NCBI GenBank assembly: GCA_016839585.1
Contig: JAEOTZ010000072.1
Coordinates: forward strand, 1 to 64,000
DNA from: Promethearchaeota archaeon
Lineage (GTDB): Archaea; Asgardarchaeota; Lokiarchaeia; Sigyniarchaeales; SOKP01
Length of the DNA stretch: 64,000 bases
Reading direction: 5' to 3'
Shown here: one piece after another, positions 1-64,000 of the stretch
Layout: every line of letters starts with the position of its first letter
How positions within the stretch are numbered: the first letter of the stretch is position 1
The notes under the pieces: generated by a model
Databases searched by the model: none
The model's input: the letters and a program-made list of their open reading frames with translations, nothing else
Told to the model about the DNA's origin: nothing
Program-made: the position numbers and the translations under genes

Positions 1-240
1 GAAAAAAAACATTATAAGCCTGGACCTTATAAAAAAATTAATCTTGACTGGGTATGGTGTAAAAATGCATCCCATAAACTATTTAGTAAGAAAAATGAGC
101 TAATAAATATAGAAAATGAGCTTATTTCAAAAGTAAATGAATTAATTACTCATGAAGGTAAAATATCCGAAGATGATTTTGATAATGAAATAGAATCAAT
201 AAATTTAGAAGCTTGGGAAAAATCTTTCGAGTTATTATAA
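1..240 (+). CDS. 3' end of an unidentified protein (partial, runs off window start)
   Basis: Frame 1 is open from base 1 to TAA at 238-240 (…LEAWEKSFELL*). Confidence 0.6.
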   Translation, partial: EKKHYKPGPYKKINLDWVWCKNASHKLFSKKNELINIENELISKVNELITHEGKISEDDFDNEIESINLEAWEKSFELL

Positions 241-363
241 TCAAAAGATTCCAGTAAGTTATTTTACTTTTCTTAAAAACTGCATTGTAATTGAAAAAAC
301 TTAATAGTTTTGGAATATTTTACAAAAAATAGATAATAAAAGCTTATCAATGGGTTTTATTAA

Positions 364-657
364 ATGGCATCAAATAAAATAGAATTATTGGGGTTGGAAG
401 GAGTTATCTCCAATTATAGGAGAGGGCGCCATACAATTCATCCTAAACACTGTATTTTAATATTTCCAAATATTGAAACTAGAAAAGAAGCGAATAAATT
501 GATAGGAAGAACAGTAATCTGGACTACCCCTACTGGTAAAGATTTAAGGGGCTTAATAACACGAGCTCATGGAAATAGTGGTGCTGTAAGAGCCCATTTT
601 AAAAAAGCAGGTGTCCCAGGACAAGCACTTGGTACTAAAGTTAGAATTATTAAATAA
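364..657 (+). CDS. rpl35ae: 50S ribosomal protein eL33 (L35Ae)
   Basis: GVISNYRRG…G.ITRAHGNSGAVRAHF…PGQALG signature. Confidence 0.95.
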   Translation: MASNKIELLGLEGVISNYRRGRHTIHPKHCILIFPNIETRKEANKLIGRTVIWTTPTGKDLRGLITRAHGNSGAVRAHFKKAGVPGQALGTKVRIIK

Positions 658-875
658 AGTTGTTAAAACACTATTTAAAATAATATGAATATCATTTAAC
701 TTGTTTTCAAAATTTATAAAATAGTCAAACTTACGTTCTTAATTAATTATTCTTGACTTTTTATAGGTATTACATCAATATTATACTTATTTTTGATGAT
801 GAGATAATACTTCTTTTTTGATTAATAGTTTATTTAAGATTTTTTCATATTATTAGGCTGGGTTTTATAATAAAA

Positions 876-2972
876 ATGTCAGAACAAATGTGCCGATTTT
901 GTCATAAATATGTTAAAATAGCTTATTATTGCCAAGAGTGTGGTACATCTTGTTGTTCTGATTGCTTAAATGAGAATAAATTCGAGTTTTTTATCTGTCA
1001 AGATTGTAAGTCTAGAAATATTGAAACTTTAGATTCTGAAAAAAAGAAAGTATGCAGAGATTGTGGTAAAGAAAATGTTGTCAAAGTAAATCAAGTTTTA
1101 AAATCGTGCCCAAAATGTAATTCACATCAAATAATAAATATTTATGAAAAAAAAGAAGAATTAGAGAAGAAATATTTAGAAACAATTAAAGATATACGTT
1201 TATTCATTAACCCTATTAATGAAATATTGAAAAAATTATATAAACTTCGCCAAGATATTTATAGAGCCAGAGATCCCCCCATTAAATGCTATCATTTCCC
1301 TAAAATGGAATCAGATTTATTAGCTCTTTTTAAATTATTTATCTATATAAAAAATACTTTATATGAAAAAACAAATCACCATTTCCACCAATTAGATCAG
1401 AATAAAGAGTATTTTTTTGATATCTTTTCTCAACCTAATTCTAATTTGACTATAATTGAAGGGATTTTGGAAAATCTATTGAGAAATTATAATTCAATCA
1501 ATGAGTTCATTAATACTAATGTTAAAACTTTCAATGAAAGCATGGTTCCTTTTGAAAAGAATCTGAACTTCATTGACAGAATCAGCTTTTATTTTTCAAC
1601 TTATAAAAAATATCTAAGTTTAGCAGAAAATGAGAAACCAGTCTATGCTATTTATGCAAAATTGATTAATGGATTAAATACTCAAGATAAATTCAAGAAA
1701 AATAAGGGCATTTTATTTATATCCAATTTAGATCTCTCATTTCTTCATAAGTATGGAGTAGGAAAAAAAAAGCAAGAGTTAACTTTTAAAGCGCCAGTTC
1801 GTGATTTAACTCGGATTAGAGAAAAAGGTAAATTATTCAAAAAATTATATTTAGAATTTGAATATGGAAAATACGAATTTACTCTTCCTCCTAATGCTAT
1901 TTCAAGAGTAATTGAATACATACTTTTAGCAAGAACCTTTGATGAATCTACTATTATAGATAACAAATCAACTAAACAACTTCAAAACATTGATATTGAG
2001 TTAAATGATTTGATAAATTTTATTGAAGAAAGTATCAACTCCTTCTTTAGCTTAAAATGTCAATACAATAAAGGATTTGAAAATATAAGTAATTATAATA
2101 AAGGATTAGCTCAACGCATTAACTACCAAGACAGTCTAATACATTATCATCCTAATCAAAATCATCATCAATATCCATATCATCAAAACCAAAATTTACA
2201 GCAATTGTGGCCTAAAAAACAATTTTTAACTAATCTAAAGAGCAACTTTTTTCCAGAAAATTTAAAAATTTATCCAGGTTTTACTTATCCGTCTTATGTG
2301 AGAAGTCCAGATACTCAATTACCCGAAGATCTGAGTTATTATTCAAACCCTTTACATCAGTATTTAGCATCTAACCAAGATGTAAACGAATATTTTATTC
2401 AGGATCTTCATAATCCTAATAGATTTCAAAACTATCGCCCTCAAAATGTAAACTTATATAATGATGAGTTTTCTGATTTCGGACATAAAAATCTTTTGAT
2501 GAGGAAATTAGGGCAGGCACAAAAATTTAATCTCCCAACTCCAGACCACCCGAATTTCATGAATCCTGAATTCTATAACACAGCATCTACAAATCGTTAT
2601 TCCAATCCGATATTTGATTATACAGATTATAATAGAAATCATTTATCTGATTTATTTGATCCAGAGAATCTTCCAACAGAAAATACTTATAAAAGTAATA
2701 GGAAAATATTTAAACTCGATAAAGAAAAACGTGAAAATTTATTTGAATTAAATAAAGATAAATATAGTCTAAAAGAAACATTAAAAACACTTGATGCAAA
2801 ATTTGATCAAGGAATTATTTCAGAGATTGATTATTTTAGAACTTTTAAGAATCTACAAAAAGAAATATATTTAATTGAAAAGAAAAGTGAATCTTTAAAA
2901 GAAGAATTAGAAGAAATCGAGGCGATAAAGAAAAATAATAGAAATTTTGATAAAAAAAGATACTTCACTTGA
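876..2972 (+). CDS. Multidomain protein: Cys-rich Zn fingers, coiled coil, PH/GRAM-like domain, Q/N/P/Y low-complexity region, C-terminal Vps23-core/SHOCT-like helical hairpin
   Basis: Multiple CxxC pairs at N-terminus; KGILFISNLDLSF…LYLEFEYGKYEF beta-rich segment; LDAKFDQGIISEIDYFRTFKNL near C-terminus. Domain names are inferred. Confidence 0.55.
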   Translation: MSEQMCRFCHKYVKIAYYCQECGTSCCSDCLNENKFEFFICQDCKSRNIETLDSEKKKVCRDCGKENVVKVNQVLKSCPKCNSHQIINIYEKKEELEKKYLETIKDIRLFINPINEILKKLYKLRQDIYRARDPPIKCYHFPKMESDLLALFKLFIYIKNTLYEKTNHHFHQLDQNKEYFFDIFSQPNSNLTIIEGILENLLRNYNSINEFINTNVKTFNESMVPFEKNLNFIDRISFYFSTYKKYLSLAENEKPVYAIYAKLINGLNTQDKFKKNKGILFISNLDLSFLHKYGVGKKKQELTFKAPVRDLTRIREKGKLFKKLYLEFEYGKYEFTLPPNAISRVIEYILLARTFDESTIIDNKSTKQLQNIDIELNDLINFIEESINSFFSLKCQYNKGFENISNYNKGLAQRINYQDSLIHYHPNQNHHQYPYHQNQNLQQLWPKKQFLTNLKSNFFPENLKIYPGFTYPSYVRSPDTQLPEDLSYYSNPLHQYLASNQDVNEYFIQDLHNPNRFQNYRPQNVNLYNDEFSDFGHKNLLMRKLGQAQKFNLPTPDHPNFMNPEFYNTASTNRYSNPIFDYTDYNRNHLSDLFDPENLPTENTYKSNRKIFKLDKEKRENLFELNKDKYSLKETLKTLDAKFDQGIISEIDYFRTFKNLQKEIYLIEKKSESLKEELEEIEAIKKNNRNFDKKRYFT

Positions 2973-3101
2973 ATTTTATTATAACCCAGCTAAATGATAA
3001 TATAATAAGCTTCAAATCGATTATTGTACCAAAAGAATTTCGAATAAAATTATTTTAGATTTAATTAATTTCATAATAAAGTTTTGTTTAAAATCACTGA
3101 C

Positions 3102-3755
3102 TTAGCCTTGTAATTCTTTGCGTAGTTTATCGATCTCATCCTTAAGTTTTTCTTTTGATTTCATCTCTTCTTCTTCAAGTTCTTCGTATTCAGGAATGTA
3201 TTGTAAATCATCTGCGGGAACTTTGGGCATTGTACCTCCTTGATCAAGGAGTATTTCCGTTTCCAATTGATTTAATTCTTCTGTAACATCAATTGCAAGA
3301 TCTATCTCAGGATCTCCCGCTAAAATATCTGCTGCTTCTTCAATTTCTGCTACATATGCTTCAGAATCTTCTGCGATTTCAGCAACTTTAGCAGGGGAAG
3401 CTTTAGTGGCAATATATTCCAATTCATCTCTTATCCCTCCAAATATATCACCAGTTTTCGATATTAAAACACCCTCTTCTATTGCTTGAATTTGTCTTTC
3501 GATTTTTGCTCTAATATTATTGGATCTATCAACCTTGGCTTGATAAGCCTTGTATTGAATAAGATAATTCTTCGCACGATCTTTTTCTCCACGTTTCAAT
3601 GCAATTTTGGCATTTTTACGATTAATCTCAGCACGTCGGCTATAATTTTTATTCATTACATTCAATCTATGAATATGACCTTTTGCTTTAGAGACTAAAT
3701 CATCTTTTTCTTTACTTTTCCGGGGGAATAATTTTTTCTTGAGTCCTATAAGCAT
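3102..3755 (-). CDS. ESCRT-III protein, Snf7/Vps20/Vps32/Vps60-like
   Basis: Basic N-terminal helical hairpin (AKIALKRGEKDRAKNYL), acidic C-half (DVTEELNQLE), MIM2-like MPKVP, terminal MIM1-like DEIDKLRKEL. Confidence 0.85.
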   Translation of the reverse strand: MLIGLKKKLFPRKSKEKDDLVSKAKGHIHRLNVMNKNYSRRAEINRKNAKIALKRGEKDRAKNYLIQYKAYQAKVDRSNNIRAKIERQIQAIEEGVLISKTGDIFGGIRDELEYIATKASPAKVAEIAEDSEAYVAEIEEAADILAGDPEIDLAIDVTEELNQLETEILLDQGGTMPKVPADDLQYIPEYEELEEEEMKSKEKLKDEIDKLRKELQG

Positions 3756-3770
3756 CTCAACTCCAGAGTT

Positions 3771-3800
3771 TCATAATTAATTCATAATTAAATCATAATA
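3771..3800. repeat. Three TCATAAT direct repeats at 11-bp spacing upstream of snf7
   Basis: TCATAAT at 3771, 3782 and 3793. Confidence 0.5.
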
Positions 3801-3916
3801 TTATCTATTTTATGAAATATATGATTTTTCTAGCTTAAAAATTTAATATTATTTAATATAATATAATAAAAGAATTCTCATCAAAAAAGTTTTCATAGAC
3901 CGAATTTTGAAAAATA

Positions 3917-5032
3917 ATGAAAAAAATTATAATAAACTTTGAAACTAGAAGTAGCAGTTTCAAGGAATTAGTTCAAGAGGCATTTAATAAAAATTTTCTA
4001 AATTTTCTGGTTACTCAGTCTACTTTTTCTGAGTTCAAGGGAATTGAGCGTATTACTATTTTCACAAAAGATCTTGAAGTACCTGCTAAATATACGATCT
4101 ATGAAAATAAAGAAGAATTACAAAAGAAATTAGCAGAAAGAAAAATTTCTGGAGAAAATATAGGTTTTTATAAAAAATTAAAATCAAAGGAAGATGAGAG
4201 AGAAGTAGTAGAACTCTCGAAAACAGGGAAAATAGATCTGATTATTATTTCTACAAGAAATTGGAAAATTATTCCATTTGAAAATCTTATAGCAGAAATG
4301 CATTCCCATGAAACAGAATTGATTGCTGAAGTGGAGAATGTTAAAGAAGCTGAATTAATGTTAAAGACACTTGAAATTGGTGTTGATGGAATTTTAATTA
4401 AGCCTAATAATGTAAATGAGTTGGTTGAATTAAAAAAGTTATTATTTACCTCATTCAAAATCGATTTAACAGCAGCAAGAGTCATTAATATCAATAATAT
4501 ACCAGAAAGCGATCGAGTGTGTGTTGATACAACGTCTCTCCTTCATCCCGGGGAGGGACTTCTCGTTGGAAGTACAGCTAAAGGTTTTTGCTTAATTCAT
4601 GCTGAGGTTTTTGAAACACAATTCGTAGCTTCCAGACCGTTTAGAGTTAATGCTGGAGATGTATCCGCCTATATTTTAGTACCTAATACTGATCCCGAGA
4701 AGATATATCATACTAAATATTTAAGCGAATTACAAGGCGGTGATAAAATTTTAATTGTCAATTCAAAGGGTTTCACGAGAATTGTTTCAGTCGGAAGAGT
4801 TAAAATCGAAACTCGTCCAATGCTCAGATTTGAATTAGAAGTATCAAAAGGAGCTGTAACAATTCCAATTTATTGTATATGTCAAAATGCAGAAACTATA
4901 CGTTTAATCGATATTAACGGTAATGCTAAATCCGTTGTAGATATTAAGGTTGGAGATGAAGTATTAGTCCATATCGGACCTGGCGCCACTCATTTTGGCA
5001 CAGCAATAAAAGAAACAATTCTTGAAAAATAA
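3917..5032 (+). CDS. aroB': 3-dehydroquinate synthase II
   Basis: WKIIPFENLIA, DRVCVDT, RPFRVNAG, GRVKIE.RP, QNAETIRL motifs. Confidence 0.93.
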   Translation: MKKIIINFETRSSSFKELVQEAFNKNFLNFLVTQSTFSEFKGIERITIFTKDLEVPAKYTIYENKEELQKKLAERKISGENIGFYKKLKSKEDEREVVELSKTGKIDLIIISTRNWKIIPFENLIAEMHSHETELIAEVENVKEAELMLKTLEIGVDGILIKPNNVNELVELKKLLFTSFKIDLTAARVININNIPESDRVCVDTTSLLHPGEGLLVGSTAKGFCLIHAEVFETQFVASRPFRVNAGDVSAYILVPNTDPEKIYHTKYLSELQGGDKILIVNSKGFTRIVSVGRVKIETRPMLRFELEVSKGAVTIPIYCICQNAETIRLIDINGNAKSVVDIKVGDEVLVHIGPGATHFGTAIKETILEK

Positions 5033-5087
5033 ATATTTACTTATATAGAAAATTAAATTACAATTATTTAAAAAAAGGTGTAATTAA

Positions 5088-6347
5088 TTGGTCACTTATT
5101 GGGCACCTCTTATTCATGTTTATCAACCACCAAACCAAGAGATCGAAATTTTAAAAACAATTGATAAAGAATGTTACAAACCTTTATTTTCCATTATTGA
5201 AGAACATGAAAATGCCAAATTTTGCTTAAATATTAATGGTGTTCTTATTGAATTGCTTTATGAATATGAATTAGGTGATACTATGGATTTAATAAAGAAT
5301 TTAGTTTCAGAAAATAAAATAGAAATTCTTGGAACCGCAAAATTTCACCCGATACTTCCTTTAATACCTAGAAAGGAAGCTCAACATCAGATACAAATGA
5401 ATGAAGAAATTAATAGAAAAGAGTTTGGAAGATGGGAGAGAAAAGGATTTTTTCCTCCTGAAATGTCAATTAATTCGAAAGTTGCTAAATTCATACGAGA
5501 TTTAGGTTATAAATGGGTAATAGTAAGTGGAATTGCTTGTCCTATTGAGTGGCCATATGATAGGATATATAAATCTCCAAATGGGTTACAGCTTTTTTTT
5601 AGAGATGAAATCTTGAGTAACAAAATTGCTTTTAAATCAATTAGTACTAAGGAATTCGTTAAGGAATTAAATATTATGTATAAAGACAAAAAACAGGATT
5701 ATAAAAATAATACTTATATAATTACGGCTATGGATGGTGAAACATTCGGACATCACATAAAAAATTACGAGAAGACATTTTTAGGTAAAACTTTGGAAAT
5801 TATTAATGAGAATAATGATATTGAAATAGTATTTATTTCAGATTTGGATAAATATTTTCCGATCGCAGAGGAGAGAATCGTCCCAAATGAATCGAGTTGG
5901 AGTACAACTATTGAGGATATAAAATTGGGTATTCCTTATCCTTTATGGAATCATCCTGAGAATAACATTCATAAATATTATTGGAAAATCATGTTAAGTA
6001 TGAATAATCTTATTAATTTAGTAGATGATCTCGATGTAACACAAAATTGGGAAATTGAACATTATTATACAACAGCACGGTGGTTCTATGATAAATGTCT
6101 TCATTCTTGTCCTACTTGGTGGGCAAATCCAGAAAAAGGGATGTGGAGTCCTAATTTAATATATAAAGGCGTAGAACTTATAATGAAAGCGGCGCTTAAT
6201 GCTCAAATTGCTTTAGTTTACGCAGGCAAGTCTGATTTAGGAGAGGGTTATTTTGACTCAATCACATATTATCAAGGATTATTGTTAATGGAATTATATA
6301 ATATAACTAAAAAGAAAATACATACTAAGAAAAAGAATAACGAATAA
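5088..6347 (+). CDS. Glycoside hydrolase family 57 protein
   Basis: HVYQP, HPILPL, GFFPPEM, DGETFGHH, SSW motifs. Confidence 0.88.
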   Translation: MVTYWAPLIHVYQPPNQEIEILKTIDKECYKPLFSIIEEHENAKFCLNINGVLIELLYEYELGDTMDLIKNLVSENKIEILGTAKFHPILPLIPRKEAQHQIQMNEEINRKEFGRWERKGFFPPEMSINSKVAKFIRDLGYKWVIVSGIACPIEWPYDRIYKSPNGLQLFFRDEILSNKIAFKSISTKEFVKELNIMYKDKKQDYKNNTYIITAMDGETFGHHIKNYEKTFLGKTLEIINENNDIEIVFISDLDKYFPIAEERIVPNESSWSTTIEDIKLGIPYPLWNHPENNIHKYYWKIMLSMNNLINLVDDLDVTQNWEIEHYYTTARWFYDKCLHSCPTWWANPEKGMWSPNLIYKGVELIMKAALNAQIALVYAGKSDLGEGYFDSITYYQGLLLMELYNITKKKIHTKKKNNE

Positions 6348-6355
6348 TTGGAAGC

Positions 6356-6655
6356 TTATTTATTGATTAATTTATTTAATATTTCATTCCAATGATCTAA
6401 ATTGCATACATACCAAGCAGCTGAATCAACTTCATTATTCTCATTCTTAAATATTACTTTTAAAAGTGGTCTAAACACAGATCTATGCATATGTGATTTT
6501 GAATTTGTAATTTCAATGATAGAAACAATAGGAATTAATAATTCCTTCCTAGGTTTCCACATCTCAAAGAATAATTCTTCTTCTGTGAGAACTAAAACCC
6601 CATTTCCACGTACTTTTAGTACTCCTAAGGATTCTTGTCCAAAAAAGTTAGACAT
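6356..6655 (-). CDS. Small PH/GRAM-like hypothetical protein; frame is open upstream to about 6730
   Basis: VRGNGVLVLTEEELFF…LLKVIF…AAWYV pattern; in-frame upstream KKIFKKRIHEILEKYNDKSVLIIDE lacks a canonical start. Confidence 0.55.
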   Translation of the reverse strand: MSNFFGQESLGVLKVRGNGVLVLTEEELFFEMWKPRKELLIPIVSIIEITNSKSHMHRSVFRPLLKVIFKNENNEVDSAAWYVCNLDHWNEILNKLINK

Positions 6656-6894
6656 TTCATCAATGATTAGAACACTTTTATCATTATATTTCTCTAATAT
6701 TTCATGAATTCGTTTTTTAAAAATTTTTTTTTACAATTTTGGTTACTTCTCTCCTTCCTTTACTCCTTTTAGTTATTTAATATATAAACATAAATTATAT
6801 AATTCTTAGTTAATATATTTTACAAAATAAAATCAAGTAAAAATATTGTTATTAGATTTTATTGTTGATTTAATCTTTCTGATTACAGTGAATA

Positions 6895-7977
6895 ATGCCT
6901 GAAGATAACGAGAAGAGAGTCCAGTATTGCGTCTTTTGTGGAAAATATATAGAAAAGGGAAGAACTTATTGCCCTAATTGTGGGAAGTTAGTTTTGAAAA
7001 TAAAACCTGAAAAAAAACAAGATAAACAGCAAATTTTAGGACGTCCGATTGGTGGTGAAAAAATACAGATTACCCGAAAATGTTCTGGTTGTGGTTCAAT
7101 AATTACTTCTAGTGTTTTAGATCAATGTCCAATATGTAATAGTGTATTAGAGAAAATTTCGGAACAAAAAAAAGCAGCAATTCAAAAGAAGCCAAGTTTA
7201 ATTTTTACTAATAAAAAATTAGAACTTGAACAAAAATTTATATTAAAAAAAGATACTTGGAATTTGAAGGAAGGTATTAATGTCTTTGGAACTTGTGTCT
7301 ATATCTTAGTTATCGTTTATTTTCTATTGGTCATGGCAATAGCTTTTCAAACAGAATCCGATACACCTGAAATTAATATTTACCTTATTCTTTTAAACCA
7401 AATTCCAGAGTTATTATTTGGTATATATCCTTTATGGTATATCTATTCTAAAAAACATAGTTATAAGAAATTAGGATTTTTTTCAGAATCTAACAAGCAG
7501 GTTATAATAGCGATAATTGTGGGGATTTTAGGGGGAGGTTGTTTATTAATTATCAATTTTTTAACCGGTTATTACATTGAGTTTTTATCTAAGGCTGGTT
7601 TAGACTTTTTTGAGTTAAAGGAGAGTATCAGCACGCAAAATGATGTTATTCAAAATACAGATATTTTAATGATTATAATACTTATGATCCTTTTAAGTAT
7701 AGGAAGTTTTTCAGTAGAAGTTGTATTTAGAGGTGTTCTACATAATGCCTTAAAAGAAAGATTTAAAAATGATTTAGTAGTAGTTTTGATAATTGCTTTA
7801 ATTTATTCAGCTGTATGGTCATTATATACTTACCCTACTGGTTTGGTCTTTTTTTTTGTAAATTTCATAATATTCATAGTCCTAGGTATATTATATGAGA
7901 TAAATGGAAATTTGTATAATACAATCATAGCGAGTATTTTTTTCAATTTTCTGTTTATTATTTTTCTGTTTATTTAA
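6895..7977 (+). CDS. Double Zn-ribbon plus CPBP (CAAX protease/Abi) family intramembrane protease-like protein
   Basis: Four CxxC pairs, multiple TM helices, VEVVFRG (degenerate EExxFRG). Confidence 0.75.
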   Translation: MPEDNEKRVQYCVFCGKYIEKGRTYCPNCGKLVLKIKPEKKQDKQQILGRPIGGEKIQITRKCSGCGSIITSSVLDQCPICNSVLEKISEQKKAAIQKKPSLIFTNKKLELEQKFILKKDTWNLKEGINVFGTCVYILVIVYFLLVMAIAFQTESDTPEINIYLILLNQIPELLFGIYPLWYIYSKKHSYKKLGFFSESNKQVIIAIIVGILGGGCLLIINFLTGYYIEFLSKAGLDFFELKESISTQNDVIQNTDILMIIILMILLSIGSFSVEVVFRGVLHNALKERFKNDLVVVLIIALIYSAVWSLYTYPTGLVFFFVNFIIFIVLGILYEINGNLYNTIIASIFFNFLFIIFLFI

Positions 7978-8105
7978 ATATATCTTTCATTATCCCTTAA
8001 ATATAAAATTTTAATAATAAAAAAATTAATAATCTCTAGTGTTATTATTTAAAACCATAACTATACCTATTAGGATATAATCTTCGCAATTTGGAGTAAA
8101 AAAGA

Positions 8106-8816
8106 TTGAACAAAAGAATTTATAGAAATAGAACCAGTAAAGATAATATTATAATCTCTATTGCAGGAGCACATGGAGTTGGTAAAACCTCTGTATTTAA
8201 TCTTCTTAAAAAAATGGTTATAGATAATAATAAATTTAAATTTTTCCCCGAAAGATATATAAAAAATCCACCTTTTCCCTTTGGTTCTTCAAACAAACAA
8301 ATTGGATTTAGAAGTGAACTTCATTTTCTTCAACAAATCATTAAAAGAAATCAAAGTATCGTGAATTACGATAATAGATATAATGGTAGAGTAATGATTT
8401 TAGACAGAACACCTCTATGCGTATTAATATACTCCAAAAGTTTAAATTTAAAAGAAAAAGACTATAAGCTTATTTTAGACACATATAATTCTATCAAATG
8501 GAAAGAGGATTATATAATTTATTTATATGCCAACCCAAATACAATTTTACGACGTATAATTCAAAGAGGATCAATTGAAGCAATTAGATTAGAATGGAAT
8601 GAAGCTGATAAAGAATACCTTATCAAAATTCTTTCTTATTATAATCAATTTTTATTAAAAAAACAAAATGTTTTCAAAATAGAAACAGAAAACTTAACTG
8701 TTGAGGATGTAGTCGATAAAATAAAAATAATTATAACAGATTTATCGGGGTATTCTTTTAAAAAGCTAGAAAAATCTCAAACAACTCAAATGAATTTAAA
8801 TGAGTTTTTAAAATGA
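8106..8816 (+). CDS. Deoxynucleoside/thymidylate kinase-family P-loop kinase with C-terminal PIP-box-like motif
   Basis: GAHGVGKT, LDRT, RRIIQRG; ends QMNLNEFLK. Confidence 0.8.
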   Translation: MNKRIYRNRTSKDNIIISIAGAHGVGKTSVFNLLKKMVIDNNKFKFFPERYIKNPPFPFGSSNKQIGFRSELHFLQQIIKRNQSIVNYDNRYNGRVMILDRTPLCVLIYSKSLNLKEKDYKLILDTYNSIKWKEDYIIYLYANPNTILRRIIQRGSIEAIRLEWNEADKEYLIKILSYYNQFLLKKQNVFKIETENLTVEDVVDKIKIIITDLSGYSFKKLEKSQTTQMNLNEFLK

Positions 8817-8901
8817 AATAGTGATAAAATATATTAAAATAAACTTGCTATTAATACATAAAATCATAAAAAATAATACTTTTCAATAGGATATTAATTT
8901 A

Positions 8902-9885
8902 GTGAAGGTAAAAATGTCATCAATCGCAGAAGATCTCAGAAAAAAAATGATGTTTGTTTTAAAAGAAGAAGAAGAGAAAACAGATTTAGAAAATCTTGCC
9001 GTTTTATCTAGAGTAGGAATGAAGGTTGCTAGTGCTGTTTCATCAGAATTAGATGCTGATGCAACTTCTGCCTCTAGTACTGCACTTATTGATTTAGGAT
9101 TACGATTAAACCAAGCGACAATTCATGGTGCATTAACAGAAATTATACTACATAATAAATCAGGATATAGTATATTGATGGCAATTAATGATGAATATAT
9201 TGTATTTGGGGGATTAAGAAAAAGTTATAGAATTGGATTTTATCTAGGATATTTACGCGAATTAGCTAGGAAATTAAATAGATTACTATCTGGAGATAAA
9301 GAAACTGAAATGACACTTTCCTTAGAAGAACCGGAAGTTGAGAAAATAAAACCTGAACAAGTGGAAGAAGAACCAAAATTTCTAAAAATTCCTTCAGTTG
9401 AACAGGATAAGGAAGCATTAAACGGTTTATTAGGGTTCTTGGATGATTGGGAAAAAGAAGGGGCTGAATTCGAGGAATTAGAAGCAGAAAGCATAGATCA
9501 TATAGTAACAATTCCAAAATCGGTTGGGTTAGATTTTGATAAAGAAGTTAAGCATATAACCGAAGAAATGCCCACTGATGTACCTGAAACTTTAATATCA
9601 GAAGATCAAACTCAATTTAAAGTGTATAATGATGAAGTACCTCCAGTTCCACTTGAAGATTATACTCCAATGGAAATTGAAGAAGAACCGGTATCCCAAG
9701 AAAGAGCAATTAGAGAAAAAATGCCTCCTCTCGATAAATTACCTTCATTTGAAGAATTGGCCCCTCCTGATTTTGACTCGGCGTATGAAGCCACTGAATA
9801 TGACACGGAATTTATTTTAGAAGAAGAATCTGGAGCGATAGATTCTATATTAAAAGATCTCGGTTGGGATGAAGAAGAGGACTAA
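8902..9885 (+). CDS. Roadblock/LC7 domain protein with long acidic C-terminal tail
   Basis: AVLSRVGMKVAS…GALTEIILH…ILMAI roadblock pattern; E/D/P-rich tail. Confidence 0.75.
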   Translation: MKVKMSSIAEDLRKKMMFVLKEEEEKTDLENLAVLSRVGMKVASAVSSELDADATSASSTALIDLGLRLNQATIHGALTEIILHNKSGYSILMAINDEYIVFGGLRKSYRIGFYLGYLRELARKLNRLLSGDKETEMTLSLEEPEVEKIKPEQVEEEPKFLKIPSVEQDKEALNGLLGFLDDWEKEGAEFEELEAESIDHIVTIPKSVGLDFDKEVKHITEEMPTDVPETLISEDQTQFKVYNDEVPPVPLEDYTPMEIEEEPVSQERAIREKMPPLDKLPSFEELAPPDFDSAYEATEYDTEFILEEESGAIDSILKDLGWDEEED

Positions 9886-10038
9886 AAGAGTTTTTTAAAA
9901 GTTTAATTACTATTTCTTTTTTTGTTAAGTTCTTGCTTAAATACTTAAATTTGATAAACTTTTATATAAGTTCATTGTTAATCTATATTTAAACAAAATT
10001 TATCAAAAATGTATTAAATACTTAAATTGTGAATTAGA

Positions 10039-11409
10039 ATGAGTGAATCAGATGAGATAGTGAGAGAAAGAACTAGTAATTTTAAAAAAACTCTCTTTGG
10101 ATCACCAAGATTAGGAACTTCAATCGTGCTTGGTATCGAAGGATGGGCTTTATTCACTCTCTATACTTCCGGTTATAGATTACCTCCATTTCAAGCTGGT
10201 TTCATAATTAGTATGGGCTATTTAACTATTGCCCTGTCCCAGTTTTTATTTGGATGGCTTAGTGATGCTAAATATACACGTTGGGGACGCAGAAAACCAT
10301 ATATCATAATATTTGCTCCAATCTTAGGAATGGCCACCATTTTCTTATTGTTACCTGGCTTTATGATTGACCTTAATGATAAAAAAATCCTATTTACATG
10401 GATGTTAGTATGGGAGGTTCTATTTAGGTTTTCTTATTCTGTTACTACCCCCTACCAAGCGTGGATGGCAGAAGAATTCCCAGTAGAAGAAAGACCTAAA
10501 GTTTCTCAATTTCAAAACACATTTAATTACATAGGGAATGGAATTATGGCACTTTTTTCTTTAATTATTCTAACGAGTTATATAGATGATTTAAAAGCAG
10601 TTGCTGATCTAAATATCTCTATTCCATTAGATCTAAGTATTCCAATAATAATTTTCGGAATTATGACCATCGTATTGTTTTATATAATTGCTTTTAAAAT
10701 GCCAATAGAGCCACATTACAAAATAGAATCAAATCTTATTGAAAATCTAAAAACTATTGTTAAAAATAAAAATTTTATGTTAATTGTTCTAATGGTAGGT
10801 ATATCAGGTCTTGGTTGGTCTATGATAACAACCGCTATGTTAAAATATCTTGATGATGCTTTAAATTTGAGTGATACTGATTACATTATTGCGGCAGTTT
10901 CGTTGCTACTAACAATTTTCATATTTTTATATCTTTGGAGAAGAGCAATTCAAAAAATAGGTAAAAAACGAACTCTGCTATATGTGTTTCTTCTTGCCGT
11001 AATATTTCTTCCAATTACCCTTTTAGGATTTCTACCAATGGATAATTTCTTAATTCTGGGAATAATATTCATTGTAGGGATTGGTGCTATCTTGGGAGGT
11101 TGGTATTTGTTCCCATATATTGTCTATGCTGATGTTGCAGAAGATGATGAAAAATTAACGGGAGAATTAAAAGCGGGAATATATTCAGGATTTCCTTCTA
11201 TAATTCTTAACCTATTTCAAGCAGGTGGAGCTTTTTTTATTGGAGCTATATTGTCTTTACCTGATTTAACAAGAGATTATGTTCCAGAACCATATTCATT
11301 CTCAATTGGATTACTTATATTCGGACCAATTGTGTCAGTTATATTGCTTATTTCTTATTTCTATACGAGGAAATTTGTCCAATTAGATTATGAATGGGAA
11401 AAGAAGTAA
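10039..11409 (+). CDS. MFS transporter, GPH (glycoside-pentoside-hexuronide) family
   Basis: GWLSD…TRWGRRKPYI motif, about 12 TM helices. Confidence 0.9.
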   Translation: MSESDEIVRERTSNFKKTLFGSPRLGTSIVLGIEGWALFTLYTSGYRLPPFQAGFIISMGYLTIALSQFLFGWLSDAKYTRWGRRKPYIIIFAPILGMATIFLLLPGFMIDLNDKKILFTWMLVWEVLFRFSYSVTTPYQAWMAEEFPVEERPKVSQFQNTFNYIGNGIMALFSLIILTSYIDDLKAVADLNISIPLDLSIPIIIFGIMTIVLFYIIAFKMPIEPHYKIESNLIENLKTIVKNKNFMLIVLMVGISGLGWSMITTAMLKYLDDALNLSDTDYIIAAVSLLLTIFIFLYLWRRAIQKIGKKRTLLYVFLLAVIFLPITLLGFLPMDNFLILGIIFIVGIGAILGGWYLFPYIVYADVAEDDEKLTGELKAGIYSGFPSIILNLFQAGGAFFIGAILSLPDLTRDYVPEPYSFSIGLLIFGPIVSVILLISYFYTRKFVQLDYEWEKK

Positions 11410-11517
11410 ATTAAAATTTAAATTAATAATTTTTTTTTTATTTTGTTTTAAAGTTTTTTTAAAGACTAATCTTTGCTTGAATAAAATCAATAAGCAGTGA
11501 ATAATTAATTTTTAATA

Positions 11518-12879
11518 ATGATGATCTTCCATAAAGTTCTTGAAATTTATTCGAAGTACTATATTTGTCTCCATTGTGTAGGACGTATGTTTTCTTTACT
11601 AGGTACAAGTACAACGAATAAAAAAAGAGGATATTCATTATTACTTTCATTAACTATGGAAAACCATCGTAAATATTTATCCAATGGTGATGATCAACAA
11701 GCAGAAGCATTGAAATATTTAAAAATTCTAGCTGAAAACGCTCATTTTTTACCTGCTCAAAAAGTTCTGGAAAATGAGGGAATTGAGTATTCAGAGAAAC
11801 ACCCATATCAAGCTTGCTACATATGTCATGATATATTTTCCAATATTGATAATTATATAAATAAAGTGAAGGTTAAACTTAAGGGGATTGAATTTAATAA
11901 TTTCTTGGTCGGTTCAAGTCCGGATTCACAGATAATTAATAACGAAGATAAATTTAAGACAGAATTTAAGCTCTTAGAAGCAGAAGCTTTTAAAAGTCAT
12001 TTCAATCGTAAAATTGGAAAAAAATTAATGGTTATGTTAAAAAAAACTCCCGAATTTAATAACCCGGATATTTTAATTATATATTCTTTAAGTTTTGATT
12101 CTTTTAAGATAGATATAATAATTAAATCGCTTTTTATTTACGGGAGATATAATAAATTGATAAGAGGAATCCCACAAACTCATTGGTTCTGCAAAAATTG
12201 TCTGGGAAAAGGATGTGAACAATGTGATTTCACTGGAAAGCAATATTTAACTAGTATAGAAGAATTAATTAGTCCTGAATTTGTTAAGGAATCGGAAGCT
12301 ACTGATTCTAAATTTCATGGTGCTGGAAGAGAAGATATTGATGTAAGGATGCTAGGTACTGGAAGGCCATTCATTCTTGAATTAAGAAATCCAAAAGTTA
12401 GGAACTTAAATTTAGTATATATAGAAAAAATAATTAATAAATCTCTTAAAAAAAAAGTAAAAGTTTCAAATTTAAAATATAGTAATAAGAAAGAAGTAAT
12501 TAAACTTAAAGCCGAATCAAAAAATACAAAAAAAACATATAAAGCAGTGGTCCAAGTGCAAAATAGGATTACTAAAGAATTTTTTGAAGAAAAACTAAGA
12601 AAATTGAAAACGATCTTTGAAAATCAAAAAATACATCAAAGAACACCAATTAGAGTTTCTCATCGTCGTGTTGATAAGGTTAGAAAAAAAATTATCTATA
12701 AAATAACGGGAAAATATATTAAATCAAATTTATTTGAATTTACTATTGAAACACAAGGGGGTACTTATATTAAAGAGCTTATTAATGGTGATCAAGGGCG
12801 AACATCTCCGTCTTTTTCAGAGGTTTTTAAAATACCATTAATTTTTATAGAATTAGATGTACTAGAAATCTCAATCTAA
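11518..12879 (+). CDS. pus10: tRNA pseudouridine(54/55) synthase Pus10
   Basis: GRYNKLIRGIPQT, FHGAGREDIDVRMLG.GRPF, GGTYIKELI.GD.GRT.PS. Confidence 0.96.
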   Translation: MMIFHKVLEIYSKYYICLHCVGRMFSLLGTSTTNKKRGYSLLLSLTMENHRKYLSNGDDQQAEALKYLKILAENAHFLPAQKVLENEGIEYSEKHPYQACYICHDIFSNIDNYINKVKVKLKGIEFNNFLVGSSPDSQIINNEDKFKTEFKLLEAEAFKSHFNRKIGKKLMVMLKKTPEFNNPDILIIYSLSFDSFKIDIIIKSLFIYGRYNKLIRGIPQTHWFCKNCLGKGCEQCDFTGKQYLTSIEELISPEFVKESEATDSKFHGAGREDIDVRMLGTGRPFILELRNPKVRNLNLVYIEKIINKSLKKKVKVSNLKYSNKKEVIKLKAESKNTKKTYKAVVQVQNRITKEFFEEKLRKLKTIFENQKIHQRTPIRVSHRRVDKVRKKIIYKITGKYIKSNLFEFTIETQGGTYIKELINGDQGRTSPSFSEVFKIPLIFIELDVLEISI

Positions 12880-12989
12880 GATTGATACTAAATAAAACAT
12901 TCAAATAAAATCAAAAAATAAATAAACAATTATTCATAATTCTACTAAATCAATTGATTTATTTTCATATTACCAATTAAAAACACGAT

Positions 12990-13313
12990 TTGGGTAATTT
13001 GGTCAAGCATAGGGGCTATAGGAAAAAAACTCGCCAAAAGCACAGAAAAAATGTCCGTAAACGAGGACTTGGAAGTATTGAAAAATATTTAATTGATTAT
13101 AAAATTAACGATAAAGTTGATATAATAACTGATCCATCTGTTCATAGCCGTGGAATGCCACATTCCAGATTCCACGGGCGTACTGGCACAATAACGGGAC
13201 AAAGAGGGCGTTGTTATTTAGTGGAAGTAAAGTTAGGTAAATCTATGAAAACATTAATAATTGGAAAAGAGCACTTAAGGTTGAATAGAATCTCTGCTAA
13301 AGCAAAAGAATAA
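12990..13313 (+). CDS. rpl21e: 50S ribosomal protein eL21
   Basis: GYRKKTR, GMPHSRFHGRTG, EHL; conserved pus10-rpl21e-rpo4 order. Confidence 0.95.
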   Translation: MGNLVKHRGYRKKTRQKHRKNVRKRGLGSIEKYLIDYKINDKVDIITDPSVHSRGMPHSRFHGRTGTITGQRGRCYLVEVKLGKSMKTLIIGKEHLRLNRISAKAKE

Positions 13314-13329
13314 AGATGAGGGTAATTTA

Positions 13330-13695
13330 ATGTCTGGACGAAAAGTTGATGAAAAAATAGTTTCTATACCTGAAGTAAAAGATATTATGGAAAATGTAAA
13401 GGAAAAGATATTAGAAATTGATTCCGAAGAGGATATGTCGCATTTTCAAGAAATAACTTATAATTACGTAAATAAATTTTCTAAGATACCAACAAAAATC
13501 GCGATTAAAATTATAAAATTTTTAGTGGATAAATATGATATTGAAGAAAATTATGCTATAAACGTTGTAAATATTGATCCTCAATCTGTTCCAGAATTGC
13601 GGATGATTTTTGAGAAGTCTTATAATGGAAAAACTTTAAATGACGATCAATTACAAGAGATTCTTTACCAGATCGAAGATATCAAAACATCATAA
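13330..13695 (+). CDS. rpo4: RNA polymerase subunit Rpo4 (RpoF)
   Basis: YVNKFSK…AINVVNIDPQSVPELRMIF; synteny. Confidence 0.9.
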   Translation: MSGRKVDEKIVSIPEVKDIMENVKEKILEIDSEEDMSHFQEITYNYVNKFSKIPTKIAIKIIKFLVDKYDIEENYAINVVNIDPQSVPELRMIFEKSYNGKTLNDDQLQEILYQIEDIKTS

Positions 13696-13867
13696 CTAAA
13701 ATCTTCACAGATAAGAAATTTTTACACTAAGTTATGAAATCCGAAGAATTTATAAATCTATGTTGTTTTAAATTTTAATGAATACTCTCTCAATATTAAG
13801 TTAAAAAAGTTAAAAAAAATTTTTAGTATGGTAAACGGAAAAGTAAAAATTAAAACAAAAAGTTATT

Positions 13868-14509
13868 ATGGAAAGAAGAGACCAATACAGAAGGACAGCT
13901 CGAAGAAAACCCTATCGAGGTCGTCCAAGAGAGAAAAAGCAATTCATAAAGAAGTTTCGAGATGTAGTAATCCTAGATTTATTACTACATGGTCATCCAG
14001 AGGAAGATAGGCCAAGTTGGGCAAAAACTCCTTTAGCTCAAGTACTTACTTTTCCTGATTTTGTACTATATGAAGTTAAAGTTAATAAAAATTCTGATAT
14101 AAAGGTACAAGAACAGAAAACTTATGAAGCTTTCCTGAGGGAAGTAAAATTAAGAGATGTTTTAAAAAAAATTGATTATAACGATTTAACTAATACCTCA
14201 AAAGCTTTAATCCAGTCAATTCTTGAAAAACAAGTATTAAAATATGAGGAAGAATTTATAAATTTCTTCAATAATTCTACTTCGATTACTCCTAGAATGC
14301 ACGCTTTAAAACTGCTGCCCGGTATAGGACAGAAGCATATGTGGGAGATTCTGGAGGCAAGAGAGAAACAAAAATTTACAACTTTTCAAGATATTGCAGA
14401 TAGAACAAGTATATCAAACCCTGCTAAGTTGATTACCCAAAGAATTATTAAAGAACTTCAAAGGGATGCAAAATACTATCTTTTTAGCAAAACCCAAAAA
14501 TATGAATAA
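13868..14509 (+). CDS. DUF655 putative RNA-binding protein
   Basis: FINFFN…ITPRMHALKLLPGIG; conserved position between rpo4 and ksgA. Confidence 0.9.
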   Translation: MERRDQYRRTARRKPYRGRPREKKQFIKKFRDVVILDLLLHGHPEEDRPSWAKTPLAQVLTFPDFVLYEVKVNKNSDIKVQEQKTYEAFLREVKLRDVLKKIDYNDLTNTSKALIQSILEKQVLKYEEEFINFFNNSTSITPRMHALKLLPGIGQKHMWEILEAREKQKFTTFQDIADRTSISNPAKLITQRIIKELQRDAKYYLFSKTQKYE

Positions 14510-14514
14510 ATAGA

Positions 14515-15378
14515 ATGACATATAAAGATGTAAGACTAATTCTCAAAAGGTTAAATTTAAGACCTAAAAGACATTTAGGGCAAAATTTCCTTGTTGATAA
14601 TAACACTTTAAACAAGGTTATTTCAGAGTCGCATATTAAAAAGGATGATATAATATTAGAGATCGGCCCAGGTTTGGGAGCCTTAACAGAGAGATTAATT
14701 GAGAAGGCGAAAAAAGTATATGCTATTGAAATTGATCCTATTCTTTGTAAATATATTTCAGAAAAATTCTCAAATCATAGAAATATTGAGATCACAAATG
14801 GAGATATCTTAAAAGTGGACATTCCTTTTAATAATAAAGTTGTTTCTAATATTCCTTACAAAATAACTGGTCCAATTTTTGAAAGAATTTTTTTTAAAGA
14901 AAAACCTCCTCAAGGAATCCTAATAATAGAAAAAAATATTGCTGATAGAATATTTTTCGAAGGAGATTATAAAAAATATTCTAGAATTACGATTAGTTTT
15001 AATTCTTTTATGAAACCAATTTCAAAATTCACAATTCCTCGGAATTCTTTTTATCCAGTTCCAAAAATCGATCTTGCTTTGATAAACACAGCACCTAAAG
15101 CCCAAATAAACCAATTTTTATTAAAAGATGATGGAAAGAAATTCTACTTAAAGTTTTTAGCTGGAATTATGCCTTACAAGAATAAAAATATTGTAAATGC
15201 AATTGAATTATTTTTAAAACAAAATGGAATAAGTAAATTGGATAAAAAAGAAATTTTACAGATTCTTAAAAAAAAAAAATTTAATAATTACAAAATTTTT
15301 AGCTATAAAATAGAAGAATTAATAGAATTAAGTAAATTAGTTTTCAATTTCTATAACTTAAAAAAAAATAGTGATTAA
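14515..15378 (+). CDS. rsmA: 16S rRNA dimethyladenosine transferase KsgA/RsmA
   Basis: LGQNFL, LEIGPGLGALT, VSNIPY. Confidence 0.95.
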   Translation: MTYKDVRLILKRLNLRPKRHLGQNFLVDNNTLNKVISESHIKKDDIILEIGPGLGALTERLIEKAKKVYAIEIDPILCKYISEKFSNHRNIEITNGDILKVDIPFNNKVVSNIPYKITGPIFERIFFKEKPPQGILIIEKNIADRIFFEGDYKKYSRITISFNSFMKPISKFTIPRNSFYPVPKIDLALINTAPKAQINQFLLKDDGKKFYLKFLAGIMPYKNKNIVNAIELFLKQNGISKLDKKEILQILKKKKFNNYKIFSYKIEELIELSKLVFNFYNLKKNSD

Positions 15379-16066
15379 GATCAATTCTTTCCCTGATCCA
15401 ATAATAGAATATGATTTTGAGAATGTATATCCTCCATCTGAGGATACTTATCTATTAATTGATTATTTCAAAGAATCTGTAAATGAAAAATACTTTGACG
15501 GAATAAACATTAAATATATTAAAAACATATTAGATTTAGGGACTGGAACAGGTATTATAGCAATATTTTTTCAATTAATTACACAAAATTTCGTTAATTT
15601 TAATCCTAAGATTTATGCTTCTGATATTTTAGAAGAAGCTTTAATTTGTGTCAAGTTAAATGAAAAATTAAATGGCATTAAAAAAAAAATAACATTTATA
15701 AAATCAGATCTATTTAAATCATTTCCTTTAAATTTGAAAAATACCTTTGATATAATTATTTTCAATCCTCCATATTTACCATCTCTGGATGATCTCAATG
15801 AGAAAGAGAGAGAATTAAATATCGATTATAGCTGGAATGGCGGTATAAAAGGCTACGAACTAGTTCTTAAATTTATTGAACAAGCAAGACAGTTTCTCAA
15901 TTTACACCATAAGTGCTATATATATTTTATTAATTCAAGTAGAACTAATTTAAATGATTTTAACTATATATTAAAGCAAAAAGGGTATGAAAATGAGATT
16001 TTGAATAAAAAACATATTTTTTTTGAAGATATCATTTTAAATAGGTTAACTTTAAGGAAATATTAA
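15371..16066 (+). CDS. HemK2/PrmC-like release factor glutamine methyltransferase
   Basis: VYPPSEDTYLL, LDLGTGTG, FNPPY, WNGG. Confidence 0.88.
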   Translation: MIKINSFPDPIIEYDFENVYPPSEDTYLLIDYFKESVNEKYFDGINIKYIKNILDLGTGTGIIAIFFQLITQNFVNFNPKIYASDILEEALICVKLNEKLNGIKKKITFIKSDLFKSFPLNLKNTFDIIIFNPPYLPSLDDLNEKERELNIDYSWNGGIKGYELVLKFIEQARQFLNLHHKCYIYFINSSRTNLNDFNYILKQKGYENEILNKKHIFFEDIILNRLTLRKY

Positions 16067-17343
16067 AACGGTCTTCTATTTCTTCTCTTACCTAATAATG
16101 ATATTCCATATTTATTTAAAGTCCTAGTTAAATTATTAAATAAAAGATTTATTTCACTTTTCTTAAAAACAGCTCTTCTATGAGCTTCAATTTGTGGGAT
16201 AGGCAATCCATAATGCTCATTTAAGCTTGAAATTGGTAACAATATTGAAGAAATTAAATCAGCTTTTTCCGAGGCTTTTTTAAGAGAATGTTTTTCATTC
16301 ATAAAAAATTCAATTCTGCATGGCGTATCATAGAAAGCAGTTTTAAGATAAAAAGCATAAAATGAAAGAGGAAAATAGTATGGAATTTCTTTTTTTATTC
16401 CAGTATCTCTAATTTTATCGATTTCTCTTTTACAATTAAAAATACAACTTCTTTCAGCTTTTTTTAATAATCGATTAAATAAATCTAAATCAGAGAAATA
16501 ATTCATTATATCTCTGTAATTAATTTTAATAAAATCATTTAAATTTGATTTATTGGGTAATAATAATTGGATAGATTCACTTAATAAATGTGTTAAAGCA
16601 GAAGTTCTTGTATCTTTAATTGAACCAATTAATATAATTCCTTTTTCTTTACAGGTTAAATATAAATTATGATACTCTTTTAATAATAAATCATAATTCT
16701 TAGATATTTCAGGATCTTTGGAGAAAAGTAAATTAATAGGCATAATGACAATTGAACCGTCGATAATCACAATATCGATATCAGTATATCTATTAATCAT
16801 GTTGTTAAGTAAATTAATTTCCATGAATTTCATGTCCATTGAGATCTTAGCTTCAATTGCGGTGTCATCACGATTCAAATAATTTCCCTGCACAGTATAA
16901 TTATTAAATCCATTTAAGTCCGGAAAATATGTAATATTTGCTGAGTGATTTTTGTAAAATAAATATTTTACTGCTATAGCTTTTAGAAATGAAAAGTCCA
17001 CATTCATAAATTTTTTAACAACTGAACTTCCATCTACACTAACGACATTTAATCCTCTAATATTTGAGGATTTAACTTGTTGTTTTAAAAAAGATTCTTT
17101 AATATAATATTTAGAATAATTAATTAATCCCGAAAAATCTAAATCATCGAGATTTTTTATTATTATTTCTATAAATTCAGTTTTTACTTTTTCAAGCTCA
17201 ATATATTCATTCGCGATAGCTTTTAGATATTTTAGTAGAATTTGTTCTTTTGTAAAACTTGTATAAGATAAATTTTCTTTTTCTTTTAACAAATAATTTG
17301 TATGTTTACTATTAGACTTTAACGAATTATTCTCAATTGTCAT
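16063..17343 (-). CDS. nurA: NurA-family nuclease
   Basis: SVDGS, IIDGSI, GSIKD, YGLPIPQIEAHRRA. Confidence 0.85.
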   Translation of the reverse strand: MTIENNSLKSNSKHTNYLLKEKENLSYTSFTKEQILLKYLKAIANEYIELEKVKTEFIEIIIKNLDDLDFSGLINYSKYYIKESFLKQQVKSSNIRGLNVVSVDGSSVVKKFMNVDFSFLKAIAVKYLFYKNHSANITYFPDLNGFNNYTVQGNYLNRDDTAIEAKISMDMKFMEINLLNNMINRYTDIDIVIIDGSIVIMPINLLFSKDPEISKNYDLLLKEYHNLYLTCKEKGIILIGSIKDTRTSALTHLLSESIQLLLPNKSNLNDFIKINYRDIMNYFSDLDLFNRLLKKAERSCIFNCKREIDKIRDTGIKKEIPYYFPLSFYAFYLKTAFYDTPCRIEFFMNEKHSLKKASEKADLISSILLPISSLNEHYGLPIPQIEAHRRAVFKKSEINLLFNNLTRTLNKYGISLLGKRRNRRPF

Positions 17344-17436
17344 TTAGAGTATTTAAAAATAGGATAAAAATAATAATAATGAGATATTTAATTTTTTGAT
17401 TTCTTGAAGTTTTAAGAACATATATATCTCAGATAA

Positions 17437-18090
17437 ATGTCCATCCAAATTGGAAGAAACCCATGGATTTTAATTGGGTTATCATCTCTTGAAATTTTAT
17501 TCGTCATTTTACCAGCATTTATCGCTGGAAAAATTGAGAAAAAAGGAGTTAGAGAAGAACTAACTGAGATGGGTTTTAAAAAAAATCAAGATTCATTGAT
17601 AGTAAATCTATTAAAAATCTTCACTGGTATTGGAATTGGTATTTTACTTTTTGCAACTGGTGGTTTAATTATTTACTTTTTCAGAGATATTATTGTTAAT
17701 TTCATATTCGGAACGACTTTCGTGCAACATGGTGATGCAGGAGCAATTTCAACCCAACCAATTCAACCGAGTATAATTCAAGTAATGATAATCATTGTTT
17801 TACAAATTTTGATTATTGGAATTTGTGAAGAAGCCTTCTTCCGAGCATTTTTAATAAACAAATTTAAAAATAAAATGAGATTAAGATATGCCTTTATATT
17901 CTCGTCAATATTTTTTACACTTTACCATGTTCCTCCCTTTTTAGTGCCAATTACAACCATGATTACTTTTTTCGGATATTATTTTAGTATTGGACTTTTG
18001 TTATCTTTTATTTTTATATATTTTGATTATTCAATAATCCCTGTCTCAATTGCTCATTCTATTTTCAATATTTTAATCATTATAATATGA
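17437..18090 (+). CDS. CPBP family intramembrane glutamic protease
   Basis: EEAFFRA, FTLYH, IAHSIFN motifs. Confidence 0.88.
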   Translation: MSIQIGRNPWILIGLSSLEILFVILPAFIAGKIEKKGVREELTEMGFKKNQDSLIVNLLKIFTGIGIGILLFATGGLIIYFFRDIIVNFIFGTTFVQHGDAGAISTQPIQPSIIQVMIIIVLQILIIGICEEAFFRAFLINKFKNKMRLRYAFIFSSIFFTLYHVPPFLVPITTMITFFGYYFSIGLLLSFIFIYFDYSIIPVSIAHSIFNILIIII

Positions 18091-18243
18091 GTAATATTTC
18101 ATTTTAAAATAATAACTTTAAATTAAACAAAATTTAATTAATACTTGGTATATTAATATTTTAAATTTAAATCTATAAAATAACATAATAAATATAAATA
18201 TTGTAAAAAAATCAACTCCAATTTCTAATTTGAATAATAAGTA

Positions 18244-18786
18244 ATGACCGATTATGATTTTACCTATAAAATATTGATGCTAGGTGATGCTAGCGTTGGT
18301 AAGACCTCACTTACAATAAGATATATCTCTGGATTTTTTTTAGAAGACCTCAAATTAACTATTGGTGTTGATTTTTATTCAAAAACTACTAATTTTAAAG
18401 ATAAAAAAGTTAAACTTCAAATATGGGATTTTGGAGGAGAAGAGCGATTCAGATTTCTTCTTCATCAATATTGTAAGGGTGCTAATGGTGCTTTCTTTCT
18501 TTATGATATAACAAATTCTACTACTCTCGACCATCTACCAGATTGGACGTCAATCATCAGAGAGCATGTAGGTGATATACCCATAATGTTAATTGGTTCA
18601 AAACTCGATTTGGATGAATTTAGAGCCGTGTTAAGAGATGATGGAATACTATCGGCAAGGAAATATAATCTTGCCTCATTTGCGGAATTATCTTCAAAAA
18701 CAGGGCAAAATGTAGAAAAAGCATTTGAAGTTTTGACAGAAATTTTGTTTGAAAGATATTCAACTGAACAAAAGACAATTGTATAA
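18244..18786 (+). CDS. Rab-like small GTPase
   Basis: GDASVGKT, TIGVDF, IWDFGGEERF, SKLD, SSK; no C-terminal prenylation motif. Confidence 0.93.
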   Translation: MTDYDFTYKILMLGDASVGKTSLTIRYISGFFLEDLKLTIGVDFYSKTTNFKDKKVKLQIWDFGGEERFRFLLHQYCKGANGAFFLYDITNSTTLDHLPDWTSIIREHVGDIPIMLIGSKLDLDEFRAVLRDDGILSARKYNLASFAELSSKTGQNVEKAFEVLTEILFERYSTEQKTIV

Positions 18787-18877
18787 TTCAATACTATTTG
18801 TTAATCAAAAATATTTTAATAAAATTATATTTTAATTACTTTAATAGTCAAATCAATAACATAATACTTAATTTGGG

Positions 18878-19258
18878 GTGCATTTTATGATAGAAGTATT
18901 AAATAAAAAAGATAAGCTTGAAGGATATATAGATGGGAAGAAATATTTGAATAAGAAAAGTAAATTATTAGGTTATATAGAGAATAATGAATTTAAGGAT
19001 AAATCAGGTTATACTCTTTTAATTCTTACAGAAAATCGAGATATAACTTGGAATGAGGGAGAAAAACAGGGATGGCTCGAAGATGGAAAGATTTACTCTT
19101 CACTTGATAATAGACTTATTTTCGAGTTTAAAAAAGATAAAGAACAGATTCTTAATTCTGAGGGTGATGTAATTTTATATTTTAAGAGAGATTTTGAAAA
19201 ATTAGATGATTTAGATTTCTTTGGAATTGCAGGACAATATCTTGAGTTATTTGCCTAG
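18878..19258 (+). CDS. Hypothetical beta-rich protein (true start probably ATG 18887)
   Basis: Intact ORF with repeated G-Y/W-I-E/D beta-hairpin units; the annotated GTG lies within a GGGGTG SD. Confidence 0.55.
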   Translation: MHFMIEVLNKKDKLEGYIDGKKYLNKKSKLLGYIENNEFKDKSGYTLLILTENRDITWNEGEKQGWLEDGKIYSSLDNRLIFEFKKDKEQILNSEGDVILYFKRDFEKLDDLDFFGIAGQYLELFA

Positions 19259-19702
19259 GTACTCATAATTTTGAAAAATATAAACCTCTAAATAACTTTT
19301 TTATATTATCATTTTTATTTAAAAGTTCAATTAAAATACTACGTTTCATCTTTATACAGAAATTAATTTTACTAAATAAGCTAAATTTTTATCTCCTAGA
19401 AATTTCTTGATAATAAGGCAGATATATTTCACCTATCGATGATGAATGATCAATTGAATTAGTAATGATCATATCATTTGATAACAAAATTTGATCATTT
19501 CTAAATATCTGAATTCACTAGTAAAAAATTTGTTAATTTTTTTCATCAATTTTTTTTGTCGACCGTATTTGATTGATCACATTTATCAGATTAACTAAGA
19601 TGAACCAACACATTTATATATTAGGAATACTAATTTAAATTTAATTACACTTTAAAAATTAAAAAATTATTAATTAAACAATAGTTTGTGGAGGAATAAA
19701 AA

Positions 19703-19909
19703 ATGGCTGCATTTGCATGGAGTCCTCTTAGGGCTCTAATGAAAAAAGCCGGAGCTGAAATCGTAAGTCGTGCTGCAGTTGATAAATTGATGGATTATTT
19801 AGAAGAATATGCTAAAACATTAACTGGTTGCGCGTTAGATATCGCTAAACACTCCGGCAGAAAGAAAGTAACACAAGCCGATATGAAGATTGCCATAGGA
19901 TTGATATAG
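19703..19909 (+). CDS. Archaeal histone (HMf-like)
   Basis: RALMKKAGAEIVS…AKHSGRKKV…DM; SD GGAGG upstream, poly-T downstream. Confidence 0.95.
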   Translation: MAAFAWSPLRALMKKAGAEIVSRAAVDKLMDYLEEYAKTLTGCALDIAKHSGRKKVTQADMKIAIGLI

Positions 19910-20020
19910 GGCAATTTCACGTTAGCTTACTATATTTTTAACTCTTTTTTTTTCTTTTAATTTAAAAATAATTAATAATAGTCTTAATACTAAAGCAAAT
20001 TAAGAAAAATTTTAATCTTT

Positions 20021-20116
20021 TTATGTAATATATCTCGCGATTAAATAGATTCCAGTAGATATTAAAAGAATAGAGCTTAATATAAATATCAGTCTATATA
20101 TCACTTGAACAAACAT
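20021..20116 (-). pseudogene. Truncated paralog of small membrane protein 23174..23374
   Basis: Translates MFVQVIYRLIFILSSILLISTGIYLIARYIT*; DNA near-identical to 23174-23270 at the 3' end. Confidence 0.75.
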
Positions 20117-20198
20117 AAATCCCTAACATGTTATCACTATTGAAAATAGTACAATACAGATTAGTATAGTACTGATTTATTTCCAAAATAAAACAGTA

Positions 20199-20576
20199 TT
20201 GAAGAATCTTACCGTGGATGAGTTATGGAATATGCTTAAAACAATGGATTATAAAGATCAATTAAAGGTATTTAAAGAACTTGATCTTTCAATCAAACCA
20301 TTAAATGAAGGGCAAAATCGACAACTTATTCATTTATATTCTTGAAGGAGCAAGAAAAGGTGTTAAATTTTCAGAATTATACAAATCTGAGAAAAAGAAA
20401 TTATTTTGGGAACATTTTAAAACACTAACACCTATTTTAGAGAAGAAAAGATGAATAGAATCCTTTAATGTGAACGAACAGAAGAAAATTACCAAAGAAG
20501 TATATAAGAGAAGTCTTTTATGGGAAATCATTAAATCCGGAAAATATATTTTTAATACAGGCGAAAAAAAATTATG
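20199..20576 (+). pseudogene. Frameshifted coding fragments
   Basis: Successive short protein-like frames (LKNLTVDELWNML…, YILEGARKGVKFSEL…, VNEQKKITKEVY…). Confidence 0.4.
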
Positions 20577-20795
20577 ATTAAAGAAAATAAAGCTGAGGAT
20601 TTGATCAATAGGGCTAAAGGAGATGGGATCATCTCCAATTCAGATAAAACTCATCTTCAATTTATAAATTCTACTCGAAACTATATACATATTGAAGAAT
20701 TTATTAACTCTGGTGATGATATTACTGAAATTAAATTTAATCTTTCATTTGGAGTCTTTAAAGAAGTTCTGGATAAATTAAAAAAACTATTTTAA
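20574..20795 (+). CDS. HEPN-like domain fragment
   Basis: LINRAKGDGII…INSTRNYIH (RNxxH) helical pattern. Confidence 0.5.
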   Translation: MIKENKAEDLINRAKGDGIISNSDKTHLQFINSTRNYIHIEEFINSGDDITEIKFNLSFGVFKEVLDKLKKLF

Positions 20796-20953
20796 ATATT
20801 AGTTGTCTTCAAATTTGAAAAAGAATACTATAACACAAGTCCTACAATGAGGATTTCAGGGGAAAGGGATATATCAAGATTTTCTAATTTTAAAGCTTAC
20901 TTTTTTAGGAGGGGGCATCACGGGGGAGGGAGGTAAATATAGAGAGAGAATTT

Positions 20954-21259
20954 TCAATTATCATCAAATTCACTTTCATGTGGCGGTGGCTTGTATTTTA
21001 TGGAAGCATCATAATAATCTGGACAATACCACGCCTTCCAGCGTGGATGAAAAATCATATCAGTATCACTCCTAGCACATGCAGCACATTCGCATATTGA
21101 AACTTGCAAGCTTCTACTAAGTTCATTAACTTGTCTATTTATATCTCTTAGCTGTTTTGTTATTTCCGAATCCATTTTTTTACTTTTCCTTATCTGTCTA
21201 CTTTTATCTAATAAATATTTAATTCTTTCGCTTACAGCTTGTATTATTATTTTTCGCAA
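20954..21259 (-). CDS. Small CxCxxC-DM-WxC Zn-finger protein
   Basis: SICECAAC…DMIF…WYCPDY; paralogous to 21604..21807. Confidence 0.6.
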   Translation of the reverse strand: MRKIIIQAVSERIKYLLDKSRQIRKSKKMDSEITKQLRDINRQVNELSRSLQVSICECAACARSDTDMIFHPRWKAWYCPDYYDASIKYKPPPHESEFDDN

Positions 21260-21367
21260 AGAATTTCTTAAATTTATTAGTTGAGGATCCCTAATAGTAA
21301 TTCTTTTTTTTTTTCATTTCATTTTGATTATTTTTATTTTATTAAAATACCACAATTTATAATTGTG

Positions 21368-21616
21368 TTATTTATAATCTCCAATAAAGTTGATGTAATT
21401 AGATTTTAGATTGAGTTTACCTTTAATGTATTCAGGGAATTGAATGGGTTCAATTTCATCTTTATATTTTTCGACGAACCAATTAATTGTGTTTTCAATC
21501 TCAATTTCTAGTTGTTCCGGTGAAATTCCTTCTCCATAGTATCTATTTACTAATTGTTCATAATATATCAAGAAGAATACACCTATACCTTCATCTTTTA
21601 ATGTTAATATAAGCAA
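21368..21616 (-). CDS. Hypothetical protein, possibly frameshifted continuation of 21604..21807
   Basis: ORF overlaps upstream ORF at an A/T homopolymer. Confidence 0.4.
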   Translation of the reverse strand: MLILTLKDEGIGVFFLIYYEQLVNRYYGEGISPEQLEIEIENTINWFVEKYKDEIEPIQFPEYIKGKLNLKSNYINFIGDYK

Positions 21617-21807
21617 TTTTTATTGGGTTCTTTCTTTTCAAATATATAAATTCTTTTTTTTTTATTATTATTATCAAGAATTTTCTCTAAACAATCAATA
21701 CAAAACCAACATTTTAAATTTATAACGTATATCATATCTTTCTCAATTGAACTACATATAGGGCATTGACAAATAGAATGAGTAAAAGCCCAGTAAAGAT
21801 TATCCAA
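21604..21807 (-). CDS. Small CxCxxC-DM-WxCxxC Zn-finger protein (N-terminally eroded)
   Basis: SICQCPIC…DMIY…WFCIDC. Confidence 0.55.
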   Translation of the reverse strand: MDNLYWAFTHSICQCPICSSIEKDMIYVINLKCWFCIDCLEKILDNNNKKKRIYIFEKKEPNKNCLY

Positions 21808-22113
21808 TGGGTTTGATTATATAATCTATTTCTATGCTATCAACATGATATAAAGTGATTTCATGTGTAGCTTTTAAAAAAATTAATAATTTTTTTTTTC
21901 TTTTACAGAGTTTAATCTTCTTTCTTCTCGTGACTGATTTCATTCAAAATGTCATCGATATAGTGGATATTGTCATCTCCTACTTCCTTTCGTAATAATT
22001 TGGAGAGGAATTTTCGAATTAAAATTAAATATATAAATAATATAAATTCTTTATTGGGCGTTTCGATTTAATGACTGAACTTTTTTAATTTTTTAGAAAA
22101 AGTTTTTATATTT

Positions 22114-22791
22114 TTGTTGATATTTAAATCTATAATTTTACTTATTTGTGAGAGTGATTTTATGGAATCCAAAAATGAGATAAAAGAAAAGTTTGAGTTT
22201 GAAATAAAATATTTTAAAATATCTTACATCGTTATTTGGACTCTCATTATAGCTTTAAATGCAGTCATACTACCCTTACTAATAATGGTGTACTTCGATT
22301 TTATTCCTTTATTCAGATCATCGGTTAGAATCATTCGGGTAATATACATTATAATTATCATTTCTCCAATCATAAAAATCGGTTTTGAAGCATGTGAAAT
22401 AGTTAGATTAGGATTATTCTTAAAATTGGATGAAAAGGATAAGGAAAGTGCTAATAACACTGCTAGAGGATTTATTGGGACGCGAATATTCAGGAACTAT
22501 TACCTTGTAATTATAATAATATTATTTGTTATAGGGGAAATAGTTGAATTAATAGCAAAAAACGGTGACTTACCTGGGAATGATGCTGATTTTTTAGCTT
22601 TTTACTTATTGTTTTCAATTTTGATCTCTATTGACATATTTCTTATAGCTGCGGGTCCACATTTGATAAAATATTCGATAGATTACATTGATAAAACAAA
22701 AAAAATGAAAGCAATCGTATGGTCAATTGTTTGGATAGTCGTTTTACTGATTATTTTAAACCTTGATTATCTTATACCGTACTTTGATTAA
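22114..22791 (+). CDS. Hypothetical membrane protein (about 5 TM)
   Basis: Long hydrophobic segments; intact ORF. Confidence 0.65.
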   Translation: MLIFKSIILLICESDFMESKNEIKEKFEFEIKYFKISYIVIWTLIIALNAVILPLLIMVYFDFIPLFRSSVRIIRVIYIIIIISPIIKIGFEACEIVRLGLFLKLDEKDKESANNTARGFIGTRIFRNYYLVIIIILFVIGEIVELIAKNGDLPGNDADFLAFYLLFSILISIDIFLIAAGPHLIKYSIDYIDKTKKMKAIVWSIVWIVVLLIILNLDYLIPYFD

Positions 22792-22926
22792 GATGTAAGT
22801 ATTTATTTTTTTCTTTAATTTTTTTAAATTAGAGAACTATAATACATTTTCGTATATCCATTCTTTAAACACCATTAAAGATTCGGTTAGGAATTACAAT
22901 TATAATTACTATTATAGGATATAATG

Positions 22927-23076
22927 TTATGTAATGAATCTTAGAATTAAATATACTCCAGCCGTTACTAATAGAATAGAAGTTAATACATATATCACTC
23001 CATGGAGTAGTTGAATAAATAGTATATCCCACCAATTTATCGCTATGAACATTAGTATTATGCCAGCTAAAATCAT
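22927..23076 (-). CDS. Small 2-TM membrane protein, paralog of 23174..23374 (missing from the ORF track)
   Basis: MILAGIILMFIAINWWDILFIQLLHGVIYVLTSILLVTAGVYLILRFIT*. Confidence 0.75.
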   Translation of the reverse strand: MILAGIILMFIAINWWDILFIQLLHGVIYVLTSILLVTAGVYLILRFIT

Positions 23077-23173
23077 ACAATTAACTTAATATAAAGCGAT
23101 TTCTTGAAAGCTTAAAAAATTTTTAAATTCTTTTTATTTTTTTTTTTCTTAAACAAAAAAAAAGTTAATCTTT

Positions 23174-23374
23174 TTATGTAATATATCTCGCAATTAAATA
23201 GATTCCAGTAGATACTAATAGAATAGAGGTTAAAACATATATCAACCCATAGAGTACTTGAATAAATATTATATCCCACCAATTTATTAAAATGAATAGA
23301 AGTAGTATCCCGATTAATATCATAGAGAATCCAAATAGAATTACAAATAAACTTACTTTTGCATTCTTTTTCAT
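23174..23374 (-). CDS. Small 2-TM membrane protein (INWWD motif)
   Basis: Hydrophobic ORF with SD GGGGTGG upstream; two paralogs nearby. Confidence 0.75.
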   Translation of the reverse strand: MKKNAKVSLFVILFGFSMILIGILLLFILINWWDIIFIQVLYGLIYVLTSILLVSTGIYLIARYIT

Positions 23375-23447
23375 TATAATACCACCCCTCTACTTTTCTA
23401 GAGTAAATAGAGTATATAAAAGAACTGATTTTGTGAATAAACAGATA

Positions 23448-23933
23448 TTATATTAATTTCTTGGCAAATTCATAAATAAGGTGCCCAAACCATATTGTTG
23501 TTTTACCTGTTTTTTTATACCCATTTCTCCTATAGAATTTTTGAGCTTTTTGTAGAATTTCTGTAGTATCCAAAGTCATAATTTTGCATCCCTCCGAACG
23601 CGCTTCCTTTTCCACATGCAGCAATAAGGAAGCTGCTGGGCTATTCATCCCTTGTTTTTTTGGATGCACTGCCATCCCTCGAATATGGCCTTCTTCCGCT
23701 TCTATTTTCTGCCATTCAATAGTTCCAATTACTTTTCCACCATGTTCAATTGCTACATACACTTTCATTTGATTTAACCGCTCTTTGGCAGTTTCTTCAT
23801 TTGATAAAATTGTATCTGCAAAAGCTTCTGGAGAATAAAAGTCACGATATTCCTCAAATGCTGCTAATAAGACTTCCTGGATAAGTTTAATTTCATGAAT
23901 TGATGCTCGATGTATTGTATAGTCATCCTGCAT
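23448..23933 (-). CDS. GNAT family N-acetyltransferase
   Basis: GHIRGMAVHP…QG, LDT…AQKFYRRNGY. Confidence 0.9.
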   Translation of the reverse strand: MQDDYTIHRASIHEIKLIQEVLLAAFEEYRDFYSPEAFADTILSNEETAKERLNQMKVYVAIEHGGKVIGTIEWQKIEAEEGHIRGMAVHPKKQGMNSPAASLLLHVEKEARSEGCKIMTLDTTEILQKAQKFYRRNGYKKTGKTTIWFGHLIYEFAKKLI

Positions 23934-23974
23934 TGATTTTTTCCAATCCTTTGATTAATTTATGATTATATTAT

Positions 23975-24439
23975 TCACAATTTAAAATAAAAAACATCTT
24001 TTGCTTTATCAGCATAGAAATATCTACCTGACCCCATTACATCTACATGTCGAAAGATTATCCCAGAAAATTCAATTTTTTGAGATTATACTCTCTCTTT
24101 TAACATAATTTTTTCAATTTCTCTTTTAGAATTAGACTCAACTATATTCTTCAGCATTTTTCCCAACTCTGAAACAAGAATTTCTTCTTCTGAAGAGTAA
24201 TATTGATCTGAGTCAGCTCCAATCGCAACATTTCCTTTTTGAATACCTCCGGGATTTTTTTTTGCTTCAATTTTATATTTCTTGAAATAAGTTAAAATTA
24301 AATTTAATTTCTCAAGACTTGGCCGACCAATATCATCAAGTATCTTAAATATATTTGTTTTTGGATATCTTAAATAATCATAAACAGTATCGGGAGTTTT
24401 TTTGGGCTGATAATCTGGATATAAATCTTTTTCATTCAA
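23975..24439 (-). pseudogene. Hypothetical protein interrupted by one in-frame TAA (24086-24088)
   Basis: Frame continues …LKERV*SQKIEFSGIIFRHVDVMGSGRYFYADKAKDVFYFKL* to TGA at 23975. Confidence 0.6.
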
Positions 24440-24626
24440 GGTGATTCCAATTTTTTACTTATTTAACTATAAAGTTTAATATGGTTAATTTCATTAAGAT
24501 TTTTAATAATTTCTTTTATTATAACTTAAAAATTTACTAAAGATTAGAACATAAAATTTATATACCCCGCTAAAATTAAGTTATAAGAATCTAACCAGAA
24601 TAAAGATCTTATGAAGGAGATAAGAG

Positions 24627-25202
24627 ATTACTGAAGAGAAACCAATTTATATTTTCAAAATTTGCATTTTAGGTCAAGAAAGGGTAGGAAAAACTTGCCT
24701 TGCAAGAAGACTATGTTTCGATACTTTTGATGTAAATACAAAAGAAACTATTGGAATAGATTTTTATACATATAATCTTCCTGCTATTGTTGATGGGGAA
24801 GATACTTTTATTCGACTAAGTGTTTGGGATTTTGGTGGTCGTGAACAGTTTAAAAAATTCTTTCCTTACTACATCAATGGTGCTAATGGAATATTCATGG
24901 TATTTGATTTGGTTGATCTTCAAACTTTATTAAGATTAGACTGGTGGTACGAGAGATTAGGTGATTATTATCATGCAGATTCTCCAAGGATTTTCATTGG
25001 GACAAAAAATGACCTAGTTAAAATTGCTGACGAGAAAAGTAAGGTTGATGATTTAGTTATTAAAAGATTTATGGAAAGGCATGATGAAGGATTATTTTTT
25101 AGAACATCTTCAAGGGATAATTATAATGTTCAAAAAATTTTTAAAGAACTTGTTATTAAAGTATTAGAAAAAAATAAATTAGATTATGATAAGCTCTTAT
25201 AA
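24627..25202 (+). CDS. Rab-like small GTPase, 191 aa, ATT start (ORF track gives only the C-terminal half)
   Basis: (I)TEEKPIYIFKICILGQEGVGKT…TIGIDF…VWDFGGREQF…TKND…TSS; in-frame TAA at 24621; SD AAGGAGA. Confidence 0.88.
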   Translation: MTEEKPIYIFKICILGQERVGKTCLARRLCFDTFDVNTKETIGIDFYTYNLPAIVDGEDTFIRLSVWDFGGREQFKKFFPYYINGANGIFMVFDLVDLQTLLRLDWWYERLGDYYHADSPRIFIGTKNDLVKIADEKSKVDDLVIKRFMERHDEGLFFRTSSRDNYNVQKIFKELVIKVLEKNKLDYDKLL

Positions 25203-25286
25203 ACAAACCTAGTTTATTCAAATCTTACCTTTATTTAAAATTCAAAGATATCTAAAGTGATTTCACAAAAAATTAAAATTAAAAAA

Positions 25287-26756
25287 TTAATTTTTATTCG
25301 AATTTAGCCTTCTTATCTTTTCTCCATATTCAAATAAATTCAAGAAGGATTTAGCAGCTGCTTCTATGGTGGGATAAACAAGAAAATTATCTTTTATCAG
25401 CATTTCATAAAAAGCTTTTCGGGACTTACTAGGATATTGGTGTAGAATTATGATGAAGATCTTATTGAGAGATTCAACATACTTTTTTAATTCCAATAAA
25501 TTGTTATAGTATGCTTTAAAAAATTCTCCTTCCCAATCTCCCCAAGCATCTGTTTCCACTATTATTAAATCAATATTTTCATCAATAGCTGCTTTATTAA
25601 CTTCTAAAAACACTTTTTTATGTTCTATCCAAGGTAAGTCAAGAGGATTTGATAAGCTACCGATTGTAATAGGATATATTTTTTTTAGTTTTTCCAAAGT
25701 CTTACCTTCAAAATAAGGCAGTTCTAGACCCATTTCTGTTAGGGTATCTGTAGCTAAAATTCCAAAACCACCAGACCAAAGAATCATTAAAGTTCTCTTA
25801 CTTTTTGGATATATCACTTTTTTTTTAAGTTTTTTAAATCTATTTATATGATTAGAGAAGATATAAGCATTATCAATTAATCTATCTAATGATGGAGGGA
25901 CTTCAATAACAGATGTTTGTTTATATATTGCATCCCATATGCTTCTTTTAGTTGTCATCGAACCTGTATGTGTTAAAACTGCAGTTTGACCTCTTTTAGT
26001 CATTCCACCTCTCATAAATAATACGGGTTTATTCAAATTTTTTAATACATCCAATAAATTTTTTCCTTCATTGATATACAATGGTGAAATTCCTTCAAAA
26101 TAAACACAAATTAAATCAGTTTCTTTGTTATTATTAAAATATTGTAAGAATTCAGAAATTTGTATATCTATACAATTTCCTATACTTACCCCCATCGAGA
26201 ATCTAAGATTGTATTTGCGTGAACCAAATTTAACTAGTTTTGAATGTAAATCTCCCGATTGAAAAATTAGACCAATATTGCCCTTCTCTACAGGAAAAGA
26301 TGGATAATAAGCTATTTTTCCATGTGGACTATACAAACCCATACAATTGGGTCCAATTGCTCGAGTATTAGGATGTTTATTTAGAATTTCTTTTAATTGT
26401 TTTTCAATTTTCAATCCTACTTCATCAGCTTCTCCTGTCCCTGCTGTAAAAATGTGAATGAACTTTACTTTCTTTTTTGAGAGTATCTCTTGCAATGATT
26501 TAATAAGAAATTCTCTTCTGACTGATAAAATTAGAAGATCAATTGTATCTGTTGGGATATCATCCACTGATTTATAGCATTTTAAACCTGTCAACGTTTC
26601 TATTGTAGGGGAAATCAAAAATAATTTCTTTAAATTGAAACCTTGTCTCTTGAATCCGTTTATAAAAAATGAAATTTTTTCTTTTACTTCATAGATAGCA
26701 ACAGTTCTAGGATTAAAAATCAATTCTAAAGAATTATCATAGTTTTGCATTTTCAA
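25287..26756 (-). CDS. Acyl-CoA synthetase (NDP-forming) alpha subunit
   Basis: IGPNCMG, FQSG, VSIGN, HTGS, SGGFG, NPLD motifs. Confidence 0.88.
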   Translation of the reverse strand: MKMQNYDNSLELIFNPRTVAIYEVKEKISFFINGFKRQGFNLKKLFLISPTIETLTGLKCYKSVDDIPTDTIDLLILSVRREFLIKSLQEILSKKKVKFIHIFTAGTGEADEVGLKIEKQLKEILNKHPNTRAIGPNCMGLYSPHGKIAYYPSFPVEKGNIGLIFQSGDLHSKLVKFGSRKYNLRFSMGVSIGNCIDIQISEFLQYFNNNKETDLICVYFEGISPLYINEGKNLLDVLKNLNKPVLFMRGGMTKRGQTAVLTHTGSMTTKRSIWDAIYKQTSVIEVPPSLDRLIDNAYIFSNHINRFKKLKKKVIYPKSKRTLMILWSGGFGILATDTLTEMGLELPYFEGKTLEKLKKIYPITIGSLSNPLDLPWIEHKKVFLEVNKAAIDENIDLIIVETDAWGDWEGEFFKAYYNNLLELKKYVESLNKIFIIILHQYPSKSRKAFYEMLIKDNFLVYPTIEAAAKSFLNLFEYGEKIRRLNSNKN

Positions 26757-27357
26757 CGTTATCCTCCGTATTCATAGTTAATTTAGTATTACAATTGTAA
26801 CAGAATTGAGGAATTGAGTTAAACTCAGTTCCACATTTTGGACATTTAGATATACATTTGCTTGCAATTAGTTGTAAATCCTCATATTGAACTACAGCTT
26901 TAGTTTTTATGATAACCTTTAAAGCTAAAGAAATTCCTATTGATATTGATACAATTAAGATACCAAGGATAATTGTGTTGAATAAATGTGAAGGAAAATT
27001 AGAATCAAAATATTCAGGGGAATATCTCGATAAAAATACATAAAAAAAGAAGTTAGGAAAGAAATAAGTTGTTAAATTCATAGAATAAGCTTTTTTATAA
27101 TTACTAAATATGAAAATCGGTATTAGTGATATTATTATCCAAATTGAGTAAATAAAGGACAAATTATACAGGTTATCAAACATTATGTAGTTAGCTAAAA
27201 ATTGTATTATCTTTTTATGCTCCTTTGAAATATCTATATCGAAATTAATATTAAATTTATAATCAAAACTATAAATAATAGAACTTAAAATAACAATTTG
27301 AATCAAAAAAATTACTAACTTCTTTTTAAATATCTGGAAAAACCTATTTTTCTCCAT
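26737..27357 (-). CDS. Membrane protein with C-terminal Zn ribbon
   Basis: About 4 TM helices plus CPKC…CYNC. Confidence 0.7.
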   Translation of the reverse strand: MEKNRFFQIFKKKLVIFLIQIVILSSIIYSFDYKFNINFDIDISKEHKKIIQFLANYIMFDNLYNLSFIYSIWIIISLIPIFIFSNYKKAYSMNLTTYFFPNFFFYVFLSRYSPEYFDSNFPSHLFNTIILGILIVSISIGISLALKVIIKTKAVVQYEDLQLIASKCISKCPKCGTEFNSIPQFCYNCNTKLTMNTEDNVENAKL

Positions 27358-27658
27358 ATTAAATTACTAAATTCAGCATTTAATTAAACTATTAATATCT
27401 TAGAATAACAATTTTTATCTTATTTATTAATCAAAATTTTATCTATAATTTTATCTGCCTTTAGATTTCATTAAATTTCCAAGTTAAGATCATTAGGATG
27501 ATATTTTAATGAGTGAGCTATTTTAACATAGTACAAATGGAAAAATCGGTCTAAAATCGTAAAATTTTTAATATTTGGTGTATTCTTTACTATACAGTGG
27601 AAAGTTCATATACTTTTTTTTTAAGAATATCATTATTATTTCAAAACCAAAATAGAGG

Positions 27659-30604
<2,946 letters not shown>

Positions 30605-30610
30605 ATAAAT

Positions 30611-31810
30611 ATGGTCAAAGTGACACCTAAAATTTTAGAAGAACGTTTAAAAGTTTTATTAGATGATGGTATCCCAGGTGATTTAATCGAAAAAATTCGA
30701 GAAAAAGTAAAAGATGTAGATTTAGAAGAAGAACAATTAGAATACCTTTTGAATAAAGTATTTATTAATTATAATAACTCATTAATGGAAGCAAATGAAC
30801 CATGCGGGACAGTTGCAGCTCAATCAATTGGTGAACCTGGAACTCAAATGACCCTTCGAACTTTCCATTATGCAGGTGTTGAGGAGTTCTCAGTTACTCA
30901 GGGTCTTCCACGTTTGATTGAAATTGTAGATGCTAGGCGTTTTCCCTCAACTCCACAAATGACTATCTACTTAGAAGAACCTTATAATAAAACAGAAGAA
31001 GAGGCTATTAAGGTCCATAATCGTATAGAACAAATTAGAATTGAACAGATTACACATGATGTAGATCTTGATTTTGTAAATTGGCAAATTCATATTAATC
31101 TTATCCCTGAAATCTGTGAGAAGAAAGGAATAGAAATCGAACAAATCCCTGAAATTTTAAAAAGATATAAGAAAAAAGGTACAATTAAGCGAGAAGGAAA
31201 CACGATCATTATTGATCCTGGAATTGAAGATCTTCAGAGTTTACAGAAATTAAGAGAAAAAATCCTAAAAAAAGTAGTAAAAGGTATTAGAGGAGTAAAA
31301 AGAGGATTATTAACACCTTCAGACAATAATGAAGAATGGGTTATAAAAACTGAAGGTACAAACATGCAAGGGGTAATTCAAATTGATGGAGTGGATACAA
31401 CAAGAACAGTTTCAAATCATATCCATGAAATAGAAAAATTATACGGTATAGAAGCTGCACGTAAGATGATTATTACTGAAGCACAAAAAGTCCTTGAACA
31501 ACAAGGTTTAGATGTTGATCTAAGGCACTTACTAATTTTATCAGATTTAATGTGTCATACTGGATCAATTCAGTCCATAGGAAGACATGGAATTTCAGGC
31601 TCAAAATCGAGTGTCTTCGCTCGCGCTGCCTTCGAAGTCACAGTCAATCAATTATTGGACGCAGGGCTTTATGGTGAAGAAGAACGGCTCCTTGGAATTC
31701 CTGAGAATGTCATCATAGGTCAGGTTATTCCGATTGGCACGGGTCGTACGTCGATCATGTTCGATCTTGACCGAAATTTGGAGATATTAAAGAAGAAAGG
31801 CAAAAATTAA
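30611..31810 (+). CDS. rpo1C: DNA-directed RNA polymerase subunit Rpo1C (A'')
   Basis: [32 protein letters not shown]. Confidence 0.97.
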
Positions 31811-31998
31811 GCAATTTATAGTATTTACTAATAATTTAGGTTAATTTAATTAAATTTTCACTTATTATTTAAAAAATATTATTATAAAAAAAATATTGTT
31901 AATATAAATGAAGAAATAACATAAACTAACAAAAAATTAAATTCAAGTATAAATTATAATTACTATTAGTCAACTAAAAGATACTTTTTGAGAAGATA

Positions 31999-32379
31999 AT
32001 GGCAAAGATGAAGAAGAGTAAAGCTGTAGCTGAAAAGGTTGATTTATCGCGTAAGAAAGTGAAGGAATTTGATATTGACACAAATATCAAAGTTGCGTAT
32101 AAAACTGGAAAAATTGTATTTGGTAGAAATCAAGTGTTAAGGTCAATGAGACAAAATAGATATAAAATGATAATCATTGCAAATAATTGTCCTATGGACC
32201 TTGTAAAGCAATTAAATCACTATAATTCTCTTGGTAAGGACAAAATTTTTATTTATAAATATAAAGGTTCAAGTTGGGATTTAGGATTGGCTTTTGCGAA
32301 ACCCTACATGATTAGTATTATAGGTATTTATGACTATGGTGATTCCAATCTTCAAAGTTTAATTAGTAAAAGAACGTAA
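31999..32379 (+). CDS. rpl30e: 50S ribosomal protein eL30
   Basis: KTGKIVFG, IIANNCP, YKGSSWDLG. Confidence 0.93.
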   Translation: MAKMKKSKAVAEKVDLSRKKVKEFDIDTNIKVAYKTGKIVFGRNQVLRSMRQNRYKMIIIANNCPMDLVKQLNHYNSLGKDKIFIYKYKGSSWDLGLAFAKPYMISIIGIYDYGDSNLQSLISKRT

Positions 32380-32395
32380 CTTAATTGGTTCAAAA

Positions 32396-32584
32396 ATGTT
32401 AAGAAAACATATTAGAATTGATCAAAAATCGATGGAACTTATTTCCTTATTTAATAATATTTCCGGTGCTATAATAAAAGACTGTCTGATTTTTAGATCT
32501 CCTGAAAATAATTCTGAAGTAGTTATCTTTTTAGTAAAAAAAGAAGATGTTGGTAAAGCAATTAAATCACTATATTTCTCTTAG
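32396..32584 (+). pseudogene. Truncated nusA copy (5' part)
   Basis: Near-identical to the first 56 aa of 32746..33225, then reads out of frame into the rpl30e copy. Confidence 0.88.
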
Positions 32585-32729
32585 TAAGGACAAAATCTTT
32601 ATTTATAAGTATAAAGGTTCAAGCTGGGATTTAGGATTGGCTTGTGCGAAACCCTACATGATTAGCATTATGGGTATTTATGACTATGGAGATTCCAATC
32701 TGCAAAGTTTAATTAGTAAAAGATCGTAA
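32547..32729 (+). pseudogene. Truncated rpl30e copy (3' part)
   Basis: Near-identical to the C-terminal half of 31999..32379. Confidence 0.88.
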
Positions 32730-32745
32730 TTTAATTGGTTCAAAA

Positions 32746-33225
32746 ATGTTAAGAAAAAATATTAGAATTGATCAAAAATCAATGGAACTTATTTCCTTAT
32801 TTAATAATATTTCTGGTGCTATAATAAAAGACTGTCTGATTTTTAGATCTCCTGAAATTAATTCTGAAGTAGTTATCTTTTTAGTAAAAAAAGAAGATGT
32901 TGGTAAAGCAATTGGAAAAGCTGGAGAACATGTAAAAGATTTAAAGGCAAGACTTCAAAAGAATATAGATGTCATCGAATTTTCTGAAGATCTTAACCAG
33001 TTTATACAAAATATCTTAAATACTACCAAGAATGCCATAAAAATCCAAAATATCGAAATTAAAGAGAGTAAGAATCTAAAGAAAACTATAATTATCTCTG
33101 TTCGCCCCCAAGATCGTGGAAAAGCGATAGGTAAAGAAGGCAGTATGATTAGAAAAATAAAAGAACTAGTTTTAAGGTACTTTGAAGTAGATAATGTAAT
33201 AATCAATACGAAAAATAATTTTTAA
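32746..33225 (+). CDS. nusA: Archaeal NusA (KH domains)
   Basis: GKAIGKAG and GKAIGKEG KH motifs; synteny. Confidence 0.92.
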   Translation: MLRKNIRIDQKSMELISLFNNISGAIIKDCLIFRSPEINSEVVIFLVKKEDVGKAIGKAGEHVKDLKARLQKNIDVIEFSEDLNQFIQNILNTTKNAIKIQNIEIKESKNLKKTIIISVRPQDRGKAIGKEGSMIRKIKELVLRYFEVDNVIINTKNNF

Positions 33226-33334
33226 TTAGAAGAACTCATTCTTTTCTATTTAAGAAATTTATGATATTCATAAATTTTAAGTTTAAAGAAGTATTTCTAT
33301 TTAATATTCATAATGTTAATAGCTGGTGTTTAAA

Positions 33335-33769
33335 ATAGGAAAACCAAAAGGTTTATACGCTGCGAGACAATTAAGAAAAAATCGTAGACGTTTTCGCTGG
33401 TCAAAATCTAAATATAAGAGAAAAAAGTTAAAACTCAAACAGAAAGTTGATCCTCTTGAAGGAGCTCCACAAGCCCTAGGTATCGTGCTACAGAAAGTTG
33501 GAAGAGAAAGTAAACAACCTAATTCAGCTATTAGGAAATGCGTGCGCGTACAATTAAAGAAAAATGGAAAGAGTATTACTGCTTTTCTGCCAGGAGATGG
33601 AGCTTTAAACTTTATTGAGGAGCATGATCGTGTTCTACTAGAAGGTATTGGAGGTGCTAAAGGACGTGCTATTGGTGATCTCCCTGGGGTAAGGTGGAAA
33701 GTTGTAAAAGTAAATGGTGTAAGCCTACAAGCACTTTTAACTGGTAAGAAAGAAAAGCCACTTAGATAG
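33335..33769 (+). CDS. rps12: 30S ribosomal protein uS12; probable ATA start (alternative GTG 33326)
   Basis: (M)[32 protein letters not shown]. Confidence 0.96.
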
Positions 33770-33781
33770 AGGTAATAGATA

Positions 33782-34399
33782 ATGAGTAAAAGCAAATCTG
33801 AGATCAAGTTATTTAATAAATGGTCATTTGAAAACATCGAGTTAAACGATTTTACGCTTGAGAAATATATTAATCTAAAAACCATCATAATACCACATTC
33901 AGCAGGTCGTCATGAGCATAGGCGTTTCTGGAAAAGCTCAAGAGTCTCAATAATTGAACGATTCACTAATAGATTGCTCTCTCCTGGTTTTATCGGAAGT
34001 AGAATAAAAGGTCACAAGAGTTCATATAATTCTGGAAAAAAGAATAAACTAATAAAAGGCCTGAAAGATGCATTTACATTAATAGAGTTAAGAACAGGTC
34101 AAAATCCGGTTCAAGTTTTAGTTGACGCAATTGTTAATACCGCTCCAAGAGAAGAGACTACAAAAATTGCACGAGGTGGAATAAGTTATGCTTCAGCAGT
34201 AGATATCGCGCCCCAGCGCCGAGTTGACTTAGCTATAAAATATCTCGTTCAAGCAATTGGTGCAAGGTCCCACGGAAATGAAAGGATGTTTGAAGAAAAT
34301 GTAGCTCAAGAATTAATTTTAGCGGCACAAAATAATCAAGAATCTAGAGCAGTAAAACGAAAGGATGAAATTGAGAGAATTGCTGTTTCGGCACGATAA
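33782..34399 (+). CDS. rps7: 30S ribosomal protein uS7
   Basis: NPVQVLVDAI.NTAPREE, KRKDEIERIA.SAR. Confidence 0.96.
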   Translation: MSKSKSEIKLFNKWSFENIELNDFTLEKYINLKTIIIPHSAGRHEHRRFWKSSRVSIIERFTNRLLSPGFIGSRIKGHKSSYNSGKKNKLIKGLKDAFTLIELRTGQNPVQVLVDAIVNTAPREETTKIARGGISYASAVDIAPQRRVDLAIKYLVQAIGARSHGNERMFEENVAQELILAAQNNQESRAVKRKDEIERIAVSAR

Positions 34400-34589
34400 C
34401 TTTTTTTAAAATTTTTAACCAAATCTCTTACTATAAGTTTCAATATCACCTACATATTATCTTTTTTTATTAAGGCAATGGAAAATTCCCAAATTTTTAT
34501 ATAATTGATAAACATATTATTTAGATAAGCATCGTTAAAGGTATAGAACTATATCTATATTTAAAATTGATTCCGACAAAAAATAAAAT

Positions 34590-36566
34590 ATGTTAGAAAA
34601 ACAATTAAAAACCTTAGGACAAAAAATTAGAATAGATATTTTAAAGAAACTAAAAAATATTAAAGAACCTATTTCATTTTCACGACTTCAAAAAGAAGTT
34701 ATTAATTGTAATAATACATCTGTAAACTTCTCATTTCATTTAAATGCCTTAAAAGACTGTAAATTAATAGAATCTTCTGAAGACGGATATTATATTACAG
34801 TTTTAGGTAAGCAGATATTAAATAGTGTATTATCTATTGAACAGATCTTAGTGGAAAAAAATAGGGTAAAAATGATTAGAACATCTAAATATTCGAAAGA
34901 AATATTTGATATAAATAAAATTGAGGAATATCTCATAAACGAAGGCGGAATGGAATCTTTTATAGCTAAACAAATTGCTCATGAAGTTGAAGAGCGCCTT
35001 TCGAAGACTAATATTGAATATCTAACTGCTCCTTTAATGCGTGAATATATTAATGCCATTTTATTAGAAAATGGATTTGAAGAAGTAAGACATAAATTAA
35101 CTCGTTTAGGAACACCTCCATTTGAAGTATTTAAATTATTTAACTCTGAAGGCAGCAGTAGTAATCCTGATAAGTTCATAAAGGAGTTAGGATCTGATGT
35201 TTCTGAGCAATTTTTACTCTTGAACTTATTACCAAAAAATTTAGCTGATTTATATTTAACAGGAGAAATAGCTCTACTGCACTTAAATTATTGGAGTTTG
35301 AGACCTTTAAGCTTATATTTAAATACAAACTCAGTACTAGAGGTGATTTTTAAAAGAAATTTGAATTCCTCGAGGAAATTAACCAATTCTAGAGAATTAA
35401 TTAACTTAATTCTACTTTTTATAGATCTTTTACAAAATTTTAAGCCTTATTTCTCTCAAGATTTAGTATTAGGTGAATTCAACAAAAATATTCTTTCTTA
35501 TATGAATTCCCATGAGAAAATGTTATACTTTATTGATATTTTGAAATCCCAAATTCTCAAGTTTAACAATTCTTTTGAAGATCTGAGACATGGTTTAACT
35601 TTTGAGTTTAACTATAATGATTTTAAGGATTCAACTGATTGGGTTTTAAATCAATTCAAAGTTGATAAAGAATTTTTGAATTATAAAATAAGAGGAAAAG
35701 AATTTGATAATAATATTAAACCTTTTATAATATTTGATTATTCAAAATTAAGTACTTCAAATTTAGAAAATATATTTTTAGAAGATATAATACCTATTTT
35801 AAAAAATAATAATATTTGCTTCTATAACAATAATTCCTCAAATTTTCTAAATTCTGCTTTAATTAAAATTAAAAATTCTAATAAGAATCAGATAATTTTA
35901 GATAAAATTTTAATTAATTTACACTCAATATCAGTAAAGGCAAATCGAAATGATGATTTATTCCTAGATTTACTATTTGACAAAATAAGTTGTGTTTTTG
36001 ATTTATTTAAACATAAAGAATCGTTAATAAAAAAGAAATTAAATTCTTTAAATGGTTGGAAACGTTTGATTCATGATTTTTTTGGAAAAATTGAAGACGA
36101 TTTTTATAAGAATACAATCAAATCTGTAAGTTTTTTTGGTTTAAATGAAGCAATTTTAAATCATTGTGGAATAGAGCTTGATAGATTAGGAAATAGTAAA
36201 GAATTTGCTTTAAGGATCTTATCTTTCATGAAAAAATTAATTAGAGAAAAAAATCAAGAAGAGAACAATTATTATATTTTAAGCCAACCTCATAATGATA
36301 CGTATTTAAATAATGCGTGGCATAATGGAAGAACTCTAAGAAGTGATATGGCGTATAAATATTCATCAAGCATTATTAGACACAATTCAAAGTTATCTTT
36401 AGCTAAAAGAGTTAATTTATTTAAAAAATTTGAAAAAGTTATCAACGGAGGAATTATATTTGATGAATATATTGATATCAATGGGACATCGATAAAAGAG
36501 CTTTTATCTAATCTATTCAAATCTGAATTAGAAGCGATTTTTATACAGAAAAGGATTAAAATTTAG
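34590..36566 (+). CDS. ArsR-type HTH plus ATP-cone plus degenerate class III ribonucleotide reductase (NrdD)-like fusion
   Basis: RIDILKKL…FSFHLNAL HTH; IRTS…FDINKI…LTAPLMREYINAILLE ATP cone; RHKLTRLG, SFFGLNEA; no C-terminal glycyl-radical motif. Confidence 0.75.
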   Translation: MLEKQLKTLGQKIRIDILKKLKNIKEPISFSRLQKEVINCNNTSVNFSFHLNALKDCKLIESSEDGYYITVLGKQILNSVLSIEQILVEKNRVKMIRTSKYSKEIFDINKIEEYLINEGGMESFIAKQIAHEVEERLSKTNIEYLTAPLMREYINAILLENGFEEVRHKLTRLGTPPFEVFKLFNSEGSSSNPDKFIKELGSDVSEQFLLLNLLPKNLADLYLTGEIALLHLNYWSLRPLSLYLNTNSVLEVIFKRNLNSSRKLTNSRELINLILLFIDLLQNFKPYFSQDLVLGEFNKNILSYMNSHEKMLYFIDILKSQILKFNNSFEDLRHGLTFEFNYNDFKDSTDWVLNQFKVDKEFLNYKIRGKEFDNNIKPFIIFDYSKLSTSNLENIFLEDIIPILKNNNICFYNNNSSNFLNSALIKIKNSNKNQIILDKILINLHSISVKANRNDDLFLDLLFDKISCVFDLFKHKESLIKKKLNSLNGWKRLIHDFFGKIEDDFYKNTIKSVSFFGLNEAILNHCGIELDRLGNSKEFALRILSFMKKLIREKNQEENNYYILSQPHNDTYLNNAWHNGRTLRSDMAYKYSSSIIRHNSKLSLAKRVNLFKKFEKVINGGIIFDEYIDINGTSIKELLSNLFKSELEAIFIQKRIKI

Positions 36567-36589
36567 AATATAATAAATAGAGAGCTTAC

Positions 36590-37528
36590 TCAGCTTTTAT
36601 CTGACATCAATTCTGCTAAAAGTGCTTTTCTCATTGGGATTCCGTAAAACGTTTGTTTAAAGTAAAGTGATTTCTCAGAACTGTCTACTTTTGGTGAAAT
36701 TTCGGAAACACGGGGTAAAGGATGTAATAATCTAAATTCATTTTTAGTGTCATCAAGATCCTCTTTTCTAAAAACATATATATCCTTAACCTTTTCATAT
36801 TCTTCCAAATCAATGAATCTTTCTTTTTGAATTCGTGTCATATAAAGAACATCTAACACACTTAGAATCAAACGATATTTAGTAATTTCTTTATATTTTA
36901 CTTGTCGTTGTCTTAAAAAATCTTTATCTCTATTTCTCATTCTAAGCTCCTTAGGGCTTATAAAATAGATATTTACATCAAAGTTAGAGAGTAAAATTGA
37001 AAGTGAGTGAACTGTACGACCATACTTAAGATCACCCATTATACCAATATTAAAGCCATCTAAAGATCCAACCTCTTCAGTTATAGTTAATAGATCTAAT
37101 AATGCTTGAGTAGGATGTTCACCACTTCCTGACCCTGCATTAATTATCGGGACGTTTGCGAATTTTGCTGCCATTCGAGCAGCTCCTTCGAGGTTGTGTC
37201 TCATCACTATACAATCACTATAATTTTCAACCGTTCTTATTGTATCGGCAATGCTTTCTCCTTTTTTGATAGAAGAAACATCTCCAGAATGGAATCCTAT
37301 TACATTACCTCCTAATCTATACATTGCCGATTCAAAACTGAGACGAGTACGGGTTGATGGTTCAAAAAATAATGTTGCTAAGATTTTTCCTTGAAGAATA
37401 TTAGAATTTTTAATTTGAATCATTTCTTTAGCTTTTTTTAAGATATAATCAATATCTTCCCTATCAAATTGCTTAGCACTTATTATTCCTTCACTAAATT
37501 TCTCTTTAAACTTCAATATTCTCATCAA
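36590..37528 (-). CDS. pyrB: Aspartate carbamoyltransferase catalytic subunit
   Basis: FFEPSTRTRLSF, HPTQALLD, GDLKYGRTVHS, HPLPR. Confidence 0.97.
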   Translation of the reverse strand: MMRILKFKEKFSEGIISAKQFDREDIDYILKKAKEMIQIKNSNILQGKILATLFFEPSTRTRLSFESAMYRLGGNVIGFHSGDVSSIKKGESIADTIRTVENYSDCIVMRHNLEGAARMAAKFANVPIINAGSGSGEHPTQALLDLLTITEEVGSLDGFNIGIMGDLKYGRTVHSLSILLSNFDVNIYFISPKELRMRNRDKDFLRQRQVKYKEITKYRLILSVLDVLYMTRIQKERFIDLEEYEKVKDIYVFRKEDLDDTKNEFRLLHPLPRVSEISPKVDSSEKSLYFKQTFYGIPMRKALLAELMSDKS

Positions 37529-37671
37529 TATGGTTTTATTAAAATTATGGTAATAAGATTTAAAACATTTTTTATTAAACAGTAGAAGTTTATAAGAAAG
37601 AAAGAGAACTAATAAAATTTAAAATTCATAAATAACTACCTAAGTTAATTAAATATTAAGGTCAGTGAATA

Positions 37672-37953
37672 TTGAAATACCCTCGGTCAACGAATAGATA
37701 CTGCCCAACCTGTAGAACACATACAAAACATAATGTCACACTCTACAAAAAAGGCAAGGAACGTATGTTAAATCAAGGTAGACGAAGATTAGAACGCAAA
37801 AAAGCAGGATACGGAAGTTTCCCAAAAGAAATCTTTCATAAAAATGCAAAGATTAACAAAAGAACAACACCCCTTTTGGAATGCTCTGAATGTGGCAAAA
37901 AGCAATATGCAAAATCTTATCGTGTAAAACGGCTTGAATTACAAGAAGTTTAA
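37672..37953 (+). CDS. rpl44e: 50S ribosomal protein eL42 (L44e)
   Basis: YCPTCRTHTKH…QGRRR…LECSECGK. Confidence 0.95.
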   Translation: MKYPRSTNRYCPTCRTHTKHNVTLYKKGKERMLNQGRRRLERKKAGYGSFPKEIFHKNAKINKRTTPLLECSECGKKQYAKSYRVKRLELQEV

Positions 37954-37968
37954 AAAGCGTGAATTAAT

Positions 37969-38175
37969 ATGGTCCATAAAAAAAGAGAAAAGGAACTTAT
38001 TCCACAACCAAAATCTAGGTTTTTACGTGTGAAGTGCTTAAATTGTGGAAATCAGCAAATTATTTTTGGATGTTCTGCAACTGATGTAGAATGTTTAGTA
38101 TGCGGTAAAACTTTACTACAATCCACAGGTGGTAAAGCCCGTATTCTTACTAAGATATTGGAAGTTCTTTCTTGA
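37969..38175 (+). CDS. rps27e: 30S ribosomal protein eS27
   Basis: [14 protein letters not shown]…C..CG..L…TGGKA. Confidence 0.96.
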
Positions 38176-38288
38176 AGTTATTTAGAATAATAAAACTTTG
38201 ATTTTTTAGGAGTCAATAAAAATTTCAATTTTGATGTAACCATCCTATTTTATTTTAATATCAATATAAGAATATAAAATAAGGAAAA

Positions 38289-38360
38289 TGCGCGATCCGG
38301 GAATCGAACCCGGGTCATCGGCTTGGAAGGCCGAGATCATAACCCCTAGACTAATCGCGC
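38289..38360 (-). tRNA. tRNA-Gly(TCC), intronless, CCA not encoded
   Basis: GCGCGAT acceptor stem, TCGGC-CTTCCAA-GCCGA anticodon arm, GGTTCGATTCC T-arm. Confidence 0.96.
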
Positions 38361-38465
38361 TTAACCGGTTCGCGTTTTTTGGGAATTGAACCCAGTTCTT
38401 TTAGAAATTTTTTTTAGAAATTCGTGTAAGATAAGAAATTTAACATATCTTTTAACCATAGCGGT

Positions 38466-39140
38466 TTAAAGAATATTATAATTTAATTCATAGTAGGTGA
38501 TTATTTTATTAACAACACCCCATGCATCTAGAGGGTATTGGGATATAGAAATTAGATTTTCAGATAAGCTTATAATTTCTCTTGAGAAGTTACTTTTTTG
38601 GAATCCCCCAATTATGGCAATATAGTTTTTTGTTAGATCTTCTCGATATAAATCTTTAAAGTTATTTATTAGCTTACCGTTAATCGAAAATAAATAAATT
38701 TCCTTATTTTTAAACTTATTAATAAGTTCCTTTAAACCTCCGTTAAATGGAACAATTAATTTGGAAGATCCTGTTTCTATACTTCCATCTATTAATAACT
38801 TAGCCATTAATCCTTTAAATCGGTAAAAGTTTCTTGCAATTCTAATCTTTGGATTAAATTCAAATATTTTATTGTTAATTGTATGTAGATAAATCTTTAA
38901 ATTTCCACTTTTATTTAGTGATGAGCCTAAGGCATTAAGTAAACATAAATGAGTTATATCAGGACGACCTCTCTTTTCCGAATTTTGTAAATTAATCATA
39001 GCAGAATGATGAAGTGCATTATCTAAAAGTTGTGTAGCATAAATTTGAGGAGACATATTCTTCTGGATAGCAGAATGTTTTCTAATTTGTTTTGGGATAA
39101 GCTCTATTCCACATTCAACTAAAATAATTATTAATGGCAT
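38466..39140 (-). CDS. nep1: Nep1/Emg1 rRNA pseudouridine N1-methyltransferase
   Basis: LLDNALHH, RGRPDITH, RNFYRFKGLM, IIGGF; ATG at 39140. Confidence 0.92.
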   Translation of the reverse strand: MPLIIILVECGIELIPKQIRKHSAIQKNMSPQIYATQLLDNALHHSAMINLQNSEKRGRPDITHLCLLNALGSSLNKSGNLKIYLHTINNKIFEFNPKIRIARNFYRFKGLMAKLLIDGSIETGSSKLIVPFNGGLKELINKFKNKEIYLFSINGKLINNFKDLYREDLTKNYIAIIGGFQKSNFSREIISLSENLISISQYPLDAWGVVNKIITYYELNYNIL

Positions 39141-39142
39141 AG

Positions 39143-39475
39143 CTAACAATTATTATTTTTTAATTTTATAAAATAACGAGTTGTATTTCCACAAGACAGA
39201 CAAGTTAATGAAACATGTGAACCCTTTCCTTTTTTTGATTGTAATCTTGTTCTACAATTAATTCCCGGATACAAAAACTTTTTGCATTTATGACAGACCC
39301 TTTGCTTCCATTTTGTTGGAATTTTAATTTTAGCTCTAGCAGAATACTTTCTAGCTAAGTAAACATATCGATTTGCTAAATCTCTGTTCTCAGGAAAAAT
39401 ATTGTGAGCTCTTTTGAACAAAAATATTATCCGAGTTTTAGCAATTTGTTTAACAATATTTTTATAATTGGGCAT
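39143..39475 (-). CDS. rnp4: RNase P protein component Rpp21
   Basis: IAKTRI..LF, ANRYV.LA, CHKC…PG…CLSCG. Confidence 0.92.
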   Translation of the reverse strand: MPNYKNIVKQIAKTRIIFLFKRAHNIFPENRDLANRYVYLARKYSARAKIKIPTKWKQRVCHKCKKFLYPGINCRTRLQSKKGKGSHVSLTCLSCGNTTRYFIKLKNNNC

Positions 39476-39490
39476 TTTTATGTTGAGTAT

Positions 39491-39775
39491 TTATATTCTT
39501 TTATCAATTTGAGTTTTTGAGATAATGATTATTTTACCTCGTACATCTAATAGATAAGAATTTGTTTTTTCAGCAATTTTATTGGCTAATTCTTTGATAT
39601 TTAATTTATTGGCAAAGGAACTTAATGCCTTGATTTTAATTATTTTATTTCTTCTTAATAATTTATTTAAATAATCGACAAACTCGTCTGTAATACCTTT
39701 CTTGCCTAAAATACAATGTGGATCATTTAGTAAAACTTGTTTAAACTCTTTGCTATAGCCCATTTTTTTTTTCAT
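39491..39775 (-). CDS. YhbY/CRM-domain RNA-binding protein
   Basis: LGKKGITDEFV…IIKIK…DVRG; synteny with rpp21 and rps19e. Confidence 0.85.
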   Translation of the reverse strand: MKKKMGYSKEFKQVLLNDPHCILGKKGITDEFVDYLNKLLRRNKIIKIKALSSFANKLNIKELANKIAEKTNSYLLDVRGKIIIISKTQIDKRI

Positions 39776-39850
39776 AAAATAATAAAATTTTTAATTTTGA
39801 CTTGATTTTATAAAGTATTAATATTAATGAATTTAGTATAATATTTTAGC

Positions 39851-40276
39851 ATGTCGATTTATCTCATTGAACCCCGAAAACTTATTCAAATTTTGGCAGA
39901 GAAACTAAAGGAATTTCCTGAAATTCAACCACCCGAAGGAAGCAAATTTTGGAAAACAGCGTCATATAAAGAGTTAGCACCTTTTGACTCAGAAAATTTT
40001 TGGTATATTCGAAGTGCCTCTATTTTAAGAAAAGTGAAAAAATATGGACCAATAGGAGTAAATAAATTAAGAAAGCATTATTCAGGAAGAAATAGAAAAG
40101 GTAGCGGTTTAAACTACTCTTCAAAAGGAGGCGGAAAGATAATAAGAGTCATTTTACAGCAATTAGAAAAAGAAAATTTAGTAATAAAGGATGGTAAAAA
40201 GGGGAGGAAAGTTTCTCCTGAAGGAACTAGTTTATTAGAAAGAATAGCATACTCTATTCTAAGAAAAAAAAGTTAA
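39851..40276 (+). CDS. rps19e: 30S ribosomal protein eS19
   Basis: KELAP, WYIRSASILRK, GGKIIRVILQQLE. Confidence 0.95.
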   Translation: MSIYLIEPRKLIQILAEKLKEFPEIQPPEGSKFWKTASYKELAPFDSENFWYIRSASILRKVKKYGPIGVNKLRKHYSGRNRKGSGLNYSSKGGGKIIRVILQQLEKENLVIKDGKKGRKVSPEGTSLLERIAYSILRKKS

Positions 40277-40307
40277 AGAATTAAATAATAACATCTGGGA
40301 GTTTAAA

Positions 40308-40649
40308 TTGAGCAACGATGAAGAGTTAGATGCTATCAAAAGGAAGAAGTTAGAAGAATTAAAACAACAAGCCGCACAGCAACAATTAATGGAAGCCCAA
40401 CAAAAAGAGTTTGAGAGCAAAAAATATCAATTGATGCGAAAAATTTTAACTCAAGAAGGGAGACAGAGATTAGAAAATATTCGAATGGTTAAACCCCAAT
40501 TTGCTGAACAGATAGAATTACAATTAATTCAACTATTCCAATCAGGACAACTAAGAGGAGCAACACCATTACCAGATAAAGCATTTAAAAAATTATTAGA
40601 ACAAATATCTTCACTAGGGAAAAAAAAAGAATTTAATATAAAAAAATAG
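40308..40649 (+). CDS. PDCD5-like DNA-binding protein
   Basis: ELDAIKRKKLEEL, ILTQEGRQRLENIRMVKP. Confidence 0.92.
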   Translation: MSNDEELDAIKRKKLEELKQQAAQQQLMEAQQKEFESKKYQLMRKILTQEGRQRLENIRMVKPQFAEQIELQLIQLFQSGQLRGATPLPDKAFKKLLEQISSLGKKKEFNIKK

Positions 40650-40668
40650 TCAAGAGAGAGGATTATAA

Positions 40669-40830
40669 TTGGCAAGGAATAAAAATCTACCGTCTAAATT
40701 AAGACGAGCGAAGAGTATGAAACAAAATAAATCACTACCAAATTGGATTATTAGGAAGACAGATGGTAAGGTTAGATCTAATCCTTACTCGAGAAGAACA
40801 TGGAGGAACACAAGGTTAAAAAGAGATTAA
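40669..40830 (+). CDS. rpl39e: 50S ribosomal protein eL39 (below ORF track cutoff)
   Basis: TTG start; MARNKNLPSKLRRAKSMKQNKSLPNWIIRKTDGKVRSNPYSRRTWRNTRLKRD*. Confidence 0.93.
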   Translation: MARNKNLPSKLRRAKSMKQNKSLPNWIIRKTDGKVRSNPYSRRTWRNTRLKRD

Positions 40831-40867
40831 AATTTGATTTAGAACTACTACTTTTAAATGAAATAAA

Positions 40868-41320
40868 ATGGCAAAAAAAGGAAAGGATATTAGTCTAGAC
40901 GAGTTAGAGGAAGAATTAAGTGGGGATGAGTTAGTAGAAGAAGAATCTGATGAAGAAATAGAAGATATTGAGGAATTCAGCCTAGATGAAATATCTGAAG
41001 AAGAAGAAATTAGTGAAATTTTTGAAGAGGAAATTAAAGAAATTGAAGAAGAGGAAGTTCCAAAAGAAGAGATTATTGATGAAAGAATATATATTGTACC
41101 TCTCGCAATAGCACGAAGAGGTCCAAGAAATAAAAGAGCTAAAAAAGCTATCAGGTATCTAAGAGAATATGTATTTCGCCATTTTAAGCCAGAATCTTTA
41201 GTTATCTCACAAGAAGTAAATGAGAAGATATGGGAACGTTCTATTCAAAAACCCCCACGAAAGTTGAAGGTAAGAGTTACTAAAAATATCGATGGACTTT
41301 GTGTTATATATTTAGCTTAA
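40868..41320 (+). CDS. rpl31e: 50S ribosomal protein eL31 with acidic N-terminal extension
   Basis: ERIYIVPL…KRAKKAI…VNEKIWERSIQKPPRK. Confidence 0.93.
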   Translation: MAKKGKDISLDELEEELSGDELVEEESDEEIEDIEEFSLDEISEEEEISEIFEEEIKEIEEEEVPKEEIIDERIYIVPLAIARRGPRNKRAKKAIRYLREYVFRHFKPESLVISQEVNEKIWERSIQKPPRKLKVRVTKNIDGLCVIYLA

Positions 41321-41404
41321 ACGTCAATTTTTAAATCAATGTACAAATATAAACTTTTTTTAATGATATTCTAGTAGAAAAATATAATTTTATCGTTATT
41401 TCAC

Positions 41405-42085
41405 ATGGCAATTTTAAGGTCTCAAGTATTTGGGAAGAGTCTAATAGGTGTTTACTTAACATGTAATAATTCATATATCCTATATCCTCCTACAACATTA
41501 AAGACTACATTTATAAAATTTAAAGAAATATTTGGGGAGCCATTTTATCCAGTTACTATTAATAATTCTAACTTATTAGGAATATATACTGTATCAAATA
41601 AATATGGAATTATAGTTCCTCATATAATAAAAGATGAGGAACTTGATAAATTGAAAAGTTATCTAAATGAGTTACATAATTCTTCACAAATTGGTATTTT
41701 GAAATCAATTGATAATGCTTTTGGAAACCTTATCTTATGTAATGATAAAGGTGCTATAATTAGCTCGTTGCTAAAAAATTATAAAAAAGAGATCGAGGAT
41801 ATTTTAAGTGTTGAGACCGTCATTTATGAATTTGCTGATAATTATCTTCCTGGTTCAATTTCCTTAGCAAATAATCATGGTTGCCTAGTTCATCCTCTTT
41901 CAACCGATGAGGAAATAGAATATATTTCTTCAATATTAAAAGTTGATGAGATCGATGTATCTACTGTAAATCGTGGTATTCCTTATCTCTCTTCAGGGGC
42001 AATTGTGAATGATAAGAGTGGGATTTTTGGAGCCGATTGTACAGGTCCAGAAATGATGCGCCTAACAGATATATTAAAATTGTAG
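41405..42085 (+). CDS. eif6: Translation initiation factor aIF6
   Basis: IGVY, GNLILCND.GA, STVNRG, TGPEMMR. Confidence 0.93.
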   Translation: MAILRSQVFGKSLIGVYLTCNNSYILYPPTTLKTTFIKFKEIFGEPFYPVTINNSNLLGIYTVSNKYGIIVPHIIKDEELDKLKSYLNELHNSSQIGILKSIDNAFGNLILCNDKGAIISSLLKNYKKEIEDILSVETVIYEFADNYLPGSISLANNHGCLVHPLSTDEEIEYISSILKVDEIDVSTVNRGIPYLSSGAIVNDKSGIFGADCTGPEMMRLTDILKL

Positions 42086-42249
42086 GAGATTGACTAAATA
42101 TTTTTTTTTCATTAATATTTTTGATAGGTTAGAAGAAGTAGTTATAAGTTTTAATATTGAACTTAATAAAGAAATTAAAAAAGCAAAATTTAATATTTTT
42201 AAAATAATTATCAATTTTAAATTCATGGATACAATCGGAATGAAAATTT

Positions 42250-42477
42250 ATGTCTGAGATAAAAATATATAGAATTATTGGCAACTACATTAAAAATCAT
42301 AAGAAATATTTATTTCGTAAAGAAGTACGTGCCTTAAAAGAAGAAGACGCTCTTGAAAAAGTCTTATGTAAAATTACTTCTATTGGTATTTTTAGACGTC
42401 AAATTACAATTCAAGAAATTAAAGAGATAAGTTTAGAGGAATCTCAAGACTATCTAATCCGTGAATTATCTCAATAA
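42250..42477 (+). CDS. rpl18a: 50S ribosomal protein eL20 (L18a/LX)
   Basis: KIYRIIG…FRKEVRAL.EEDALEK; synteny. Confidence 0.88.
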   Translation: MSEIKIYRIIGNYIKNHKKYLFRKEVRALKEEDALEKVLCKITSIGIFRRQITIQEIKEISLEESQDYLIRELSQ

Positions 42478-42499
42478 TTAAGAAATAATTCTTAAAGTT

Positions 42500-42925
42500 T
42501 TGATAAAAGTGGTTGGTCCTCAAGAATATCAAGAGCAACTAATAAAATTTCGTTATTTAAAGGAGCAACGTGATATGTATCAAAGTCAATTAGAAATTAT
42601 CAATGCATCACGTGCGAATGTAATGAATTCTAAAAATACTTTAGAAAATTTAAAAGAAGGAGTAAAAGAAGATGACGAAATTTTAGTTCCAATTGGAGGT
42701 ATAGTAAATATTAAAGCATCTATTAAAGAACCAGAAAAAGTTTTACTTGCTGTTAACCAAGATGTTGTAATTGAAAAGGATTTAGCAAGTGCGATTGAAT
42801 TTCTTGAGAAGATAATAGAACAACATAATAAACAAGTAGAATTCTTAGGAACTCAATTACAAAATTTAGATATAAACCTAAATAAAATCTCTCAAGTCAT
42901 TCAAAGAGATATTCTTCAAAAATAA
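42500..42925 (+). CDS. pfdA: Prefoldin alpha subunit
   Basis: EILVPIGG…KVLLAV…VIEK flanked by coiled coils. Confidence 0.92.
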   Translation: MIKVVGPQEYQEQLIKFRYLKEQRDMYQSQLEIINASRANVMNSKNTLENLKEGVKEDDEILVPIGGIVNIKASIKEPEKVLLAVNQDVVIEKDLASAIEFLEKIIEQHNKQVEFLGTQLQNLDINLNKISQVIQRDILQK

Positions 42926-42988
42926 GCTTGTTTTATATATAATCTTGTTATAATTTCAGAGATTTTTTAAATTAGTGTGGAGAAATAA

Positions 42989-43888
42989 ATGCTCGAAAAA
43001 TTGAAGAATACTTTTTCACTTTTTGTAAAAAAAACCCTAACGGAAAAAAAAATGGACGAGGCTATCAATGATTTAAAACTCCTGCTTGTAAGCAATGATG
43101 TTGCTATGGATACTGCTGATGAGATTTGCAACAAGATAATTGACTCTTTTAAGGGAGAACAAATAGGTCGATTAACTTCAACTAAAAAAATGGTATTTGA
43201 TACGCTAAAAGATGTTATAACAGGTATACTAACACCTGAAAACGAAGTAGATTTATTGGATGAAATAAAGAAAAAGAGTAAAAAAAATGAGCCATATGTA
43301 ATTGTATTTATTGGGGTTAATGGAACTGGAAAAACAACTACTATGGCTAAAATCGCTTATTTTTTAAAAAAAAATGGATTCTCGATTGTAGCAGCTGCCT
43401 CAGATACATTTCGGGCAGCAGCAATCGAACAATTATCATATCACATGAATAATGTAGGTATACGAGTTATTAAACATTCTTATAAATCTGATCCTGCTTC
43501 AGTTGCTTATGATGCCATTGAACATGCTAAAGCTAAAAATATAGATGTTGTTCTGATAGATAGTGCTGGTCGTCAAGTATCAGATAAAAATTTAATGATT
43601 GAAATTCAAAAAATTTGTAGAATCGCTCAACCTGATTTGAAGATTCTGATTGCTGATAGTCTTGCCGGAAATGATGCATTATATCAAGCAAGAGAATTCG
43701 ACAAGCACGTAGGGATTGATGCAAATATCTTAACTAAGTTAGATGCTGATGCGAGAGGTGGTGCAGCATTATCAATTTCTTTTGAAACAAAGAAACCTCT
43801 TCTATTTATCGGAGTTGGACAAAATTATGAAGATTTAATACCTTTTGATCGCGATTTTTTCATATCAAGTATTCTCGATATTTCATAA
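42989..43888 (+). CDS. ftsY: SRP receptor FtsY
   Basis: GVNGTGKTTT, DTFRAAA.EQL, DSAGR, TKLD. Confidence 0.96.
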   Translation: MLEKLKNTFSLFVKKTLTEKKMDEAINDLKLLLVSNDVAMDTADEICNKIIDSFKGEQIGRLTSTKKMVFDTLKDVITGILTPENEVDLLDEIKKKSKKNEPYVIVFIGVNGTGKTTTMAKIAYFLKKNGFSIVAAASDTFRAAAIEQLSYHMNNVGIRVIKHSYKSDPASVAYDAIEHAKAKNIDVVLIDSAGRQVSDKNLMIEIQKICRIAQPDLKILIADSLAGNDALYQAREFDKHVGIDANILTKLDADARGGAALSISFETKKPLLFIGVGQNYEDLIPFDRDFFISSILDIS

Positions 43889-43949
43889 TAAAAAATATGA
43901 GTGTTTCCTCAAAAGTTAACTTTTTTAAAGACTAATTCTTAATTTTATT

Positions 43950-44189
43950 GTGTCAAACTACCCAAAATATGAAAAATATTCTCAATTTGAAAAGAAGAAG
44001 AAACCAAGTCTCTATGGAAGATTAGGAATTTTCTTTCAAAACACAAAAAGAATTTTGAAAATTTCAAATAAACCGGATAGGAAGGAATATTTTTTAGTTT
44101 TTAAAATTTGTGCCATTGGACTTGTTCTTTTAGGAGCAATATCATATATCATTCAACTAATTTTTAACTTTGTACCCTTTGCTATATAA
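43950..44189 (+). CDS. secE: Protein translocase SecE/Sec61 gamma
   Basis: RILKISNKPDRKEY plus a single TM; follows ftsY. Confidence 0.92.
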   Translation: MSNYPKYEKYSQFEKKKKPSLYGRLGIFFQNTKRILKISNKPDRKEYFLVFKICAIGLVLLGAISYIIQLIFNFVPFAI

Positions 44190-44241
44190 TTTTCACTTTT
44201 TTCTATAATTCTTAAATAAGATCTAAATTTTTAAGATAACA

Positions 44242-44664
44242 ATGAAAGTCACACTTAATTATTCAGAGAACCTCCATTTTTTAGCACAAGCAAGGCGTTT
44301 TAAAAGGATTCATATTGATGAACCAGAATCATTTAGTGGTACAAATCTAGCGCCTAGCCCTCTTGAATATGTACTAATTGGAATCGGGGGTTGTATTGGT
44401 AATTCTTTTATCTATTGTCTACAAAAGCATAATATCCTAAGCGAGAAATTAGAAATTGTTGTAGATGGAAAATTAAAGCATTCAGGACCTAAATATACTT
44501 TAAAATTAGTAAAAATTGATATAGAGTTATTATTTACTCCTAAAAGTGGACAATCAAAAGAGAAGATTGATTTATGTAAAAAAATTTTTCAGGAATACTG
44601 TCCTGTATCAAATGTGATTACTAAAGAAACACCGCTTATTATAAGAATTAGACAAGAACTATAA
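44242..44664 (+). CDS. OsmC family protein
   Basis: DEP…G….PSPLEY…GGC…YCPVS. Confidence 0.88.
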   Translation: MKVTLNYSENLHFLAQARRFKRIHIDEPESFSGTNLAPSPLEYVLIGIGGCIGNSFIYCLQKHNILSEKLEIVVDGKLKHSGPKYTLKLVKIDIELLFTPKSGQSKEKIDLCKKIFQEYCPVSNVITKETPLIIRIRQEL

Positions 44665-44699
44665 AGAAAGAAAAAAAAGAATCATTAAAATTTGATTAA

Positions 44700-45924
44700 T
44701 TAGAAATAGTGCACAGTAATATAATCAGGAACTACTACTTCCTCTTCTTTATTTTTGCAAGCAACAAAGTTTATTTTCATGTTTATTGATAGTGTGAGAA
44801 GACGTTTGGTTAAAATACCATCTATTATCAAATATTGGGTATCTTTATAATTTCTGATTTTTTCAAAAAGTTCTCCAACCATTATATCAAATAGCTTCTC
44901 CATTGCTTTATTAAAACCTATACTATGACCAGGTTCAATATCTTTAATACCCTCAATGATCGCAGATTCATTTTTAACCTTAAGATTTTTTAAAACATTA
45001 TATAGTCCCTCTTCTTTACCTGCATATTCTAATTCAACTTTTTCGATATCCTTTATTTCTTTAAACAAATTAGCGTTTTTCTTGTTTTGTAGTGCTTTTA
45101 TCAATTGCTTTCTAGTTAATTCCTCAACTTCATATCCCTCAGGAGCTCTAGCAATGAAATCAATTTTAGCAACTTGTAAAAGTTCCTTTAAAATGATCAT
45201 TCCACCCCTATCTCCATCCATAAACGCTGTTACCGAACTCTTATTTTTTGTTAATTTTATTACTGGCTTAGGCACTTGGGTTCCTTGGACTGCAATTGTA
45301 TTTTTAACACCAATCCTTAATAAGTTTAAAACATCTGCACGACCTTCCACAATTATTAAATCAGGATTAATATCTACTTCAGGTCCAGCAGGTAATTTTT
45401 CTTTACCCCAAGAAAGAATTTCTCCAAGTTTAATATCTGTGTCAATTTGTTCTTCTATTTCACTTGGTTCTAAAGATTTTTGATCCCACTCTTTTAAAAG
45501 TTCAGTAGCACGTTTAATTATTTTTTTTCGTTTTGTTTCGCGAACATCACGAATCTCTAAGAGTTTCATATCTGCTTCGCAAGGTCCAACCCTAGATACT
45601 GTTTCAACAGTCGCAGCTAATAGTGCTGTTTCTTTACGCGTGAGGCTACTAGGTATTTTAATGATCCCTTCGGAAATTCCTTCCTTGGATTCATTATCAA
45701 CCTCGATTCTTCCAATTCGTCCAGATTTTTGTAAATCCCTTAAATCCAGATCCAAAAGAAGACCTTCGGTTTAGCCGATTAAGCCGAATTGGCTTCAAGT
45801 TTCTTTATCTCTGGCCAAAAATAGCCCCCACAATATCGCTTTGTTCTACAACACCTTTAATTTTGAATTTTGTGGTGATAATATATTTTGTGGTAAATTC
45901 ATTTTGACTGGTAATCTTGATCAC
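44700..45924 (-). CDS. dnaG: Archaeal DnaG (TOPRIM; exosome-associated), split gene: exon 1 45924 (GTG; or ATT 45915)..45811, exon 2 45770..44700
   Basis: Exon 1 KYII…GVVEQSDIVGAIFGQ; exon 2 TEGLLLDLDLRDLQKSGRIGRIEV…IVEGRADV…DGDRGG. Confidence 0.9.
45771..45810 (-). other. Putative 40-nt BHB/BHL-type mRNA intron in dnaG
   Basis: AGAUAAAGAAACUUGAAGCCAAUUCGGCUUAAUCGGCUAA; removal restores GAIFGQTEGLL; central helix GGCC/GGCU with AG|A and AA|A junctions. Confidence 0.8.
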
Positions 45925-46187
45925 TTCCTTAATTTTTATTTTTCATAATGAAATCTAAGCTCATATTCAAAATCTATGAGAGTAAAATGATATATTGTAT
46001 GAGTTTGATTTTTTGAATTTTTTAAATAATTTTAATATATAATTTAAAATCATCATTGCGATGATTATATTTTAATAGAATTATTCAATCAATTTATTTT
46101 TTGTGAATCTAAAGAATTTCTCAAAAAGTAAAAAATAATATCCTCATGAGATATTTATTTTTTAGATAAGAATTATAATCTATATCA

Positions 46188-46382
46188 ATGAGTTATTGGA
46201 ACAGAATTTTAATAGAAAAGCTTTTTTCACAATCCAAAAAAAATTATGTGAAATATAAATTAAATACAGATATAGGCAGATTTTATTTTTATTTTAAAAA
46301 AGAAAAAGGATCTGAATCTAAAGTTACAGGCAAATTGATTTTCTATCCTGATCCAAAACAACAGTTTCCTAATAAACCTTAG
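46188..46382 (+). CDS. Small hypothetical protein
   Basis: 64-aa ORF with ATG; no recognised motif. Confidence 0.4.
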   Translation: MSYWNRILIEKLFSQSKKNYVKYKLNTDIGRFYFYFKKEKGSESKVTGKLIFYPDPKQQFPNKP

Positions 46383-46495
46383 ATAATGTTATTATCTATA
46401 TTCTTCTTTAATATTAGTTTGAATCTGATTAGCTTTTTATGGCATTTTTATTTTTATTATATAATCTTAAAAATTTAAAATCTAAAAAGCCATAA

Positions 46496-47521
46496 ATGGA
46501 GAAAATTCTCGTTTTAGGTGGTAAAGGAGGAGTTGGAAAAAGCTCTATTAGCGCTGCTACAGCCGTTTTATTATCAGATTTGCTCCCTAATAAAAAGATA
46601 CTTCTGATTTCTTTTGATATGGCACACAATCTTAGTGACCTATTTCAATTAGAGATTAATAATAAACTTACTCCATTATCTAGAAACCTCTGGGGAATTG
46701 AACCCGATGCTAATATATATGCTGAGGAATACACAAAAGAACTGATACAAAAAATGAAAACCCTAATGATACAGATGCCTATTGTTGGGATGATCCCCCA
46801 AATTGAAAAATTTATAGATAAAACTTTTACAGCAAATTCTATTCCATTGGCCCTAAAAAATGCCATGTTTTTTCAAAAAATTTTAGACGCTGAAGATATT
46901 AATACTGATGATGTTCAATTTGATATAGTTATCGCAGATTTCCCTCCTACTGCAAACATGATTACTTTATTTGAGATTCCGGAAGATCAAGTAAAAGTAG
47001 TTTTAAAATATTCTTTAAACTTCTATAATTCAATTAAAGGAGCTATTAGAAATGTTTCAAAAATGTGGAGGAATATCATAAAACCATTTGATGATCGTGA
47101 ACAGCGAAGAGAATTAGGAAAAGAAATCTTTAATATGATTGTAGAGCTCGAAAAGCGCGGTGAACGAATTTCAGATCTGATTCACGATATTGGTTCACTT
47201 AGACTTGTTACTATTGCTGAAAAGCCGAGTTTTGAGGAAATAAAAAGAGCGAGAGATTTAACGGAAAAATATATTAAATTAGAAGGAGTTCACATTAATA
47301 TGATTACTCCTGAAGCAAAAAAATGTGATTTTTGCAATATTCTACACTCAAATCAACTAAAATATATCAAAGAAATTAAAAGTGAATTTAAAAAATTAAA
47401 GATCTGGCAATCTAAAAGACTTAAAGAAGAACCTATTGGAATAAATGGTTTGAAAAAATTAGCTTATGAGATTTATGGAGTAGATATTAACGCAGAGAAT
47501 ATTTTAAATCCAAAAATATAA
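46496..47521 (+). CDS. ArsA/GET3 family ATPase
   Basis: GGKGGVGKSS, DMAHNLSD, DFPPT, C-terminal CDFC. Confidence 0.9.
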   Translation: MEKILVLGGKGGVGKSSISAATAVLLSDLLPNKKILLISFDMAHNLSDLFQLEINNKLTPLSRNLWGIEPDANIYAEEYTKELIQKMKTLMIQMPIVGMIPQIEKFIDKTFTANSIPLALKNAMFFQKILDAEDINTDDVQFDIVIADFPPTANMITLFEIPEDQVKVVLKYSLNFYNSIKGAIRNVSKMWRNIIKPFDDREQRRELGKEIFNMIVELEKRGERISDLIHDIGSLRLVTIAEKPSFEEIKRARDLTEKYIKLEGVHINMITPEAKKCDFCNILHSNQLKYIKEIKSEFKKLKIWQSKRLKEEPIGINGLKKLAYEIYGVDINAENILNPKI

Positions 47522-47559
47522 TATTATGAATAAGATTAAGCTTTTAAAATACTAAAAAT

Positions 47560-48828
47560 TTAGGTTCCTTCAAGATAGCCATGAATATAGTTATATTGTT
47601 CCTCTGTTAATTTATCTATCTTAATACCCATCGATTCTAATTTTAGGAAGCCAACTTTATCATCAATTTCAGGGGGAATATTAATAATTCCAGCCTTCCA
47701 TGAACCCTTATTTCTAACAATATATTCTGACATTAAAGATTGTAATCCAAAACTCATATCCATTACTTCACTTGGATGACCTTCAGATAAAACTAGATTT
47801 GCCAAACGTCCCTTTGCCAATAAATATATTTTATTACCATTTGGAAGTATTAATTCCTCAACATGTCTACGAATAGGTTTAATTTCTATTGCATATTCGT
47901 ATAATTCTTTTGTGGGGATTTCAATATCAAAGTGTCCCAAATTTCCAAGAATAACTCCATCCTTAAGCATGTCAAATACTTCAGGTCTTGGAGGTAGAAC
48001 ATGCTTGCAACCTGTTGCGGTTAAGATAATTTCCGCATTTGGAACTGCTTTGGCAATTGGCATAACCTGATATCCTGCGAACCTTGCTTGAAGCGCTTTT
48101 ATTGGATCAACTTCGGTTATAATAACATCAGCTCCTAAACCTCTTGCTCTAAGTGCCATTCCTGAGCTGCAATGGCCATAACCTGCAATGACTACTTTCT
48201 TTCCCGCAAAAAGGACATGCATCCCGTAAATTGCTGAAATAATCCCTTGTCCTGTACCTAGCTCATTATCGAACTGGTTTTTACATCTTGCATCATTTAC
48301 AGGAAATAATGGAACTTTTAATGCTCCTTGTTTATCCATGGCCCTAAATCTCTTTACGCCTGTTGTTGTTTCCTCCTGGCATCCAATAATAGTTCCTTTT
48401 TCTATTAGTTCTGGAAATTCGTTATGCAATGTAACGATCATATCTCCTCCATCATCAATTAAGATATTTGGTTTAGCTTCTAAGCATTTTCTAATACACC
48501 AATAAAACTCTTCATCTGTATTGCCATGCCACGCGAATACATTTATATCTTCTTTAATTAGAGCCGCAGCAACATCATCTTGAGTGGATAATGGATTACT
48601 ACCACATAGATAAACTTCTGCTCCTCCCGATTTTAATGTTCGAGCTAAGTTTCCCGTTTCTTTTGTTATATGAAGACATCCTGCGATAACAACACCTACT
48701 AAAGGCTTTTCCTTCGTAAATCTATCTCGAATTACTTTAGCAGTTACAGGCATTTTCCTTTCCGCAACGTATAATGCTTCTTTTCCCTTTTCACTTAAAG
48801 ACTCATCGGCGACTTTGTAATTTACCAT
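47560..48828 (-). CDS. ahcY: S-adenosylhomocysteine hydrolase
   Basis: GCLHIT.ET, SNPLSTQD, EETTTG, GHP.EVMDMSF; ATG 48828 follows a GGTGA SD. Confidence 0.96.
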   Translation of the reverse strand: MVNYKVADESLSEKGKEALYVAERKMPVTAKVIRDRFTKEKPLVGVVIAGCLHITKETGNLARTLKSGGAEVYLCGSNPLSTQDDVAAALIKEDINVFAWHGNTDEEFYWCIRKCLEAKPNILIDDGGDMIVTLHNEFPELIEKGTIIGCQEETTTGVKRFRAMDKQGALKVPLFPVNDARCKNQFDNELGTGQGIISAIYGMHVLFAGKKVVIAGYGHCSSGMALRARGLGADVIITEVDPIKALQARFAGYQVMPIAKAVPNAEIILTATGCKHVLPPRPEVFDMLKDGVILGNLGHFDIEIPTKELYEYAIEIKPIRRHVEELILPNGNKIYLLAKGRLANLVLSEGHPSEVMDMSFGLQSLMSEYIVRNKGSWKAGIINIPPEIDDKVGFLKLESMGIKIDKLTEEQYNYIHGYLEGT

Positions 48829-48955
48829 TTTATAAATCACCTATTTTAAATTATTATGATTAATATTAGTAATTTTATGATCTTATTTAAATATGATCTT
48901 GGAAAATTGTATAATAATTATAAAAAGTTTAAGCAAATTATTATATATTTAAAAA

Positions 48956-49891
48956 ATGTATACTGAATTAATACAAAAATTGTATTCCAAAACAAAACCG
49001 AATATTACAAAAATTTCAAGAGAATTAAAGATTACAAGAGTTACTTTCCAAAATAGATTTGAACAGTTAGCTCGAGAACATATAATCAAGAACTTTACTA
49101 TAAATATTAATCCAAATATTTCACCAAATTTGAAATATATCATTCTTGAAATAAAAACTAATCCAAAAGAACCTCATCTTGTAGAAGAATTACAAAAAAT
49201 ACCCCAGTTAAAAATTTTAGATGGAATTTTTGGTGAGTTTTCACTCCTTACTTTATTTATTTTTAAAGATTCAAATGAATTTAGTCAAGTTTTAAATATA
49301 ATAGATAAAATAATGTCAAATTCTTATTTTAAAAAATATCAATTAGTTGAAGCAATTAGAGTTTACAAAACCTATGGAATTGAATTGACAAAAGTTAGAC
49401 TAGATGTTAATTATACTTTGGATAATATTAATTATTTAATTTTAAAAATTTTAGAAGAAGATCAAGGATTAAAATTGCTATCTACTTTTGAAATTTCTCG
49501 GATATTAAAAAGAAAATATCAAATTGAGATTTCTCAGTCAACAATTTACAATAGGATTAAAAATCTTGAACAAACAGGAATTATCTTAAATTATGCAATA
49601 AATTTTAATCCAAGCAAATTAGGATTTAAGGGAAAATTTTTTATTAGAATCAAACCAAGAGATACTTCAAAATATAACCAAATTGCTTTAAAATTAAAAA
49701 AGAAGCAAGAAATCACCCATCTATTTAGGATTGGTGAACAATATGGATTATTTGCCATTGTTCGAGTAAGAAATATTGAAGATTATGCATCTTTTATAAA
49801 ATATCTTTATGAAACAGAAGAAATAGAAGATACTTTTACCATTTTTGTCCTAGATGAGTTAAAACCATATACAAATTTTAAGTTTTATTAA
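48956..49891 (+). CDS. Tandem Lrp/AsnC family transcriptional regulator
   Basis: Two HTH plus RAM modules (STIYNRIKNLEQTGII); divergent from ahcY. Confidence 0.85.
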   Translation: MYTELIQKLYSKTKPNITKISRELKITRVTFQNRFEQLAREHIIKNFTININPNISPNLKYIILEIKTNPKEPHLVEELQKIPQLKILDGIFGEFSLLTLFIFKDSNEFSQVLNIIDKIMSNSYFKKYQLVEAIRVYKTYGIELTKVRLDVNYTLDNINYLILKILEEDQGLKLLSTFEISRILKRKYQIEISQSTIYNRIKNLEQTGIILNYAINFNPSKLGFKGKFFIRIKPRDTSKYNQIALKLKKKQEITHLFRIGEQYGLFAIVRVRNIEDYASFIKYLYETEEIEDTFTIFVLDELKPYTNFKFY

Positions 49892-50034
49892 AAAAACTGT
49901 TTTATAAATCCAAAGAAAGTTGTTGAATTTAGGAAATCTATTTCTAATTACATGTAACTAAATTCTTAATAACTTTCGGATATTTCATTAAATAATACGA
50001 AAAATAAATCCTATAATATCTTTTATTAAAAAAG

Positions 50035-52122
50035 ATGACTCATTTTTTTGAAGTAATAAGTACAAAGGTTGGTTATTCAAGAATAGGACGGGTTTTAATA
50101 TCTAAAAAACCTAAAATTTATGGCAAAACACCTAATATCCTTATTCCTATAAGAAATGTTTTAATGCATCAATTAGATTTTATAGAACAATTTGAAAACC
50201 ATGATTTTTTCGTAATTACTAAAGAAATTTTTTTAAAAATTAGTTTTATCAGGGATAAATTCAAAAAAACAGGATTTATTTTTACTCACACAGGGAAATT
50301 AGAAAGATTTCAACAAATACTAGTTGAAAATTCAGATATTTTTTTTGAGGATAATATAATATCAATAATTCCATTTAATATTCCAACTACAATTATTAAT
50401 AAGGATTTTGTTCATAAGGAAATTGAAAATTATATTAATTCTGCTGAAAAAATTCTAAAAAATAATCCGAATCTTAATTTTGGTATAACTATAAAAATAT
50501 TTGATTACCCTAAATTAGTTAATCTATATTTTCCACTGATAAGAAATAATGAAAATATCAAAATATTAAATTTAGCGGATATCTTCGATAATTTTAGCTA
50601 CTTCAGGAACATAATCGGACTTCTTGGCGAAATTAAAACACATTTAGATAATAATATTATTATAATGGCTTCTGGTAGGGTAATTCCTAAATTTTATCCA
50701 ATTTTAATATACCTTGGAGTCGATCTAATAGATAGTTCTTATTTAATGTATTTATCAGGAGAAAATTTCTATGATTCGATAGAATACTTGTTACCAATCT
50801 ATAAAATAAAATTTTTACCTTGTTCTTGCGTTGCGTGTCAAGGAAAATTAAAGAATTTATTAGAAGATAAATATTCATCCGAAAAAATTGATCTACTTTG
50901 TTTACATAATTTAATATCAGCGTTTAATTATATGAAAAAAATCAAACAGTATATATCTTATGAAGATTTTAGAGCATTTGTCGAAAAATCTTCTCTAGAT
51001 GATACTAATGTAATTTCAATTCTAAAAGTTTTAGATAAATCTTATTTTGACCTCATAAGATACGAGACGCCAATAGTCCAAGAAAATAAAATTGTTAAAT
51101 GTTTTGGACCCTCATCATATTATAGACCGGATTTCCAAGAATTTAGAGTAAGAACCATAGAAAATTTTGAACCAGAGCCATGGACTAGACTAATTATATT
51201 ACTTCCATGTTCTGCTAAAAAACCATATTCAGAATCTAAGTCACATAAATTATTTCATAAAGCAATTAGAAAATTTTCAGAATTTCCCCATTTCCAAGAA
51301 TTTATTTTAACTTCACCTTTAGGGATTATACCAAGACAATTAGAAAATATTTATCCTGTTAATTCATATGATATTTCAGTTACTGGAGAATGGGATAATG
51401 AAGAACTTAATATTACTGTAGAAATGCTTGTGAAAATATTAGAGAAATATAATAAAGATATTCCAATAATTTGTCATCTTGAAAATGGTTATCTTGAAAT
51501 TGCCAAGAAAGCAACTTCAAAGTTAGAGCACAATTTTATCTTTTCTAAAATATATGGAAGAACAACTTCTAAAGAATCACTTCAATCTTTGGAGAATTTA
51601 ATTAAAGAACAAAAAGATAAGTACATAGTAAACGAAAGTCTTCCAAGAAAAGATTTTATCTCAAAAACCTGGATAAGAAAGTTCATAAAAATATTAGATT
51701 ATCAGTTTGGTCCAGGTTCAGGAGTAAAAATTATTTCTAGTGGGATAGTTCTAAAGAAGAATAAAGCTTCTACTCAAATTAGCTTAATAAACTCTAATAA
51801 GAATGAAGAAATAGGTGTTTTTAAATTCAAAACTGGACAAATTAGCTTAAACCTTAAAGGAATCATTCAAATTACTCAAGATCCAAGTTCTATTAAATCC
51901 AATTATATTATGTTTGATGGAGAAGAGATTATGGGAAACACATTATTTCGAGCAGGAATTTTAAATTGGAGTTCTGATCTAATCCCAAATAATCATGTTA
52001 TCATCCTTGATAAAAAGAAAAAGAATATAATTGCAATAGGAGAGCTGTTAGTAGGGTCAAATTTTATCAAAAATTCAAAAGCAGGAAGGATAGTAAAAAT
52101 TTATGAAAAAGCACAATTCTAA
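50035..52122 (+). CDS. arcS: Archaeosine synthase alpha subunit ArcS (TGT-like plus PUA)
   Basis: GVDLID, LLPCSAKKPYS.SKSH, TSPLGIIPRQLE, C-terminal PUA. Confidence 0.9.
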   Translation: MTHFFEVISTKVGYSRIGRVLISKKPKIYGKTPNILIPIRNVLMHQLDFIEQFENHDFFVITKEIFLKISFIRDKFKKTGFIFTHTGKLERFQQILVENSDIFFEDNIISIIPFNIPTTIINKDFVHKEIENYINSAEKILKNNPNLNFGITIKIFDYPKLVNLYFPLIRNNENIKILNLADIFDNFSYFRNIIGLLGEIKTHLDNNIIIMASGRVIPKFYPILIYLGVDLIDSSYLMYLSGENFYDSIEYLLPIYKIKFLPCSCVACQGKLKNLLEDKYSSEKIDLLCLHNLISAFNYMKKIKQYISYEDFRAFVEKSSLDDTNVISILKVLDKSYFDLIRYETPIVQENKIVKCFGPSSYYRPDFQEFRVRTIENFEPEPWTRLIILLPCSAKKPYSESKSHKLFHKAIRKFSEFPHFQEFILTSPLGIIPRQLENIYPVNSYDISVTGEWDNEELNITVEMLVKILEKYNKDIPIICHLENGYLEIAKKATSKLEHNFIFSKIYGRTTSKESLQSLENLIKEQKDKYIVNESLPRKDFISKTWIRKFIKILDYQFGPGSGVKIISSGIVLKKNKASTQISLINSNKNEEIGVFKFKTGQISLNLKGIIQITQDPSSIKSNYIMFDGEEIMGNTLFRAGILNWSSDLIPNNHVIILDKKKKNIIAIGELLVGSNFIKNSKAGRIVKIYEKAQF

Positions 52123-53203
52123 AATTACCTATAATGAATCATTGACCGAAAAAATATTTTTTTATAGGCAACAAACCTTAAAAAGAAAGAAAAAATACGA
52201 TCAAGAGCAATTAAACAAGCCAATTACTTTTTGGATAAAAAAGGAAAGACTTTTAGGTGAAATTGGGAAGGAATTCACTATTATTTTGAGAACTAGAGGA
52301 TGTGATTGGGCATTAGGAGCTCATGGTGGATGCTCAATGTGCGGTTATATTAAAGACGCTAATATAGAAAATGTTGCTCCTACGCAAATAAAAAATCAGT
52401 TTGATTATGCTCTAAGTAATAAATTAAATGAAATCAATAAAGATACTGATAATTACGTTTTAAAATTATTTAATTCTGGTAGTTTTCTTGATGAGGGTGA
52501 AATAAGTGAAAATGTTCGAAGATATATTTATGAAAAAATCGCAAGCATAGGAAAAATTAAAGAGGTTGTTTTGGAATCAAGAGTAGAGTATATAACTCCA
52601 GATAAACTCATTGAAATAAAGCGATATTTAAAAAATAAATATCTTGAGATTGGAATAGGACTTGAAGCCATAGATGATTACATAAGAAATAATTATATCA
52701 ATAAGGGGCTTTTATTTAGTGATTTTAAAAATGCTATTCAAATATGTAAAGAACATAATATTGGGGTAAAAGCATATTTATTATTTAAACCTCCATTCGT
52801 AAATGAACAAGGAGCAATGGATGACTGTGAAAATTCAATAAAAGAATTAATAGAATTAAAAGTAAATTCTATATCAATAAATCCTTTAAATATTCAAAAA
52901 GGCACATTTACGGAATTTTTATGGTTTCAAAAAAGATATAGACCACCATGGTATTACTCACTATTTAAATGTTTAAAAAGATCATTATCACAAGAGGATT
53001 TAAAAACAGTGAGAATTTTATCTGATCCTTCAGGAGCAGGAACTAAAAGGGGGATTCATAATTGTCTAAAGAGGGAATGTGAGAGCTCTGCCAAAGAAGT
53101 TTTAAGAAAGTTTGTTCTTACTCAAGATTTAAGAGAATTAGATAAAGAGACATTTGATTGTAACTGTAAAAAAAAGTATAAAATGCAAAAATCTTATTAT
53201 TGA
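52103..53203 (+). CDS. Archaeosine biosynthesis radical SAM enzyme RaSEA
   Basis: ILRTRGCDW…GGCSMCGY, FNSGSFLD, KAYLLFKPPF, YRPPW; overlaps arcS. Confidence 0.9.
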   Translation: MKKHNSKITYNESLTEKIFFYRQQTLKRKKKYDQEQLNKPITFWIKKERLLGEIGKEFTIILRTRGCDWALGAHGGCSMCGYIKDANIENVAPTQIKNQFDYALSNKLNEINKDTDNYVLKLFNSGSFLDEGEISENVRRYIYEKIASIGKIKEVVLESRVEYITPDKLIEIKRYLKNKYLEIGIGLEAIDDYIRNNYINKGLLFSDFKNAIQICKEHNIGVKAYLLFKPPFVNEQGAMDDCENSIKELIELKVNSISINPLNIQKGTFTEFLWFQKRYRPPWYYSLFKCLKRSLSQEDLKTVRILSDPSGAGTKRGIHNCLKRECESSAKEVLRKFVLTQDLRELDKETFDCNCKKKYKMQKSYY

Positions 53204-53344
53204 ACATCTCTATTTCATGATTAGTTTTTTTTGTCATAAGGGGAATTGCCATTTTTGTAATTTATTATCAAAAAAACCATTATATTTAAATAATAACCAC
53301 CAATGTTTTATTTTATATTTGAATTACTAAGCTAGGCATTACGC

Positions 53345-53593
53345 TTGAAAAACTGGGTTAAATTAAATCTATTTTATGTTGGCAAATCAAAAAAGCATTA
53401 TATTTTTAGAGCAAAACAATGGAATAGAAAATTAGAAAAATTGTTAAAGCAATCACTTTTTAATGAAAAATATGAGAAGATTGGATATATTAAAGATATA
53501 TTTGGCCCATTTGAATTACCATTTCTTTCAATAAAAACCTTACCCGGTCAGCAATTTGACCCTAATGATAAATTTTATGCTAATTTGACCTAG
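53345..53593 (+). CDS. gar1: H/ACA RNP component Gar1
   Basis: KIGYIKDIFGPFELPF; conserved position upstream of tfb. Confidence 0.8.
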   Translation: MKNWVKLNLFYVGKSKKHYIFRAKQWNRKLEKLLKQSLFNEKYEKIGYIKDIFGPFELPFLSIKTLPGQQFDPNDKFYANLT

Positions 53594-53640
53594 ATTTTTA
53601 AAGATCTTTTTAAAAAATGTTTTAAAATAAGGTGTAATCG

Positions 53641-54612
53641 ATTTCAAGTTGGAAAGAACTTAACGCAGAAGTAGAGGAGAACTTAAGTATAGAAAATAAT
53701 AACTGTACAGAATGCGGAAAAAATATTTTTTTTGATGAAAATAGAGGATTATTAGTTTGTGAAGAATGTGGTTTAGTTCACTCCGAGAAACATATTGATC
53801 GGGGCCCAGAATGGAGAGCCTTTGATGCAGATCAGAAAAAGAAAAGAACTAGGACTGGCGCACCCATGACTTACATGATACATGATAAAGGACTTAGCAC
53901 TATGATTGACTGGAAAAATCGAGACATTTTTGGAAAAGAAATTCCTGCTAAATTACGAGGTCAGATATTTCGGCTTCGGAAATGGCAGTCTCGGATTAGA
54001 GTATCTAACGCAACTGAAAGAAATCTCACTTTTGCTCTAAGTGAACTTGATCGAATGGCTTCAAATCTTGATCTTCAAAAAAATCTAAGAGAATGTTCAG
54101 CAAAAATTTATCGCGATGCTGTTGAAGCTCATCTTATCCGGGGTAGAAGTATAGAGGGTGTAGCAGCTGCTAGTTTATATGCTGCTTGTAGAATGTATAA
54201 AGTACCTCGAACACTTAATGAAATTGCTGATGTAGCACGCGTAGATAAGAAAGAAATTGGTAGATCTTTCAGATTTATCTCTAATGAATTAGAGTTAAAT
54301 TTAAATCCAACCAAACCAATAGATTTTCTTACAAGATTTATCTCTGAACTCAAATTAAGCACAAGATGCCAAAAAATAGCAAAAACAATTATTCGAATGG
54401 CAGAAGAACATGGTTTAACTTCTGGTAGAGGTCCAACAGGAGTATGTGCTGCAACTATTTATGCTGCGAGTATCTTAACGAAAGAAAGAAGAACTCAAAG
54501 AAGGATTGCTCTTATAACAGGGGTAACAGAGGTAACTGTTCGGAATAGATTTTCTGAACTTATAGAAAATATAAATCTAGGTATATCCTTAAAGAGAAAT
54601 AATAAATTATAA
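53641..54612 (+). CDS. tfb: Transcription initiation factor TFB, 323 aa, ATT start (ORF track misses the Zn ribbon and B-reader)
   Basis: In-frame upstream CTECG…GLLVCEECG…[10 protein letters not shown]; in-frame TAA at 53635; SD AAGGTG. Confidence 0.93.
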
Positions 54613-54700
54613 TTTAGAGCTAATTAATGTTAACTTTTTATAAGTTAAGAAATTATAGTTTATTTTATAGAGAAAATTTAAAGATATAGCAATTTAAATT

Positions 54701-55294
54701 ATGAAAGAAGAATTAAGATCCAATGGAAAACCAAGACTGCCACCTGGTCAACATATTGCTAAACGATTCCCCATTCTCCAAAAAGGAAGTGTAGTTCATC
54801 TTGATAGAGAAACATATAAATTAACTTTAGAGGGAGAAATTGAAAATCCTATGACTTTTACACTTCAAGATCTTGAAAATCTAGAAGATAAAGAAATTGT
54901 TGCAGATATTCATTGCGTCACATCTTGGAGCAAATTTAATACAAAATGGGGTGGAATTTCTTTTTCAACGCTTTTTAAAATTTTAAACCCAAAAGAAGTT
55001 GCTCATTTTGTTGAATTTTACTGTGCAGATGAAGGTTTTACAACCACAGTTCCTATTGAAAGGTTAAAAGCAGATAATGCTATTTTAGCATTAACTTATG
55101 AAGGGCTTCCTATAAATAATCAACATGGAGGACCTGTACGCCCAATTATTCCAGATTTATATTTATATAAAAGTGCAAAATGGGTTATAAAAATAATGTT
55201 TCTCAAGGAAGATAGATTGGGGTATTGGGAAAGAGGAGGGTATAGCAATAAAGCAGATCCATGGAAGGAACAACGCTACAGTTATCATGATTAA
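54701..55294 (+). CDS. Sulfite oxidase-like molybdopterin-binding oxidoreductase
   Basis: RLPPGQ, DIHCVT.WS, HGGPVR, KSAKW, GYWE..GY. Confidence 0.9.
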   Translation: MKEELRSNGKPRLPPGQHIAKRFPILQKGSVVHLDRETYKLTLEGEIENPMTFTLQDLENLEDKEIVADIHCVTSWSKFNTKWGGISFSTLFKILNPKEVAHFVEFYCADEGFTTTVPIERLKADNAILALTYEGLPINNQHGGPVRPIIPDLYLYKSAKWVIKIMFLKEDRLGYWERGGYSNKADPWKEQRYSYHD

Positions 55295-55446
55295 TATCCA
55301 ATTACGAAACATAATATAATTTTCATAAATTTGAAATAATTATTCTGAGTTAAATCATAATATCTTCATAATATAGCATTTAATGACTGAATTTTCTTAT
55401 TTTTAACCTATCAATTCGATCAAATTGATAGGAAAGGTGTTAAAGA

Positions 55447-55782
55447 TTGGATGATCTAATAAAACAGGATGAGGTAAACTATTTCTTATATAGGATAGAA
55501 AAAAAGTTTCCTAATTTTATAGCAGGTATTATAACCGACAAACATGGATTTCCTGTCGCTTCATCTATTTCAAAAAGACTTTGGATCCTCGAAAATACAT
55601 TAGCACTATCAGCAGTTACTAAAAATAGAGACTTTATTAATGATTCTAAGCTTATCAAAATTAAAAAAGATTTAGATAAATCAAAAAATTATAAACTCTT
55701 AATCTTATTAGAGAAGACAAAAGATTACAAGAGTCGGATAAAGCCATTGAAAGATTTAATTAAAACGCAAACACTTTTTTAA
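55447..55782 (+). CDS. Roadblock-like small protein
   Basis: AGIITDKHGFPVASS motif. Confidence 0.55.
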   Translation: MDDLIKQDEVNYFLYRIEKKFPNFIAGIITDKHGFPVASSISKRLWILENTLALSAVTKNRDFINDSKLIKIKKDLDKSKNYKLLILLEKTKDYKSRIKPLKDLIKTQTLF

Positions 55783-55995
55783 TCGTTTTATTTGTGGTAA
55801 AGAAAGTTAAGCAATTTATATTACAGACTGGATGAAAACAAATTACTTACTTAAATTTTTAAATAAAAAATTTCATTATCTATTAGAATTGCTATAAGCA
55901 CAAATATCAAGTTTAGTTTAAATAATTAATTTACAATATGAAGAAAGCTTTTGATAAAAAATAATGAATTAATGATTGTTTAGGTTGACAAATTA

Positions 55996-56457
55996 GTGAG
56001 CTATTCTGAAGATGAACTTAGATTAAAAAAAATTTTAACCACAATTATAAATAGTACTTCTGGTTTGAAGTATGTTATAATAATTGATGATACAGGAATA
56101 ACTATCCTAAGTCAATCTAAATTTAAGTTTTCTAATGAAAATGGTATCTCTGTTGAAAAGATTGGGGCAATCGGGGGGGCTGTTTTTATTGCTGGAGAGG
56201 AACAAGGCCAAATTCTTGGGTATGGAAAAATTGACCTACAAATTACTGAATATTATGGGGGAATGATTTTTTCAGCTAAAGTTGGTAAAGGAGTGTTGTG
56301 TATTATTACTGACAAGAATGTTCAAATCGGTTTTATACGTGCCATCATGAAGAAATGGGCTCCTCAAATTGCTAAAATATTACATAGATACTTACAGGCT
56401 GAGCCCAAGGAGATTAGTAAAGAAATTAGAGAGTTATTTAATCAGCACGTTGTTTAA
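55996..56457 (+). CDS. Roadblock/LC7 domain protein
   Basis: IIIDDTGITILS…IGAIGGAVF…QG..LGYG…VG.GVLCII. Confidence 0.85.
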   Translation: MSYSEDELRLKKILTTIINSTSGLKYVIIIDDTGITILSQSKFKFSNENGISVEKIGAIGGAVFIAGEEQGQILGYGKIDLQITEYYGGMIFSAKVGKGVLCIITDKNVQIGFIRAIMKKWAPQIAKILHRYLQAEPKEISKEIRELFNQHVV

Positions 56458-56499
56458 AATCAGCATATTATTGTTGCCTAAAACACTAACACATTTTTC

Positions 56500-56790
56500 T
56501 CATTTAACGGATATACCATAAAATTGATAATGTTCTCTCGTGTTAGGCGTTAATTTATATGCCTTCTTGGGACCATAATCATGTACCCTGCCTGGGTATA
56601 CTGGCGATAACCTCATAGCATGGTCTTTACCTTTGCTTGGTTAAGAGCCCATTTTTACAGGATTAGTATTGATTATTAAACTCTGGCTGTCAGCATTACT
56701 ATGCACTTCATAATCATCTTTTTTCATATGAGTCCTCGAAAATGCCTTTATTCCATCATTGTTGTCCCATTATAATAGTATAAAGACTTA
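56500..56790 (-). pseudogene. Possible gene fragment with one internal stop
   Basis: …NDGIKAFSRTHMKKDDYEVH…KMGS*PSKGKDHAMRLSPVYPGRVHDYGPKK…; GC higher than flanks. Confidence 0.3.
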
Positions 56791-56817
56791 ATTAAAAATT
56801 TTTCTTAACTTATTTTC

Positions 56818-57570
56818 TTAATCGTTCTTAATTATCTCACGAATTTTATCATAAGATCCTAACAATTCTAAAACTTGGGTATCATTTAGTCCTTCTTTAG
56901 GTTCTCCTTCATAAAGACTCTTTCCATTATCTAATACGAGCATTTTTTTTGCCCAGTTCTCAACAAAAAAGAGGTTGTGTGTCGTAAACAAAATAGTCAT
57001 ATTTTCTTCTCTCTTTAAATTCTCTATAATTTTAAGGTGATTATATATTGCATTGAAATCAAGATTGGCAAATGGTTCATCCAATATCAACAATTTAGGC
57101 TTTAATACTAGTAAACCTGCTAAAGCAGCTCGTTTCTTTTGGCCCCAAGATAAATTAAATGGAGAATAATCCTTAAACTCAATTAAATTAACTGCTTGCA
57201 AAGCCCACAATACGCGCTTTTTTACCTCTTTTTCATCTAATTTTAAATTTCTTGCACCAAAACCTATATCCTCTTCGATTGTTGGAGCAAATAACTGATC
57301 ATCTGGATTTTGGAATAAAAATCCAATTTTTTGTCTAATCTCCCATAATTCTTTTTTATTTCTTGTAAGTGGTTCATTAAAAATCTTAATAAACCCAGAT
57401 TCAGGTTTCAATAAACCAACCAACAATCTTAATAAAGTAGTTTTCCCCGAACCATTGTTCCCTGTTAATGCATATATGGAATTCTCTTCGATTTTAAGTG
57501 AGAGATTTTGAATTTTAAATCCAGAATTATAACTAAAATTCACATTTTCAACCTCTACGGCAAAAATAAT
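56818..57570 (-). CDS. cbiO: ECF transporter ATPase CbiO/NikO (start likely ATT 57567/57570; GTG 57543 alternative)
   Basis: GNNGSGKTT, FQNPDDQLF, LSWGQKKR, LDEP; in-frame IIFAVEVENV upstream. Confidence 0.9.
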   Translation of the reverse strand: MIFAVEVENVNFSYNSGFKIQNLSLKIEENSIYALTGNNGSGKTTLLRLLVGLLKPESGFIKIFNEPLTRNKKELWEIRQKIGFLFQNPDDQLFAPTIEEDIGFGARNLKLDEKEVKKRVLWALQAVNLIEFKDYSPFNLSWGQKKRAALAGLLVLKPKLLILDEPFANLDFNAIYNHLKIIENLKREENMTILFTTHNLFFVENWAKKMLVLDNGKSLYEGEPKEGLNDTQVLELLGSYDKIREIIKND

Positions 57571-58358
57571 GAAATAACCCCCTGATATATAAATTCTAAA
57601 TTAATAAAATAAATTAATAGAATTACTGTTATTATATAAAAAGTTAATAGGGTGAAATCATGAAACTTAACCCTTTTTGTTGCAAATGTTATCTTTCCCG
57701 AAAAACCTCTCATCTTTAGACTTTCAAATAACTTTTCACTTCGTTCCATGTTCAATATAATACTTTTTCCCATTATATAAGCATGTATCTTTAATTTTTG
57801 CCAATAAGTTGTGATCTTTTTACCTCTCATTTCCTGTGCTTCTAATATTTTCTTATTTGAGCTTGCCAGTATTGGAATATAATGAAGCATAATTACAAAA
57901 GATCCAATTAAGAATGCGGGAATTCTTAATTTCGTTAATGCTTCTATGAACTCTGAATAAGTTAATGTTGAGAAAAAGGACATGAATACAAATAATGCTC
58001 CAAAGACTCTTAAAAAAATTAGGAAAGCTAAAGATAAACCTTCTTTGTATATATTAATTTTAATCCCAATTTTTAATTGATAAATAATGTTGTCGCCAAC
58101 ATATAAAGGAATAAACAATGTAATTAAAAGAACAAATGGAATGATAACTGTAAATCTAGAGAGAATCTTTAAAATATTTAATCGAAAAATTAGATTGAAA
58201 ATTAAAGTAAGTATCAAAATTGTGAATATTAGGTAAATATTGTTAATAAAAAGAAAAGGTAATACGAGAATAAAAGGTAAAATTAAGCGAACTAAAGGAT
58301 GGATTTTATTCAAATAAGTTTTTTCATTTTCATGGCGAAATGGTAATGTAGTTTTCAA
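57555..58358 (-). CDS. cbiQ: ECF transporter T component CbiQ/NikQ
   Basis: TM helices; AQEMRG and SLKMRGF motifs. Confidence 0.88.
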   Translation of the reverse strand: MKTTLPFRHENEKTYLNKIHPLVRLILPFILVLPFLFINNIYLIFTILILTLIFNLIFRLNILKILSRFTVIIPFVLLITLFIPLYVGDNIIYQLKIGIKINIYKEGLSLAFLIFLRVFGALFVFMSFFSTLTYSEFIEALTKLRIPAFLIGSFVIMLHYIPILASSNKKILEAQEMRGKKITTYWQKLKIHAYIMGKSIILNMERSEKLFESLKMRGFSGKITFATKRVKFHDFTLLTFYIITVILLIYFINLEFIYQGVISLFLP

Positions 58359-58403
58359 GATTGTATCAGCAAGCCAGTCAGAATTTGATGTTCATACTGG
58401 AAT

Positions 58404-58439
58404 ATAATTTAGTAATATTTTATAATAATACTAAATTAT
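58404..58439. promoter_or_regulatory. Perfect 11-bp inverted repeat in the cbiQ/cbiM divergent promoter (candidate metalloregulator operator)
   Basis: ATAATTTAGTA-N14-TACTAAATTAT. Confidence 0.55.
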
Positions 58440-58508
58440 GGGATAATAATATTCATTATAAAAAAAATTAATCATTATAATTAAAAATTAAGAAAAGGTG
58501 AAAATAAT

Positions 58509-59180
58509 ATTCATATACCTGATGGATTACTTAATCCCATGACGTTAATTACCCTTTCAATTGTTGTTATGATAGTAATGATTCTTGGATTTTTCAAGAT
58601 GGGTAAAGTTTTTGAAAACGAAGATTCTGAAAAATTAATACCATATATTGGTGTATTGGCAGCTGTAATATTTGCTTTTCAATTTGTAAATTATCCTGTT
58701 CCTGGAGGTACATCAGGTCATTTAGTGGGAGGAACTTTAGTTGCAGTTATATTAGGTCCATGGGCATCTGTTATTGTATTGTTTTTAATTTTAGTTGTGC
58801 AAAGTTTATTTGGAGATGGGGGAATTACTGCTTTAGGAGCAAATACTTTCAATATGGGAATAATTGGAGGTATTGTTGGATTTTATATTGTAGTGTTTAT
58901 TGTAAGACTATTGAATAATACATCAATTAAAAAAGAAATGAAAGTTTCAATTGCCACTGCGATTGGATCTTATATTGCTATAGTGTTAGCCTCACTTATC
59001 TGTGGTATTGAATTAGGTTTTTCTGGAGAAATTCCTTTTAAAATTGCTATTCCTGCGATGGTTTACTGGCATATTTTTATAGGCATAGGAGAAGCAATCA
59101 TCTCTGCTTTGATTATATTTTATATATATAAGACAAAGCCAGATTTTATAACAACAGAATTAATGTTGGGGGTAAAATAA
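58509..59180 (+). CDS. cbiM: Co/Ni ECF S component CbiM/NikM, ATT start
   Basis: ATT-CAT-ATA-CCT-GAT-GGA = (M)HIPDG; GTSGHLVGG, GDGGITALGAN, GIGEA. Confidence 0.92.
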   Translation: MHIPDGLLNPMTLITLSIVVMIVMILGFFKMGKVFENEDSEKLIPYIGVLAAVIFAFQFVNYPVPGGTSGHLVGGTLVAVILGPWASVIVLFLILVVQSLFGDGGITALGANTFNMGIIGGIVGFYIVVFIVRLLNNTSIKKEMKVSIATAIGSYIAIVLASLICGIELGFSGEIPFKIAIPAMVYWHIFIGIGEAIISALIIFYIYKTKPDFITTELMLGVK

Positions 59181-59183
59181 AAG

Positions 59184-59489
59184 ATGAGTGTTATCAATAA
59201 ATATAAATGGCCAATTCTTTCAGTATTTGTAATTGTTGGTGTATTAATGGTTATGATAGCTGTTGGATTCGCAATAGGAATTTTATCAGAAGACCCAGAT
59301 GGATTAGAAAGAGTATTAATTGATGAAAAAGATGAATCATGGTTAGAGAATTTAGCATCTCCTTGGGAACCAATATTGAGTTGGATAACAAGTGATTATG
59401 GAGCAGGCATTTTAGGGATTCTTATTTCTATTACTACTATGATTTCAGTTTTCTACGTTATAATTTATTATAAAAAAAAGAATCCGTAA
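59184..59489 (+). CDS. PDGLE-domain (NikN/CbiN-like) membrane component
   Basis: SEDPDGLERV between two TM helices. Confidence 0.85.
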   Translation: MSVINKYKWPILSVFVIVGVLMVMIAVGFAIGILSEDPDGLERVLIDEKDESWLENLASPWEPILSWITSDYGAGILGILISITTMISVFYVIIYYKKKNP

Positions 59490-59639
59490 TTAGTATAAAA
59501 TTTTTTTTCCTATTATTTTTTTAAAAAGATTGATTTAATTCTCTTTTTATTTCTGAATTTTTAATCTAATAAAATAATGCCAAATTAATTAGAGAGTAAT
59601 TTCTATTTAATATATTAGAAATTACTTTTTAATTTTTTT

Positions 59640-60236
59640 ATGAATCTGATATTTTTTATTAAATCTGCAACAGTTGATCTTGAAAACTACACTATTAAAG
59701 ATATTCCTGGATCTTCTGGTCGATTAGATGTAATATCACGGTGTATTCTTGCAGCAATATTAAGTAATAATAATTTTGAAAAAAAAATTGAAATTTGGGT
59801 ATTTTTGGATAATTATGGTACATATACCTTCAATCCAGAATCGCTAGATTATGCGAACTTTCCAAAAAATGAATTAATGCTTACAGATTATTTTGTTAAT
59901 TTCCTTCAAAAATTAAATTCAAAAGAAGAACTAAATCAGAATCCACTGAATTCTATTAAAATCTCAAAATTGAGTATTATTGAAGCAATAAAAAAATATC
60001 AACAAAGGAATTATTGTATTGTTGTTTTAAAAGAAGATGGTAAAGATTTTTTTAAATTAAGAAATATCATTCAAGAAAAGGATAATGTTATTTTCGTCAT
60101 TGGTAGTCAAGAAGGCAAATTTATTAATTCAAAGGAATTACAAGCTTTAAATCTTCCAAATCTTAGTATAGGAACTCAATCGTATTTAGCTTCATCAGTT
60201 ATACGACTAATTAAATTACATTTAAAGCCATTATAA
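59640..60236 (+). CDS. trmY: tRNA (pseudouridine54-N1)-methyltransferase TrmY
   Basis: DIPGSSGRLDVISRC, FVIG…G, LSIG…YLAS. Confidence 0.87.
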   Translation: MNLIFFIKSATVDLENYTIKDIPGSSGRLDVISRCILAAILSNNNFEKKIEIWVFLDNYGTYTFNPESLDYANFPKNELMLTDYFVNFLQKLNSKEELNQNPLNSIKISKLSIIEAIKKYQQRNYCIVVLKEDGKDFFKLRNIIQEKDNVIFVIGSQEGKFINSKELQALNLPNLSIGTQSYLASSVIRLIKLHLKPL

Positions 60237-60299
60237 TAAATTTTTTATTAAAAAGAACTTTTAAAAGTATTACTTAAATTAAAGGATCTTGAAATCAAT

Positions 60300-61028
60300 T
60301 TGAGTGGAGATAATAGGAAACGAGTAAAACAAAAACAATTTGCAAACAAATTTATTGATGGTCCAGTAGAATTTCTAATTAAACATAACATTTCTCCAAA
60401 TACACTTTCATATTTAGGTTTTTTTTGTTCCTTAGGAGCAGCGTTTCTTATAGTATTGGGATTTATTCATCATTTTTTCTGGTTCGCTTGGCTTGTTCCA
60501 TTCTTACTGTTTTGGGCAGGTGCCTTTGATGTATTTGATGGTGAAGTTGCTAGAAGAACTGACAATATTACTAAATCCGGTGCTTTCCTTGATTCAAATT
60601 TAGATAGACTTTCTGATGCAGTGCTTATACTTGGATTAATATACGGTGGTTTTGTTCATTTTTTACTTGGTTATGTAATAATGTTTCTAATTATTATGAT
60701 CTCATATATTCGAGCAAGAGCAGAAAATGAAGGGATTAATATGAAGGGAATTGGCTTTATGGAAAGAGCAGAAAGACTAATATTTCTTATGATTGCCTTA
60801 ACTTTAGAAACATGGTTTTACTATTTTTCAGAATTAATGACAGGAAAACCTTGGACTATATACAATCCCATTATTACTTCAAAACCAGTAACCTGGTTCT
60901 TCCTATTTTTTATATTGGGTTATACTTTCTTGCTTATTTTAACAGTAGGACACAGATTATTGTATACGTTTAAATTCTTAAAAAATTCAAATGATAATAA
61001 AGAAGAAATGGATTTAAACAATACATAA
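60300..61028 (+). CDS. CDP-alcohol phosphatidyltransferase (archaetidylinositol phosphate synthase-like)
   Basis: SPN.LS, DVFDGEVAR…GAFLDSNLDRLSD, SYIRARAE, ERAER. Confidence 0.9.
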   Translation: MSGDNRKRVKQKQFANKFIDGPVEFLIKHNISPNTLSYLGFFCSLGAAFLIVLGFIHHFFWFAWLVPFLLFWAGAFDVFDGEVARRTDNITKSGAFLDSNLDRLSDAVLILGLIYGGFVHFLLGYVIMFLIIMISYIRARAENEGINMKGIGFMERAERLIFLMIALTLETWFYYFSELMTGKPWTIYNPIITSKPVTWFFLFFILGYTFLLILTVGHRLLYTFKFLKNSNDNKEEMDLNNT

Positions 61029-61150
61029 AAAGAATTTATATCTATTTTAACATTTCTACAAGAATCCATAAATTATTTAAGCCTTCTCTAATTCTAATAG
61101 TTAAAATATTAGAAGTTTTAATACAAACAATCTAAAACGAGGTCATAATT

Positions 61151-61426
61151 ATACCAAAGAAACGAAAATCGGGAGGAAAGTCTGGTTCGAGCAAAGGAAA
61201 ATATGGTTTAGTTCAATGCTCGAATTGTGGCAAACACATACCAAGAAGTAAAGCAAAAGCTTTTACTAAAAAAGTTAGTCTTGTAGATTATAGAATGTAT
61301 TCAGAATTAAAAAAACAGGGCACTATTATTCAAACACCAGTAAAAAAATCGTACCTTTGTGTGAGCTGTGCGATTCATAAGGGTAGGATTTCACAGAGAG
61401 CTAAAGTTGAACGTAAAATTGGGTAA
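61151..61426 (+). CDS. rps26e: 30S ribosomal protein eS26, ATA start (missing from the ORF track)
   Basis: (M)PKKRKSGGKS…VQCSNCGKHIPRSKA…YLCVSCAIH…RAKVERKIG*; SD GAGGT; in-frame TAA at 61133. Confidence 0.93.
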   Translation: MPKKRKSGGKSGSSKGKYGLVQCSNCGKHIPRSKAKAFTKKVSLVDYRMYSELKKQGTIIQTPVKKSYLCVSCAIHKGRISQRAKVERKIG

Positions 61427-61458
61427 TAGCTCATATCTTAAATAAATTAAAGGAATTT

Positions 61459-63456
61459 TTAATCAATTCCAATACTTTTGAAAAAACTTGGTAAAGTATA
61501 GATAATTTCACACTGATTTTCTTGAGTAATTTCAATAATAGCTCTAATTAAGTAAATGTTCCTAAGATCCTCATCAGGTTTGTATATTTTTACTTTCGCT
61601 GTTGGCTTTATCTTAAGTGTGTAATTTTCAGCAATTCCAGTGATATTTTCATTGGTTTTCACTTTGATTCCGAATAATCCTAACTCATAATGTGAAACAA
61701 TAAATAGAATTTGATTTTTGTTTTCATTTATTTTTTCAAAATGAACTACTTCTAAATAGTTCTCTTGAAGCTCTTTTGGAAGTTTTGAAAATGGAACTAG
61801 TTTTTTCTTGCCTGTAATATAAGGAAAGGGGGTATAAAATAAAACATTAAAACTTGAGATCTTTTTAATCTGTTCATTATATTTTTCCACATCTTTAACA
61901 GAATATGCTTTATCTAGTAAAATATCCAATTTACCTTCAGTAATATCTTCAGCACTATAACCTTGCAGTACTGTGGCAATATAAGCTCTTTTTAATTTTT
62001 CTATTAAAATTTCACTTTTAAAAGGTAATTTGTAATCAATAGATATTTCTAAAGCTTGATTATATAAATTAGCACCAATCTGAGGATGCCCCAATGCTAA
62101 AAAATAATCACCTAACTCACTAAATACAATAATAGCATCTAAAAAATTTTCTTCTAGATCCATGCTTGATATTTCTTCCATAATATTCATAGCTGTATTC
62201 TTATCTTCTCCTTGAATGTAAATAGCAATAGCTTTTCCTATAGCACATTTTAATTTAAGTTTATCATCCTCATAAATCTCTGCCAATTCTTCAGTGAAGT
62301 TATATTGCAATATCGCAGATTTATATAATCCGTGAAAAAGAAAAATTAAAGCCTTTAAATAATTTAAAGTTAAGCATGTTTGATAGTTATGAATTATGAT
62401 TGAAAATAATGCTGCTCTCTCAATAGAATCAATTGCAGCATTTACTCGCCCTAACGATACTAACATAAATCCTCTTAAAAATTCCATTTTTGATATTTCA
62501 GAACATATTAATTGTTCTACAATTTCATAATCTTTTCGCTTGTTTAACTGTCCTGCTGCTACCTGTAGTAGGGATGATAAAAACCCATTTCCTTTTTTCA
62601 AAAATTTGACGGCGTCCTTAGATGCGTTTTTTACAATTGCTTCTCGAGCCCGAATTATATATTCACGAGAGATTTTTAAATTTTCAAGAAAATTAATTAT
62701 ATTTGCGATTTTCTCTTCCTTACTCGCAGGAAGATCTTGATTATCTATATATTTTTCTGCTATTTCAATATCGTCAGCATATTGTGTTGTTCCGATTTCA
62801 AACTTTACTCCTACATCTGGATTTTCTATCTCTAAATCAGAAGAAATAATACTACTCTCTGTTACACTCACAGCCCTCTCAATCAACCATGTGATTTTTT
62901 CTTCAGCAGGATAAATTTTTGAACGTTCAATCATGTAAGAAAGAGTATAGTTTAGACTTCGTTTCCAAATATTCTTAAAATAACTACGCATTTGAGGTTT
63001 TGAGATAGTTCTTTGAATTTTCAATAAAAAACTTGAGAGTGATAGAATATTTATTCTACCTTTATATAATAAATTTGTATTTTTAGCTAGTTTAAAATCA
63101 TCTGTTACTAAATGAACTTCAGCATTTTCTTTCTCTTTCATTAATTTTTTTCCCAATACAACAAGAGTTAAATCAGGATCTTGAGCAGGAAATCTTATAT
63201 TGTGAGATAGTAAGTCTAACTTAATCTCAGCTAGTTCATCCTTTCTAACTTTAATAACATTAATTAATTTTTTGAATTTATCTAAAAAAGAGTGAGGTGC
63301 TCTAATCTCATTAAAAACAACTTCTGAGATATAATACTCGAAACCTAAATCTAAAGCTACTTTATTTAAGTTTCCCAGAATATCCCGTGCTCTAATTGAA
63401 TTCATACATATAAAAAAATTTGCATCAAACACAATTTGCTGTTTATGGAAAGACAT
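61459..63456 (-). CDS. PIN-domain plus TPR-like helical repeat protein
   Basis: IVFDANFFI…VFNEI…DPDL…LVTDDFKL; helical repeats (LGDYFLALGHPQIGANLYNQAL). Confidence 0.72.
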   Translation of the reverse strand: MSFHKQQIVFDANFFICMNSIRARDILGNLNKVALDLGFEYYISEVVFNEIRAPHSFLDKFKKLINVIKVRKDELAEIKLDLLSHNIRFPAQDPDLTLVVLGKKLMKEKENAEVHLVTDDFKLAKNTNLLYKGRINILSLSSFLLKIQRTISKPQMRSYFKNIWKRSLNYTLSYMIERSKIYPAEEKITWLIERAVSVTESSIISSDLEIENPDVGVKFEIGTTQYADDIEIAEKYIDNQDLPASKEEKIANIINFLENLKISREYIIRAREAIVKNASKDAVKFLKKGNGFLSSLLQVAAGQLNKRKDYEIVEQLICSEISKMEFLRGFMLVSLGRVNAAIDSIERAALFSIIIHNYQTCLTLNYLKALIFLFHGLYKSAILQYNFTEELAEIYEDDKLKLKCAIGKAIAIYIQGEDKNTAMNIMEEISSMDLEENFLDAIIVFSELGDYFLALGHPQIGANLYNQALEISIDYKLPFKSEILIEKLKRAYIATVLQGYSAEDITEGKLDILLDKAYSVKDVEKYNEQIKKISSFNVLFYTPFPYITGKKKLVPFSKLPKELQENYLEVVHFEKINENKNQILFIVSHYELGLFGIKVKTNENITGIAENYTLKIKPTAKVKIYKPDEDLRNIYLIRAIIEITQENQCEIIYTLPSFFKSIGID

Positions 63457-63568
63457 AAAATATCGAGAGCGTTTTTTATTCTATAATATATTTAACTAAT
63501 ATTAATTTTTTTTAAATTTTTCAGATATTTATAATAATATTAAAATAGCTAAAATCAAGTTGATATGT

Positions 63569-64000
63569 GTGACATCAGTGATCAGTGTTATTGGATATTC
63601 TGGAAGTGGAAAAACGCACTTTATATTAAATGCTATAAAATTATTAAAAAAGAATTTGAATAAAGAAGTTTCTGTGATCAAATTTATTCATGAGCATCAA
63701 ATTGATAAAGTGGGAAAAGATTCATACAAATATTCTGAAGTAGGAGCGAGTTATTCTGTTTTAAAAAATATTGATAATGAGACAACAATTTTTCTAAAAA
63801 AAAATGCTGATATTACTTCAATAATAGAATGGCTAAGAAATGGTCCATATAAAACAGATTTTATATTTACAGAAGGTTTTAGAGAACTAAATTATCCAAC
63901 TGTATTATGTATCAAAAATGTTGATGATGTTGAATCTCAGTTAACAAAAAATGTAAAAATGATTTCTGGGTCAATTTATTTAATGAAAGACTATGAAAAG
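63569..64000 (+). CDS. mobB: Molybdopterin-guanine dinucleotide biosynthesis protein MobB (partial, runs off window end)
   Basis: VISVIGYSGSGKT, IKFIH…D..GKDS, FTEGFR. Confidence 0.85.
   Translation, partial: MTSVISVIGYSGSGKTHFILNAIKLLKKNLNKEVSVIKFIHEHQIDKVGKDSYKYSEVGASYSVLKNIDNETTIFLKKNADITSIIEWLRNGPYKTDFIFTEGFRELNYPTVLCIKNVDDVESQLTKNVKMISGSIYLMKDYEK

Follow-up and report, generated by a model that had tools for sequence, protein, structure and literature searches.

Do genes of Lokiarchaeia begin with isoleucine codons? The question is raised by the 64-kb window examined here (the whole stretch of DNA that was analysed), in which the sequence-only reading had assigned ATT or ATA starts to seven genes. 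All seven codons are present (ATT 24627, ATA 33335, ATT 53641, ATT 58509, and ATA 61151 on the plus strand; ATT 45915 and ATT 57570/57567 on the minus strand), and each follows the Shine-Dalgarno (SD)-like motif at the spacing proposed. The following features were recognized:

24614 to 24620, plus strand: SD-like AAGGAGA of the gene for a Rab-like GTPase
24627 to 25202, plus strand: small (Rab-like) GTPase, 191 aa, ATT start, small_GTP match
33335 to 33769, plus strand: uS12 (rps12), ATA start 6 nt after GGTG (33325-33328)
45811 to 45915, minus strand: dnaG exon 1, ATT start at 45915 behind GGAAGTGA
45771 to 45810, minus strand: 40-nt bulge-helix-bulge-like insert in dnaG
44700 to 45770, minus strand: dnaG exon 2, DnaG model match from position 27
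53641 to 54612, plus strand: TFB, ATT start 6 nt after AAGGTG (53629-53634)
56818 to 57567, minus strand: ECF transporter ATPase (cbiO-like), ATT start at 57567 (57570 alternative) behind GGGGGT
58509 to 59180, plus strand: CbiM-like S component, ATT start 7 nt after AAGGTGA (58495-58501), CbiM models match from position 1
61151 to 61426, plus strand: eS26 (rps26e), ATA start 7 nt after GAGGT (61139-61143), model match from position 1
15380 to 16066, plus strand: another candidate, ATC start located 6 nt after TAGTGA, a motif that contains a GTG; model posterior 0.74

The genes for the Rab-like GTPase, TFB, eS26, and CbiM were correctly described as lacking an early canonical start: their first in-frame ATG, GTG, or TTG is found at codons 91, 76, 53, and 18 from the upstream stop, respectively. 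An in-frame TAA is located two codons upstream of the ATT in the Rab-like gene and, in tfb, at 53635, between the SD and the ATT. GTG alternatives had been named for the other three genes. Those of rps12 (33326) and dnaG indeed lie in frame three codons upstream, inside the SD motif, but the GTG of cbiO is located 9 codons downstream of 57570, so that a start there would truncate the protein. A Logan contig from SRR14699983, which may be the source sample, matches positions 50681-59312 at 99.98% identity and contains the same ATT in tfb, cbiO, and cbiM.

The codon at the orthologous Met1 position was surveyed in the clean start columns of eS26, eL42 (rpl44e), cbiM, PCNA, and RpoA1 (n=174 sequences; here as in all column counts below, kin are not independent samples). 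These columns contained ATG (116), TTG (35), ATT (17), GTG (3), and ATA (2), i.e., 173 of 174 codons, and one other codon. In internal variable Met columns, by contrast, Met is most often replaced by TTA (201), followed by ATA (109), TTG (108), and ATT (97). Kin of several window genes have ATG at the codon in question: a close relative (G080) at the identical column of the Rab-like gene; 9-10 orthologues of cbiM, with ATT in the host clade; 13 of 33 orthologues of eS26, the others having ATT (11), TTG (6), ATA (2), and GTG (1); and 7 uS12 sequences of this N-terminal type, next to ATA (16) and ATC (3) and no other codon. The tfb column holds ATT (31) and ATC (2) in 33 aligned orthologues and ATG in none, compared with only 54% ATT in conserved internal Ile columns. 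The orthologues of cbiO favour 57567, with ATT in 13 of 14. The dnaG column is ATT/ATA in 29 of 29 family loci; in two of them an in-frame stop immediately precedes it and NTG is absent, and in three an ATG adjoins it. Thus, ATT/ATA/ATC (hereafter ATH, or AUH in mRNA) stands where the orthologues have Met1, and it is conserved there. The habit spans 13 genera of the host family and is patchy in sister families.

In ORFs whose first ATG/GTG/TTG is at least 12 codons into the frame, ATC, ATT, and ATA rank highest among all codons in how often an SD core precedes them (7.4%, compared with 2.7% for the rest; Fisher P 1e-13), and this model-free enrichment peaks 7-8 nt from the core. In a tabulation across all long ORFs, ATH was not clearly separated, the signal being too diluted. 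The ATH starts sit 5-8 nt after an SD complementary to the normal 16S 3' end, a spacing typical of initiation. Comparison inside orthologue columns gives ATT/ATA a slightly stronger SD than ATG (median -1.1 kcal/mol, P 0.03, with kin that are not independent). The SD strength of model-called ATH starts is circular and was excluded from the evidence.

A free start model that allowed any of 61 codons assigned 11% of starts in the host genome to ATH, an estimate that varied from 3 to 11% over 200-kb subsamples and stands beside 9% assigned to noise codons. The six top codons were ATG (66%), TTG (12%), ATT (6%), ATA (3%), GTG (3%), and ATC (2%). The corresponding ATH shares were 6% in a relative (G079), 11% in the sister family (a noisy figure), about 2% in a mixed 370-kb pool of other Asgard archaea, and 0.5% in the AT-rich control phage G. 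Only the free fit is quoted, because constrained fits inflate whatever codon set is added. From orthologue pairs, the share is at least about 5% (some 11 of 226, read by eye). Swaps between two genomes are rare: about 60 ATG-anchored pairs of the host and G079 included 1-3 changes from ATG to ATT.

Orthologue columns and free model agree on the lineage-wide use of such starts that had been proposed. ATT, ATA, and ATC behind an SD are very likely genuine, if weaker, initiation codons in the host's Lokiarchaeia family, and the genes that use them very probably make up about 5-10% of those in the host genome and family. Among them are the genes for TFB, ribosomal proteins, and aIF1, the factor that proofreads start codons. 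A uniform relaxation of start selection does not describe this pattern: tfb, aIF1, cbiO, and dnaG keep the weak start across the family, while other genes flip between ATG/TTG and ATT.

The aIF1 gene starts with ATT (32), ATA (4), or ATC (1) in all 37 family loci and with ATG in none; 28 of the 37 have no in-frame ATG/GTG/TTG before the zinc knuckle. In other Asgard families, 5 of 20 loci have ATA or CTG without a canonical alternative, and further metagenome loci also start with ATA. Since aIF1 is not alone in keeping its weak start, and most aIF1 genes outside the host family start with ATG, feedback through aIF1 would not be universal.

These gene starts suggest the following mechanism. SD pairing would hold the 30S subunit with AUH in the P site, where the ordinary Met-tRNAi (CAU) would pair at positions 1-2; the C34 mismatch at position 3 would be tolerated when aIF1 is absent or leaves early, and the protein would begin with Met. 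This tolerance would be gated by the level of aIF1. The factor of Sulfolobus discriminates against AUU (PMC4705826), and the aIF1 mRNA itself starts with AUU; aIF1 would therefore limit its own synthesis, as IF3 does via infC, and set stringency at a permissive level. Those genes in which the whole family retains a weak start (tfb, cbiO, dnaG) would be co-tuned or maintained at a low level, while the remaining genes would drift between ATG, TTG, and ATT where the SD allows. Such autoregulatory feedback through the AUU start of aIF1 may well operate, and the combination of SD-anchored weak AUH starts, aIF1-level gating, and infC-like autoregulation is probably the best explanation of the whole. 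More tentatively, one may envisage an aIF1-controlled 'weak-start regulon' in Lokiarchaeia, in which aIF1 autoregulates, TFB, DnaG, the cobalt ECF ATPase, and others are coupled to stringency, and weak aIF1 starts arose repeatedly across Asgard archaea.

The same starts could be real and unregulated, with AT-biased mutation turning ATG into ATT, ATA, or ATC and the SD making the change tolerable. The 29% GC content of the host genome and the flipping of eS26, eL42, cbiM, uS12, uS3, and the Rab-like gene between ATG/TTG and ATH among kin agree with this. However, tfb (0/33 ATG) and aIF1 (0/37 ATG) never revert in genera where eS26 flips, the equally AT-rich phage reaches only 0.5%, and ATA/CTG starts of aIF1 occur in Asgard lineages with a pooled background of about 2%. 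Mutation pressure as the full account is somewhat doubtful.

Degenerate fidelity machinery, i.e., lost or mutated aIF1/aIF2, an altered initiator tRNA, or altered 16S rRNA, is an unlikely cause. The residue four positions before the basic pair of aIF1 loop 1 is Asn in most of the family, hydrophobic in other Asgard archaea, and Gln/Asn in the two sister-family genes with ATA starts, but this pattern tracks phylogeny. The altered aIF1 fidelity suspected earlier found no support, since the basic loop 1 (R-K/R-W-G-R/K) does not differ from that of Asgard archaea with few such starts. Loss of aIF1, or Sui-type damage to its loop, can be discarded: the gene was detected in 94 of the 107 family genomes, and neither its zinc knuckle nor its basic loop is damaged. 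An altered initiator anticodon is likewise ruled out, the initiator tRNA gene being canonical (CAU, A1-U72, three G-C pairs). The factor aIF1A is present, with an ATG start. In two kin, in which the 16S sites were read as the host assembly has no 16S gene, the anti-SD GAUCACCUCCU, G1338/A1339, and the 1400 region are normal. With aIF1 loop 1, initiator tRNA gene, and kin 16S sites all normal, broken machinery is not supported.

It is still less likely that the Ile codons are not starts but ordinary residues, with translation beginning at a nearby GTG (rps12, dnaG) or downstream. In most rps12 and dnaG loci a GTG does lie in frame three codons before the ATH, but the two intervening codons show no constraint, some kin (L030, L361, L371) have the GTG in another frame or separated by a stop, and 6 rps12 sequences have no upstream NTG. 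Starting further downstream would cost TFB its zinc ribbon, eS26 half of its length, the Rab-like protein its P-loop, and aIF1 its loop 1. For rps12 and dnaG individually, the upstream GTG might serve as the start. Recoding of AUA as Met was rejected: ATA accounts for 27% of conserved Ile columns, and in Met columns it is not more frequent than ATT or TTA.

[quoted passage not shown] A TAT-anticodon tRNA gene is present on contig C86, and TiaS was not found in 41 family genomes and three of the sister family but was found in two other Asgard families, a distribution that parallels how common ATH starts are in these groups. However, with G1-C72 and without the three G-C pairs, this tRNA should not be loaded by aIF2. 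ATH also swaps with ATG/TTG/GTG as start codons do, and one genome (G136) combines an ATA-started aIF1 with TiaS. Finally, a canonical start hidden in an upstream ATG exon joined via a tRNA-type mini-intron, or masked by sequence errors, is barely credible: dnaG and uS3 do carry bulge-helix-bulge inserts near their 5' ends, but a detector that finds both control introns restored no canonical start at the sites scanned (the seven sites, aIF1, and 130 model-called ATH starts), largely refuting intron rescue, and dozens of independent assemblies agree on these codons.

The closest known system is bacterial infC, whose AUU start serves autoregulation of IF3 (Butler 1987, as cited in PMC4705826). 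In both infC and the family's aIF1, AUU stands behind an SD and the gene of a fidelity factor has the weak start; aIF1, however, is archaeal and unrelated to IF3, and ATA and ATC are also used. Hundreds of genes would be concerned in the host, compared with a few in the bacterial case, and the feedback through aIF1 is a proposed one. Among bacterial genes, E. coli pcnB also starts with AUU. Mitochondria initiate at AUA/AUU/AUC, and NCBI table 11 lists alternative initiators, so that the codon set is shared with the host. Unlike mitochondria, the host shows no reassignment of AUA to Met in elongation and has a separate canonical initiator tRNA gene and SD. According to PMC4705826, which cites Ivanov 2010, eukaryotic eIF1, a homologue of aIF1, autoregulates through a poor Kozak context. 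There too the factor should disfavour the start of its own mRNA, but aIF1 here has a non-AUG codon with an SD instead of an AUG in poor context, and there is no cap scanning. Other archaea share aIF1, aIF1A, aIF2, aIF5B, a normal initiator tRNA, and SD-guided initiation with the host. Their start codons are reviewed as AUG, GUG, and UUG (PMC7531240), and ribosome profiling of Haloferax left near-cognate putative sites, as minor alternatives, out of the analysis (PMC7261190); main starts of essential genes at AUH, as in the host, are not described there or in PMC4705826. The literature covered on start codons and aIF1, outside which most subscription papers fell, yielded no description of such AUH starts.

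Some hundreds of AUH-started genes per genome would thus fall outside the reviewed archaeal picture. The conserved AUU of aIF1 offers a direct test for archaeal feedback on start fidelity, known for IF3 and eIF1, and the weak-start regulon, if true, would be a counterpart of infC/eIF1 feedback in the closest relatives of eukaryotes. Because these genes start with ATT/ATA/ATC instead of ATG/GTG/TTG, common gene finders cut them short. Prodigal-type calls in the host family lose the TFB zinc ribbon (248 of 323 aa called), the aIF1 knuckle and loop 1 (70 of 110 aa called), and half of eS26, which can distort Asgard presence/absence and domain surveys and the design of expression constructs. The predicted mis-annotation is real but has exceptions: in several NCBI entries, aIF1 begins with Met at this codon, which is annotation, not measurement.

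The 40-nt intron-like insert that splits dnaG is not mentioned in the sequence-only reading. The uS3 gene of the host also has a bulge-helix-bulge insert near its 5' end.

The genome under study (G000) comprises 3.45 Mb with 29% GC and is 99% complete; the opening 64 kb of its contig C61 forms the window. Its nearest public relatives are Promethearchaeota (Lokiarchaeota) records, including Loki_b31, Loki_b32, and the SOKP01 assembly. The sequence-only reading had proposed ATT or ATA initiation codons behind Shine-Dalgarno (SD) motifs in seven genes: Rab, rps12 (uS12), dnaG, tfb, cbiO, cbiM, and rps26e (eS26). All seven codons and SD-like motifs were located at the reported positions, and the gene names were borne out. 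The first in-frame ATG, GTG or TTG past the upstream stop is codon 91 in Rab, 76 in tfb, 53 in eS26, and 18 in cbiM.

The codons occupying the orthologous Met1 position (the start column) were compared gene by gene. The codon preceding the conserved PKKR of eS26 was ATG (13), ATT (11), TTG (6), ATA (2) or GTG (1) in 33 orthologues, with no others. The tfb column contained ATT in 31 and ATC in 2 of 33 loci, with a stop one codon upstream in many of them. For cbiM, 9–10 kin carry ATG and the clade of G000 carries ATT; the leader has a GGTGA motif in this clade versus an A-rich sequence in most ATG-started kin. Rab starts 11 codons further upstream in most kin; close relative G080 has a short leader, an in-frame stop and an SD in common with G000, with ATG replacing ATT. 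The N-terminus of the Rab-like GTPase in the G000 clade (window 24600–24630) has been shortened by about 11 residues compared with most kin, and an out-of-frame ATG lies 16 nt upstream, overlapping the SD. The cbiO gene fits the ATT pattern (13 of 14 orthologues at the 57567 column), but the GTG named as its alternative lies downstream, not upstream. The uS12 column (N-terminal type of G000) holds ATA (16), ATC (3) or ATG (7), and in sister families ATT stands opposite the ATG of their kin. In dnaG, ATT or ATA was present in 29 of 29 loci; the upstream GTG belongs to the SD, and in two loci a stop separates it from the gene; ATG adjoins ATT in three. Taken singly, rps12 and dnaG are the weakest of the seven cases. 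The uS3 column in kin displays ATG, TTG, ATT (5), and one ACG behind GGTGG (L387, the uS3 locus of genome G042; L378, L388–L390, L394); therefore, other near-cognate codons may serve as rare starts.

The same codons, ATT, ATA, and ATC (hereafter ATH), occur in the gene for aIF1, the archaeal start-codon fidelity factor:

Contig C73, locus L031:1462–1791, minus strand: aIF1, ATT six codons before CxxC

The first ATG/GTG/TTG of this gene in G000 is not reached until 34 codons past CxxC. All 37 family loci start with ATH (ATT 32, ATA 4, ATC 1), and 28 have no canonical codon ahead of the zinc knuckle. In sister families, 10 of 12 loci have ATG/TTG/GTG and two ATA. Twenty loci from other Asgard families gave ATG (11), GTG (3), ATA (3), apparent CTG (2), and one unclear case; a canonical alternative is absent from the ATA and CTG loci. 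Metagenome loci mostly have ATG, with additional ATA starts behind AGGAGG.

Annotation is affected as had been suspected, if not uniformly. TFB is called as 248 aa versus 323 aa from ATT, CbiM as 213 versus 223 aa, and CbiO as 241 versus 249 aa; aIF1 of G000 is annotated as a 70-aa fragment (70–90 aa in many kin), but several NCBI aIF1 records place Met at the ATT position.

Genome-wide use of ATH starts was also estimated. An unconstrained start model, in which any of 61 codons was eligible, assigned to G000 ATG 66%, TTG 12%, ATT 6%, ATA 3%, GTG 3%, and ATC 2%, with 9% scattered noise codons. The ATH share was 3–11% in 200-kb subsamples of G000, 6% in a second genus (800 kb) versus 0.5% in Bacillus phage G (200 kb, 30% GC), and about 11% in sister families (noisy); other Asgard families, pooled, gave 2%. 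In a model-free test upstream of late first ATG/GTG/TTG codons, the SD core preceded ATC, ATT, and ATA most often among codons (7.4% vs 2.7%, P 1e-13). Orthologue pairs, as we read them, give a floor of about 5%. We therefore estimate from these three approaches that 5–10% of genes, some 150–300, are ATH-started. On sequence grounds, we consider ATH starts in the family of G000 to be real and, as proposed, lineage-wide.

The initiation machinery looks intact in aIF1, aIF1A, 16S rRNA, and the initiator tRNA gene. The zinc knuckle and basic loop R-K/R-W-G-R/K of aIF1 (residues assigned per PMC6237735) are kept, the loop being the same as across Asgard, which argues against altered aIF1 fidelity as the suggested cause. 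aIF1A is present with an ATG start, and 16S rRNA of two kin has a standard anti-SD, G1338/A1339, and 1400 region. The initiator tRNA gene carries the CAU anticodon, an A1-U72 pair, and the three G-C pairs; it was missed by ARAGORN and an Rfam scan. At the position four residues ahead of the loop-1 basic pair, the aIF1 alignment (L031–L082 vs L183–L202) shows Asn (or Gln) instead of a hydrophobic amino acid; this holds for most of the family and for the two sister-family genes that start with ATA.

Contig C16 of G000, near contig start, minus strand: initiator tRNA gene, two introns (anticodon loop, T loop)
Contig C86 of G000, 57016–57171, minus strand: UAU-anticodon tRNA, two introns, Ile-type body

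The latter tRNA and the failure to find the TiaS family in 41 family and three sister-family genomes (it is present in two other Asgard families) could point to initiation by tRNA-Ile, an unlikely reading. However, this tRNA lacks initiator features, and an ATA-started aIF1 was found in a TiaS-bearing genome too.

Two tRNA-type inserts were recognized in protein-coding genes of G000:

Window 45771–45810, minus strand: dnaG insert, 40 nt, bulge-helix-bulge geometry, between codons FGQ and TEG
Contig C25:60942–60972 (= L372:1476–1506): uS3 insert, 31 nt, bulge-helix-bulge, seven codons into uS3

Removal of the former restores the dnaG frame, and inserts of 29–40 nt at this junction are present in 17 family loci and absent from 11; it is probably a spliced mRNA intron. 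Removal of the latter gives KHFIEQG, the sequence of the 21 kin compared, all of which lack the insert. A spliced-in upstream ATG is therefore possible in principle, but an intron detector that recovers both inserts gave no rescue at the seven sites, aIF1 or 130 model-called ATH starts. Ordinary Met-to-Ile substitution predicts Leu codons in start columns as well; TTA prevails where internal Met columns vary (201, against ATA 109 and ATT 97) and accounts for 0 of 174 codons in five clean start columns. Recoding of AUA as Met is ruled out by conserved internal Ile columns (ATT 54%, ATA 27%). Base errors are excluded because dozens of other genomes carry the same ATH codons; a separately assembled contig also has the same ATT at tfb, cbiO, and cbiM.

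ATH initiation in G000 appears as an infC-like mode in an archaeon, without being infC. The likeness lies in the AUU start, the SD, and a fidelity-factor gene on a weak start; the differences are another factor (aIF1), another domain, and hundreds of genes. One review of initiation in archaea gives AUG, GUG, and UUG as the only start codons (PMC7531240), and no published description of ATH starts in this lineage was found in the literature searched, mostly outside subscription journals. In the absence of aIF1 the Sulfolobus initiation complex binds AUU mRNA, but once aIF1 is present it accepts AUG mRNA alone (PMC4705826); the same source describes self-regulation of infC and eIF1 via a weak start. 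By the same reasoning, aIF1 made from an AUU-started mRNA is predicted to feed back negatively on its own synthesis.

The uS12 proteins on contigs titled Hodarchaeota, Thorarchaeota, Odinarchaeota, and Nanopelagicaceae (L250, L266, L296, L301, and others) are 85–93% identical to that of G000, which probably reflects either mistaken titles or mixed bins. The start model also calls ATC/ATT starts elsewhere in the window, at 15380 (+), 6724 (-), 20639 (-), and 21301 (-); only the first has a clear SD, and the other three may be non-genes.

Follow-up and report, generated by a model that had tools for sequence, protein, structure and literature searches.

In a Promethearchaeota archaeon (Loki-type Asgard), the coding sequence of the single-copy gene dnaG is interrupted by a 40-nt insert which, with a probability that we put at roughly 0.88, is a genuine relaxed archaeal BHB intron cut out by EndA, with the exons joined by RtcB. 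EndA-type splicing of the dnaG mRNA is supported by the combination of introns at the same site with compensatory changes in relatives, selection on the exons, the single gene copy, an RNA contig without the insert, and genes for EndA and RtcB in the genome. The action of the two enzymes on dnaG RNA, and circularisation of the intron, are what we infer.

The interrupted dnaG gene

The sequence under study, hereafter the window, is a stretch of 64,000 nt of contig JAEOTZ010000072.1 in the MAG GCA_016839585.1. This genome (G000 in the coordinates below) comprises 3.45 Mb, is 99% complete and has a GC content of 29%. The gene is organized as follows:

45811..45924, minus strand: dnaG exon 1, GTG start at 45924, 38 codons, ending DIVGAIFGQ
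45771..45810, minus strand: 40-nt BHB-type intron (AGAUAA...GGCUAA), cuts CAG^A and AA^A
44700..45770, minus strand: dnaG exon 2, 356 codons plus stop, beginning TEGLL; Toprim domain (seen in the intron-less orthologue)

When the minus strand was re-read, the sequence, the 40-nt insert and the exon boundaries were exactly those given in the original prediction: GATATTGTGGGGGCTATTTTTGGCCAG is followed by 40 nt (AGATAA...GGCTAA) and then by ACCGAAGGTCTT, exon 1 ending in GAT ATT GTG GGG GCT ATT TTT GGC CAG and exon 2 starting with ACC GAA GGT CTT. The full insert (window 45810-45771, minus strand) reads AGATAAAGAAACTTGAAGCCAATTCGGCTTAATCGGCTAA. It breaks the frame and has TAA as its second in-frame codon. 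No further stop or shift was found in the frame of exon 2 and, as had been claimed, removal of the insert restores a DnaG of 394 aa without any other lesion. In line with this, exon 1 matched positions 1-26 and exon 2 positions 27-268 of the archaeal DnaG profile NF003108 (NCBIfam), so that the two pieces abut exactly between positions 26 and 27; exon 2 alone scored 353.7 bits against a curated cut-off of 300.

We found no second dnaG in the genome, which answers the question of another, intact copy that had been raised together with the prediction. Further copies of the intron were also searched for in the genome with blastn-short and none were detected; hence, the intron is not a repeated mobile element. 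Divergently upstream of dnaG, a 341-aa ORF (window 46496-47521, plus strand) carries an N-terminal GGKGGVGKS P-loop and may, judged by eye, encode an ArsA/Get3-like protein.

Geometry and folding of the splice sites

The elements of the predicted BHB motif were located as follows, with carets marking the cuts:

45813..45816, minus strand: central helix H, exon strand GGCC (exon -6 to -3, including the third base of the Gly codon); pairs with 45773-45776
45773..45776, minus strand: central helix H, intron strand GGCU (intron -6 to -3)
45810..45812, minus strand: 5' bulge A-G^A, cut after bulge nucleotide 2; junction backed by homology and the RNA contig
45807..45809, minus strand: inner helix h', 5' strand GAU; pairs with 45777-45779
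45777..45779, minus strand: inner helix h', 3' strand AUC; pair counts in alignment A1 (see below)
45781..45795, minus strand: internal hairpin AAGCC-AAUUC-GGCUU, in most of the clade, with A-N-N-U-C loops
45770..45772, minus strand: 3' bulge A-A^A, cut after nucleotide 2; with the next CC, a 5-nt relaxed bulge AAACC
45817..45822, minus strand: outer helix h, exon-1 strand AUUUUU; pairs with 45762-45767, 89.7% paired
45762..45767, minus strand: outer helix h, exon-2 strand GAAGGU; pairs with 45817-45822

The GGCC/GGCU central helix, the AG^A bulge and the GAU/AUC inner helix are all present as originally described, and the 3' side is relaxed. In the central helix, all four pairs (4/4) form between exon -6 to -3 and intron -6 to -3. 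With just 3 bp, the inner helix has to close a large internal loop; the U of its GAU strand doubles as the first base of the in-frame stop codon UAA (45805-45807). The outer helix begins two nucleotides late, which leaves a 3' bulge of 5 nt rather than the canonical 3 nt, while the 5' half is canonical. By itself, this outer helix (AUUUUU/GAAGGU) says little, as it is fixed for the most part by the conserved peptide IFGQTEG.

A cut after the second nucleotide of each bulge had been proposed to give the frame-restoring junction, and both homology and RNA bear this out. This placement was the best-scoring restoration of homology against an intron-less orthologue, and the joint of the RNA contig has the same register to within one nucleotide: since an A stands at both junctions, the cuts could equally sit one base further on.

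When an isolated 70-nt region was folded in silico, the BHB structure came out less stable than the predicted minimum-energy fold (-7.8 vs. -14.9 kcal/mol). Unconstrained folding of a 96-nt region gave no BHB, and its stability was no better than that of shuffled sequences (z = -0.26). Among relatives, BHB-constrained folds lay 5-9 kcal/mol above the minimum in the main clade and near the minimum at two loci, L028 and L065.

RNA evidence for the junction and independent DNA evidence for the insert

Four public runs, one of DNA (X5) and three of RNA (X16, X18 and X19), were compared over window 44700-46000. In the metatranscriptome X19, a 201-nt contig matched 45610-45769 and 45810-45849 and skipped exactly 40 nt, which is the spliced transcript that the original prediction had led one to expect. 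This is a single contig from an environmental library, with 40 nt on its shorter side, three mismatches against the window and a depth of 2.8, and its joint is ambiguous by one base because an A flanks both junctions. Assembly by k-mers cannot drop 40 nt without reads that bear the junction. The RNA runs X16 and X18 yielded contigs elsewhere in dnaG, short of the junction.

Presence of the insert in DNA was confirmed by X5, a run from another study, in which a 7.2-kb contig (97% alike) contained the whole stretch with the insert and without gaps. It is unlikely that the X19 deletion represents DNA carried over from an intron-less strain, because every close relative in the immediate subclade (L031, L032, L033 and L069) has the dnaG intron.

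Introns at the same site in relatives

The dnaG loci of 40 relatives, of named GTDB records and of a later phylum survey were sampled. At the same position, between Gln and Thr (site A), an insert of 29-43 nt was present in 30 distinct sequences, and a further 42 distinct sequences were uninterrupted. Exon -6 to -3 paired with intron -6 to -3 in 30/30 of these introns, in which the Gly codon and the intron strand were combined as GGC/GGCT (20 sequences), GGT/GGCT (8), GGG/GCCT (1) and GGA/GTCT (1). The same glycine in the 42 intron-less genes was encoded by GGA in 23, GGG in 8, GGC in 6 and GGT in 5. Thus, inserts at the same site with covarying helices, for which a check had been proposed with the original prediction, do occur across relatives, with the third base of the Gly codon covarying.

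Pair counts were made on alignment A1, which holds 21 distinct sequences, with the structure taken as originally proposed. The central helix was 100% paired, pair 12-51 being CG in 14 sequences, UG in 5, AU in 1 and GC in 1, and the inner helix was 95% paired, with UA-to-CG and AU-to-GU changes. The structure as a whole reached 90.3% pairing vs. 86.9% in shuffles, of which 0/500 attained 90.3%. Sliding the partners against each other lowered pairing to 23-52%.

Among intron-bearing relatives, pN/pS was 0.11-0.30 for exon 1 (pS 0.43-0.99, synonymous sites being near-saturated) and, similarly, 0.10-0.18 for exon 2. These ratios show purifying selection on both exons, and the low value of exon 1 excludes a decaying gene.

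These data bear on the possibility that the insert is a lesion, i.e., that the gene is a decaying pseudogene or the insert an error of assembly, and that the RNA contig stems from an intron-less strain. The spliced form is represented by one RNA contig, and other species of the genus do include intron-less dnaG alleles, both of which would suit a lesion. However, the insert recurs in an independent DNA run from another study and at the same site in 30 distinct assemblies, the gene is single-copy with both exons intact and under purifying selection, and no member of the immediate subclade is without the intron. We therefore regard a lesion as scarcely credible and close to refuted.

With regard to the history of the intron, the main-clade introns share an AGAUAA 5' end, a GCCAnUUCGGC hairpin and AAUCGGCUAA, which makes their homology clear. 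In a quick DnaG tree, the intron was distributed patchily and needed 9-10 changes, of which 2-3 were forced by well-supported branches. Shared sequence and patchiness together fit an old intron with repeated precise losses, which would have been retained patchily within the family.

The terminal loops of the intron hairpins were mostly of the form A-N-N-U-C (AAUUC, AUUUC, AGUUC, AUAUC, AUCUC and AGCUC). Such loops, observed in A1 and in L191, L192 and L201, recur even where the intron sequence is unrelated or the site a different one. As a separate observation, the taxon labels of the MAGs were inconsistent (L051, L047, L059, L035 and L066): a contig labelled 'Candidatus Nanopelagicaceae bacterium' has an Asgard dnaG, and MAGs titled Odin-, Hod- and Hermodarchaeota nest within one genus-level clade of DnaG together with Promethearchaeota records.

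Splicing enzymes and proposed pathway

Two paralogues of the PF01974 endonuclease (EndA) were found in the genome, at L074:1453-2058 and L075:1438-2040, both on the minus strand. The nearest matches of one of them, paralogue 1, were catalytic alpha subunits, namely those of Aeropyrum pernix (3p1z_B and 3ajv_B), S. tokodaii and P. aerophilum. The Tyr/His/Lys context is retained in this paralogue, and a KPR stretch lines up with the KPR of A. pernix in the region that we take to be the Crenarchaea-specific loop of EndA. In paralogue 2 the catalytic His is replaced, and this protein looks like the structural beta subunit. RtcB was also present (match of 560 bits). By these matches, the genome is predicted to encode a crenarchaeal-type alpha/beta EndA pair together with RtcB. 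Asgard EndA has been described as an (alpha-beta)2 enzyme with an L1 loop, which permits relaxed motifs, and relaxed BHB forms need EndA of the (alpha-beta)2 or epsilon2 type (PMC5829648).

In the pathway that we propose, GGCC of the exon and GGCU of the intron would form the 4-bp central helix of the pre-mRNA and GAU/AUC the inner helix, and the bulges on either side, AG^A and AA^A, would contain the splice sites. A heterotetrameric alpha/beta EndA of the crenarchaeal type, with the specific loop, would cut behind nucleotide 2 of each bulge, which should leave 2',3'-cyclic phosphate and 5'-OH ends. RtcB would then join the exons to ...GGC CAG ACC GAA..., with the spliced junction TTTGGCCAG-ACCGAAGG and a DnaG of 394 aa as the product, and would probably circularise the intron, giving the circle junction GGCTAA-AGATAA. 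Without splicing, translation would stop after 39 aa (38 aa plus Arg), since UAA is the second codon of the intron. The original claim that this Asgard archaeon splices dnaG mRNA with its tRNA-splicing machinery is now backed by a spliced RNA, covarying helices and the encoded enzymes, EndA being the presumed nuclease.

Further short introns in the same genome

In a homology census, the ORFs of the closed genome of a relative from the same genus (G022), which is without the dnaG intron, were compared with the ORFs of this genome. At least eight inserts of 25-40 nt, distributed over seven genes, were absent from G022. The genes are dnaG, PFK (with two introns), thioredoxin, ubiquitin E2, an LSM/Sm-like gene and two genes without a Pfam match. 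Other split genes with BHB-bounded inserts, for which a scan of the genome had been proposed, therefore exist in the form of at least seven further introns, each recognised by homology to a relative without the insert:

G000 C59:53203-53232, minus strand: 30-nt insert, AGGG AG^A ... CCCT AA^A, intron-less orthologue LSM/Sm-like (PF01423)
G000 C2:58875-58904, plus strand: BHB insert in a 210-aa protein without Pfam match
G000 C25:15416-15440, plus strand: BHB insert in thioredoxin
G000 C33:8087-8116, plus strand: BHB insert in a 105-aa protein without Pfam match
G000 C5:68318-68349, minus strand: BHB insert in ubiquitin E2
G000 C62:43149-43178 and C62:43464-43494, minus strand: two BHB inserts in PFK

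For each of the eight inserts, the top or a near-top frame-restoring placement had BHB geometry in the same cut register, with 4/4 pairs in H (3/4 in one case) and 2-4 of 4 in h'. At a pairing chance of about 0.4 per position, the BHB geometry predicted for all eight cannot be coincidence. The dnaG intron is the longest of them and the only one with a non-contiguous outer helix; the six inserts outside dnaG and the LSM gene measure 25-32 nt. The geometry and register of the dnaG intron are far beyond chance, as they recur in 30 distinct relatives and in the seven other inserts.

A scan of the genome for BHB motifs combined with ORFs gave about 36,000 matches per register and no enrichment over wrong-register controls, even when filtered by energy; it was uninformative because adjacent genes and intergenic hairpins swamp the signal. 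In the census, an 83-nt excess against the orthologue at G000 C52:8194-8292 (plus strand) was rejected as an intron, being an in-frame Lys-rich expansion, and many 'splits' of zero excess were antisense-frame shadows. That a gene of the Sm family should itself need tRNA-type splicing is a curious feature in an Asgard archaeon.

The shared register is also relevant to whether the dnaG insert could be removed or skipped without EndA and RtcB, by translational bypassing of the phage T4 gene 60 type, by self-splicing, or by another nuclease and ligase. The stop after the take-off region and the hairpin do superficially resemble gene 60. Nevertheless, the deletion is present at the RNA level, and take-off and landing codons mismatch in all 30 introns (CAA or CAG before the insert vs. 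CUAA before ACN), for which reasons translational bypass was rejected. At 29-43 nt, the inserts are far below the size of group I or II ribozymes, which excludes ribozyme introns. In addition, it is precisely the BHB helices that covary, and 8/8 introns of the genome show the EndA cut register. Taken together, a route other than EndA and RtcB appears very improbable.

Distribution of dnaG introns across Asgard lineages

To place the dnaG intron within the phylum, a 74-residue query spanning the junction was run over 400 genomes. A split-match signature was obtained in about 50 of the 126 genomes of the family, in the sole sampled genome of a sister family, and in all matched genomes of three other families (18/18, 3/3 and 2/2). 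A split match in G118 turned out to be a contig end and was discarded.

BHB introns at site A were seen in two other families too. Those of G399 (32 nt, GGCC/GGTT) and G155 (34 nt, H 3/4, with a 6-bp h') have unrelated sequences, as do the site A introns of L028 and L065. Introns were also located at two additional positions, site B (DI^VG) and site C (TEGL^LG), at the following loci:

L192:1404-1620 (G149), L193 (G140), L201 (G217), L206 (G274) and L202 (G201): dnaG introns at sites B/C

At site B, introns of 30-31 nt combining AGAT with GTTT, GTCT or ATCT were present in four species. Site C introns (28-31 nt, GCCT/GGGT) occurred in the whole 18-genome family f19, and their h' had at least six paired positions as scored and eight by eye in G149. 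The most conserved motif of DnaG thus has sites A, B and C inside a stretch of 11 codons.

Such clustering raises the rather speculative idea, to which we give a low probability, that the Asgard DnaG motif DIVGAIFGQTEGLLG is a hot spot at which tRNA-type introns were gained independently at three positions, possibly repeatedly at one, and where the intron would be maintained as a point of control that depends on splicing and has a fail-safe stop codon. If true, a hot spot would imply active insertion of introns, e.g., by EndA/RtcB reverse splicing followed by reverse transcription, targeting mRNAs, and such insertion would act in the closest prokaryotic relatives of eukaryotes.

A related, and still less probable, proposal is that the intron is real and regulatory as well: the efficiency of splicing, perhaps via a competing fold that hides the 3' splice site, would tune DnaG and the exosome to EndA/RtcB activity. 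Conservation of the intron beyond the BHB core across the family (AGAUAA, the GCCAnUUCGGC hairpin and AAUCGGCUAA) would agree with this, as would the in-frame stop inside the first three codons, which was found in 30/30 introns. Further, the predicted minimum-energy fold is an alternative structure with a UCGG/CCGA hairpin across the 3' splice site. This competitor hairpin is, however, not conserved, being lost where exon 2 begins with ACA or ACG and in L028 and L065. Moreover, at least seven introns of like build lie in unrelated genes (two in PFK, and one each in thioredoxin, E2, LSM and the two genes without a Pfam match), and about 60% of the family members, as well as all sampled genomes of several sister families, manage without a dnaG intron. 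The regulatory proposal is accordingly improbable, and the link between RNA-decay capacity and EndA/RtcB activity suggested in the original prediction found no support, introns of the same build being located in functionally unrelated genes. An EndA-type intron remains our preferred reading.

Relation to known splicing systems

The intron is of a known kind, here in a new phylum and a new gene. The cbf5 intron of Crenarchaeota was reportedly the subject of work by Watanabe in 2002 and by Yoshinari in 2006. It is a short BHB-type intron within the protein-coding sequence of the cbf5 pre-mRNA (Yokobori 2009, PMC2738675). In common with it, the dnaG intron is short, of BHB type, placed in coding sequence and hosted by an organism with a hetero-oligomeric EndA; in both cases, gain and loss are patchy among relatives and the full protein requires splicing. 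The dnaG case differs in the gene, in its Asgard/Promethearchaeota rather than crenarchaeal host and in the relaxed 3' bulge. Unlike cbf5, it is also one of at least eight mRNA introns in a single genome, and across Asgard archaea it belongs to three sites within 11 codons.

In eukaryotes, HAC1/XBP1 mRNA undergoes unconventional splicing by IRE1 together with RtcB or Trl1, at twin stem-loops, and acts as a proven regulatory switch. The likeness to dnaG consists in a protein-only, non-spliceosomal excision of a short, frame-changing mRNA intron with subsequent joining by a tRNA ligase, whereas the IRE1 endonuclease, the twin stem-loop motif and the established regulation set HAC1/XBP1 apart.

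An mRNA substrate of the splicing endonuclease is also known from Haloferax volcanii, where a BHB element in the 5' UTR of the HVO_1309 mRNA is processed in vivo and in vitro (PMC7714728). The dnaG mRNA would resemble it as a substrate of this enzyme. In contrast to the HVO_1309 element, which lies in an untranslated leader, the dnaG intron interrupts the reading frame, and its cleavage by EndA is presumed.

In the searchable published literature we found no report of Asgard mRNA introns; there, cbf5 was the only case of archaeal coding-sequence splicing and the HVO_1309 5' UTR the only other mRNA substrate. An Asgard tRNA-intron preprint of October 2026 (bioRxiv 10.64898/2026.10.13.758758) does not mention mRNA, dnaG or cbf5. 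The present results indicate that a conserved single-copy Asgard gene requires tRNA-type splicing, with RNA evidence for the spliced form, and suggest that tRNA-splicing machinery, presumably through EndA, has a broad range of mRNA substrates in the lineage closest to eukaryotes. As gene callers break intron-split genes, Asgard proteomes and completeness estimates are affected. The system is tractable for studying the spread and loss of protein-spliced introns, and splicing alongside coupled transcription and translation.

Non-canonical archaeal tRNA introns were reportedly treated by Marck and Grosjean in 2003. Asgard and TACK tRNA introns share with the dnaG intron an hBHBh'/relaxed motif, a length of about 25-40 nt, the presumed enzymes and a motif of which half is built by the exon (PMC5829648; bioRxiv 10.64898/2026.10.13.758758). 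Unlike these, the dnaG intron resides in a translated mRNA, so that splicing has to proceed in competition with ribosomes, and codons constrain the exon-borne half of its motif, a constraint visible as Gly-codon covariation. With respect to tRNA genes themselves, ARAGORN detected only 18 in this 99%-complete genome, a number in keeping with reports that Asgard tRNA genes are heavily interrupted.
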